Shown one piece after another: positions 1-64,000 of a stretch of DNA of 64,000 nucleotides. A program made the position numbers and the translations under genes. The notes under the pieces were generated by a model. That model was not told the origin of the DNA. It did not search any database and saw only the letters and a program-made list of their open reading frames with translations. The DNA lies in the NCBI GenBank assembly GCA_010093815.1, contig ML996585.1. One strand, written 5' to 3'. Each line of letters starts with the position of its first letter. Within the stretch, counting starts at the first letter, position 1. Source of the DNA: Pseudovirgaria hyperparasitica (lineage: Eukaryota).

Positions 1-2587
1 CGCGACGAATTCGAAGCTAGTAATATATATCTTATAAATCTAGCTTTGTAAAGTACTTTACCTTCGTTAATTAGTCTAAAGATTTACTAACTAGCGGTAA
101 TAGATAACGATTCTTCTTAGTTACCGTATTTAGTACCTAATAGTTAACGCATAGATATAAACTTCCGTCTTTCTTCTTTACGAAGAGAATAGATACGCTA
201 GCCAATAATATACTACGACGTATTTAGCCTCTTCTAAGGTATTCTTTAATATATTTATAAAGAACTTCGAGTTCTAGTCTTAAAAGTAGGTAAAGTAGGC
301 TATAAGGGACGTCTACTCCCTCTTCGAGCTCGATCTTTAGCTTATATAGCCCGTGATTAGGGAGAAGTGATATATCTCCTACTAAAAATATATCTATATA
401 CTACGAATATACGTCGGGTAGCGTGTCTTCGCCCTAATTATTACTATCGTCCTTATCTTTATCGATAATTAATAAGGACGTAAGATAGATTAGCGATAAT
501 CAGGTCCGCACGGCGAGGTTCCATGCCTCCTTACTAATAGTTACGATTTACTAGTATAATTTACTATAGTATTATCGGAACGTTAATATCTCCTTCTAAA
601 AATTAAGAATAGAGTTTAGGCGTCTAAGCTAAGGTATCCCTAGAATTATATTCTATTAGCTAATATTAGCCACGATAAATTTATTAGACATCTACTATTT
701 TATTATCTTCGAGTTATGAACTTCGTAATTTATTATAGCTTTACCTAAAGTTCTAACTTTATATCTATTAACTATGATAGTTCGGCTAACTTTACTAAGA
801 TCGTATGATAATCTATACTCCTTTATAAGAATTAATAAAATATAGTTATCTTCTATACTAGTATCTATAAGGGCCTATATAGTTTTATTACTATTTACTA
901 TAGGTAATAATACTTTTAGTAATATTAGGTCTTTACTCGCCGGAAGGCGCTACGGCTCCTTCTAAGTATATATAATTTAGCTAAGGACGCGGTTAGGTCT
1001 CGTGTACTAGTCTATTCTTTTTTCGGATTCTTATAGTTAGGCGAAATATATTCTATTTCTCTATACTTATAGTAACGAAGTGCGCTATAATCCTACTATT
1101 TTATAATAGGCGTTATATTTAAGCCTATGCCTTATCCTTTTCGGCGTTAAGAAGTACCGCCTTAATTATTTTAATATTCTCTTAACGCATTTCTACCCCG
1201 ATTTATACTCTTCTAGTACTAATTATAGTAAGGTTACTCTTAATCGAACGTATTCGATCGACCTCGTTTCTAACCCGTATAGAGTTCGTCGGTTTTACCT
1301 AGAGAGCCACGTTCCTTAAGGATGCGGTAGTATTTATTAGCTTTCTCCTCTAATTCGTGTAGATAGTTAAAACTTAATAATACTATTTCTAGTCTTTCGT
1401 GGATTAACGGAAGTAGTACTTCGCGAAACTAGAATATATAAATATTTTTCTATAGCGTAGGGATATTATTCTATAGGTTTTAGAGGTATTATAGTAGTTA
1501 AGTAGGTGTCTAGTTCGGTCGTTATACTACGCTTCTTAACTTAGATAGTACCTTTCTTTCACGTTCTCTATCTATTCCGAGGGTATTTAGTATAAATATA
1601 GCTAAATATTTCTAGGTTATCGTAGATAGTAGCTGCACTTCCTTCTATCTATTCTATTAATCGCGGGATTATAAGTCTAGGTATCATTCTCTAAACGAAA
1701 TGCGTTATACTTTAGTAGAAAAGAGTAGAGGGTTATCGAGGAAGTACTTTTCGTAGTCTCTCTTCTAGTCTTTCTACTCCTTTTAGTTCTTCTCTATAAA
1801 TATAGTCGGGTCTTTAGATTTCGGTATACCTAGGGAAGGAGTAGAGTAAATCGGTAACGAAGCGGCCGGGTATATAGTGGATTATTATAACTCTAATGGT
1901 AGGTGAACTAATTCCGCCTAAATTAGTATAGGAAGTCGTCCACCTACTATTATTCGGCGTAGTTCTTTAAGAGACTCCTTAAGTTCTTATCTCTTTATAA
2001 GGAGTTTCGCGCGTTCTACCTATTCTTTAAGGGTTTAAATCTCTCGAGCCTAATTCGCGACGTATTCCTAAAGTTCGGTAATGGTTTATTATAATATCTC
2101 GCGTGGCTCCGCCACGACTCGTTGTCTAGCTTTATATTATTAGAAGTTACTCGGTATATCTACCATTTCTTCGTCTAAAAGCTCCGTAATTCGGTCTAAT
2201 ATTTCTACTTCTTAGTTAGAAACGGCCGGGATTAATACTAATTATAGAGGATCCCTATTATTTAATATAGTATTACTTATCTCTATAGTAGATCGTGTCG
2301 ACCTTCTCGGTTCTAGTTAGACTATCTTAACTATAGTACTATATAGGGAGTAATTCGAATATAAGAATAGGGTTATTAAATAGTAGTATAGTTAGATAGA
2401 ATAATAGGGTATATTCTATTATAGAACGAATTACTACCGAACCCTTTTAGTAGGAATCCGAGAGTATATATATAAAGGGACGCTAATCTATCTAGCACGT
2501 GACTATTTACCGCCTTTCACGTCACCTCCTAACCCTGTTAGCTAAGGTATATATAGGTCCGGTCCTACCTAAGGCTAAGTCCTAATA
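1..2587 (-). mobile_element. Gypsy chromovirus family A, copy A1 (5' LTR, gag, protease, start of RT; runs off the left edge)
   Basis: Reverse complement of 40747-~43330. Inserted into LINE L1; the flanking 5-mer is GTTAG (2588-2592). Confidence 0.93.
2360..2587 (-). repeat. 5' LTR of A1 (228 bp)
   Basis: Matches LTRs 40747-40974 and 48347-48574 in reverse orientation. Confidence 0.93.
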
Positions 2588-5033
2588 GTTAGTATCTTTC
2601 TATAGCTATCTCCCCTATTATTTATTAGATATAGATATATCTATTATAGTCTCTATGTATTCGTAATTAGAGTCCGTTTACGTCTTACTAGGGTAGTAGT
2701 ATTATACTCTATAGCTTATATATTCTATAGTAAAGGTAAGGTTAAGTATAGATCCCTCCTCGTCTTCCTTATATTTTCTCTATATAATTTATCTAACCGG
2801 CGTAAGGAGGTATAGAAGGTTATAGCACCTCGTATATAGCTCCCTTACCCTAAGCTCTTCTCTAATAACTATTAGGCCTTTCTACTATCTATAGTAGAGG
2901 TTAAAGTTATCTAAAAGGATATATTATTCTAGTTCTATAATACTCTCTAGTATAGTATCTAGCGTAAGTAATTCTCTTTAGTTATAGATATTATAGATAT
3001 AGAGGGGCCCTATATCTATCTAGAGGTATAGTATTATCTAGAGGTTATCTTATTCTATATAGAACTATTCTAAGAGCGGGATAGATTTATATATATAGAA
3101 GAGGATTCTCCTATCTAGGCCTAGGGGGTAGATAGTATAGTATCCTAGGTATGTCGTTAGTTTATTAGTTTAGTAGTATTTATAAGGTTCCTAAATAGCT
3201 ATTATCGTAGCATCTATCTCTTCTAGAAGCGTGGCCTAGTTTTTTTATTTATATTATATATTCGCCTATATAATAATAAGTATATTAACTCCTTATTAGG
3301 TGCTAGGGAATGCTTAAGTCTATATACTAGTGGTATTAAGACGCGACTATTCGTACACGGTAGCTACCTTAAGGATACCCTAGGGTTATTCTATCTTCCT
3401 CTATATAGTATACTATTATATATTAGTCTCTCCTTCTTATAGATTACTTAGTATAGTTATAGGTAAGGTTAGAGTAGATAGTAGGGGCCTTATAGCTTAG
3501 TATATCTATCTCGCTTCTCTCGCCTTTATAGTGTTAATATACTTAGTAACTTATCTATATTTTATATACGTCGCTAACTATAACGGGTAGTTTCTATTAT
3601 AATTAGAGTACTTAGTAGTATCTTTATTATATATATAGTTCTTCTATCCTTTATATAGTTATTTCTAGGTATAGTAGTTCTATTAGTACTATCTATAGGT
3701 AGCTTTCTAAGAGTACCTCTACCTAGTATATCTATATCCCTAATAGTTAAAGTATTAGATTATTATCTATACTCTATTCTATAGTTCCGCTATAAGTAAC
3801 TCCCCCTTAGCTAAGAAGCCTTCTTATATAATCTAATAGATAAGGGCGGGGTCTTAGAGCTCTACTATTATAGTAGAATATTTTTTTAATTTTACTTTAA
3901 TCCCTTATACGTTCTTCTACTACGTCTTTATAATCTTAATCCTAGGGTATTTCCGGTTATTAGATTATTCTATTCGCTTAATATTATTAGTACTAATAAT
4001 ATATCCCTAGACGGAAACTATATATATCTTCATTAGATATATATTAGCGTAGATAGATATACTAGAGAAGATATTATTAATCGTATTTAGGTCGCGGGAG
4101 ATAGTCTACTAGACTATATTAGTAGTAGTAGTTAGTACTATATCTTCTAGGGTAAGTTTAGCTATAACTATATTTAACTATATTTCTTTTTATTTATTAA
4201 TCTTATTAATAATATTTTTTAGAGATACCTTCTAGACCTATATAAGGACTTTCTTATTCTAGATAGCGATCCGTACGCTATATACTTCTTCTATAGATAT
4301 CTTTAGTATTTAGGTTATCCTAGTTATACTATCTAACGGTACTACGACTTATATCTAAGTAGTTAGGCGTCTCTCCCGGGTAAGGCCTTCTTAGATTCTT
4401 AGTAGACTAGCCTTAATTCGGTCTAGCCTAGACTCCAGACTTATTTCCGGTATCTATTTCGCTTCTATAGTAAGTCTCTTAATATTCTAGACTAGGCTCT
4501 AGAAGATATTAAGGAGGGTAGTCTCTCCTTTCTTAACCTCCCTCTCTATATATACTATCTAGTATTTAATCTTATCTATAAGGGTATCCGCGAGCGGAGT
4601 TCTTTCTATCTTAGTTATCTATAGCGCTTTACGCCTCTAGTTATTTTTCGTTTTTTAGACGGTAGTTTAGTTATTCTAGGATATACTACTATATAGCCGT
4701 TTCTATTATACTAGTAGTAGGGGTATACCCGGTAGAAGTTAGGGTATGTTAGTGCCGGAGGCCGCTATAATTATTAGTTAAGGGCTACCCTTAACTAATA
4801 AAGGGGGTTAGTATATCGGCGTTTATTAGCGGTAGTCTATACTTATTACTCTAAAGAGTTTTTAAGTATATATATATAGTATCTCTATACGTTAGTACTA
4901 TCGTGTATTATATACTATATATACGTACGTGTATCGGAAGTTATTATACTTAGTATACTCTATTAATTAGTATCTATAGATCGCTATATCGCCCCGAATT
5001 AACTAGTTCTAGTCCCTTCGAGATAATAGTTCT
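2588..5033 (-). mobile_element. Tad-like LINE L1, 5' portion (5' UTR, ORF1 with CCHC knuckles, endonuclease part of ORF2), interrupted by A1
   Basis: Reverse-complement homology to 56836-~59290. Carries the same 5' UTR palindrome (4771-4801). The exact 5' end is uncertain (5033-5054). Confidence 0.88.
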
Positions 5034-5054
5034 AATATAAGTATATATAGTCTC

Positions 5055-5819
5055 TAGTTATAAAGTATACTATTTTCTATCTATGTATCTAGTTGGTTAT
5101 ATTTATATATCTAACCGGTTCGCTACTATCTATAGTAATTATATATAATATATACTACTACTATAGCTATAATAAGATACCCGAATTTAAGAAAACCTAC
5201 TATTATTCTTAGTAACTTTATATATAACGCTTAGCTAGGCGCGGGTTTATATCTTTATAGATACTATAGTATAGTTAATCTACTACTAAACTAATATTAG
5301 AGAGTTTCTTAGCGGGCGTAATATACTTTATAGTCCCCTTAGAGTAACCTTATTACTTAGCTAGTAGCTTAGTAACCTTAATATCTTAATTATTATTCTA
5401 GTTAACTTATAGTATCTTACTAGTAGATAGTATATAAGTTAGTTTATATAAAGTTATTATAGTCTTACCTTACGCGCTATTAGAGTTATTATCTAGAAAA
5501 ACTAGCTTTATAATCTTTTAGTATATCTTATAATATAATAGTCTATTTAGTAGTAGTTTAGTAAAGTAAGATTTATACTACTTATAACTATAAGTAGCTA
5601 TAGTAGTATTCTTAAGTCTAAAGCTATAATAGTAGTAGATATTCTAGTGGTATTTAACTATTTACTTTAGTATTAACTTCTTAGTATAGAGCTTATATTT
5701 AGTATTATAGATCTAATTTAGATATTTTTATATATACTTACTAATTTCATTATTAAATAATCTCATAGTATACTTACTATATTTATAAATCAACTTTATA
5801 GACTTAAGAAGGTTAACTA
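5055..5819 (-). repeat. 3' LTR of D1 (765 bp)
   Basis: Direct repeat of 12414-13178, abutted by TCTCCTCT (PPT on the minus strand). Confidence 0.85.
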
Positions 5820-8229
5820 TCTCCTCTAGAGGCCCTAGTTACTTAATTAGCTTATCTATCTAGTATAAGTACTATTCTAGTTCTCTATAGTTAGCTAGAG
5901 AATAAGCTAATTTACTTAGACTAGATAGAAGACCTAGATAGTTAACTAAATTAGACTACTTAGACTTTTATTAAAATAACTAAGATAATATTTTTAAGGC
6001 GGTTAAGGTTATCTTAAGAACTAGGTAGGGCTATACTATAGTAAAATTACTATTAATTTCTTTCTTATCTAATAAGATAATAAGTTATTTCTTTATAAGC
6101 TTAGATTAGATAATAGAAGGCTCCTTCTTAATAGATGGTTTTTTAAAAACTAGACTTTCTATAACTACTCTATTAAGACTCTATATCTTTTTAGTAGTAC
6201 TTAATTTCTACTAAAAATCCTAGAATAATATAATATATATATCTAGGTTACTCTTAACTTTAAAGGAGTCTTTAGTTATTAAAAGGGTATACTTAAATAT
6301 AGATTACTTATATCTATTTTTAACTAGATTAATATCTTTATTACTAATAAGTTTATAGAGAGTTTTAGCTTACTTAAGAAGTATTATATATAAGTTATTT
6401 CTAGTAGCTATTAGTACTAATATTAAAAATTATACCTAGATAGCTACTATAGTTCTCTAATTAACTATATTTATCTTAATTAATAAGATAGTATTATATA
6501 GCTATTAGTAGATATTAGTAAGATAGATATTAGTCTAGATTAATTAGTTAATAATTCTTTTAACTATATTAAGGTTATATATATAGATATCTAATATAGT
6601 CGCTTTCTTATTATCTAGCTAATCTTTCTATAGAATTATAATTAGATTAAATCTTTATATACTAGTTTTAAAATTAATTATATAACTTAATTTAGGCGTG
6701 AAAAGTAATAGATTACTAATATTTAGTACTAAGCTATCTAAGTTCGTTCGCTATCTACTTAACTAACTATATAGTAAGCTAAAGTCTAAATTATTAATAG
6801 TAGTTAGTAATATAAGTAATATAGTATATATATAATCTAATCGTTAAGATTATACTATAATTAGATTATCTACTAGACTCTTTATAGTTAGTTATATAGT
6901 ACTTATAATCTTTAATAGTTACTTAGCTAAGATACCGCTATTATTATCTTTATATCTATATACTAGATTAATATCTAAGAGTACTATCTAAGTATAATAG
7001 TTAGTTTTATTTACTATAAGTAGCTTATCTTTAATTACCTAGGGCTTAGAATAAGTCTTCTCTAGTATCTACTAATAATATAGTAGTAATATTACTACTC
7101 TACTAAGTATAAATTAATTAAAGATAATTATAACCTTATTATTTAAAATACTAGGGGCTCTATATAGAAGATATCTATTCTAAAACTATTCTTCTTTTAA
7201 GAATACGGCCGGCTAGTAGATACTAACCTTACCCTTTCTTATAATCTATTACTCTATTATTATAATAATTAGTAATTTTACTTAGTTAGATAGTTAGATA
7301 TTTATAGATAGCTAAGTTATATAGTTCTCTATAATATTAATAGAATAATCTATATAAAATAGCTATAAATTATATTTTAATAGGTACTATTATTTAGTTA
7401 TAGAGAAATTATCTACTACTAGTCTATTACTAGAGATCTATATAGATAGAGCTAATAATAAAGAGTATTCTTTTACTATATATTCTAGAAGAATTAGTAG
7501 AAAAGCTTTTAATAAGCTAGGAAAATTCTTAGAATCTATCTAGTCCGCTATTATATTATATAGATCTATATAGAATAGTTAGTTAGCTAGTTTAATATTT
7601 ACTTATATCTAAATCTTTTCTATAGACTAATAGTAGTACTTTTTATCTACCTTTAGACGTAGGTATAGAAGGATATTAGTTAGTTTAGATTAAGTATAAC
7701 TATTATAAATCTCCTAAATTAATATACTAGGTCTTATAAGAATAAAACTAGTTATATATAGTAATTAGTTAATATTATAGAATATTTATAGATTAGTAAC
7801 TATAAATAGTAGACTATATAGTTAGCTTAACTATAGTACTTATTTTTAGTTAATAGATCTAGATCTAGTACTAACCTTTAAGTAAATAATATAAGAAAGT
7901 ACTTAATTGTTATATATTGATAAAATACTTTAGTAAATATATATATTATAACGTTACTTATTATAATAGATATTAATAGCTCTCTACCTATAACGGCTAG
8001 AGGCGGATAGATATTATAACTTTAAGTAGTTATTAACCTAGCTAGGCTCCTAGTAGACTATTTCTATAAGCTTATCTAAGGTTATATTTCTTAACTAAGT
8101 CTAATAGAAGTATACTTTACTAGATCTACTAATTAAATTCTAGACTATCGCTATATACTATTATCTAGTATTTAATAGTTAGTTTATAATTATATCTAAT
8201 TTAAATATAGCGCTAATTATAGATAGCTA

Positions 8230-9784
8230 TCGCTATCTACTTATTTATAATAGTAAGTAGATATATATCTTCTCTATAGTTAAAGTAGTTAAGTTTCTTT
8301 AGAAATAGTTCTAACTATTTAATAGATATTACTAGATATATTTTCTATATCTCTAGTAGCTCTAGTTCGTACGCCTAATAGTCTACTATATATTTAATTA
8401 GTACTAGTCCAACTTACTATTAGCTAAGCTTATAATAAGCGTCTAGAATCTTATACTCTTTATATAGTTAAATATAGATCTAGTTACTAGAAGCGAGGTC
8501 TAGTAGAGATATATAGCGCCTATTAAAACGCTCCTTTATATATATCTAGGTAAATACTAGCGTGTCTAATATCTCTTTTTAGTTTATATTATACTTTTAG
8601 AGGTAATTATTTACTTCTATTAAACTAGTTTCCTTAAATAGAGTACCTTTAGATAGTTAGAAGCCGTATACTATCTTATTTCGAGATTTTTATATTAAGG
8701 TGTTTATTAAATTATTTATAAGCTACTAGACTAATAGAATATAGATTATCGACCCTATAGCTAGTAATATTAAAATAAGAAAATATAGGGTAATCTCTAC
8801 CGTCTAGTTCGTATATTTACTTTAACTATTACTCTATTTATAATAAGTAGTTAATACTAGAATTTTAGTACTAGTACCCTCGAAAATTCCTTTCTAAAAT
8901 AATAATAGGAATTTTCGGTCCCTATTATAAATAATTATAGCTAGAACTCTCTATTCTAGTAGTATACTTCTTCTAAATATAGTTATCTATTATATAGTAG
9001 TCTAGTTATTCTAGTCTAGAATAAGATAGATTTACTTAGTAAACTTATTTATTATAGTAAGTAGTATATTAAGTCTATTCTATATTAGTAGTCTAATAAT
9101 AAAGTCTATTATAACTATATAAAATAGTATTAGTAGTAATTAGACTGGCTTTAATTCGCTATATAGTATATATCTTTATATTTAGTAAGTTTTATAGGTA
9201 GAATAGTACTAAATATAGTACTTTAGACGCTTTATAAGCTAATAAATAAAGTAGTATATACGAATTTAATTATATACTTAGAAAAAACCTATATAAGTAC
9301 TTTTATTATAGAAGTAAGTAAAAATATCTCTATTAAGTAATTTTAGTATATAGATCTAATATTATCTATTAAGTTAATTAATATAATAAATTATACTATT
9401 AGTAAATTAAAAAGGAATTAGTTAGGTAATATTATTATTCTAGTCTAGTACTATAGCTTTTATACTTATCTAGTACTTATTATTATTATATATATTAGCT
9501 AGTTACCTTATAAATTTTAGATTAATTTTAACTATTATAATATTAAATATTAAGAGCTTCTTAAGAATATCTAAGTCTCTTAGCTAGACTCTATTATAGA
9601 TCTAATAGAGCTAAGAAAGAGTATTAGATACTATATACTCTTTATCTAGTCTATATTTAAGCTCTAGGTTAAACTATAATAGATACTATAAGGTCTATAC
9701 TAGTTAGAGATTTAGCTTATTAACTAATAAGCTTATAAGTACTATCTACTAAATAATACTTAGAGTAGCTATATAGTTAGTAAT
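8230..9784 (-). pseudogene. D1 pol remnant: integrase core and GPF/Y motif
   Basis: The de-RIPped minus frame reads approximately PFHTVTMDFIIGLP, DKFTKRI, WGVP..II.DRDRKFL..FWKGIF, STAYH..SDGQSERTNQTVE, GP..I....AYELELP..WKIHPVISI. Confidence 0.85.
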
Positions 9785-9985
9785 TGTAATAGATATAACT
9801 AAGGTGTTACTATAATAGTAATTAAGATATATTATAATTTAACTTAGAGAGAGTAGGGATAAGCCGTATGGTTATAGCTTAAGTATAGTCCTAAGTAAGG
9901 TTACGTGATACCCCTATACTAGTCTCTATCTATCCTAGCTTCGTTATATAATGCTAGAGACAAGGTAAAGCCGAAGTCCATAATA
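9785..9985 (-). repeat. Solo LTR of family E, without TSD
   Basis: Reverse complement of 16519-16720. Flanks GTAAT and GATAT do not match. Confidence 0.92.
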
Positions 9986-12413
9986 GATATTATAATATAT
10001 AATATCCGATCTTAGAACTATATAATTATATAGACGAACTTTAGCCTTTACTATTATCTTAAGATACTTTCTATTCTTAACGTACTTAAATAGCTTATTT
10101 TATAATAGAAATACCTTATTATAAACATTATATTAGATCTAGTATACTAGATATATATTAGTTACTTAGTATACTATAAATTATAAAGGTAGACTCTTAT
10201 TAATATTACTAGATAGTAGGTTAAGACTAGTGAGGCCGGTTTCGTTACTAAACTATACTAGTTTAATAGTATCTATATTAGTTAGTCTAAGGTAGAAGAA
10301 AGCTTCTTTAATCTCTATATAGTAAGCGTCTTTAATATCTAGATTATATAATTCTTTCTAAATATTATATACTTAGTAGAATAGTTATAGAGGTTAGATA
10401 AACCGTCTATTATTACTAAGAGACTAAGACTAGCTAGTATAGGGCTTATTAGTTATTCTAGGACTAGTAGAATAATCTATAGAAGTACTAGTTATAGCTA
10501 GTAGCTAATATATATTAGCTAATACCTTTTAACTATCTTTATCTAAATCTTCTAATTCTTATTAGAACTACTATAGAGGGTAGAACTAGTACGAGTTATA
10601 ACATTAATTAGATTAATTAGTTATAAGATAATAGCTATTAGACTAGCCCTAGTCTTAAGAGTTATTAACTAAATAAGGTAAGTTATAGTAATAAGAGCTA
10701 TTATATTAACTCTCTTCTCTTTCTTATTAAGTAAATTAACTTAAAGTACTATATTATATACTACTAAGATAATAGTAGATAAGTTAGTACTATTCTTTAT
10801 GTTTTAGTTATAGGGTTTATATAAATTAGACTAGAGATATAGATTCTATTAGTAGAGATAGACCCTAGTAAAGAAGAATATTAATACTATTCTATATAAA
10901 TATCTAAGTGTTTTAGCTAGAAGGGTCTAATAGTTATATAGTACTATAGTTATAAGCTATAGTATATATATATAAAGCGATATTAGCCTAGAAGCGGGCC
11001 TATTAGAGACTATATCTTTATATTATAAGAGATAATAGAGTATTAGATAACGGCTACTTAAACTACTTAATTAAGGCCGTAGTCTAGGTATCTAAACTAG
11101 GTAAGTAATAGAGCGCTTTCTTCTTAAGATCGGATAATTCTAATATAAACTACTTAAGGGTATATTCTTATAAGTACTAGGAGATTTTTAACTTAATAGT
11201 TTCGGTTTCTCTAGCTATAGTAGTATCTTTAATCTAGTTAAGGAAGATATATATACTATATATATATATATATTCTAACTAGTAAAAATAATATCTCTAT
11301 CTCTAAAGCTATAATCTAAATCGGGCTAGAAGAATCTAATTTCTTATATTCTAAACCCTCGACCGTTCTTATTATTATTAAACGGTAGGTTTTTACTACT
11401 ATCTATTAGGTTTTAGTTATTATTCTATAAAATACCCGCCCGCTAAGTAAGAGTCTACTAGATTATAGCTATAATTATAGCTTACTACCTTACTATAAAG
11501 TCTCTATTATTAGTTATTAGGGCCCTAGCTAGCGTACTACTATTACTAGCGTCTATGTCTATCTAATATAGTATAGTATATTCTATTAAAGTACTAGTAC
11601 GTTTAGGGTAGTTAGATATAGTAGCTTCTATACTAGAGCTTACTATATAATTAACTAAGTCTAATAAGCTTAAGAACGCTCTAGAGAGTCTAGTAGTTAA
11701 TAGATACTAAGCTCGAATTAATAGATTATTTAGAAATATATTATATACCTCTTATAATACTAGATAATTTATTAACTACTATAGTAGAAAAGGCTTAGTA
11801 GCTAGCCTTCTACTTTATAAAGAACGTTCTAGAGTAGAGAGTAGTAGATAGTTAGTAATAAGATAATTAAGTACTATCTTAAGTAGTAGTAGATTTCTAA
11901 ATACTTATTAATTAACTTATCTATAACTAAATAGTTAATACCCTAGGAGAACTAAGTTCTCTAGTAGTAATATAAGCTATTATTATAAGCGGCTAGTAAG
12001 AGTATAAAAAATATAAAATTACTAGTATCTAGCGTATAATAGAAAACCTTTTAAGCTAAATAGTAAAATATAGAAATAATAGAGTTATAGATATCTAGTT
12101 TAATCTATATATAGTCTTATAACTAGTAAATAGAGTATTCTTAAGCTCTAGAGAGTTAAGTTTATAATAATATAATAAGTATATTCTACTTATACTATAT
12201 ACTAGAAGGAGAATATTTTACTAGCCTATTATAAAGTAGTTAGTATAGATAGTATACTAGAGAGAAGGTTACTTAAACTAGTAATTATTCTAGTATTACT
12301 ATATTAACTAAGATAGTCTAGTAAAGAGGACTTAGTATTCGAAGTATATAAACTAGTAGATACTAAGTTTTTAGCTACTACTTTATTAAGATTATTAATA
12401 AGTTAAGTTAAAT
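9986..12413 (-). pseudogene. D1 5' leader and gag-region remnant
   Basis: Homologous to 36438-38799, whose minus frame continues in-frame into the protease motif. Confidence 0.65.
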
Positions 12414-13178
12414 TAGTTATAAAGTATACTATTTTCTATCTATATATCCGGTCGGTTATATTTATATATCTAACTAGGTTACTACTATCTATAGTAATTA
12501 TATATAATATATACTACTACTATACCTATAATAAGATACCCGAATTTAAGAAAATCTACTACTATCCTTAGTAGCTTTATATATGATACTTAGCTAGATA
12601 TAGATTTATATCTTTATAGATACTACGGCGTGGTCGACCTACTACTAAACTAATATTAGAGAGTTTCTTAGTAGATATAATATGCTTTATAGTCCCCTTA
12701 GAGTAACCTTATTACTTAGCTAGTAGCTTAGTAACCTTAATATCTTAATTATTATTCTAGTTAACTTATAGTATCTTACTAGTAGATAGTATACTAGTTA
12801 GTTTATGTAAAGTTATTATAGTCTTACCTTATATACTATTAGAGTTATTATCTAGAAAAACTAGCTTTATAACCTTTTAGTATATCTTATAATATAATAG
12901 TCTATTCGGTAGTAGTTTAGTAAGATGAGGTTTATACTACTTATAACTATAAGTAGCTATAGTAGCGTCCTTAAGTCTAAAGCTATAATAGTAGTAGATA
13001 TTCTAGTAGTATTTAACTATTTACTTTAGTATTAACTTCTTAGTATAGAGCTTATATTTAGTATTATAGGCCCGATTTAGATACTTCTATATATACTTAC
13101 TAATTTTATTATTAAACGACCTTATAGTATACTTACTATACTTATAAATTAACTTTATAGACTTAAGGAGGTTAACTA
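12414..13178 (-). repeat. Shared middle LTR of the D tandem dimer (765 bp)
   Basis: Repeat of 5055-5819. Followed by the same PPT/internal sequence (13179-13209) as 5820-5850. Confidence 0.85.
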
Positions 13179-13209
13179 CCTCCTCTAGAGGCCCTAGTTA
13201 CTTAATTAG

Positions 13210-13449
13210 TATTAGGGCTAATACTAGGGTAGACTTAACTAGACTACTATAGTCTAGTATAGTCCGTGATAGGTAGACCTAGGTTAAGTTAGCTAGATTA
13301 AGCGAGACCACTATATAAGTAGACTATATATACTTAATTTCTACTCTTTAGGAATTAACCTTATTATAAGAGTAGACTACCCTTTTAAATATATTTCTAA
13401 ATTCTTCTATAACCTATTAGACTACTATTCTATATCTATAATTCTTATA
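13210..13449 (+). repeat. 5' LTR of C1 (240 bp)
   Basis: Matches the reverse complement of 24918-25157 and 32689-32928. Confidence 0.93.
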
Positions 13450-16400
13450 TTTTAGTTTCTCTTTATATAGCACGATAGTAGTTTATAGAAATAGCTCTAA
13501 CTACTTATTATAATACTCGTGGTACCGCCTCTTATAGTAGACCTTCTCCTAACCTAAACGAGAAGAATAGTCTATCTATAACTACCCCTACTAATAACTA
13601 TACCTTATAGACTATTATACTAATAACTCGTATAATATTCTATATAACTATAGAAGATATTATAGAATATAAGGATAGAGTCTATTATACTCTATCTTAG
13701 TCTAGTTTAAACTATACTAGACCTAACCTTAATATAAGGCTAGACCTTATTCATATTAATGAGTTAATCCGTTAGAATTATCTAATATTAACTATACCTT
13801 ATAATAATATATATACTAGACTACACGAAGAGAGATAACGATAGATTTAACTTAAGTAATAACTATATAAACTTAATAAAGCTTAAGAATATACTATAAG
13901 ACTTAAAGCTATATTACACGCTTTAGTTCTAGTAATAACTAATCTATATTTATATAGATCTATACTAACTAAAACGGTCTATTCTAGTCTACTACTATTC
14001 TAATTACCCCGATCTAAGAAACTACCTTACTTTAATAGTAAAAGTAGAAAGAGTTTCTATATATAGACTTATTAATATAGCCGATTCTTCTATCTATTTA
14101 TAAATAATAGTAATAAAATTATATTCGTCTAGAACTACCTTAATCTAACGTCTTTAGAACGTTAGATAGTATACTAAATTAAATATTCTAAGGATACCTA
14201 TAACTAGAATATATTTACTAAATTTCTTCTCTAATATTTTAGTAATAGAGCTAAATAATATAACTAGGCCTAGAGCTATATCTTTAAGACTCGATAACGA
14301 GATAATTAGTTACTATTATAACTTCTTAAATATCTTCGGTCTCTCTAGAGAGAAGCTAAAGAAGATTATATAATTTAATAATATAATAACTTTAAATAGT
14401 CTCTTACCCTAAATATAAAGAACTATCTTAACCTTATAATAATAATCTCTATAGATCTCTAAGCTCTTATAAACCTTATAGAGTAATACTAGTATATAAT
14501 AAATAATTAATACTACGCTAGTATATAACTATCTCTAATAATCTAATCTAATATAAAATTATCTAACTAGAACCAATTTAGTAATAGATCTTACGGGATA
14601 TTATAAGGCTACTACTATACTTCGAATTTAAAACCACGAGAATTATATTATAGGTCTCTCTATTAATTAATACCTTAAGATATAAGAACTAACTTATATA
14701 AACGACCTAAAGTCACTTACTATACCTATAGTAGAATAGAATATATAGTATCTAAGTACTACTTAGAAAAACTACTAAATACTAATATAACTAACTAATT
14801 AGTTATATATTACAAGTACTAGTAGCTAGAATATATCGTGTCTAACTATCTAGTATAGAATATAAAAAACTAATAGCCTATAAGAAGCCCTCGCGACTTA
14901 TAGGCGCGACTATATTAGAGAGATAACTAGTTAAATAGTATATTAAACTATAGGCTAGACCTATTAAGGTCCCTTATAGATAATATTAGACTATAATACT
15001 TAATAGTAGTTTAGCTACTAATATTATATTAACTTAATAAGTATAAGAACTTAGTATAAATATCTAAGCTCTAATAGATACTATATTCTATAGTATTAAT
15101 AGTCCTATTAAGTTATATAGTACCTATACTATTAAATATAGTATCTAGAATAGCGGAGAAAAATAGAAACCCTACTATTTAACCTTTATCATAGTAGATA
15201 GTCCCTTTAATATAATCCTAGATATACCATAGCTTAAGAAATATAACCTAAAACTAGACTTCCTTAAGAAAATAGCTAGCTAGCGTATAAACCTACCTTA
15301 ATAGAAACTAGTATAGCTTATTAATAATAAATAATTCTATAAAGATTATAAGAAGGTAATCGCTACTATCTACGTACTCTTACTTATCTAAAATAGTAAG
15401 CTTAGTATTAAAGTAGATGAAAACCTACTATATAAGTATAAAATATACTAATATATTATATTAGTAATTAATTCCTCTAAACTACCTTAATACTAATCTA
15501 CTAACCTTACTATTAATCTCGAAGATAGCTAGTAACCTCTATATAGACCTATCTACTCTCTTTCGGAATCTAAATTATAAGTCCTTTAAGAATATATTAA
15601 AAAGAACCTTATATAAGAATAGATTAGGCCTAGTATATCTCTAGCTAGAGCTCTAATCCTCTTTATAAAGAAGAAGAATAGGAGCCTCTATCTATATATT
15701 AACTACTATAGTCTAAATAATATTATATAAAAGAATTATTATCTACTATCTCTTATCTCTAAGTCTATTAATAGACTAGAATACGTAAAGATCTTTACTA
15801 AGCTTAATCTACGTAATACCTACTATCGTCTTTATATTAAGAAGGGTAATAAATAGAAAATGGCTTTTAGGATCTATTATAGATACTTTAAGTATACTAT
15901 AGTCCCTTTTAGACTAACTAATATACTAGGTACCTTCTAAGTATATATTAATAACGTGCTAGTAGATCTACTTAATATAATATATATCGTGTACCTAGAT
16001 AATATTCTTATCTTCTTAGATAATAAGGAGAAGTATATCTAGTATATATATATAGTTCTAGATAGACTAGAAAAGTATAAGCTATATATTAAGCTATCTA
16101 AATATAAGTTCTATTAGAACTATATTAACTTCCTTAGCTTTATTATTACTAACTAAGATATAACTATAGAGAGAGATAGGGTTACTACTATTATAGAATA
16201 GTCTAAACTAAAATCTATCTAAGATATACGTGTCTTTATTAGCTTTACTAACTACTATTAAAAATTTATTAAATACTTCTTCTATTTAGCCGTACTACTT
16301 AATATATATACTACTACTATTAATTTATCTATTATACTCTATAGTAGATAGAAATAGTATAATATTAAGTTATAACCTATTAAATTAATAGAGGTTAAAA

Positions 16401-16518
16401 GAATATCCTTTAAGAAAATTAAAGAGACATTTATAACCGCCCTATTACTAGTATACTTTAACCTAACTAAACCTATTTATATTAAAACTAATATATTAGA
16501 ATTTATAATCTTAGATAT

Positions 16519-16720
16519 TATTATAGACTTCGGCTTTACCTTGTCTCTAGCATTACATGACGGAGCCGGGACGGATAGAGACTAGTATAGGGGTATCACG
16601 TAACCTTACTTAAGACTATACTTAAAGCTATAACCATACGGCTTATCCCTACTCTCTCTATGTTAAATTATAATATATCTTAATTACTATTATAGTAACA
16701 CCTTAGTTATATCCATTATA
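16519..16720 (+). repeat. 5' LTR of E
   Basis: Direct repeat of 24156-24357. Confidence 0.95.
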
Positions 16721-16819
16721 TTAATTTAACTTTAATTATCTCTTTCTATACGTGGCCTTATAGTATAAGATAGTCTTAATCTATAAGACTCTAATCTAAT
16801 ATAGTAACTCTCTAACTCC

Positions 16820-19800
16820 TTCCTTAGCTTTCGGGACGAGATATAGTCCATCCACGAGTCTATTACGGCCGTCTAAGCGGTAAGCGAGTCTCGGATATCT
16901 AATATCAACTATAGCGTCTATACGGCTCTATAACGTATTAACGCCCACCTCCTTACGGTCGAGTTATATAGCCGTACTCCTATAACCTTAACTTATAGCG
17001 ACTCGTCCCTACCCTAGCCCGACTCCTCCCCGGTAGCGCCCTAACGCCTATATAGGCCCGAACTAGCCTTTCCTACACGCGCTCCCGCCTTACTACTTCC
17101 TACGCCGTATATTATACTTAACTAGGCTCCTAAGAGGAAGTCCCTCCCCCTTAGCGACCCGTATAACGGGTCTAAGGCTCTCTTCTATATATAGTCCGTT
17201 ATAATATAGTATAAGATTACCTAGGACGCCGACTTTATCGGTATCTATAGAGACTAAATAGCCCTTATTTAGGCTAATCTAGCGCCTAAGGTATAGAGGG
17301 GGGTTAGCGCCGTATATTCTACTAGAGGGCTAAACGGCGACTAGAACCCGTACGCGTTCTTAGACTACCTTAAATTCTAGTTCGAAGATACACATGCTAA
17401 AGAGCGGGCCCTCTAGCGGTTAAATATAATTATATAAAAGGTAAAGAAGCCGTTCACGGAGTACTTCGTGCGGTTCTATACCGCCCTCTAGGAGGCTAGA
17501 GGAATATACTAGGCTAATAACTAGAAGCTTATACGGCTCCGGGACGGCCTTAACTAGGAGATCTAGGCGGTAGCCCTAAACCGGGGCCTCCTAGACTAGT
17601 ACGAGGCCGCTATAGGCCGCCTTAGAGATATTAGTATAGATATAGAGTTATTCTAGCTCCGCACTAGGTAAAGCGCCGCACCTTAAAATAGATCTAGTAA
17701 GGATAAGGACGGCGACACGATAATGTCGGCGGTTACTATTAAGGCCGTTAAGATAAAGGGTAAGGAGCGAGCTACGTTACTAATAGTAAAGGGTAGAGAT
17801 AGGGTTAAGAAGAAAGAGACTTCTTTATAGATTCTAAAGGACTTATTCTAGGAGCGCCGCACGGCGGGCGTATATATCTAGTACGGCTAGGCTAGCTACT
17901 AACACCGGGGCTATCTAAACGCTATTAATATACGAGCGCTTAAGGTTACGGCCCTAGCTTAGAATAATACTAATTCCGACTCTAAGGCGGGGGAAGTATA
18001 GCCCTCTACTAAAGCCCGGGTTAGAGAACATTATTATATTTAGTAAGGAACGAAGCTATAGGTGACCCGGATAACGGCTCCGACCTAGAGAATAGCGCGC
18101 CCGCTCGGGTTATAGATAGACCCCTACCCGTTATATTACTATTCCTCTAGAATAGAAAGTATATAGACGCCTTAGTAGATATAGGGTGCGAGTATTTCAT
18201 GGTAGTTAGCCCGGCCCTTATAGCGGACGTAGCTAAGTCGTGTATCTTAGTTCTACGTTATTAAGTAGCTCTCGCCGCTAATAGAGCGTTAGAACCGGAG
18301 ATTATAGAAGTTATTACTATCTAGTATAATATTACGGGGTGGCGATAACACCTTACCGCCTATATAGTACCTAGGCTAGACCGGGACCTTATCCTCGGGA
18401 GCCCGTAGCTCTACTAGGCCGGCGCCGTTATCGATATACGTATAGGTAAAATCACGCTTTACCGCGCCCACGGCCTTATAGCCCGGGATATTAATATCTA
18501 TAGGCGCCTAATAAGTATCTAGATCCTTACCAAGAAGGGCCGTATTCTTAGGGGTCTAGAGACGGCTTACCGCCGTAGGTAAGTAGTCGCTACTAGTATC
18601 CGTAACGTCACCCGTCTCCTATAACTTATACTCCTCTAGTTACCTCCGGTATCCGACTAGGACACGACTAAGCTTATAGAGAATAGGCGCCCGCTCCCGT
18701 TAACGCTATACGTCTACCGTAATCTCTTTAATAAGAAAAAGGCGTTAGCGCTGCCTCCCTATAGAGGGAATACTAACTACTATATCCGCATTAAGTCTAT
18801 ACTAGTAGGAACCCCTATAAACCTCCCCTAGGGACCCCTCTATACTATATCTTAGGAATAACTCGTAGAGCTCCGCCGCTAGCTTACGGATCTTATAGAT
18901 AAGGGATAGATATAGGCTAGCTCCTTAGCGGCTAGGGCGCTAGTACTCCTTATCCCTAAGCCGGAAGGGAAGTAGTAGCTATATATTAACTATAGGGCCC
19001 TTAATAGTATTACCGAATAGGATTAATACCCGCTACTACTTATACACGAGACCCTATATACTATTAGTAATATATCGTGGTTTAGTAAGGTGGATATCCG
19101 GGCGGTATTTTATAAACTATAGGTCGCCGCCGGGGACGAATATAAGACGGCCTTCCGTACCCGGTTCGGCCTCTTTAAATAGATAGTTCTCCCTTTCGGT
19201 CTCTCCGGCGCCTCTATCTTCTTCTAGCGCTATATTAATAGGGTACTAAGTGGGGTCCTTAGGGTTATCTATATAGCGTATCTCGATAATATCCTTATAT
19301 ATACCCTAGGCACGTTAGAAGACTACTAGGCCGCCGTAAAAACTATTCTATCTCTCCTTATAAAGGCGGACCTTTACTATAACCTTACTAAATACTATTT
19401 CGCTACTAAGGAGGTCCGGTACCTAGGTTACGTTATTACCGCTAGGGAGTTAATCTACTCTAACCCGGAGAAGATTACCACTATCCGGGACTAGGAGCCC
19501 CCGACCACGGTCCGGGGCGTCTAGTAGTTTATTAGATTCGTAAACTTCTACTATAACTTTCTCTCTAACTTCTCTACTATAGTAGCCCTACTCTACGCCC
19601 TTACTAAGGCCGAGACGGCCTTCTACTAGGGCCTAGCTAAGGACCGCGCGTTTAATACGCTAAAGAATACTTTTATTACCGGGCTAATCCTCTAGTTCTA
19701 GGACGAGGTACGTAATATAATAGTTAAGGTAGATTACTCTAGACATGTAACGGGTGGATATCTATCCTAAAAGGTTCGGGGTATTTAGTACCCGGTAGCC

Positions 19801-21750
19801 TACTATTCCGCGGCCCTTATAGCCGCTTAGTAGAACTATATAATCTATAATAAGGAGCTCCTTATAGTAGTTTAGTATCTCTAGGCGTAGGAGCCTAAGC
19901 TCCGAAGCGTCTACCGCCCCTTTATAGTCTATATAGACTATAAAAACCTCGAGTACTTTACTAAGTCTTACCTTCTTATCCTACGGTAGTAACGATAGTC
20001 TAACTAGCTTATACTATTTAACTATAACCTCGTATACCGGCCGGGATCCTAGGCGGCCCGCCCGGATACCCTAAGCCGCTATAACTAGAACTTATCTAAA
20101 AAGTCCCTCCTAAGGGGACGGCTTATAACCCTATAGGCCATTAGAATGGTACTAGTAAGCACCCGCTCTAGGGAGTCCTATCTCCCCTAGGGACGAAGTA
20201 TCTTTACCGACCCCTACCTCTAGGAGCTCTAGGACTAGGCTATTCGGTTAGTCCCGGTATACTAGGCCTACTATAGGGCCGTAGTAGACGGGATACGCCT
20301 CTTTCTACCGGAGGCGCTTACTACTAAATAGATTATAGACTACGCTATATTAGTATATAGAATACTAATATAGCGGGGGGTTATTTAGATGCCCGAGTAG
20401 AAACCCCTTACTATAACTATTATCTAGAAGTCCTATACCTCCCCCCTTGCGGGCTATTCTAGTAAGAATAAGACTTATATAGCTATTTAGCGGGAGTACT
20501 ACTAGGAGCGGATATAGACTAATATCTAGTAGTTCGTGTAAAACTATAACTACTATAGGGCCTACGTAAACCGATATAAGGCCCCTAGCCTTCTCTAGCC
20601 TCTTCCGACGCTAGACTAGTTCTAGTCCTAAATTTCTATAGATTTTATAACCGACCTCCTCTAATTAGACCCGTCCCGGCCCTAATATCTTCTTATTATT
20701 ACGGACCGGCTTTTAAAGTTTATTTAGCTAGAGGTAATAACCTCTATAGTAGCTAAGGACTATACTACGCGGTTCTATAATATATAGTAGCGTTTCCGGG
20801 GGTTCCTCTAGTTAATAATCACGGACCGGGGCTCGGACTAGCTTAGGTAGTTCTAGATAACCCTCTACTCTATAATAGGTATATACTAGAACCTCTCTAT
20901 AGCCTACCACCCGTAGACGGACGGTAGTACTAAGTATATAAACTAGAAGGTATAGGCCGTACTACGCGTTATAGTAACTTTCGAGTAAACCAACTAGCTA
21001 GAATATCTCCTGGTATATTAGCTCGCCCTTAATAACCGTACCTTATTAGTAACCGGTATAGCGCTAAACTTACTCCTAAACGGATACTACGTTAAACTAT
21101 TACCACGGTAGCTACTCCCTAACGCCTCTACGACCTTAGTAAAAGGTTAGACTATGAATTTCCTTAAATACCTTTAGGACGGCACTACCTTAGCTTAAGT
21201 AGCTATTACCTAGGCCGAGTAGCGCTTCTAAGACTCGGTAAACCGGTTACGACGCCCGGCTAAGCGTTTTAAGATTAGCGATATAGTATAGTTCTCTCTC
21301 TAGAACGTAAAGACTAACCATCTAAGCCGGAAGCTTAACTAGCTATAGGTAAAATACCGGGTTATAGCCTAATCTACCCCCTTAATAGTAACGCTTGACC
21401 TCCCTAGAGACCTTTATAAAATAGTCTATATAAGCCTTATTAAGCGCGCTATAGAGGACCCCCTACCTAGCTAAGAGCGGCTTAATACCCGCCCGGGCCC
21501 GGCGCTTAAGCTTAATAAAGTAGATAAGGACGTCGCGGAGTACGAGGTTAAGGACATTCTATATATAAAAAATATATAGGGGTGGAATAAGTGATAGGTG
21601 CTCGTAAAGTAGAAAGGTTAGTTATAACTAATATAGGTTCTACTTAAGGACGTAGAAGATACTAAGGCGCTAGACTAGTTCGAGTCTAGATATGGCGACG
21701 CTTAATTATATAACGGCCTACGACTCTAACGCATCCCTAAGTAGTAATAT
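16820..21750 (+). pseudogene. E gag and pol (PR-RT-RH-IN-chromodomain), RIP-inactivated
   Basis: CCHC ~17870-17915; ALVD.GCE ~18170; AYLD(D)IL ~19280; YHP.TDG ~20905; chromodomain YEV..IL...VLVK(W)KG ~21541-21650. Confidence 0.92.
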
Positions 21751-21894
21751 TACTCTACTATTATAGGCCTATAGTAGCCCTAATAACCTAATATAAGAGT
21801 AGAGATTTTAGAAAAGAAAGAAATGAATACCAAACGCTAGTACCTAGTATAATCTAATAATAAACTAATACCCGCCTTAAGATATAAAAAGGTT

Positions 21895-23437
21895 ATTTAC
21901 CTAGCCCTACCCTAGGTTTATATGGCGCCGGAGCCGGTGCTATCCTTATCCGTAAATCCTAATATAAGGTTAGTTATCTAGTCCTCCCCTAGGCCGTCTC
22001 CTAATAATAGTAGCGGCTATTAATCTAGGCGGGTAGTAAGGGCGAGTCGTACTCGTCCGTAGGAGGGTTATAGCGGGAGTAGGCCAGCGACCGATAGTAG
22101 TATAACGCTTAATAATCCTCGCGGGAATGGTACCGACGGCTACCCGAGTAATAGTAATAGTTATATAACCGGTTATAATAGTTATATAACTAGTTATAAC
22201 GGTAGGGAGACTAATTATAGTAGGCGGGGGACCGGCTATAACACTCGTAGAACCGGGAGTGGTTACGGTAGTAAGGAGGGGTCTAGAGCTAATAATAAGA
22301 TAGCGAGGACTTATAAGGAGGGGCGGCGATAGAGAGCCGGGGGGGCCTAATAGGGCGATAGCGAGAGCTCCGAGTTAGCGACTCTCTATAGCCTACGGGC
22401 CGGGGTCGGCGCGAGTGGCTACTACCTAATAAGGGCTCCTTATCCTCTATAACTACCTAAGTAATAAGACGGCGAGATAGTAGCTCCGCTAGACGGGCCA
22501 ACCCGGACACGATTTACTATATAGTGCCCTACGTCACGCGTTAGAATAGGTATTTAGGCTTATAAAGCTTATATATCTATAAGGTACCGATACTAGTGCG
22601 TAGCTTACCTATCTAGGCCTCGTTATAGGATATATACTAATTTATCTAGTGAATTACGCTACTAATCTAGCCACGGTTACTACTACCGCGATACGGTAGC
22701 TTAAACAACGTTATAGCGCTATAATAAGGCGTTATAGAAGCCTAACTAATAATACTAGCGTTACGTCGCGCGATATAGATAATCTCTAAGTTAGACTTAT
22801 AGTCCTTATATAGGTAGTAGAACTTAGAGTTTATACGCGGCTACTTACCGGACGAAGGCTTTATCGGGTCTAGGCTACGACTACTACGGTCCATTATATA
22901 GCTAAAGTTATTATTAACCGACTCGTGCATAAACTTTTTAAGATAACTCTACGCCTTACGTAAGGCCGGGTATATAGCGAGCTCCTTAGTATTCTATAAG
23001 TAGATCCCCTTCGACGTGTAGTACTTTATATAGTTAGTACCGTGGCTAGGCTTATAGCTATACTCTAGGATTAGTAGGCGCCGCCACGGCGTAGAGACGG
23101 TATATACCTAAGTACCCTAGTTTTCTCTAGGGCCTTTATATATATATAATATATAAAGTACACGGACTCGGTACGCTCGTCTTCTAACGAGTTACCCTCT
23201 ATAATATATAGCCCTATATAGTAAATAGACTTAGTCTATTAGAGTACGGTAGGAGGAATAGTCTATCTAGTTAGTATAAGGAACGGTATAGGGATAGGAC
23301 CTACTCACGGTGCGATCGGCTAGTTCCTAGTGCCTAGGCGCGCGACGATTATTAGGGTCTTAACCTCTAGTACCTATAGCTACCGCCGAGATAGCGCCGG
23401 CTTCTATAATAGGACTATTTAGGCCTAGAGCGCTTAT
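21895..23437 (-). pseudogene. E antisense spliced accessory gene (Zn-cluster-like N-terminal part, Pro-rich C-terminal part)
   Basis: GT...CTAAC...AG introns at 23263-23308, 22786-22848 and 22529-22608. De-RIPped C-x2-C at 23140-23151 and C-x2-C-x6-C-L-Q at 22994-23032. One junction near 23060-23115 is unresolved. Confidence 0.7.
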
Positions 23438-23598
23438 AATAATAGTATAGAAGCTACGAGGTGGTATACGAGTTTACTAATATCGTAGTAGCTACTACGC
23501 GGTATCGAGATAGTAGGTATAAGGGTAGTTAAGAAAGAAGAAAGTTGCTAGGCGTAGAATCTATATACTTACGTTAGGGAAAATCGTATAGACCGGGG

Positions 23599-24020
23599 TA
23601 GAGCCGGTCCTAAAATAGATAATAATAATAATAAACGCGGGTCGTGCGTAAGCTACTCTACTACTACTATATAACCCCTAGCCTAGAGAGTAGCCGGTCC
23701 TAAAACGGATAATAATAAAATAGGACGCGCGGTTCGTGCGTAGGCTACTCTACCTTTATATAACCTAACGCGGTACGCCGTAATATAAGAAGTCTACCTC
23801 CGCTACGTGACCGCCATAACGTAACTATAAGATTCTACTACCTTATAATTATATAATCTACGACGCCATAATATAAGGAATCTACCTCCGCTATATAACC
23901 GCTAGAATATAACTATAATATACTACTACGGTGCGACCTAATAACCTATAACGCCGTAGTATAAAGAACCTACCTCTACCACGTAACCGCTAGGACGCTA
24001 CTATAAAAAGCTACTACCTT
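23599..24020. repeat. Degenerate ~88-90 bp tandem repeats in the E 3' region
   Basis: Two copies of GCCGGTCCTAAAA...GCTACTCTAC (~23600, ~23690) and three copies of CGCC.TA.TATAA...CTACCTC...ACCGC (~23777, ~23863, ~23952). Confidence 0.8.
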
Positions 24021-24155
24021 ACTAGAAGGAATATATAGCCCTATAGTTATTATATAGTACGATATAAAGACCGTAAACCTAAGATCTAACCGAGCCGGTT
24101 ATTATTATATAAAATACTAAGCCGGTCCCTAGGACGATCCTAGAGAATAAGGGTA

Positions 24156-24357
24156 TATTATAGACTTTAGCTTTACCTTATCTCTAGTATTATATAACGG
24201 AGCCGGGACGGATAGAGACTAGTATAGGGATATTACGTGACCTCGCTTAAGACTATACTTAAAGCTATAACTATACGGCTTATCCCTACTCTCTCTAAGT
24301 TAAATTATAATATATCTTAATTACCATTATAGTAACACCTTAGTTATATCCATTATA
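24156..24357 (+). repeat. 3' LTR of E
   Basis: Direct repeat of 16519-16720. Confidence 0.95.
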
Positions 24358-24843
24358 GATATACTCTTCTAGTCTAGACTAATAGAGTCTAAAAAGGTCT
24401 AATAGTATCTAGTTACGTTCTTCTTATGTAAGATAGCCGACGTTAAGACTAGATATACTATTTATAACTAAGAGCTACTAGTAATAGTAGAGTTATTTAA
24501 GTAGTAGTAATATTATCTTAAAGATACTATATATAATATTAAGTTACTAACTAATTACTATAACTTAAAGGGGTTTATAAGTATAATAGTTTTAAATTAT
24601 TAATAGATTTAATAGACTAAGTAGCTTATAAATTTCTACTTTATAATCTACTATTAATCTAGAAGTATAAACCTAGCTAATAGAATATTAAGAAGATCTA
24701 ACTATAAAGAAGGCGCCTAGAATTATAGTAGCTATAGGGTTCTAGAGTAGCTATAGACCTAACTCTTAAGGATAGGGTTAGATAATAAGTTATCTAATAA
24801 TTAGTAAGATACTAATACTAATACTAGTAATTAAATTTATAAG

Positions 24844-24917
24844 TATAACGATTATAGACGTAGAATAGTAGTCTAATAGGTTATAGAAGAATTTAGAAAT
24901 ATATTTAAAAGGGTAGT
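24844..24917 (-). repeat. 74-bp terminal fragment of a family C LTR (C3), inserted in C1 and abutting C2
   Basis: Duplicates 24918-24991. C1 homology stops exactly at 24843 relative to C2. Confidence 0.85.
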
Positions 24918-25157
24918 TATAAGGATTATAGACGTAGAATAGTAGTCTAATAGGTTATAGGAGGATTCGGGAATATATTTAAAAGGGTAGTCTACTCTCT
25001 TAATAAGGTTAATTCCTAAAGAGTAGGAATTAAGTATATACGGCCTACTTATATAGTAGTCTCGCTTATTCTAGCTGGCTTACCCTAGGTCCACCTATTA
25101 CGGACTATACTAGACTATAGTATTCTAGTTAAGTCTATTCTAGTATTAGCCCTAATA
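24918..25157 (-). repeat. 3' LTR of C2
   Basis: Direct repeat of 32689-32928. Confidence 0.94.
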
Positions 25158-25644
25158 GTATCCTTCTTCTTTTTATGCTTCGCCCCGAAGTACTTAGCTA
25201 TATATAAATCCGTAATTCTATAAGCGTTATGTTTATACGCGCATCTAATTAAATCTATATAACGTTATTAATAGTCTTTATATCGGTAAACTTAAGCTCT
25301 AGTTTACTTTTATTTATACACGCGCTTATCTCTTACTTTATAGCTACTGCCTTAGAGGTAGCTCCGTGGGTTATATGACCGCTATATTAACTAAGCTTAT
25401 ATTTAGTTCTCTTATTCTAAATTTTCTTCTCTAGTATATCTACCTTACTCGTAAGGTAAGTCGTTAATTCGTATACTATCTTCTTTAGTTTAGATCTATT
25501 CGGGTCTAGAGTAGTCTATTTTTATTAGAGCTGGTCCTATATAATCTATTCGCGTTATTACGGTTACTAATTTAGCTTCTTTAATCGCCTTTAAGGCTAA
25601 ACAAGTATTCTACTCTTAGATCTCTAGCTAACGTGTGTATATAG

Positions 25645-26949
25645 ATATCTAATACTAGTTCTATTCCTAAGTCTACCTTCTCCTCTCGCAAGACTCGCTC
25701 TAAAGAGATTATCTCTACCCCGGCTATACCGGCTAAAAAATCCACTTATTATAGTAGTATAAAGGCGCGCTCTAAGTTAGAGAAGAAGGTAGCTAAGGCT
25801 ACTACTACTATTACCACTAACGTGGCCACTAGTCGCTCTAATCTAGGTAATCCTAGTACTAGTATTGCGGAAGAGGTAGCTATAAAGCCTATCTATACCT
25901 ACTCGCGCCGTCTATCTACTCTACCTCCTTTAGAGGATAAAGAAGATCTTATCGTAGATAATAATCGAGAGTTTACGCCTTTACCGCCTCGCTCTAAACG
26001 CCGTTCCTCTTTTCGGTCTAATATAGACTAACTTAGTTACTCTAGGTCCTTTTAGGACCTTAATATTTACTCTAAACCTAGCTCTAGTAATAATAAGGTC
26101 TAGGTCGCTAAAGATACTAAACGTAGTCGCGGTTTACGCTATAGAAAAACGGCGAACTACGGTTTAATATACTTTAAGTATATTAAGGCTTACGCCACCG
26201 GCTCTAAATATCTCTTCCGCTCTAACTCTAGTATTAGCTACTACTCTACTAACCGCGATAGGTCTATATACCTAATCTTTAAGCTCCCTACCCGCTACCG
26301 CCGCTATACCGTCCTCGGTAAAGTTTATCTTTAGATAAGTCTATTAGACTATTTTAGTCTAGGGTAATCTAAAGTCGTCTATACTAATACGTTTTTAGGT
26401 TCCTATTTATATATAAGATATATATAACGATCTTCGCGTCCGCGAGACTCTCGGTAGTTCTAGTAGTTATCTAGCTTCTATGCGTAGGGAGTTTAGAGAG
26501 CGCTATAAGCTCTTTCTAGAGGTTATTAAAGTATAAGTTTAGAAACCGTTAATTATTATTAACCTTAGCTTATAATTTTTAGTCGCCGCGAGATTTCTAG
26601 CGCTTAGACTACCTATTCTAGGGAGTCGGTTTTAGCTACTAAGGCCGTAGAAGAGATTCGTACTATTCCTTCCCGCCCACCTCATACTACTAACAGATCT
26701 TATAAGAGATCTACTAGTTCTCCTTCTAAGTCACCTTATAAGAGGGTATATATTCTATTCTAGATTATTCTAGACCGTGTTAGCTAACTTTAGGTCTAGT
26801 CGCTCCGCTCTAGCGCTTAGTCGTTATCTTACTAGACTCTAACCGAGCGCGTGGTTACTCTAGAGGATAAGGTCTCTAACCTCCGTCGCTCTATTACTTA
26901 GTTAGTTCGGTTACTACGCTCTAAGAGTAATAATAAGATAGAGGAGTAG
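25645..26949 (+). pseudogene. C2 antisense spliced accessory gene (Zn-cluster-like domain plus C-terminal coiled-coil-like segment)
   Basis: The frame from ATA (RIPped ATG) at 25645 includes track ORF 25822-26031. De-RIPped CFECIKA (26170) ... C-x8-CRRC-x6-C-L-Q (to 26334). Putative intron 26335-26398, then VP. Ends ...ERVV.LED.VS.LRRSI..LVRLL. Confidence 0.72.
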
Positions 26950-27200
26950 CTCTATGGCTCTGTTTGCTAGGGTTTCTATATAGTGTGTATTAGCTCTATC
27001 TACCTGGTTTCTATCCGTTTTAGTCCTTTTTAGACCGTTTAGATACCTATCTACTAGTTTTCTAGTAATTTAATTCTTAACTTAATGATATTATATACGT
27101 TCTTATTTATTCTATAACTATTAAATTTTAGGTTCTAATTTCCTTTAAGTTACTTAAGTGTAGGTATTATATATAAATTAGTTTATCTCTCTAAATTATA

Positions 27201-27300
27201 TTAGAGCACCCGAACTAGTGGCCTAGTGGTTATTAGTTCGGGTACTCTAACCTTTTATATTATATATCATGAGTTCAATTCCGTAGTAGGGTATCTTTTT
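27201..27300 (+). promoter_or_regulatory. Pol III type-2 promoter-like module (A box, B box, T5) overlapping a 17-bp hairpin
   Basis: TGGCCTAGTGG 27219-27229; GAGTTCAATTCC 27271-27282; TTTTT 27296-27300; inverted repeat 27201-27217 / 27234-27250. Confidence 0.5.
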
Positions 27301-27469
27301 AGTTTCTTAGTCTTATATTCTTCTCGTATATAATGGTCTATATTAGTCTATTCTAGACTTCTCTATGTTATTCTATTATAATATATCGCGTCGCGTGCCT
27401 ATAACGGTTATTTATGTTTTCTTCGCGTTTAGTAACCGTGCATCGCTTGAATTATAGGGCTGCCTTATA

Positions 27470-30400
27470 GAGTTTTCCTAGTGTACGTTTAGAATTCGTA
27501 ATTTAATACTTTATTCTCTACGGTATCCTTCTTCTTTTTACGACGGCCCTAACGGCGCTAGGTTTATAGTAGTAACGTGTTATTCTATAACCTCTATTTA
27601 TATATAGCTATCGCGGTACTTAAGATATATACCGTAGGTTCCTAGGTGTTCTTATCCTTGGTGTAGTTCTTCTAACGGATTTAATACTTTTAGATACCGT
27701 TCTCGTCGAGCCTATGTTTAATAATATAGTCTACTTCGTATACGTCTAGTCTATCTTAGGGTATAATAGAGTGTAATTATATGTTTATACGTTTATACAC
27801 GTTAGGTCGAAACCTTTTAAGTAATAAGACGTAGAATACGTTATGGACTTTTATATCGTTTCCTAGGTTAAGCTCATAGGCTCTTATACTAATGCGACGT
27901 TTAATTCGGAAGGGACCAGCCATTTTATAATCGAGCTTTTTATTTACTCGCGACGTTTATATATTATAGACGTTAAGGAGAACTTCGTCTCCCTTCTCGT
28001 ACGCTTAATCTTTAACTAATCTATTATAGTACTTTATATACGACTTATTCGCTTACTAGATTATTACGCGATAGTTACGTACGGTTTTAAAGATTTTAAT
28101 TACTAGTTCCTACGCGTAGACGTTAACATCTATCGTTTGGTCGAACTAGACCGTGTAAGGTTCGAAACCTATCCTTAGACTACGTCCTAGGTTCGCCTAG
28201 AAGGGTGTAACACCTATTATACTATAACGACTATTATTATACGCGAATTCTACTATACTTAGTAGAGAGACCTAGTTATCTTATTTAAAATTATAGAATG
28301 CACGAAGGTAGGCCTCGAGCGTTTGGTTCTATCGCTCTATCTAACTATCTATTTATAGATGGAATACTATTAACATGTTTCTATTTATACCGGCCATTTC
28401 GTAGAATAACGTCTAGAATTTAGACGTGAATATACTCCCTCGGTCCGTAACGATCCTTTTTAGTATACTATGGACCTTAATAATCTTATTCTAGAATACT
28501 TATACTAGTTCTTTTAATATAATCGTCTTCTATATAGGGACGTACCTAGACATCTTTATAAGTCTATCCACGATAATAAGAATTAAATTATAACTCATTC
28601 TAAGCATCTTACTTAGAGGTAAGTTAACTATAAAATCTATAGTAATATCTTCCTATATAAAGAGGGGGACTAGTAGAGGCTATAAGTTCCTATATAGCTT
28701 ATATCTAGATGCCTTTATTCTTTAATAAATCGGATAAGTAGCTATCTATTCTTCGACGTACTTAGGTATATCTTTCTAAAAATAGTACTAACGAATCGAG
28801 CTTAGGGTGCGTATATACCCGAAATATCCTACTAGGTTAGCGTTATGGTATCGGCTAACTACGGTAAATCGTGTATTATCTATCGGTATATAGTACTTTC
28901 TATTATAGTAGAGTAAGCCGTCTATAAAGGTCTACTTATAGTCTACTTCGGTCCGTAATAACCTATCTTACTATATTTTACATAACTTTAAAACTATTAG
29001 GTCTATCTTTTATAGATCTATAATTAACTAGGTAAGGTCTACTTAATATATACGCCGGGTACTATCGCCCTCCCTAATAGCGCTAATAAATGGCTCGCTA
29101 GGGACTTCGGTACCGCGATTTTAGTTACCGGCTTCGGTCTTATAAATTTAATTACCGGTATTAGCGTTAGTATCTCGCTAATTATCGGATAACTTATTAT
29201 CTAACCTCGTCCTTAAGAGTTAGGCCTATAGCTACTCTAGGACCCTATAGCTACTATAATCCTAGGCGCCTTCTTTATAGTTAGGTCTTCTTAATATTCT
29301 ATTAGCTAGGTTTATACTTCTAGGTCGATAGTAGATTATAAAGTAAAAGTTCGTAAGCTACTTAGCCTATTAGACCTATCGATGATTTAAAACCGTCGTG
29401 CTTATAAACCCCTTTAAGTTATAGTAATTAGTTAGTAACTTAACGTTATACATAGTACCTTTAAGATAATATCGCCACTACTTAAACGACTCTACTATTA
29501 CTAGTAGCTCTTAGTTATAAATAGTATATCTAGTCTCGATGTCGGCTATCTTACGCGAGAAGAACGTAACTAGATACTATTAGACCTTTTTAGACTCTAT
29601 TAGTCTAGGCTAGGAGAGTATACCCGAGATTATAAATTCTAATATATTAGTTTCGACGCGAATAGATTTAGTTAGATCGAAGTACACTAGTAATAGGGCG
29701 GTTATAAATGCTTCTTTAATCTTCTCGAAGGATGTTCTTTTAACCTTAGTTAATTTAATAGGTTATAATTTAATATTACGCTATTTCTATCCACCACGGA
29801 CCGTAATAGACGAGTCGGTAGTAGTAGTACACGCATTAAGTAGTACGGCTAAACGGGAGAAGTATTTAATAAATTTTCGGTAGTAGTTAGCGAAGCTAAT
29901 AAAGACATGTATATCTTGAACGGATTTTAGTTTAGGCTAGTCTATAATAGTAGTAACTCTATCTCTCTCTATGGTTATACCTTAATTAGTAATAATAAAG
30001 CTAAGAAAGTTAATATGGTCCTAATGGAACTCGCATTTAGATAGCTTAATATATAGCTTATACTTTTCTAGCCTATCTAGGACTATACGTACGTGCTAGA
30101 TATACTCCTCCTCGTTATCTAAGAAGATAAGGATATTATCTAGGTACACGATATATATCGTATCGAGTAGACCTACTAGCGCGTTATTAATATACGCTTA
30201 GAAGGTACCTAGCGTGTTAGTTAGTCTAAAAGAGACCACGGTATACTTAAAGTATCTATAACGGGTTCTAAAAGCCGTTTTCTATTTATCGCCTTCCTTA
30301 ATGTAAAGGCGATAGTAGGCGTTACGTAGATTAAGCTTAGTAAAGATCTTTACGCGTCCTAGTCTATTAATAGACTCGGAGATAAGAGGTAGTAGGTAAC

Positions 30401-32630
30401 GATTCTTTCGCGTAATATTATTTAGGCTATAGTAGTCGATATATAGACGGAGACTCCTATCCTTCTTCTTTATAAAGAGGATTAAAGCTCCGGCTAGAGA
30501 TATACTAGGCCTAATCTATCCTCGCGTAAGGTTCTTTTCGATATATTCTCGAAGGGCTTATAACTTAGATTCTAAAAGAGGGTAGATGGGTCTATATAGA
30601 GGTTGCTAGCCGTCTTTAAGATTAATAGTAAGGTCGGTAGATTAGTATTAAGGTAGTTTGGAGAAATCGATCGCTAACGCGATACGTTAGTATATTTTAT
30701 ACTAATATAGTAGGTTTTTATCTACTTTAATACTAAGCTCGCTATTTTATATAAGTAAGAGTATATAGATAGTAGAGATCGCCCTCTTATAATCTTTCTA
30801 GAATTATTCGTCGTCGATAAGCTATACTAGTTCCTATTAAGGTAGGTTTATACGCTAGCTAGCTATCTTCTTAAGGAAGTCTAGTTTTAGATTATATTTC
30901 TTAAGCTACGGTATACCTAGGATTATATTAAAGGGACTATCTACCACGATAAAGGTTAAGTAGTAGAGTTTCTATTTCCCTCCGCTATCCTAGATACCGT
31001 ATTTAATAGTATAGGTGCCGTATAACTTAATAGGACCGTTAATGCCATGGAACATGGCACCTATTAGAGCTTAGATGTCGGTATTAAGTTCTCGTGCTCG
31101 TTAGGTCGATATAACGTTAGTGGCTAACCTACTATCGAGTATTATAGTCTAATATTATCCACGAGGGACCTCGATAGGTCTAGTCTATAGTTTAATATAC
31201 TATTTAGCGGATTACCCCTCTATTATAGTCGCGTCTATAAGTTACGAGGGTTTCTTATAGACTATTAGTTTTTTATATTCTATGCTAGGTAGTTAGGCGT
31301 AATATGTCCTAGCTACTAGTACTTATAGTATATAACTAGTTAGTTAGTTATATTAGTACTTAGTAGCTTCCCTAAACGGTACTTAAGTACTATATAGTCT
31401 ATTCTACTATAGGTATAGTAAGTGACTTTAGGTTATTTATGTGAGTCGGTCCTTATATCTTAATATATTAATTAGTAGGGAGATCCACGATACGATCCGC
31501 GTGGTTTTGAATTTAAGGTATAGTAGTAGCCTCGTGACGTCCCGCGAGATCTATTACTAAATCGGTTTTAGTTAGACGATTTTACGTTAGATTAGATCGT
31601 TAGGGATAGTCGTATACTAGCGCGGCGTTAATTATTTATTATACGCTAGTATCGCTCCGCGAGGTTTATAAGAGCTTAGAGGTCTATAGAGATTATTATT
31701 ATAAGGTCGAGACGGTCCTTTATATTTAGGGCGAGGGACCGTTTAAAGTCGTTATACTATCGAATTATATAATCTTCTTCGGCTTCTCTCTAGAGGGGCC
31801 GAAGGTATTTAAGGAGTTATAACAGTAACTAATTATCTCGTTATCGAGTCTCAAAGATATAGCCCTAGACCTAGTCGCGTCATTCAGCCCTATTACTAAA
31901 ATATTAGAGAAGAAATTCGGTAAACGTGTCCTAGTTATAGGTATCCTTAGGATGTTCGATTTAGTATACTATCTAACGTTCTAAAGGCGTTAGGTCGAGA
32001 TAGTTCTAGGCGAATCTAATTTTATTACTATCGTTCGTAAATAGATAGAAGAATCAGCTATATTAGTAAGCCTATACGTAGAAACTCTTTCTACTTTTAC
32101 TATCGAAGTAAGGTAGTTTCTTAGATCGAGGTAATTAGAATAGTAGTAGACTAGAATGGATTATTTTAGTTAGTATGGGTCTATATAAATATAGATTGGT
32201 TATTACTAGAACTAAAGCGCGTAATATAGCTTTAAGTCTTATAGTACGTCCTTAAGCTTCGTCGAGTTCGTGTAGTTATTACTTAAGTTAAACCTATCGT
32301 TACCTCTCTTCGTGTAGTCTAGTATATACGTTATTATAAGATATAGTTAACGTTAGGCGATTCTAACGGATTAACTCGTTAACGTTAATAAGGTCTAGCC
32401 TTGTATTAAGGTTAGGTCTAGTATAGTTTGAACTAGACTAAGATAGAGTATAATAGACTCTATCCTTGTATTCTATAATATCTTCTATAGTTATACGGAA
32501 TGTCGTACGAGTTATCGGTGCGATAGCCTATAAGATATAGTTATTAGTAGGGGTAGTTATAGGTAGACTATTCTCCTCGTTTAGGTTAGAAGAAGGTCTA
32601 CTATAAGAGGCGGTGCGACGGGTGTTATGA
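27470..32630 (-). pseudogene. C2 gag-pol (PR-RT-RH-IN-chromodomain), RIP-inactivated
   Basis: YLD(D) ~30135-30146; integrase ~28100-28650; chromodomain YEVD.IIKHR...IR(W)KNY....T(W)EP ~27620-27745. Confidence 0.92.
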
Positions 32631-32688
32631 CGAGTAGTTAGAGCTATTTCTATAAACTACCGTCGTACTATATAAAGAGGAATTAAAA

Positions 32689-32928
32689 TATAAGGATTAT
32701 AGACGTAGGATAGTAGTCTAATAGGTTATAGGAGGATTTGGGAATATATTTAAAAGGGTATTCTACTCTCTTAATAAGGTTAATTTCTAAAGAGTAGGAA
32801 TTAAGTGTGTGCGGCCTACTTATATAGTGGTCTCGCTTATTCTAGCTGGCTTACCCTAGGTCCACCTGTCACGGACCGTACTAGACCATAGTATTCTAGT
32901 TGAGTCTATCCTAGTGTCAGCCCTAACA
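32689..32928 (-). repeat. 5' LTR of C2 (retains the TG start; CA on + at 32927-32928)
   Basis: Direct repeat of 24918-25157. Confidence 0.94.
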
Positions 32929-35772
32929 CTTCTTTAGATTAGGGCCTATACCTTTTCTATTAGTATATATAATAAATCTAAGGTACTTAATCTTTTTATA
33001 AGTAAACTTACTTTTTCTAGAGTCTAGATAGAGGCCTCCGTCCTAGAGCTTCTAAAGAATAATATATACTTTACTAAAGTAGTCTTTCTTTAATCTATTT
33101 AAGTAGATAATTATATTATCTATATAGACTAAAGTAAAGTTATCTAGCTATTCTTATAGTAAGGAGTTAATATACTATTAAAAGGTTACTAGAGCCCCTA
33201 ATAATCTAAATAGATATACTATCTATTTAAATAACTCTAACTATATTCTAAACGCTATCTTATATTCGTAGCTAGGGGCTATATAAATCTAGTAGAAGGT
33301 AGTAACTACGTCTATCTTAGTTAACTACTTAGTATCTATTAGATTTTAGAGAGTCTCTAGTATTAGTAGTAAGAGGTACTAGTTAGGCTTAGTAATAGTA
33401 TTGAAGATATAGTAATTATAGTAGAACTAGAGTTCTCTACTAGGCTTTCTTATAAATAATATAGGGGCTATAGCTTCTAATATAGTATACTAAATAAGTT
33501 CTTTCGCTAGAAGATCTCTTAGAAGTTTTACTAGTATAAGAAGCTTATCTTTTACTATACTAAATAGCTATCTCTATAGTAAGTCTATTAGTATTCTATC
33601 TACTTTCTTATATATCTTAATTTTATAATTAATATCTAGTTAGTACGGTACGAGTTTATCTACTTCCCTCTTAGAAAATAGTAGAGCTATATTCTAGAGC
33701 TATAGGGGTAGTATCTTCTATATCTATTCTAGTAATAGCTCTTTCTTCTTCTCTAGTACCTTATAGATATTCTCTATAGATATTATATTTACTATAAGAG
33801 CCTCTTTAGAGTTCTTATATTCTTTTATAGAGTCTATCTATTCTTTAGTAGTCCCTAGCTTATAATAGTTAAGATCTTTATCTATCTATTACTTTACTTA
33901 ACTATAGTAGTACTATTACTTATTAGGCGCGGTCCTTATCTTATTATACGCTTTCTAAGGGTTTCTAAGAATAAGTAGAAAGACTAAGTTAGATACTATA
34001 TAAGTATAGATATCTTATCTATAATTATCTATCTCTATATAAAATATAATAACTCCCTAAATTTCGGAGTTATTTATAGTATCTATTACTCCCTTAATTA
34101 TATACTTTATATAATTTATATAGGGAAGTTCTAGACCTTCTATTAGATCTTCTTAAATTATAGTATAGTACTAGTAGCCTTTATTAATAAGCGTAAAAGT
34201 CCTAATAGCTTTTTAGAGAACTATATCTATATATATAAGGTTTCTATCTATTATACTTCGGAACTTAGCCTATCTATCTACTAGTATATTCTCTACTCTC
34301 TACTCTTAACTTTAAGAGGGAGTTATATATTTTCTAAGTACTTATTACTAGAATCTATAAGATTATCTTTAATCTCTAATAGAGGTATAATTTTAACTTA
34401 ATTAATCTTTATAATTCTTTTAGAGGTTAAGAAGGGGTTAGTATATAGGTAGCCTTTAATCTAGTATCCCGATACCCTATAACGGAAGTAGAGCCCTTCT
34501 TTCTAGTATCTATCTCTTTCTACTTAGTTAATCTACTTTACCTTTAGTATCTTCTCTATCTTATAGCGAGATCTAGATTCTTTCTTCTAGTCTCCGCTTA
34601 TATATATAGGGCCTATAATAGTATCTCTATTCTTATTCTTTTTAGCTATAGTATAATACTTATATAATCTTATAGCTACCGTGCTTTTTATTATAGTAAC
34701 TATATCCTTTTTCTACTTCTTATTAGCTATCTTAAACTACTTAGTATCTTCTAAGTTTATTATAATTCTCCTAATCTCTTCCGCGAAGCTATAATAGTCT
34801 ATAATTCTTAGTATAGAGGCTATATACGTGCGAGCGAGGTTTAAGAAGATATTTTAGAGATAGCTAATTTTTATACTATCTTTCTAGTTATCTCCACTAG
34901 CACTTAGTAGAAGTCTATTAAATTTAAGTTAGTATTTATACTAAGATTAGCTATTTATATATTTAAGTAACAAAAGCTTTTCTAAGGCCTTAGCCTTCTT
35001 ATTACTATCTATAAATATATACTTAAGTTATATAAAGAAGGCTTTAGAGTCCTTATCTTTTATAGAGTCTCCCCTTTTCTAGAAGTATTATATTTAGTTT
35101 CTCTTATATACTAGTAGGGTATTATAGATAATATTCTAGTAGTAATCTAGAGATAGCTTTAGCTTAAGCGCGGATTATATCTTATAGAAGCTATATAACT
35201 ATAATAGATAGTCTTAGAAGGTAGCTACTTTACTATCCTAGGAGGGCGGTTTCTAGTCCCTAGGTCCCGATAGTTTCTAGTTAATTTATAGAGTTAAGAT
35301 TATCTTTTTAAGTAGAGACTTTAGTAGTTTATTTATAGTAAGACTTCATTAATTCTAGAAGACTTAGTTCCTTATAGTAAGAATCTCTTATTTAAGGGCT
35401 TACTAGCGTTATAGTAGGTTAAAGATTACCTCTTTAGCACTTTATAACTCTATATTTAGACTTAGATCTTAGTCTAGCTTACCCCTAGTATTACTCTATA
35501 TATTATCTCTAAAGTCTATAGTAAAGTACTTAGAGAGTAAAATAGAATTAAACTTAATATTATAGAAATATAATATATATATAGACGTAAGAGTATTTAT
35601 AGAATATAGTAAGTTTAATAAGGGAGGAAGCCGAAGTCTACTTAGCTTTCTTAAGATATAGAATAGAGTATACTATTAAAAAGAGACTTACTTAGCTTTA
35701 TTAAGTAAGGAGAGAGTAGTAGCGTAGGCGTAGTACGCTAGCGTTAAGTATACCTAGAGTCTACCCTTAATA
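32929..35772 (-). mobile_element. Gypsy chromovirus family B, copy B1 (5' LTR, gag, PR, RT; 3' half missing)
   Basis: Reverse complement of B2 without its insertions; supplies the empty sites for A2 and L2. Confidence 0.92.
35558..35772 (-). repeat. 5' LTR of B1 (~215 bp)
   Basis: Reverse complement of 38876-39090. The inner boundary is inferred from the PBS position. Confidence 0.8.
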
Positions 35773-38700
35773 GTAAGATATATATAGATATCTCTATCTT
35801 AACTAAGTCTTATACTTATATATATTAGAGTAAATATATAATCTTCTATAGCTAACTTGTACTAGTAATAGATTATAATTAGAACTAGTATAAGTATTTA
35901 TAGCTAGAGAATAGTATACTATAAAACGGTTACTCTCTAGTATACTACTAGTTAAATAGTAGTAGTAAAGGTTAGTATAGTAATTCTACTATATATACTA
36001 ATAGTTATTATATATATACTTATATAGATATCTATCTTTTAAGGTACTATAATATCTATTCTAAGAAGGAGACCTATCTATAGATAGTTAAGAATATATA
36101 CTTTATATATTACTTTTATAGTTATAGTAGTTAAACTATTAGACGTTCGGCCTAGAAGGAATAGTATAATAACTATAAATTTAGTTAACTTTATAGACTT
36201 AACTCCCTCTACTCCCTAAATAGAAATAGCTAGTTAGATAAGTATTTAGATATTAGAGTTCTACTATTTAAGAAAAGCTTAATTAATTAGTATTACTATA
36301 CTTTCTATATCTAGATAGATATATTTAATAGAGTCGTTAAGGCTAAGTAAGACCTTAACTTAGATATAGTATAATCCTTTATATACTCGGCTAGTACCTA
36401 GTAGACTATTAACTAATAATATTACTATATTACCCTAGATATTATAATATATAATATCTAATTCTAGAACTATATAATTATATAGAGGAACTTTAGCCTT
36501 TACTATTATCTTAAGATACTTTCTATTCTTAAGGTACTTAAATAGCTTATTTTATAATAGAAATACCTTATTATAAATATTATATTAGATCTAGTATACT
36601 AGATATATATTAGTTACTTAGTACGCTATAAATTATAAAGGTAGACTCTTATTAATATTACTAGATAGTAGGTTAAGGCTAGTAAGGCCGGTTTTATTAC
36701 TAAACTATACTAGTTTAATAGTATCTATATTAGTTAGTCTAAGGTAGAAGAAAGCTTCTTTAATCTCTATATAGTAAGTATCTTTAATATCTAGGTTATA
36801 TAATTCTTTATAAATATTATAGGCTTAGTAGAATAGTTATAGTAGTTAGATAAACTATCTATTATTACTAAGAGACTAAGACTAGCTAGTATAGGGCTTA
36901 TTAGTTATTCTAGAACTAGTAGAATAACCTATAGAAGCGCTAGTTATAGCTAGTAGCTAATATATATTAGCTAATACCTTTTAACTATATTTATCTAAAT
37001 CTTCTAATTCTTACTAGAACTACTATAGAGGGTAGAGCTAGTATAAGTTATAATATTAATTAGATTAATTAGTTATAAGATAATAGCTATTAGACTAGCT
37101 CTAGTCTTAAGAGTTACTAACTAGTTAAGGTAAGTTATAGTAATAAGAGCTATTATATTAACTATCTTCTCTTCCTTATTAAGTAAATTAACTTCAAGTA
37201 CTATACTATATACTACTAAGATAATAGTAGATAAGTTAGTACTATTCTTCGCGTTTTACTTATAGAGTTTATATAAATTATACTAGAGATATAGATTCTA
37301 TTAGTAGAGGTAGACTCTAGTAAAGAAGAATATTAATACTATTCTATATAAATATCTAAGCGTTTTAGCTAGAAGGGTCTAATAGTTATATAGTACTATA
37401 GTTATAAGCTATAGTATATATATATAAAGTAATATTAGCTTAGGAGCGGGTCTATTAGAGAGTATATCTTTATATTATAAGAGATAATAGAGTATTAGAT
37501 AATAGCTACTTAAACTACTTAATTAAGACTATAGTCTAGGTATCTAAACTAGATAAGTAATAGAGTACTTTCTTCTTAAGATTAGATAATTCTAATATAA
37601 ACTACTTAAGAGTATATTCTTATAGATACTAGAAGATTTTTAACTGAATAGTTTTAGTTCCTCTAGCTATAGTAGTGTCTNNNNNNNNNNNNNNNNNNNN
37701 NNNNNNNNNNNNNNNNNNNNNNNNNNNNNNNNNNNNNNNNNNNNNNNNNNNNNNNNNNNNNNNNNNNNNNNNNNNNNNNNNNNNNNNNNNNNNNNNNNNN
37801 NNNNNNNNNNNNNNNNNNNNNNNNNNNNNNNNNNNNNNNNNNNNNNNNNNNNNNNNNNNNNNNNNNNNNNNNNNNNNNNNNNNNNNNNNNNNNNNNNNNN
37901 NNNNNNNNNNNNNNNNNNNNNNNNNNNNNNNNNNNNNNNNNNNNNNNNNNNNNNNNNNNNNNNNNNNNNNNNNNNNNNNNNNNNNNNNNNNNNNNNNNNN
38001 NNNNNNNNNNNNNNNNNNNNNNNNNNNNNNNNNNNNNNNNNNNNNNNNNNNNNNNNNNNNNNNNNNNNNNNNNNNNNNNNNNNNNNNNNNNNNNNNNNNN
38101 NNNNNNNNNNNNNNNNNNNNNNNNNNNNNNNNNNNNNNNNNNNNNNNNNNNNNNNNNNNNNNNNNNNNNNNNNNNNNNNNNNNNNNNNNNNNNNNNNNNN
38201 NNNNNNNNNNNNNNNNNNNNNNNNNNNNNNNNNNNNNNNNNNNNNNNNNNNNNNNNNNNNNNNNNNNNNNNNNNNNNNNNNNNNNNNNNNNNNNNNNNNN
38301 NNNNNNNNNNNNNNNNNNNNNNNNNNNNNNNNNNNNNNNNNNNNNNNNNNNNNNNNNNNNNNNNNNNNNNNNNNNNNNNNNNNNNNNNNNNNNNNNNNNN
38401 NNNNNNNNNNNNNNNNNNNNNNNNNNNNNNNNNNNTTTTAAGCTAAATAGTAAAATATAGAAATAATAGAGTTATAGATATCTAGTTTAATCTATATATA
38501 GTCTTATAACTAGTAAATAGAGTATTCTTAAGCTCTAGAGAGTTAAGTTTATAATAATATAATAAGTATATTCTACTTATACTATATACTAGAAGAAGAA
38601 TATTTTACTAGTCTATTATAAAGTAGTTAGTATAGATAGTATAGTAGAGAGAAGGTTACTTAAACTAGTAATTATTCTAGTATTATTATATTAACTAAGA

Positions 38701-38875
38701 TAGTCTAGTAAAGAGGACTTAGTATTTAAAGTATATAAACTAGTAGATACTAAGTTTTAGCTACTACTTTATTAAGATTATTAATAAGTTAAGTTAAATT
38801 AGTTATAAAGTATACTATTTTCTATCTATATATCCGGTCGGTTATATTTATATATCTAACCGGTTCGTTACTATC
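35773..38875 (-). mobile_element. Family D, copy D2 fragment (protease, gag region, end of 5' LTR at 38800-38875)
   Basis: 36438-38875 matches 9986-12489. The de-RIPped minus frame at ~36020-36330 gives a protease-like (C)LD(TG)S.V.LI(DR)AFL ... LLL(GM)DI motif set. Confidence 0.82.
37681..38434. other. Assembly gap (754 N) within D2
   Basis: N run. The flanks map to 11228 and 12048 in D1, so ~819 bp is expected. Confidence 0.99.
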
Positions 38876-39090
38876 TATTAAGGGTAGACCCTAGGTATAC
38901 TTAACGCTAGTATACTACGCCCGCGCTACTACTCTCTCCTTACTTAACGAAGCTAAGCGAGCCCCTTTTTAATAGTATACTCTATCTCTTATCTTAAGAA
39001 AGCTAAGTAGACTCTAGCTTTCTCTCTTATTAAACTTACTATATTCTATAAATACTCTTATATCTATATATATATTATATTCCCGTAATA
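38876..39090 (+). repeat. 5' LTR of B2 (~215 bp)
   Basis: Homologous to 35558-35772; followed by a PBS complementary to 39029-39038. Confidence 0.8.
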
Positions 39091-40746
39091 TTAAGTTTAA
39101 TTCTATTTTACTCTCTAAGTACTTTACTATAGACTTTAGAGATAACATATAGGGTAACACTAGGGGCGAGCTAGGCTAAGACCTAGGTCTAAATATAGGG
39201 TTATAAAGTACTAAAGAGGTAATCTTTAATCTACTATAACGCTAGTAAGCCCTTAAACGAGAGATTCTTACTATAAAAACTAAGCCTTCTAGAATTAATC
39301 GAGCCCCGCTATAAATAAACTACTAAAGTCTCTACTTAAAAAGATAACCTTAACTCTATAAACCGACTAGGAACTATTAGAACCTAGGGACTAGAAACCG
39401 CCCTTCTAGGATAGTAAAGTAGCTACCTTCCGAGACTATCTATTATAGTTATATAGCTTCTATAAGATATAATCCGCGCTTAAGCTAAAGCTATCTCTAG
39501 ATTACTACTAGAATATTATCTATAATACCCTACTAGTATATAAGAGAAACTAAATATAATACTTCTAGAAAAGGGGAGACTCTATAAAAGATAAGGACTC
39601 TAAAGCCTTCTTTATATAACTTAAGTATATATTTATAGATAGTAATAAGAAGGCTAAGGCCTTAGAAAAGCTTTCATTACTTAAATATATAAATAGCTAA
39701 CCTTAGTATAAATACTAACTTAAATTTAATAGACTTCTACTAAGCACTAGCAGAGATAACTAGAAAGATAGTATAAAAATTAGCTATCTCTAAAATACCT
39801 TCTTAAACCCCACTCACACATATATAGCCTCTATACTAAGAATTATAGACTACTATAGCTTCGCGGAAGAGATTAAGAGAATTATAATAAACTTAGAAGA
39901 TACTAAGTAGTTTAAGATAGCTAATAAGAAGTAGAAAAAGGATATAGTTACTATAATAAAAAGCACGGTAGCTATAAGATTATATAAGTATTATACTATA
40001 GCTAAAAAGAATAAGAATAGAGATACTATTATAGGCCCTATATATATAAGCGGAGACTAGAAGAAAGAATCTAGATCTCGCTATAAGATAGAGAAGATAC
40101 TAAAGGTAAAGTAGATTAACTAAGTAGAAAGAGATAGATACTAGAAAGAAGGGCTCTACTTCCGTTATAGGGTATCGGGATACTAGATTAAAGGCTACCT
40201 ATATACTAACCCCTTCTTAACCTCTAAAAGAATTATAAAGATTAATTAAGTTAAAATTATACCTCTATTAGAGATTAAAGATAATCTTATAGATTCTAGT
40301 AATAAGTACTTAGAAAATATATAACTCCCTCTTAAAGTTAAGAGTAGAGAGTAGAGAATATACTAGTAGATAGATAGACCAAGTTCCGAAGTATAATAGA
40401 TAGAAACCTTATATATATAGATATAGTTCTCTAAAAAGCTATTAGAACTTTTACGCTTATTAATAAAGGCTACTAGTACTATACTATAATTTAAGAAGAT
40501 CTAATAGAAGGTCTAGAACTCCCCTATATAAATTATATAAAGTATATAATTAAGGGAGTAATAGATACTATAAATAACTCCGAAATTTAGGGAGTTATTA
40601 TATTTTATATAGAGATAGATAATTATAGATAAGATATCTACGCCTATATAGTACCTAACTTAGCCTTTCTACTTATTCTTAGAAACCCTTAGAAAGTATA
40701 TAATAAGATATAGACCGCGCTCGATAAGCGACGGTACTACTACGGC

Positions 40747-40974
40747 TATTAGGACTTAGCCTTAGGTATAACCCGATCCGTACGTACCTTAGCTAACAGG
40801 GTTAGAAGGTGGCGGGAAGGGCGGTAAATAGTTACGTGCTAGATAGATCGGCGTCCCTTTATATATATACTCTTAGATTTCTACTAAAAGGGTTTAGTAG
40901 TAATTCGTTCTAGGATAGAATATACTATATTATTCTATCTAACTATACTACTATCTAATAACCCTATTCTTATA
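40747..40974 (+). repeat. 5' LTR of A2
   Basis: Direct repeat of 48347-48574. Confidence 0.95.
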
Positions 40975-41059
40975 TTCGAATTACTCCCTATATAGTACTA
41001 TAGTTAAGATAGTCTAACTAGAACCGAGAAGGTTAACACGATCTACTATAGAGATAAGT

Positions 41060-44000
41060 AATACTATATTAAATAATAGGGATCCTCTATAATCGGTATT
41101 AATCCCGGCCGTTTCTAACCGAGAAATAGAGATATTAGACTAAATTACGGAGCTTTTAGACGAAGAGATGGTAGATATACTAAGTAACTTCTAATAATAT
41201 AAAGTTAGATAATAAGTCGTGGCGGAGCCACGTAAGGTATTATAATAAACTATTACTAAACTTTAGAAATATATCGCGAATTAGACTTAAGAGATTTAAA
41301 CCTTTAAAGAATAGATAGAACGCGCGAAACTCCTCGTAAAGAGACAAGAACTTAAGAAGTCTCTTAAAGAACTACGCCGAACGATAGTAGGTAGATAACT
41401 TTCTATACTAATTTAGGCGGAATTAGTTTACCTACTATTAGAGTTATAATAATCTACTATATACCCGGCCGCTTCGTTACCGATTTACTCTACTCCTTCC
41501 CTAGATATACCAAAACCTAAAGACCCAACTATATTTATAGGGAAGAACTAAAAGAAGTAGAAAGACTAGAAGAGAGACTACGAAAAGTACTTCCTCGATA
41601 ACCCTCTACTCTTTTCTACTAAAGTATAACGTATTTCGTTCGGAGAACGATACCTAGACTTATAATTCCGTAATTAATAGAATAGATAGAAGGAAGTATA
41701 GCTACTATCTACGACAACCTAGGAATATTTAGCTATATTTATACTAAATACCCTTAGAACGGATAGAGAACGTAAAAGAAAGGTACTATCTAAGTTAAGA
41801 AGCGTGGTATAACGACCGAACTAGACACCTACTTAACTACTATAATACCTCTAAAACCTATAGGATAATATCCCTATACTATAGGAAAATATTTATATAT
41901 TCTAGTTTCGCGAAGTACTACTTCCGTTAATCTACGAAAGACTAGAAATAGTATTATTAAGTTTTAACTATCTATATAAATTAGAGACGAAAGCTAATAA
42001 ATACTACCGCATCCTTAAGGAACGCGGCTCTCTAGGTAAAACCGACGAACCCTATATGGGTTAGAAACGAGGTTAATTAAATACGTTTAATTAAGAGTAA
42101 CCTTACCATAATTAGCGCTAGAAGAGTATAAATTAGAGTAGAAACGCATTAAGAGAATACTAAAATAATTAAGACGGTGCTTCTTAATACGGAAAAGGAT
42201 AAGGCATAGACTTAAATATAACACCTATTATAAAATAGTAGGATTATAGCGCACTTTATTACTATAAGTATAGAGAAATAGAATATATTTTACCTAACTA
42301 TAAGAATCTAAAAAAAGAATAGGCTAGTATACGAGACCTAACCGCGTTCTTAGCTAAATTATATATACTTAGAAGGAGCCGTAGCGCCTTCCGGTAAGTA
42401 AAGACCTAATATTACTAAAAGTATTATTATCTATAGTAAATGGTAATAAAACTATATAGGCCCTCGTGGATACTAGTATAGAAGATAACTATATTTTATT
42501 AATTCTCGTAAAGGAGTATAGATTATTATACGATCTTAGTAAAGTTAGCTAAACTATTATAGTTAATAGATATAAAGTTAGAACTTTAGGCAAAGCTATA
42601 ACGAATTACGAAGTTTATAACTTAAAGATAATAAAATAGTAGATGTCTAATAAATTTATCGTGGCTAATATTAGCTAATAGAATATAATTCTAGGCATGC
42701 CTTAGCTTAGACGCCTAAATCTAATCCTTAATTTCTAGAAGAAGATATTAACGTTCCGACGACACTATAGTAAATTATACTAGTAAGTTATAACTATTAG
42801 TAAGGAGGTATAGAACCTCGCTATATAGATCTAATTATTATTAATCTATCTTACGTCCTTATTAATTATTAATAAAGATAAGAATAATAGTAATAATTAG
42901 GGCGAAGACACGCTATCTAACGTATATTCGTAGTATATGGATGTGTTTTCGGTAGAAGATACGTTACTTCTCCCTAACCACGGGCTATATAAGCTAAAGA
43001 TCGAGCTCGAAGAGAGAGTAGACGTCCCTTATAGTCTACTTTACCTACTTTTAAGACTAGAACTCGAAGTTCTTTATAAATATATTAAAGAATACCTCGG
43101 AAGAGGCTAGATACGTTATAGTACGTTATCGGCTAGCGTATCTATTCTCTTCGTAAAGAAGAAAGATAGAAGTTTATATCTATACGTTAACTATTAGATA
43201 CTAAATACGGTAACTAAGAAGAATTATTATCTATTACCGCTAGTTAGTAAATCTTTAGACTAATTAACGAAGGTAAAGTACTTTATAAAGCTAGATTTAC
43301 GAGATATATATTACCGGCTTTAAATTTATTACGGAGATAAGTAGAAAACTACATTTCGGACTAGATATAGTTATTTTAAGTATACTATTATACTATTTAG
43401 GCTAATAAATACGCTAGAAGCGTTTTAAGGATATATTAATACTATACTTATAAAATTACTTAACGTGATTTACGTAGTTTATCTTAATAATATACTAATT
43501 TACTCTAATAGTAGATAGAATTATAAAGAACACGTGAAATCGGTGCTAAATCGTCTAAGGTAGTATAAACTCTATGTAAAATTATCTAAATACGAGTTTT
43601 ACTAATAACAAGTTAGGTTTCTCGGCTTTATTATAACATATAGCGGCCTAAAAATGGAGCCGGAGCGTGTAAAGACTATTATAGAATAGCTAGAATCTAC
43701 TACTATACGTTAAATTAGAACGTTTATAGGTTTCGTAAACTATTATTATAAATTTATTATAGACTTCTTATGAATTATAGCGCCGCTTAATAAACTCATA
43801 GAGAATAGCGGTAAAATCTCTATAGGTAGGCGAGTATAGCGTAAAGCTAAGTCGGTCGAGATATAGTTAACGCCGGAAGCGTAAGATACGTTCCGATCAT
43901 TAAAGAATTACTTTATAACTACGCCGATTCTTAGGTATTTTAATTCTAAAAAGTATATTCGGGTCGAAACTAACGCGTTAGAATTTATAATTACTAGAAT

Positions 44001-46440
44001 TATTAGTTAACCGTATAAAGATATAAAAGATAAGATATAATAGTACCCGGTTACCTTCTTTTCCTATAAAATAGCGGATATAGAGACGTGTTATAATACG
44101 TATAACTAGAAACTACTTATAATTATCGAGAGTTTTAAGTAATAGTAATATTATTTAGAAGGCTCCGTATATTAGATTAAATTATTATTAGATTATATAA
44201 ATCTATATTACTTTATATTAACTAAGGTCCTTAATCGCNNNNNNNNNNNNNNNNNNNNNNNNNNNNNNNNNNNNNNNNNNNNNNNNNNNNNNNNNNNNNN
44301 NNNNNNNNNNNNNNNNNNNNNNNNNNNNNNNNNNNNNNNNNNNNNNNNNNNNNNNNNNNNNNNNNNNNNNNNNNNNNNNNNNNNNNNNNNNNNNNNNNNN
44401 NNNNNNNNNNNNNNNNNNNNNNNNNNNNNNNNNNNNNNNNNNNNNNNNNNNNNNNNNNNNNNNNNNNNNNNNNNNNNNNNNNNNNNNNNNNNNNNNNNNN
44501 NNNNNNNNNNNNNNNNNNNNNNNNNNNNNNNNNNNNNNNNNNNNNNNNNNNNNNNNNNNNNNNNNNNNNNNNNNNNNNNNNNNNNNNNNNNNNNNNNNNN
44601 NNNNNNNNNNNNNNNNNNNNNNNNNNNNNNNNNNNNNNNNNNNNNNNNNNNNNNNNNNNNNNNNNNNNNNNNNNNNNNNNNNNNNNNNNNNNNNNNNNNN
44701 NNNNNNNNNNNNNNNNNNNNNNNNNNNNNNNNNNNNNNNNNNNNNNNNNNNNNNNNNNNNNNNNNNNNNNNNNNNNNNNNNNNNNNNNNNNNNNNNNNNN
44801 NNNNNNNNNNNNNNNNNNNNNNNNNNNNNNNNNNNNNNNNNNNNNNNNNNNNNNNNNNNNNNNNNNNNNNNNNATTCTCCGCGGGAATTAGAGCGGGTAT
44901 TAAGTAATCTAAATAAATATCTAAGGAAATAAGAAAACCCTTAAAGACTTAATTAAATCTACCTAGAATTCTAATATATTAGTAAAGAAAGTTATAAGTA
45001 TAAAAGGAAGTACTATAGATCCGCCGTAGTTATTAAGATAGAAACGATAATCGGACGCGATCTACTTCTAAGGCCGACTCTACGTGCCGGAAGGCGGCTT
45101 ATAAATTAATATTTTAAGGGAATAGTATAATTACGCGTTAGTAGGATACTTTAGCGTTATAAGGACGGTCGATTTAATCCGAAGGACGTACGACTAGCCG
45201 GGTCTTTAGAAATATATAAAGGACTACATAAAAACGTATAACGTTTACTAGTATATAAAAGTATATAGATACTTACTATATAGTAAATTAAGGCTATTAC
45301 CTATACTAAAGGAGGCATAGAAGGAATTATTAATAGATTTCATTATAGATCTACCCCTAAGTAAGTATTCTAGGTATATTTATAATAGTTTACTTATAGT
45401 TCTAGATAGATTTATAAAGATATTATACTACATCCCTATAAGAAAGATAATCTAAGTACCGGATCTTATAGATATACTACTCCATAACGTAGTTCGGCTC
45501 TATAGTATACTAAATAGTATAGTTTTAGATAGAGGTCCGTAGATAACATCTAAATTTTAGAAGGATTTCTACTATATACTAGGAATTAAGCGGAAACTTA
45601 GTACTATATTCTATCTATAAATAGATAGATAAACGGAGCGGTAGAATTAGATAGTCGAGGCGTATTTACGTGTATATTATAACTATAAGTAGAATAACTA
45701 GGTAAGGTTAGTCTATGTCGCGGAATTCGCGTATAATAATAGCTAATATATATTAATCTACGTAAGTCTATTCAAAGTAAACTTCGGTTAGAACTATAAT
45801 ATATAGTTCTTAGAGACTTAGTTTAAAGTAGAACGACCTAACGTTAAAGTAATAGAAATTACTATAGAACTATTCTAAACGTAAAGAAGCGTTATAAAGT
45901 TACTATAAGATACTACGGATTATAGTAAATCGCACTATAACAAGGGTAGAAAACCCATGATCTTTAATATTAGGGATAAAGTTTTACTAAATAGTAAGAA
46001 TATTCGTAGTATTAGGCTAAAGAAGAAGCTTAACTATATAATAATAGGTCTATATAAGATTACTCGTGTAATTAATAACCAGGTATACGAGTTATAACTC
46101 CCTCCTATATTAAAGATATATAATATATTCTATATTACGCTTCTCGAGCCATTTTATATCTTATCGTTACCGGATCGTTCCGAATAGATACTATATAAAG
46201 TAGTTATGTAAGAAGGTATAGATATCTACGAAGTTAAGTAGATACTTAGCTAGTAACACGCCGAAGATAGTACATGGCTATATAAAATTTATTAGAAGGG
46301 ATATAATTCTAACGAAGATACTTAGAAACCTATAATAAATATTAGTAAAGTAGCGATATTAGTATATAAGTAGCGATTAGTAAAGGAAGCCGTGGAATCG
46401 TAGAGAATTATACTAAAGTACGGCGATTTAATATTTTTTA
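41060..46440 (+). pseudogene. A2 gag-pol (PR-RT-RH-IN-chromodomain), RIP-inactivated
   Basis: CCHC ~42220-42265; ALVDT ~42460; VYL(DD)IL ~43477; integrase ~45330-45790; chromodomain YEV..IL ~46227. Confidence 0.92.
44239..44873. other. Assembly gap (635 N) within A2 pol
   Basis: N run. Confidence 0.99.
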
Positions 46441-46879
46441 GTATAGTTTAGCGCTAAGGACGGCCGCCTAAAAGGAAGAAGGTTAAAGAGACATAGATCT
46501 TTAAAAACACTCTAAGGAATTAAGGAACTTCCTTAGAAAGTTCGAACTTAGAACTCCTTTAGAAAGTTTAAACTTAGAACTTTAAAAAAATTTAACTAAA
46601 AAAGAGACTTAGAAAAATGATTTACTAAGAGAAATGGACATCGAAAATTAGTACCGATTAGTATAGATCGGTATAGATTACTAAAGAGATTAAAGAAGTT
46701 ATTATTAAAGAAAGATAAAATTAAGAAAGCTAAAAGAAAATATAAAGATCTATATAGATCTATATAAATTCGTACTAATCTATCTAGAAGAAGTAAGATC
46801 GCTTTAAAATTAAAACTAAAAACTAAAAACGCTAGATAAAAGAAATATATTAGTACCGATTAGTATAGATCTAAACTAA

Positions 46880-47861
46880 TTAAGTTAGAGTAGGAGTAGA
46901 AGTACTAATTACCGCGATAGTTATATCTAATTCCTTCTACTAGTTCTTATTTAGCATAGTATAGAGCTTTATAATATAAGTCTCTAGCCTTTCGTTCTAA
47001 CGCTATAAATTCTATATAGCGCGTCTTATAGCTATAAACTCCTCTATAGAAACCTACGGAGCGGCGGGACCTAGAATAGAGAGAGATAGACCGGCGCGGG
47101 CACGCTAAGAATTATATAAATTAGCGAAAAGATTTAATAATCGGTATAGAACCATATACCTTTAGTATAGAAACTTCTAGATTAGAGCTATCTTCCCTAA
47201 ATTTACGGCTCTTTAGTATACGCGAGGAGGGAACCTTAGCCTTTTTACTAGAATCTTTTCTAGGAATTTTAATATTACTAGTATATAGAAAGAAGTCCGA
47301 AGTAGTAGAGATTTTAGTACTATTATAGAGATTAATATATATTAATAAGAATCTATAATAATTTAAGAAAAACGATATTACCTAGTAATCGTAGTAATAA
47401 TAGCTATAGTAGATTCTAATAAATCCTTACGGATCTTATTAGAATCGTACTCCTAGGCGTAACCCTTACCTTAGGTATATAGCTCGTAGAAAGCCTTCTC
47501 TAAGGTATTACAATTAGTAGTACTACGCTCCTTATTAGTAGAGGTTACTAGAGGCCTAGTAGTAATCTATACTAATATAAGTAAATCTACGTAAAGTTCT
47601 TCGAACTTATTTAATTACCTATAAGTAATAACGCTTCTTAGTTATATAAGTACTATATATTATAGATTTAGTACTACCGTAAGCGATATATAACGGAAAG
47701 CAATAACTATAATAATATATAGCTAGATTATTAGAGCCCGGCCTAGGTCGGGGTAGATTAATAGCTTTTAATATATTAGTAATGTATATAAGATAGGGAT
47801 TATTCGAAGGCGCCTGTTTCCGTACTAATTACTTTAGAGCGTTAAGATTTCGGGAAACTAT
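46880..47861 (-). pseudogene. A2 antisense spliced accessory gene (Zn-cluster-like domain plus C-terminal coiled-coil-like segment)
   Basis: De-RIPped P-C-L-x-C (47784-47798); intact TGC at 47700-47702; C-x2-C-x6-C-L-Q at 47619-47657; GT...AG intron 47567-47618; downstream frame broken only by TAA/TAG, with EEF...RRA..NL.R.NERLE near the end. Confidence 0.7.
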
Positions 47862-48346
47862 ATTATAATTATTACTAATTTATATAGATTATTATAAATT
47901 ATTATTATTACTAGCTAAATACGGCACGAAAATTAGTAAATTATATAAATCGTACTAAATTATAGTAAATCTATATAAATCTATATCTATAAGGATTGGG
48001 TAATATATCTAATAATCTAAAAAACTCTATAAAGAGTTAAGAAGTTTTTTAAAGAAAGGAGAATTTCTAAGAAAAGATTTTAATATAGGTAGTACCTAGG
48101 CTTACCTAATTATATTACGTGATACGCTAGGCCTAATTAGGTAATCTTACCTATGTAAGAATTTAGGATAGATAAACTCTAGTTTATTAGGAAAACGCTT
48201 ATATAAATCTTAGATTAGTAAATATTAGTAAATATCTAAGACGAAGTATAGAGAATGACTAAGGTCTTACGAGACTTAGGATAGGGATATAGAAATAGAT
48301 AATAATCTAGGTTACTAAGGGTAGCTTTCTAGAGGGAAGAGATAAT

Positions 48347-48574
48347 TATTAGAACTTAGTCTTAGGTATAACCTAATCTATATATACCTTAGCTAATAGG
48401 GTTAGAAGGTGGCGGGAAGGGTAGTAAATAGTTACGTGCTAGATAGATCGGCGTCCCTTTATATATATACTCTTAGATTTCTACTAAAAGGGTTCGGTAG
48501 TAATTCGTTCTAGAATAGAATATACTATATTATTCTATCTAACTATACTACTATCTAATAACCCTATTCTTACA
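48347..48574 (+). repeat. 3' LTR of A2 (ends ...TACA)
   Basis: Direct repeat of 40747-40974. Confidence 0.95.
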
Positions 48575-49847
48575 ACGGCTAAGTAAAGTAATAGATAGAT
48601 AAAGGTCTTAACTACTATAAGCTAGGGACCGCCAAAGAGTAGGCGAACTCTATAAAAGAATATAAGAACTCTAAAGGGGCCCTTATAGTAAACGCGGTAT
48701 CTATAGAGAATATCTATAAGGCGCTAGAGAAGAAGAAAGAGCTATTACTAGAATAGATACGGAAGATACTACCCCCGTAACTCTAGAATATAGCTCTACT
48801 ATTTTCTAAAAGGGAAGTAGATAAACTCACGCCGTACTAACTAGGTATTAATTATAAAATTAAGATATATAAGAAAGCGGATAGAATACTAATAGACTTA
48901 CTATAGAGATAGCTATTTAGTATAGTAAAGGACGAGCTTCTTATACTAGTAAAACTTCTAAGAGACCTTCTAGTAAAAGAGCTAATTTAGTATACTATAT
49001 TAGAAGCTATAGCCTCTATATTATTTATAAGAAAGCCTAGCGGAGGACTCTAGTTCTATTATAACACTACGCCTTAAATACTATTACTAAGCCCGACTAA
49101 TATCTCTTACTACTAATACTAGAGACCCTCCGAAATCTAACGGACGCTAAATAGTTAACTAAGGTAGATGTTATCGCCGCCTTCTACTAGATCCGTATAG
49201 CCTCTAGCCACGAATATAAGATAGCGTTTAGAACTCGGCTAGGGTTATTTAAATAGATAGTATACCCGTTTAGATTATTAGAGGCTCTAGTAACCTTCTA
49301 ATAGTATATTAACTTCTTACTATAAGAATAGCTAGATAACTTTACTTTAGTCTATATAGATAATATAATTATCTACTTAAATAGATTAAAGAAAGACTAC
49401 TTTAGTAAAGTATATATTATTCTTTAATGAAAAACTTCTTTTACATCCCCAAGAGGCCAACTTGGTCCATTCGGGGTAATATAGCGAGATACACACCTTA
49501 ATCGATAGAGTATACTAAGTACACCAACTACTACTACACGCACGTACGTACAGCGTCGAAACCAAGACGTTATCGCCGTGTAAAGATATATATATACCCT
49601 CTTAAAATCCTCACGGAGATAGAGGCACGGACCACGCTACTAGAACGCCAATACGCCGACCCCCTTTTTATTAGTTAAGGGTAGCCCTTAACTAATAAAT
49701 ATAGCGGCCTTAGGCACCGATATACCCTGGTATATACTGGATATACCCCTACCGGTATAATAGAAAAGGCCATATAGCGACATTACCGAGGGTAACTATA
49801 TATCTATCTAAAATATAGAACACACCTAAAGGCGCACGCCGCCATAG

Positions 49848-51160
49848 ATAGACGGAATAAAGGGGACCCCGAGAGGAGAAACCCTCCTAGATCGTATTAA
49901 CTACTAGGTAGCACGTATAGAGAAGGAAGCCGGAGAGGGCTAGAAGACCCTCCTATATATATTCTAGAACCTTATCTAGAATCTAAAGGGAATTACGGAG
50001 GAGGAGAAGAAGATATAACTAGGAGGACTAGAGGGTAGGCTCGACTAAATAGAGGCTAGTCTACGTAGAATCTAGGAGGAACTTACTTAAGGTAAGCGCC
50101 CTAGTATATAGGTATAAATAGTAGTAATACTAGAGGCTATACTATGGGCCCCCCGGACCGGTAACGCGGCGTATAGTATATACATTATAATCTAGGATAA
50201 GGATACCCTAGTATAGGTCTAGTAAGCATCCCTAAAGGATATAGTAAGTAAGATTAATAAATAAAAGGGAATATAGTTAAATATTATCGCCGCTAAACTT
50301 ACGCTAGGAGGAGTAGTACTTACTATGATAACGAATATCGTGTAGTAGACTATCTCGCGCGATCCGAACGCGATTAGTAGCATCTTCCTAGGCGCCTCTA
50401 TTAGGGCGGCCATATACCCGATATAGGTATACTCTATATCTATAAGCGGATAGGTTATTAGAGAAGAGGATATTACACGGATAGAATAGTTAAACGAGCG
50501 AAAATACCTAGGGATTAAGATCGTAAGAGTATGGTAGAAGAATATATAAGGGATTAAAACCAGATCGAAGGTATACTCTACTATAATAGTAGAGCTTAAG
50601 GACCCCGCCCTCGCGTATTAAATTATATAAGAGGGATTCCTAGCGGAAGGGGAGCTTCTTATAGCGGAACTATGGGATATAGTATAGGCGATAATATAGT
50701 GCTTCAACTATTAGGGATACGGGTATACGGCATAGCGGTACTCCTAAAAGACCAGGTATAGGTAGTATTAATAAGAACATAGTACCTAGGAGTACCCCTA
50801 CGGGATACGAGGAGAGGGCTAGAGGGATAGGGATACGGCGAAGTACTCTAACTACGACGGTAAGCATCTATTATAGTCGGCTACGTGCGCGAAACGTAAA
50901 TAGGTTACTAAATATATCTACTTAATCCGGATAAAGGGAGTAAGGTAGCTATAAATAATATAATCTACTACCGTTCCTCTCTTTACTATAATACTACTAC
51001 TATAGACTACCTTCTTATGAGAAAGTAGTTAGAAATAGTAAACTATTCTAAGAAAGCTAATAATAGGACGGCCCTAAGGAATTACTAAGGCCGCCGCCGT
51101 ATAAGGATAGTCGCGTCTTAGAGGAACGAATATATAGGCCTATATATTCCCCAGCACCTA
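49848..51160 (+). pseudogene. L2 ORF1 (gag-like, three CCHC knuckles)
   Basis: CFNC.GYG motif at ~50699, followed by two further knuckles. Confidence 0.85.
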
Positions 51161-51169
51161 ATAAGAGAC

Positions 51170-54100
51170 TAAGACATACTCCTAATTATATAGGTAAACG
51201 TATAGTATAAATATAAGAACTAGGCGATACTCCTCGAGGAGACCGGAGCTGTAATACTCGCTATATAGGAGCTATATAAATACTACTAGACGAATAAACC
51301 AATAACACACCTAGGATATTATATAATACACCCCCTAGGACCGGAGAGGAGAGTCCTCTTCCACGTCTATAAGTCTATTCTACTCTTATTATGGTCGTAT
51401 ACTAAACGGGACAACCTCCGGATAATACTACACCTCTAGACAAATATCGGACCCCTCTATATACATAATATATATAATTAGAACCGATTGCTTTAGGCGG
51501 ATAATATACTTAAGGGCACTACCGAGCTAGAATAATATATCCTCCTAGGAGACTTTAACCTCTATTATAGCTAGTAGGGTAGACTAACCGTTATCCGCGA
51601 AGAGCTTTAAGCTAGAGAACTATATACCTAATACCACGGCTTTCTATACCTTCTTATACTAGTAGGATAGATTACCTAGCGAAAATATAAATAAGATAAG
51701 GGCGGATCCACACTCGACCTCACCCTAGCTACTAGATATATTTATAATAGGACTTAATACTACCGCCTAAGCCTTATATAGATAGACTCCGACTATAAAT
51801 ATATAGAGACCGTAATAGACGTATCTACCCCTTAAGACTAACAAGGGCGATAGCTATAGAAGGATACTAACTAGGAAAAGTACCTAAAGGACCTGGAATC
51901 GACGATCCTAGACCCGTCTATAGTCGACGTATCTAATGGCCCGGCCATTAACTAGGCCGTGAACACACTCCTATAGGCGTACTAGGGAGTAAGAGATAAA
52001 CACGTGCCGTACTAAATGTATAGACCCCTAGACCCGAAAAGCATACCTTAAGTATAAGAGTATAGGCGAGAAGTCTAGAGATTATATACACGCGTATACT
52101 ATAACTATATACCTAAAGCGTAGGATAAATAGAGAGAGGCGAGAAGATAACGAGATAAGGTCCTCCGCTATAAGCGACGTAAATAGTAGCGTATAGTTAC
52201 GGATAGATATACACGTAATACTACTAGACTATGGTATATAGTAAAATGGGCTAAAAGTACCGCCTCCCCAACACCTATACCACTTATACCTCCCCTTATA
52301 TATTAAGAAAAGACATACTCCACGAGCCTCGAGAAAATAGAGATTCTATAAGAGGTTATATTCCCTCTCCTAGAACCTATAGACCTATTAGATATTAATA
52401 GCACGGAATACCCGGAAGCCGTAAGTATCCCTAGGGAAATCACGGACGATAATATACTCGGTACTATTAAGACACTCCCGAACGATAAAGCGCCCGGGCT
52501 AGACGGAATTCCGAATCGATGCCTTAAGAGGACTATATAGGCGACCTTACTAATTATAGGCTATATATTCCGAGCGTACGCCCGTATAGGATACCACCTA
52601 TAGAGCTTCCGAACTATATATATAGTTATACTTCTAAAACTAGGGAAGAGCCTAAACACGCCGAAGGGATAGAGGCCAATCGCCCTCCTCTCCTACCTTA
52701 GTAAGGTACTAGAAGCCACGATTACTAAGAAGATAAGTATAGTAGTATAGGTACACGGCCTTCTCCTAGTAAACCAGAAGGCGAAGGTAGGAAGCTCCCT
52801 AATTATAGCCATTTAACACATCCTTAAGGTTATCTAGACTATATAGAAATAAGGACGAGTCGTTACGCTACTCTCCCTAGACATAGTAGGGGCGTTTAAT
52901 AAGGTAAACTATATAAGACTTATCTATAACCTCCGGATGAGGCGAATACCTAAGTGGATTATACGATTTATATAGTCCTTCCTCGCGTAAAGGACTACTT
53001 AAATATATATCCCCGGATACCGAAGCGAATATAAGGAGACGGTATACGGCATCCCGTAAGGGAGTACTATCTCCCCAATCCTCTTCCTCTTCTTTATAGT
53101 AGACCTCCTTTAGAGAATAGAATATATAGAGGTAGTTAGATACGCGGACGATATATACCTCCTCGTAGTCGATAATAGTACTAGTAGAACATGTACACGA
53201 CTCGAACGAGACCACGAGAAATACGTCTAGTAGATAAAGCGCCACGGAGTAAAATTCGCACCTAAAAAATACTAGCTTATATACTTTATTAACCGCTATA
53301 GAGAATAGGCTACTAGAGAGGGGGCACGTCGCCCCTAAATCGACGCCTTTATAGAACTACTAGTATAGAGTATACGCGCACTTGGCGTTATAATTAATAA
53401 TAAGCTAAAATAGAGACCATAGGTGGCACACGCCGTCTCTAGAGCCCTCTAGGTAGAAACCGCTATACGCCGGATTACGGCATCTATATAGGGAATAGCC
53501 TAGGATAAGGCGAGACAGCTATACGTCTCCCTAGTACGCCTAGCCTTTATATACGGACACGAGTGCTAGTATACGGCCCTTATATAAGCTCGGCGGGTAA
53601 AGCTTAAGTCTATATAAAACCGTATACTCCGCCTTATCTCCGGCGTATATAAAGCTACTAATACGACGCTCCTCTAACGTGAGACAAACGTAACGAGTAT
53701 ATAGGACTTCTACTAGACATAGAGACTTATATACTTTACTAAATAATAAGTATAAGAACGTGGAGGAGATAGGGTATATACCTTCGCTATACTACGTACA
53801 CGTATCCGCGCGCATTACTAGGCCCTCCCTACTATAGAATAAACTCGAGTATAATATAAATACTATATAGAGACGGACTCGAGCTAGACCGTGTAGGAGG
53901 TTTAAAATAACCCGGATACCGTCCCGAGCTAATAGAGCCCTAAGAAGCTTAGCCGCGTTATACGGTCGTGGATCTAGGATAAATAGAGGGAGGTACTTAA
54001 AGCCTAGTAGGCCTCCTAATAGAATAGGTATCTAGAATGGATCTAAGAGCCTTAGAAGGAACTAAGTAAATAGATATATAAAGGGCTAACGAAGGCCTAA

Positions 54101-54370
54101 GCATCCATACTCCTCTAAGCCCGAATAGGCGCTATAGGTCTTCTATATTACCTCTACTAGAGAGACGTCCTAGATATACCTCCCTAGTATAAGGACTACG
54201 GCCGGAGAGGTATAATACGCCACTACCTCGCGACGTGCTCTAGCCTCTATACTCTAAGATAAGCCCTTATCCGTATAATAAGGACCTCCGACATCACGCG
54301 ATAGCTTAATAAGTACTCTAAGGATGTCGCCTAATAGATGCTCGCATACCTTCCTCTCCCCTAGTTCTAG
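51170..54370 (+). pseudogene. L2 ORF2 (AP endonuclease, RT, C-terminal CCHC)
   Basis: GDFNL ~51548; DSD ~51785; KAPG.DGIP ~52487; YADD ~53141. No RNase H recognised. Confidence 0.9.
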
Positions 54371-57254
54371 TAGACCCGTATATATATACTAGAAGAAGCC
54401 CGATATATACTAGAAGAACCCCGGTATACGTCGGAAGAACCCCGGGAGAACCGCGATTATTAGTTAAGGGTAGCCCTTAACTAATAATCTCCGTACCTAC
54501 ACGTGCTGCCTAAGGGCAAACCATTATAATATAGACTATAGGCCCATAGGTAGCCCCTAGGGCTATATATATATAAAGAACGAGAGGATAGACAGAGCGT
54601 AGTCATGGATATGAGTAAGTTTTTTCTATTCGTAGGTTTCTTCTTATATAGTAGCTTAGACTAGAGGAGGTATACGCCTATAGAGTGGTACTCTACCTAG
54701 TTTACCAATATTATTATTATTATTATTATATTATTCTTTAGAAGCTCTAGGACGGAGACCTCTATCTAGACCCTAGGAAAAGTAAGTTTACTTATAAAAA
54801 GATTAAGTACCTTAGGTTTATTATATATACTAATAGAAAAGATATAGACTCTAATCTAGAGAAGCTAGAAGTAGTAAAGAACTAGTAGAAGCTAAATACC
54901 TAGAAGGAAGTATAATAGTTCCTTAGATTCTATAACTACTACCGGATATTTATTATAAACTATTCTAAGCTAGCCGGGCCTCTTACGGTACTTACTAGTA
55001 AGAATACTCTATTCTTCTAGAGAAAGAATAAGGAAGAGTTATTCCGGGCCCTAAAGGAGAAGTTCTTAGAGGCCCTAGTTATAGTATACTAGGACCCTTA
55101 TTAGAAGATATTTCTTAAGATAGACTATAGTAGATTTACGCTTAGAGGAGTACTACTTTAGAAAAATAAAGGAATTCTTAGACCTATTAGATTTTTCTTA
55201 TAGAAGCTAAATAAAGTAGAGATTAACTATAATATCTATAATAAGGAGATACTCGCTATAATCTTCTACTTAAAGTTCTAGAACTCTAAGTTAAAAGCGT
55301 ATAGTCCCTTTACTATATAGATAGACTATAAGAACCTTAAATACTTTATAATAAAGCGTTATCTATTAGAATACTAAATATAGTAGTACGAAACCTTATC
55401 TAAGTACTAGTTCTCTCTAGTTTACTAACTAGAATCTAAAGTAGTTATCCCTAATACTCTATCGAGATAGAAATAAGATATACTTAGAGTAGATAATAAA
55501 GAGTCTAGGTTCTATAGGTTTCTAGACCCTAAGAATATAAAAGATTAGCTAGTCCCTAAGGTAAGGCTATCGGTAGCCTATACTATTAACTTACTATTTA
55601 AGAATATATTACTAGGGACTAAGCCTATCTATAAAAAGCCGGCTTCCCTAGAACCTTTCTAGAACTACTCTCTAAATAATCTATAGACTATAATAGTAGA
55701 AAAGAACTTAATATACTAAACTATACTCCGTATAGTAACGGGAGAAGTATAGTTATTTCTAAGTAAGATAAAGCTAAAAGTCTAAGTAGTAGATTATAGT
55801 ATTAGCTTAGAGGGCTACCTTAACTACTATAGAAAATTATAGGTACTAGATATAAAGGTAACTACGGAAGCCGAGTATAAAGTACTAGGGCCTAGCGAGT
55901 TAGAAGGGGACGTTCTTTAGACTAAGCTTATCTAGTCTATATAACTTACTACTCTATAGCTATCTAGGCCGAGATTCTACCGCTTCTATACTAGTACGAA
56001 GCTTCTACTAGCCGCTATAGATAAGATATATAAGATAGTTTCTATAAAATTATAACTACTATAGGCGGAATAAGGTATAGTAGGAATAAAAACACGGACT
56101 TCTAAAGCCTCTTCTAGTCTCTAATTATTTCTTCTAGAAGATCTTAATAGACTTTATTACTAACCTACCTAGCTTAGAAGGGAACCGCTACTTATAGGTT
56201 ATTAAAGACCGCCTAAGTAAGACTATAGTATTATAAGCGATATCTACTATAAAGATAGAGAAATACACTAAGGTATTTATAGATTACTAGGTAAGATACT
56301 ATAGTATACCTTTAGTAATAACAAGCGATTAAGGAATAAACTAGACTAGCTATTTCTAGAAGACCTTTTATAGCCTTACCGGAGTAATCTAAAGACTAAG
56401 CTCTATATACTATCCTTAAATAGATAGAGACCTAGAGAGAATAAACTAGGAGATATAGAGCTACTTATGAAACTTTATTAATTAGAAATAGTCTAATTAG
56501 AAAACCTAGCTTCTAACTATATAACTAGTACTAAACGCGCGCTACTAAGTAGGGCTAGAAATAAGTCTATTCTTCGCTACCTATAGATATAATCTACTAT
56601 CCCCCGTGCCTCTATAGATAGAAGCTAACTCTAGTTTCTTACTCTCTACTAAATAAAGAGTAGAAACCTTTATAAAAAAGATAAAGAATATTACTAAGCT
56701 ATATTAAGTAAATATAGTAGAGGCCGCCTAAAAGTAAGAGAAGTCCGCGAATAGAAAGTAAACTCTAGTACTAGTATACCGCGTAGAAGATAAAGTATAG
56801 CTTAATTTAAGAAACTATATAATAAGTTAACTAAAAAACTTCTTACACCCTAACGGACCAAACTGGTCAATTCGGGGTAAAACAGCGATTTACATATATC
56901 AAACGATAGAGTACACCGAGTATAATAACCTCCAACACACGTGCGTATATATAGCGTATAATACGCGACGATACCGACGTATAGAGACACTATATACATA
57001 CGCTTAAAGACTCTTCGATAATACGAGTATAGACTATATCTAATAAACGCCAACACGCCGACCCCCTTTTATTAGTTAAGGGCTGCCCTTAACTAATAAT
57101 TATAGCGGCCTTAGGCACCGACGTACCTCGGCTTCTACCGGGTATACCCCTAATACTAGTATAGTAGAAATAGCTATATAGCGGCATATCCTAGGACGAT
57201 TAAACCCCCGTCTAATAAACGACGAATAACTAAGAGTATATAACGCTATAGATA

Positions 57255-58582
57255 ATAGAGACGGAGGGGACTCTACCCGGGGAGACCCTCCCGGATAAGA
57301 TTAACTACTAGGTAGTACGTGTAGAGGGGGAAGTCGAGAAGGGAGAAACGGCCCTCCTTAGTATCTTCCGGAACCTCGTCCGGAATATTAGAGAGCTTAC
57401 TATAGGAGTAAAATAGGCGCCGGAACTAGACCTAGAATCTAGACTAGATCGTATAGAGGCCAGCCTATAGAGGATCTAGGAGGGTCTTACCTAGGGAAAA
57501 CGCCCTAGCACGTGGACATAGATCGCCGCACCTATAAGCGGAATAGCTATATTAGCTAAAACACTAAGGGCACCCACGGACGGGGTATATAGTATATAAG
57601 TCGCTATCTAGAATAAAGAAGTACTTGTATAAGTCTAGTAAGCGTCCCTAAAGGATATTATAAATAAGATTAACGAATAGAAAGGGATATAGTTAAATAT
57701 AGTAGCCGCTAAACTCACCCTAGGAGGTATAGTACTAACTACTACTACTAACACGGCCTAGTAGACTATCTCGCGTAACCCGAACGCGATTAACGATATC
57801 TTCTCTAGCGCGTCCGTCCGCGTAACTACGTACCCGATATAGGTATATACTATCTCTATCTAAGGACACGTTATCGGAGAAGATAATATCGAGCGAATAG
57901 AGTAATCTAATAAACCGAAGTACCCCGGGATTAAGATCGCGAAGGCGTGGTAGAAGAACGTCTAGGGGATTAAGACAAAATTAAAAAAGTACTCTACTAT
58001 AATAGTGGAGCTTAGGGACCCCGCTCTCGTCTATAGAATAATATAGGAGGGCTTCCTAGCCGAAGGAGAGCTACTTACGGCGGAACTATAGGATAGGGCA
58101 TGGGTAATAACGCAATACTTCAACTATTAAGGATATAGGTATACTAGGTAGAGGTGCTCTTAGAAGACCGCCTATGGGTAGTATAAATAGGGCCATAATA
58201 CTAAGGAATACCCTTATAAGACGCAGAGCGACGAGACGCGAGATAGGGACACCGCTAAGTACTCTAACTACGACGGGAAATACCTATTCTAGTCGGTAAT
58301 ATATATGAAACGTAAGTAGGTCGTAGAATATATTAACGCGATAAAGATAAGAGGAGTGAGGTAGATATACTAAGCTATAAGGCTCTCGCTACCCTCGCCG
58401 CTATCCCTAACTTTACTTATAAATCTAGTAACTACCCCCCAAAGGGGAGAGGATAACGCGTAATAGTATACTATATAGAGAAAGATAGGCCGACCCCGGG
58501 GCATACTTAAAGCCGCTACCGCGCGAGGATAATTACGCCTTAGCGCCACTAACATATAGACTTAAACTTTCCCTAGCACCTA
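57255..58582 (+). pseudogene. L3 ORF1 (gag-like, CCHC knuckles)
   Basis: TQ(C)FN(C).GY.. knuckle at ~58110; colinear with L2 ORF1. Confidence 0.85.
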
Positions 58583-58589
58583 ATAAGGG

Positions 58590-61500
58590 TATAAGATATA
58601 CTTATTATTATATAGGCGAACGTATAATATAAACGAGAAAACTAAGCGACGCTCCTAGAAGAGATAGGAGCCGTAATAATAGCCATCTAGGAACTATATA
58701 AACACTACCAAACCAATAAGCTAATAACACACCTAGAATACTATACTATCCACCCTACGGGCCCGGATAGGAGAGTTATATTTTATATATATAAGTCGAT
58801 CCCGCTCTTAGAATGGTCTTATACCGAACGTAATAACCTCTAGATAACACTATATCTCTAGATAAGCATAGGGCCTCTCTATATCTATAACATCTATAAT
58901 TAATAGTAATTACTTACGCTAGACGATATACTCGAGGGCACCACGACGTCGGGATAACATATCCTCCTAGGCAACTTTAATCTCTACTATAGGTGGTAGG
59001 GAGGCCTAGCCGTCGCAAGAGAAGAACTTAGAGTAAGGAAACTATATACACGGTGCCACGACTTCCTATACCTCCTTATACCCGTAGGGTAGATTACCTA
59101 GAGGAAACATAAATAGGACGAGAATAGGTCTACGCTCGACCTTACCCTTGCTACTAAGTACATTAGCTATAGAGTATAGTACTACCGCCCGAGCCGGATA
59201 TAGACGGACTCCGACCACGAATATATAGAAACCGTAATAGACGTCTCTACTCTTAACGAATAACATAGGAAATAGCTATAGAAGGATACTAATTAGAATA
59301 AATACCTAGAGGACCTAGAATCGGCAATTCTAGACCTCTCTATAGTCGATATATCTAACGGCCTAGCCATAGATAAGGCCGTGCAAGTCCTTCTATAAGC
59401 ATACTAAGCTATAAGAGATAAACACGTGCTATACTAAATATATAGACCCCTAGAAGCGAGGGGTATACCTTAAATGCGAGAGTATAGAAGAGACGCCCGT
59501 AGACTATATACACGTGTATACTATATCTAGACGACTAAGGCGTAGGAAGAGTAGAAGAAAGTAGTGCGACATCGTGATAGGGCCCTCCGTAATAAACGAC
59601 GAAAATAATAGCGTATAATTACCGATAAACACACACGGTAAGCCGTAGGGCTATGGCGTATAGTAAAGTAGGCTAAGGGTATAGACGCGCTGACACCGCC
59701 GCTACTAATACCTCCTCTAATATACTAAGAAAGGATATACTCTATAAGCCCGGAGAAGACGGAGATCTTATATAAAGTTATGTTCCCCCTCCCGGAGCTA
59801 GTAGACCTATTAGATATTAATAATACTAAATATCTAGACGTAATTAATATCCCCTAAGAGGTTACCGAGGAGAATATACTTAACGCCGTTAAAGCACTCC
59901 CGAATGATAAGGCACCTAGACCGGATAGAATACTAAATAGGTGCCTTAAATGCACTATACCAGCTACCCTACCGCTCATTAGTTATATATTTTAAGCATG
60001 TATTAAGAACGGATACCACCCCTAAAGCTTCCGGGCCGTCTATACCGTTATACTCCCGAAACTAGGGAAGAACCCTAGCTCCCCGAAAGAATAGAGGCTA
60101 ATCGCCCTTCTCTTCTATCTCGGGAAGATACTAGAGGCTATGATTATAAAGAAGATAAGCGCCGTAGTATAGGAATATAATCTCCTTCTAGTAAACTAGA
60201 AGGCGAAGGCTAGAAGCTCCCTAATTACCGCTATCTAATATATCCTTAAAGTCGTCTAGACCGTATAGAAGTAGAGACGTATAGTAACGCTACTCTCCCT
60301 CGACATGGCCGGCGCATTCGATAAAGTAAACTATACGAGACTTATCTATAACTTACGGAAGAGGCGTATACCCACATGGATTACGCGGTTTATATAGTCC
60401 TTCCTCGCCGAAAGAGTTACCTAGATATATATTCCCGGATATTAAAGTAAGTACGAGAAGATAGCTTACGGCATCCTATAAGGAAGTACTATCTCCTTAA
60501 TTCTCTTTCTCTTCTTTACTATAGACCTCCTCTAGGGAATATAATATATAGAGGTAGTAGGATATGTAGACGATATATATCTTCTAGCCATTAATAATAA
60601 TACTAGCTAAATATATAGACGACTCGAATAAGACCACGGGAGATACGTCTAATGGGTAAAGCGCTACGGAGTAAAGTTCGCCCCCGAAAAGTACTAACTC
60701 ATGTACTTTATTAACCGCCGTAGGAAATAGGCTACTAGGGAAGGCGAGCGACGCCCTAGAATAGACGCCTTCGACGAACCGCCGATATAAAGTATACACG
60801 TACTTGGCGTCATGATCGATAATAAGCTTAAATAGGGACCATAGATAGTATACGCCGTTTCTAGGGCCCTCTAGATAGAAGCCGCTATACGACGGATTAT
60901 AGCCTCTATATAGGGAACCGCCCGGGATAAGGCACGCCAGCTATATATATCTATAGCACGACCCGCCTTTATATACGGACACGAGTGCTAGTACACGGCC
61001 CTTATATAGACTAGGCGAATAAAGCTTGAATCCATATAGAACCGTATACTCCGTCTTATATTAGGCGTATATAAAGCTACTAATACGGTGCTACTACGAC
61101 GCGAGATAGACATTATAAGTATATATAACTTCTACTAGACATAGAGGGTAGTATACTTCACTAAATAATAAGTATAGGAACGTATAGAAAATATAGAATA
61201 TACCTTCGCCGCGCTACGCGCGCGAGTTAGCGTATACTACTAAGTACTCTTATATATAGGCCGGACTCGACTACGGTATAAGTGCCCGATAGAAATAGAC
61301 TTGAACTAAGTAGTATAAGAGATTAAGGATAATCTAGATACCCTTCTAGACTAATAGAGCCTTCGAGAGCTCGGACGAAGTATACGGTCGTAGATCTAAG
61401 ATAAGTAGAAAGAGACACTCTAGGCCTAGTAGGCCTCCTAGTAGAATAGATACCTAGAGTAGATCCGAGGACTATAGAAGGAGCCGAGTAAATAGATGTA

Positions 61501-61790
61501 TAAAGGGCTTATAAAGGCCTAGGTATCTATACTCCTCTAAGCCTAAACAGGCGCTATAGAACTCCTATACTACCTCTATAAGAGAGGCGTCTCTAATATG
61601 TCTCTATAGTATAAGGCGTACGGCCGGAGAGGTATAATACGCTACTATCTCGTAATATACCCTAATCTTCACACGTAAAGGTAGAAGCTTATCTATATAA
61701 TAAGAACCTCCGATATCGTACGATGGCTTAATAAGTACCCTAAGGAAGTCGCCCGGTAGATAATTATATACCTACCACTCCTCTAATTCT
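58590..61790 (+). pseudogene. L3 ORF2 (AP endonuclease, RT, C-terminal CCHC)
   Basis: DSDH ~59209; LDMAGAFD ~60298; GY(A)DD ~60560. Confidence 0.9.
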
Positions 61791-62689
61791 AGTAGACCTA
61801 GAAATATATACCGGAAGGAACCCGGTATACATTAGAGGAAACCCGGTATATACCGGAAGAATCCCTTAACTAATAACCTCCGCACCTATACGTGCTACCT
61901 AAGGGTAAAATAACGGTAATATAGGCTATAGGCTAATAGGTGTACCCTATGGCTATATACTTACGAAGAAACAAAGGTTTAACGAGATGTAATTATCGAC
62001 ATAAGGAAGTTTTCCCCTCTTGGGTTTCTTCTTATATAGTAGCTTAGACTAGAGGAGGCATAGGCCTATAGAGTACTACTCTACCTAGTTATATAATATT
62101 ATTATTATTATTATAATAAGTTAACTAAAGAAGAACCTAGACTTAAAGTACGCGAAATATACCGTAGATAAAGTTCTATTACTAGTATCTATTAGACTAA
62201 GGGGGCTCTCTAGTAATATCTACCTAGTATTCTATATAGATCTACTTAGACTAGCTAGCGAAGACCCTCTACCTAGATAGAAGACTAATAATAAATAACC
62301 GGACTCTATACTTATTAAGATATATAAAGAGTAGTAAGTTAAAGAGATACTATATACTAGGAATAAAGGGCGAGGACATAGAAGAGAAGTTCTAGTAAAA
62401 TAGACTAGATACCACGACCTAATATAGGAACCCTTAGTAAATCTAACGGATACCGCCGTATTAGATAAGTTTAAATAGAAGTTTAGACCTACTAAGATAA
62501 ATAATAGTCTACTAGAGTAGTAGACTATGAAGAAAAAGAAGGTATCCGCCTAGTAATCTACGGAATATATAAATAAAGAAGAGGAAGACTATATAGTCTT
62601 AAGAGAGAATAGAAAAGAAATTTATTCTATAGAAAGAAAAGAATAAAAAAAAAGAGAGAGAACTAAATACTAAAGGAAAAGGTCTAGAG

Positions 62690-63434
62690 ACCGGTATATT
62701 CTAATAGACCTATAGATTAGTCTAATAGGGCCCTAATACTAACACTAGAGGAATACCGCCTATACTATAATAGAAGATTAGTAAGAGAATTCGACCGGAG
62801 TCTAGGATTAAACTTATATTTAACCCTACTAGACTACTTTATTAGTTACCTAGGTAGTTATCTAGAAGGTAATAGTACTAAAAGCGTAGTTAGTAATTAT
62901 TTATCTAGAGAGTCTAAATAGTCTTATATAGGAAGTAGACTAGCTACTTATAAAGGCTATAAAGCCTTTACGGCTTTTAGAACCTAGGTAAGATTCTTAT
63001 AGATATCTAGTCTAAACTAACCGTTAGCTAGGCGTTAAAATATAGAACTAGAAGAGAAAAGAACTTACGCCCTAGTATTAGCCGACTAAGTCTATACTAT
63101 ATAAGTAATATAAGTAATCTCTAGCCTAAAACACTCGGTTAGTAGTTATTATAATAAGGGTTTCTAAGTTAGCTTATAGATTCTAGTAATTTACTCTTCT
63201 TAGGGTATAACAAGCGTAGAAGCGACTTTAGTTTAACTAAGTAAATTAGTAGAGCCCGACGTAAATAATACGGAGTCTAATACGTACTACTTAGTTAGTA
63301 TAGTCTTTACTAGCTAGGGTATAGCCCTAGTAGTAGATAATATTATTTATCTATAGAACCTAAGCGTTAGTAACTAGACTCCGACTAGATAAGAAGAGAG
63401 AATCTAATCTTATAACGGAGAAGGACGAGGTTAT
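62690..63434 (-). pseudogene. B2 antisense spliced Cys-rich accessory gene
   Basis: Continuous minus frame from 63434 (only TAA/TAG breaks) to a GTAAGT donor at 63068; GCTAAC branch; acceptor at 63017 or 63012; intact TGT at 63210-63212. The 3' end is approximate. Confidence 0.55.
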
Positions 63435-64000
63435 TAAGGTCTAGAAAAATAGAAGAGAAACTATACCTTTATACTTAGGACTCTTAAAATTATAAATAGA
63501 TCTTCGTGAATAAGATATTATAAATAGAATATCTATAATATATAAATATCTATTTATATATAACTCTAAAAATATATAAATAACCCTTATTCACGTACTC
63601 TTAATAGACGAGTAAATAGTCACGGCGTACGTAATAATAGGTACCCTATTAACTAAGAAGTACCTAGTAAGGGATAGATTAATATAAAAATAGTCCTTAA
63701 TTGAATAACTAAACTCTTTCTTCTATATACTTAATAATAGATCTAAGGCCTAAGAAGATATAGGGCTAAGGCCTAAGAAGGTATAGGGCTAAATTAAAGT
63801 AGATACACGGACGGTAAGTCTAATAGGATTTCACTAGACTTACTACGCGAATATATATATTAAGTCTAAGTAGTCTAGCTTATAGAGAGTACTATACACG
63901 GTAGTAATAGAGGCTACTACTATTCTATAATAATAATTATAACTACTAGAGTAATAATAGGCACCACCACGTTAGAAAGCTATTCTTAGATAGACGGCTA

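Follow-up and report, generated by a model that had tools for sequence, protein, structure and literature searches.

LTR retrotransposons are usually thought to depend on host transcription factors, and the Zn2Cys6 cluster is a fungal-type domain. Element-encoded regulators are represented by VANC, the anti-silencing proteins of the Arabidopsis VANDAL transposons, which are DNA transposons. An antisense gene between pol and the 3′ LTR of a fungal Gypsy element has already been described as brtn of Boty (PMC7264820, PMC8365987); the citing passages present it as an additional antisense gene of Boty-like Gypsy elements in Botrytis cinerea and Sclerotinia (Zhao et al. 2011, Virology 417:248, as cited in PMC7264820, PMC8365987, PMC4227169 and PMC5987419). 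According to passages of PMC7264820, the plant Ty3/Gypsy elements Grande1, RIRE2, Retand and PvRetro13 have antisense open reading frames (ORFs) between pol and the 3′ LTR that are conserved within families. Antisense genes of retroviruses, including HBZ of HTLV-1, are covered in PMC10186651. A search of the openly readable literature, including passages of 'LTR Retrotransposons in Fungi', gave no description of an antisense Zn2Cys6 retrotransposon gene; such a gene class is apparently new to the literature.

The window, the whole 64-kb stretch of DNA analyzed here, is a fungal repeat nest that is heavily RIP-mutated. Self-blastn delimited three elements by their LTR pairs:

16519–24357 (+): element E, a RIP-mutated chromovirus (self-blastn, Pfam)
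16519–16720 and 24156–24357: 202-bp LTRs of E (self-blastn)
Near 21618–21709: chromodomain-like end of E
24918–32926 (gag-pol on −): element C2, a RIP-mutated chromovirus (self-blastn, pol alignment)
24918–25155 (3′ LTR by element orientation) and 32689–32926: 238-bp LTRs of C2
40747–48572 (+): element A2, a RIP-mutated chromovirus (self-blastn, pol alignment)
40747–40972 and 48347–48572: 226-bp LTRs of A2

E sits inserted within a C-family copy; A2 is inserted inside another repeat and contains a run of N at 44235–44890. All three fit the layout of a Ty3/Gypsy element, in which LTRs flank gag-pol and integrase follows RT and RNase H. Pfam matched RVT_1 (6.4e-19) and RNase H on sense frame 1 of E, and E pol shows 40–46% identity to the 13 best intact Pols, with their rve, RVT_1 and RNase H domains. 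Chromodomain-like ends (for example, VLVKxKG) were read in all three by eye only; Pfam Chromo gave no match on the RIPped window copies, and PF00385 is precomputed for several related intact Pols. The LTRs of the three are unrelated and Pol identity among them is just 28–48% in pol alignments, in line with the three distinct chromovirus families of the earlier note. E, C2 and A2 are best explained as RIP-killed copies from three chromovirus families (Ty3/Gypsy with a chromodomain); all copies in the window are now dead, and roughly every tenth codon is a stop.

In each element, an interval of 1.95–2.45 kb separates the chromodomain from the 3′ LTR:

21710–24155 (−): E accessory region, ~2.45 kb, candidate antisense coding relic (motifs, period-3 signal)
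25156–27583 (+): C2 accessory region, candidate antisense gene relic (motifs, period-3 signal, phase shifts)
46390–48346 (−): A2 accessory region, candidate antisense gene relic (full motif spacing, stop counts)

These accessory regions were once coding-like. Their period-3 TA and R/Y signal equals or exceeds that of RT. In C2 the accessory region is the element's strongest period-3 segment (TA phase P = 4.2e-7, R/Y P = 1.2e-5); in E the TA phase reaches P = 7.6e-6 at 21919–22368, then 3e-3 and 2.4e-3 further along, and in A2 the signal is weak (P about 0.03–0.05). Antisense stop-free frames are among the longest of the window (134 amino acids (aa) at 21973–22374 (−) in E, 128 aa at 25645–26028 (+) in C2 and 87 and 86 aa in A2), where comparable or longer ones of 159, 132 and 118 aa also occur at 50–61 kb, and the 134-aa E frame falls in a G+C-rich low-complexity stretch open on both strands. 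Among the sequencing runs, no RNA run is listed as containing the stretch, whereas DNA contig pieces from the same genome (two contig sets, one sample) represent many copies, with differences of the transition type. They cover the accessory region like the pol flanks, with transitions at 608 of 629 differing places in run X1. CG-to-TA double changes are present relative to other copies, indels are few (nine rows listed, each from one contig) and the motif codons described below are absent from the 40 variable places listed of 683. A 193-nt contig of run X3 matches 26860–27014.

The earlier note had proposed that all three regions encode a Zn2Cys6-like spacing followed by L-Q, with most Cys residues reconstructed from RIPped codons. 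Across all six frames of the 64 kb, the 13-residue pattern [CY]-x2-[CY]-x6-[CY]-L-[Q/stop] has three matches, at 23032 (−), 26296 (+) and 47657 (−). There is one per accessory region, each antisense to gag-pol; measured from the KWKG anchor of the chromodomain, the three sites lie at distances of 1414, 1370 and 1356 nt. A shorter pattern, [CY]-x2-[CY]-IKA, occurs at just two sites, in C2 and E, where it precedes the 13-residue motif by 126 and 119 nt. The individual sites are as follows:

23151 (−): E, Y-YI-Y-IKA, in a different frame from the second half
23032–22994 (−): E second-half motif, Y-IK-Y-YTSKGI-Y-L-stop
26170 (+): C2, Y-FK-Y-IKA
26296–26334 (+): C2, Y-RR-Y-TVLGKV-Y-L-stop
47711–47619 (−): A2, Y-SY-C-FPLYIA-Y-GSTKSII-Y-ST-Y-ITKKRY-Y-L-stop

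The full C-x2-C-x6-C-x7-C-x2-C-x6-C is confined to A2 (47711), where one Cys is genuine and the other five positions are Tyr; in C2 and E just the second half of the cluster is present, and every putative Cys in them is a Tyr codon. The claim stands for the second half with L-[Q/stop] in each element, and for the full spacing in A2 alone; that most Cys calls were reconstructed is borne out. The C-x2-C-(I/M)-K-A said to be common to C and E is found as [CY]-x2-[CY]-IKA, with the E copy out of frame with its second half. The strict [CY] version of the Zn2Cys6 pattern has ten matches in the 128,000 codons of the window, and the A2 site is the only stop-free one. Tyr makes up 9.1% of residues over all frames of the window, and TAY codons here could derive from Cys, His, Tyr or Arg. 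Read straight, E and C2 have no canonical first half, and removal of any single GT-AG intron (15,301 introns) restored no cluster in either, the one match obtained lying elsewhere in the window. No Pfam family, Zn_clus included, matched any of nine antisense window frames at E ≤ 5. This is weak counter-evidence because such an outcome is expected if RIP removed the Cys codons.

Intron signals in the window are plausible, and the following features were marked around the motifs:

About 25645–26334 (+): C2 candidate exon 1 (128-aa stop-free frame plus both motifs)
26335–26398 (64 nt) and 26531–26607 (77 nt) (+): C2 candidate introns (branch-like boxes, YAG ends)
About 26770–26950 (+): C2 heptad-like Q-rich segment (by eye)
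47618–47567 (52 nt) and 47381–47320 (62 nt) (−): A2 candidate introns
About 47090–46990 (−): A2 heptad-like segment (by eye)

The period-3 phase of C2 shifts from 0 to 1 and back to 0 near 26300 and 26500, which is compatible with the 64- and 77-nt introns. Of the intron after L-Q and the heptad-like C terminus proposed for A and C, the heptad-like segments are thus present as judged by eye and the introns are plausible, with the phase shifts of C2 fitting them.

Intact genes of the proposed kind were found among 79 metagenome chromovirus loci, gathered by a search starting from E pol. A gene class that is antisense, spliced, of Zn2Cys6 type and under purifying selection is present in these chromovirus relatives. 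All six matches to the strict Zn2Cys6 Cys pattern in the 79 loci are antisense to pol; half-clusters number 74 antisense versus 20 sense, and paired half-clusters 13 versus 0. The earlier note had suggested a search for intact homologs in Gypsy 3′ regions; of these 13 pairs, 11 lie antisense at 346–934 nt past pol (L022 by wrap-around). Splicing restores C-x2-C-x6-C-x10/11-C-x2-C-x6-C in L018, L078 and L056, in L017 and L051 intron removal links the cluster with exon 1, and the same paired halves are present in L072 and L075. The introns measure 46–70 nt, with GTAAGT or GTGAGT donors, YAG ends and CTRAY boxes in four of five (none is listed for L078). The dN/dS ratios, also called for by the earlier note, are 0.18 and 0.16 on the antisense frame, whereas the same triplets read from the opposite strand give 1.23 and 0.95.

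Thirty proteins are related to that of L062 at E ≤ 0.001; among them are Bipolaris, Pyrenophora and Exserohilum entries that carry the UniRef name Zn(2)-C6 fungal-type. Pleosporales genome annotations list members of this family, family (a), as hypothetical proteins; the element context was read in the metagenome loci. Of the 23 family-(a) members, 10 match Zn_clus at E ≤ 0.1, the best at 5.7e-5; the L062 protein (P0035) scores 17.5 bits, below the gathering score of 21. The ten best Foldseek PDB matches of the structure model are all Zn2Cys6 DNA-binding domains, at weak E values of 0.4–1.5, with GAL4, PUT3 and PPR1 as the best; searching PDB sequences with the family-(a) profile yielded no matches. 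The intact antisense proteins thus show the six-Cys spacing, the profile match and the fold of the class, and they are predicted to bind zinc and DNA. A coiled-coil helix directly follows the cluster. The Zn-cluster loops are highly diverse among the intact families, and the residues after the sixth Cys are SLF, EWP, KPF, GMT or DGN, never L-Q.

No sequence similarity connected the window regions to these genes or to one another. The products of the three regions had been expected to resemble each other, and they do not: blastp among the accessory frames gave nothing significant (best E 0.018), a RIP-aware score using per-codon sets of possible ancestors ranked real pairs no better than reversed controls, and DNA alignment of the three motif regions revealed no convincing homology. 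No match was obtained by phmmer with the C2 frame against 1.84 billion representatives or by a word-based search with the E frame among 2,105 candidates scored. RIP-aware scoring against six intact proteins and the family-(a) PSSM placed its top matches in scattered positions away from the motifs, hmmsearch with the family-(a) profile gave no domain rows in the six-frame window, tblastn with family (a) against the window elements and loci found L062 and L022 only, and tblastn with the window frames against the loci gave nothing below E 0.13. Among the loci, the gene is absent from the nearest pol relatives of E (L001, L003 and L004) and of C2 and A2 (L046, L029 and L076). In the pol tree, which kept 78 of 82 rows and dropped A2 at 41% coverage, E and C2 lie on long RIP-distorted branches, and their placement is uninformative. 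Of the element-encoded Zn2Cys6 gene proposed by the earlier note, the class, with its introns and dN/dS, is therefore established in relatives and unproven for E, C2 and A2.

The strongest competing explanation, which we consider unlikely but worth serious weight, is that the window regions encoded an antisense protein of another kind, perhaps brtn-like or particular to its lineage, whose Cys/His motif was a different one or was missing altogether; the Zn2Cys6 appearance of A2 and the half-motifs of E and C2 would then arise from Tyr-rich RIPped sequence and a short conserved motif with another meaning. The missing canonical cluster in E and C2, the lack of similarity to intact Zn-cluster families and the L-Q that never follows the sixth Cys in those families all point this way. 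So does position: the motif lies 1.36–1.41 kb from the chromodomain anchor, compared to 0.35–0.93 kb past the end of the pol match in intact loci (the reference points differ), and the protein would therefore be much longer. Boty brtn is moreover a recorded antisense gene with no Zn cluster stated in the passages of PMC7264820 that mention it. Against this explanation, A2 retains the exact Zn2Cys6 spacing with one surviving Cys at the only stop-free match in 128,000 codons, a Cys-type motif is followed by a heptad-like segment in the orientation and place seen in the intact class, and the Zn-cluster loops of the intact families are themselves highly variable.

The statistics do not settle the coding strand; the antisense strand is favored by the stop counts of C2 and A2 together with the intron-like phase shifts. 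In four non-overlapping 180-nt windows of C2 (from 25651, 25831, 26011 and 26191), stops number 5 in the antisense frame and 12 in its sense partner, and in A2 the antisense partner frame has fewer in most sub-windows; in E the counts tie, and the same criterion chooses the wrong strand for E pol. An R/Y codon model for strand and frame was dropped, as in cross-validation the true frame scored best in 2 of 22, 12 of 17 and 6 of 18 windows. The earlier claim of an antisense frame at the same position in each element thus holds for position, between the chromodomain and the 3′ LTR, and for strand is favored in C2 and A2 and tied in E. That there was never an antisense gene in the three families, the coding-like signal coming from the sense strand (an ORF3 behind pol or an extended Pol C terminus), from a captured piece of host DNA or from a low-complexity spacer, could draw on the blindness of period-3 to strand, on E sense partner frames about as open as the antisense ones, on the purine-rich accessory sense strand and on a G/S/Y/N/R-rich low-complexity tail open in the pol frame at 22063–22329 of E. 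It is improbable given the fewer antisense stops in C2 and A2, phase shifts and few indels that suit introns better than one continuous sense ORF, about 13–15 stops per 100 codons between the E chromodomain and the low-complexity stretch, and the 84 sense-strand open frames downstream of pol in the relatives, whose only matches are to gag, protease or hAT (next element), with no regulator among them.

The ~2-kb module of each element most likely represents what is left of a gene antisense to gag-pol. That the window copies E, C2 and A2 belonged to the intact Zn2Cys6 gene class is plausible, at roughly even chances, and our explanation of the locus as a whole, RIP-killed chromoviruses carrying the relic of an antisense gene of the Zn2Cys6 class, is one we would accept about half the time. 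More broadly, and somewhat more tentatively, several fungal chromovirus lineages may encode their own antisense, intron-holding GAL4-type Zn2Cys6 coiled-coil factor that is under purifying selection and regulates its own LTR or silencing, the window families being longer members. These lineages would lie in Pleosporales (Ascomycota) and, as a lead from language-model look-alikes, in Basidiomycota.

In the intact relatives the product is a small protein of about 165–330 aa, charged or basic toward its N terminus, with a GAL4-type Zn2Cys6 binuclear cluster and a long coiled-coil helix, plus an acidic tail in family (a). Transcription of the gene would run antisense from the element's 3′ end and be followed by splicing; the short canonical introns persist because the genomic RNA of the element is the opposite strand. 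The protein may dimerize via the coil and bind DNA via the zinc cluster, and it would regulate transcription, most plausibly of its own LTR. By function it might be a transactivator, an anti-silencing factor or a targeting factor.

If this is correct, a selected element-borne, sequence-specific DNA-binding protein, with antisense introns guarding against its loss, would give these elements a regulatory switch of their own that could drive activation, oppose silencing or steer targeting. Orphan 'Zn(2)-C6 hypothetical proteins' of plant pathogens (Bipolaris, Pyrenophora and Exserohilum) would then be explained, with a bearing on gene annotation and on counts of fungal transcription factor families. 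For the window itself the interest is historical, as its copies are dead, silent relics in a RIP-degraded repeat compartment.

Among known systems, the intact relatives share with GAL4-type factors (GAL4, PUT3, PPR1, HAP1, Leu3 and Pho7; PF00172) the six-Cys spacing, the coiled coil after the cluster and the top fold ranks. They differ in being very short (about 165–330 aa) and below or near the Pfam gathering threshold, in a first loop that is often not basic and, in several, in an intron inside the cluster. Host GAL4-type factors have a large middle homology region, which is missing from the element proteins. VANC would be comparable as an element-encoded, sequence-specific factor acting on the element's own copies, although it belongs to a different protein family and its host elements are DNA transposons. 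brtn, compared by description only, is likewise an additional gene of a fungal chromodomain Gypsy element, lying downstream of pol and before the 3′ LTR on the strand opposite to gag-pol, but the citing passages mention no DNA-binding domain. The plant antisense ORFs match the window and the relatives in position and orientation, although the plant elements are mostly not chromoviruses and the passages of PMC7264820 on them do not mention Zn2Cys6. HBZ of HTLV-1, an animal retrovirus, is a bZIP protein without homology to the proteins described here, and the likeness is in layout and presumed logic only: a transcription factor-like protein with a dimerizing helix, encoded on the antisense strand at a retroelement's 3′ end, spliced and driven from the 3′ LTR side. 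If our reading holds, the gene that annotations list as stray hypothetical Zn(2)-C6 proteins would be a fungal counterpart of HBZ.

Comparison of the window with itself resolved nested LTR elements in A+T-rich DNA (G+C 20–45%), in which each frame contains about 10% stops, with Tyr at 9.1% and Cys at 0.4%:

16519–24357: E, with 202-bp LTRs, inside a C-family copy
24918–32926: C2, gag-pol on the minus strand, with 238-bp LTRs
40747–48572: A2, with 226-bp LTRs, inside another repeat
13186–16511 and 24360–24843: C1, the second C-family copy, split by E and oriented opposite to C2

The uninterrupted form of the A2-flanking repeat lies at 33053–35773 and the flanks themselves at 38875–40742 and 48580–49426, a filled-site/empty-site pair that fixes the ends of A2 and demonstrates its nested insertion. 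C1 is limited to the 5′ LTR, gag and a portion of pol and therefore does not duplicate the accessory region, the DNA between chromodomain and 3′ LTR. Pfam matches to RVT_1 (6.4e-19) and RNase H in the sense frame of E, pairwise Pol identities of 28–48% and a chromodomain-like stretch at the end of all three Pols, together with the nested LTR pairs, mark E, C2 and A2 as three distinct chromovirus families, as the earlier note had held. N runs, either gaps or withheld sequence, occupy 37670–38440 and 44235–44890, the latter within A2 pol, where it removes part of the RT/RNase H region. Another, less mutated element is present at 49398–54730 and 56803–62118 (about 72% identical, about 7.4 kb apart) and also at 2586–5018; because E pol finds no match in the first two copies, it may belong to a family other than Gypsy. 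Between these copies (54754–56446) are Gypsy pol fragments, and others, at 49071–49424 at the start of the first copy, continue the A2-flanking repeat.

Two DNA runs of a single sample gave contigs (12751 and 5257 pieces) that were placed on 21000–28000. Transitions accounted for 608 of the 629 differing places in run X1, a pattern characteristic of RIP in many copies, and each of the nine small indel rows listed came from a single contig. At several places in 21000–24000 (for example, 22876-7, 22944-5 and 23392-3), the E copy reads TA where nearly all others read CG. RIP in this genome thus converts CpG too, on both strands, so that Arg, besides Cys, His and Tyr, is a possible origin of TAY codons.

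The accessory regions of E, C2 and A2 measure about 2.45, 2.43 and 1.96 kb, respectively, in contrast to gaps of 73–281 nt in several related loci, and contig depth over them, which is not copy number, is about that of the flanking pol. They show three-base periodicity, with TA dinucleotides gathered in one codon phase. In C2, at about 25.5–26.4 kb, the P values (4.2e-7, 1.4e-4 and 6.5e-5) compare with a best value of 1.1e-4 in C2 RT; E gave 7.6e-6 at 21919–22368 and about 3e-3 further on, and the signal in A2 was weak (about 0.03–0.05). The TA-enriched phase in pol is the junction of codon positions 3 and 1, which allowed one candidate frame to be picked per strand. Antisense stop-free frames of 134, 128, 87 and 86 aa in the accessory regions are among the longest in the window, and frames of comparable or greater length (159, 132 and 118 aa) occur at 50–61 kb. 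The 134-aa frame, in E, is a G+C-rich, low-complexity stretch (21973–22374) open on both strands; its sense reading in the pol frame is a G/S/Y/N/R-rich tail, and copies vary there by 77–100-nt skips.

Reading Tyr codons as possible RIPped Cys ([CY]), the motif [CY]-x2-[CY]-x6-[CY]-L-[Q/stop] has exactly three occurrences across the six frames of the window, one per accessory region and all antisense to gag-pol:

23032, minus strand: E motif, 1414 nt from the chromodomain KWKG anchor
26296, plus strand: C2 motif, 1370 nt from the anchor
47657, minus strand: A2 motif, 1356 nt from the anchor

From window residue frequencies, we estimated by hand a chance of about 1e-5 per position for this 13-residue motif; even with post-hoc motif choice generously allowed for, chance is unlikely to have placed it again in two further elements within about 60 nt of one relative position. 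Read as [CY], motifs that the earlier note saw in all three elements are present, but the full, stop-free Zn2Cys6 spacing is confined to A2. Strict spacing, with C or Y allowed, was found ten times in the window and only once stop-free, at A2 47711 (Y-SY-C-FPLYIA-Y-GSTKSII-Y-ST-Y-ITKKRY-Y, with one true Cys). A canonical first half of the cluster was not found in E or C2, and removal of 15301 candidate GT–AG introns with a branch-like box, one at a time, restored no cluster in the accessory regions and a single one elsewhere in the window. The shared C-x2-C-(I/M)-K-A held in its [CY]-x2-[CY]-IKA form, which has just two occurrences in the window, one in C2 (126 nt upstream of the first motif) and one in E (119 nt upstream), but the E copy is out of frame with the E second-half motif.

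Period-3 and purine/pyrimidine patterns are blind to strand. Stop counts favored the antisense partner frame in C2 (5 versus 12 over four non-overlapping windows) and in most sub-windows of A2 and tied in E; they are a weak test of strand because they choose the wrong strand on E pol. An R/Y codon model for the coding strand failed cross-validation and was discarded. The dominant phase in C2 runs 0→1→0, with shifts near 26300 and 26500, and two candidate introns found by hand match these shifts in length and resulting frame:

26335–26398: C2 candidate intron 1, 64 nt, ATAAGT...ACTAAT...TAG
26531–26607: C2 candidate intron 2, 77 nt, GTATAA...TAG

Candidate intron 1 begins directly after the motif L-stop, at the position where an intron following L-Q had been proposed for C, but with donor AT, not GT. 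A2 admits like solutions of 52 and 62 nt, and the intron readings of both elements are no more than plausible.

The three accessory regions showed no significant likeness to one another by blastp (best E 0.018, in a tiny database), and under RIP-aware scoring real pairs were no better than reversed controls; the mutual similarity expected of the three products was not recovered. Neither the C2 frame against 1.84 billion representatives nor the E frame against 2105 word-sharing candidates gave a match, and the profile search with Pfam on nine antisense frames of the window was likewise negative.

The E integrase–chromodomain query retrieved 33 intact Pols (best 46% identity), and an alignment of 13 of them, scanned on metagenome contigs, yielded 604 confirmed stretches; the best 79 loci among these were retained (43 of them extending 1200 nt or more downstream of the pol match). 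When all 79 loci were read in six frames, the strict, stop-free pattern C-x2-C-x6-C-x5-12-C-x2-C-x6-8-C matched six times, every time antisense to pol, with five at 403–858 nt past the pol match and that of L022 in the corresponding position of a wrap-around contig. Half-clusters (C-x2-C-x6-C) numbered 74 antisense versus 20 sense, and paired halves 36–300 nt apart 13 versus 0. Eleven of the 13 pairs lie 346–934 nt past pol (L017, L018, L022, L030, L040, L051, L056, L062, L072, L075 and L078); those of L012 and L053 are located elsewhere. The L012 pair (16325–16575, minus strand), 9.3 kb downstream of the pol match and outside the element, may belong to a host Zn2Cys6 gene or another element.

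Halves in different frames are joined by short canonical introns in L018 (50 nt, GTGAGT...TAG), L078 (49 nt) and L056 (46 nt), giving C-x2-C-x6-C-x10/11-C-x2-C-x6-C on splicing. A K/E-rich first exon is joined to the cluster by an intron of 57 nt in L017 (GTAAGT...CAG, with the branch box 15 nt before its end) and by one of 70 nt in L051. In these relatives, dN/dS of the antisense frame was 0.18 for L062 versus L022 (dS near saturation) and 0.16 for L017 versus L030, against 1.23 and 0.95, with stops, when the same triplets were read on the other strand. Selection in L062 acts on the antisense frame. The L062 pol frame (1786–6033, plus strand) is open for 245 codons beyond the chromodomain, spanning the whole antisense gene (5237–5905, minus strand).

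Among 65 antisense open frames of 120 aa or more, Pfam searches returned one weak Zn_clus match (L062, E 0.0062), and the only other matches were to MULE transposase, gag, copia RT and, weakly, DAXX histone-binding; 84 sense frames gave no Zn_clus match, only gag, protease, hAT and a few weak coiled-coil or other matches. Gene-bearing loci fall into two clades of the pol tree. Downstream of pol in L036 (5824–6321, minus strand), L004 (about 3900–4300, minus strand) and L035 (13000–13731, plus strand) are other mobile-element genes (MULE transposase and hAT dimerisation domain by Pfam, Tc1/mariner-like transposase by eye), probably nested insertions.

The 199-aa L062 product has 30 relatives at E ≤ 0.001, including hypothetical proteins of Bipolaris maydis C5, B. 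sorokiniana, Pyrenophora teres and Exserohilum turcicum, some labeled in UniRef as Zn(2)-C6 fungal-type domain proteins. In a 23-member alignment of this family (a), SLFV and a long charged segment come after six invariant Cys. At E ≤ 0.1, Zn_clus matched 10 of these 23 members (best 5.7e-5), P0035 scored 17.5 bits, below the cutoff of 21, and a PDB sequence search with the family gave no match. An AlphaFold2 model (mean pLDDT 71) predicts a helix at 72–131, with 10-residue blocks over 71–130 averaging 90–99. Its ten best Foldseek matches in the PDB are all Zn2Cys6 DNA-binding domains, among them GAL4 (1aw6; TM 0.63 over 40 columns, rmsd 2.3), PUT3, PPR1, HAP1, Leu3 and Pho7, with weak E values (0.4–1.5), as expected for a 40-residue domain. 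For the L017-type family (b), language-model look-alikes in clusters labeled Basidiomycota, one auto-named Zn(2)-C6 fragment, are a lead only. L055 keeps the C-terminal helical part of a family (b) protein (6158–6799, minus strand) with no cluster flagged, and L073 and L043, of the same pol clade, have room for the gene with none flagged; decay or divergent clusters may account for these loci.

RIP-aware scans of the intact proteins against window frames, the family (a) profile and PSSM, and tblastn in both directions detected no resemblance. The loci nearest by pol to E (L001, L004 and L003) and to C2 and A2 (L046, L037, L029, L021 and L076) have no such gene seen or short gaps; gene-bearing L040 is among the better pol matches of C2. 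After the last Cys, the window reads L-Q versus SLF, EWP, KPF, GMT or DGN in the relatives, and the motif distance of about 1.36–1.41 kb from the chromodomain anchor implies a longer C-terminal part.

The antisense Zn2Cys6 gene, as a kind, exists in chromoviruses. The earlier observation is real in essentials and over-read for E and C2. Its interpretation is right as to a kind of gene present in the intact relatives; the window copies carry no detectable likeness to those proteins, and it is plausible, at about even odds, that the dead families E, C2 and A2 carried such a gene. An antisense gene at the same place in a fungal Gypsy element, brtn of Boty, appears in earlier reports (PMC7264820, PMC8365987, PMC4227169, PMC5987419). 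Searchable open literature, which omits most subscription journals, yielded no report of a retrotransposon-borne Zn2Cys6 gene. A dimeric zinc-cluster factor encoded antisense could serve self-regulation of its own element. Such a layout would resemble that of HTLV-1, whose HBZ is an antisense-encoded factor.
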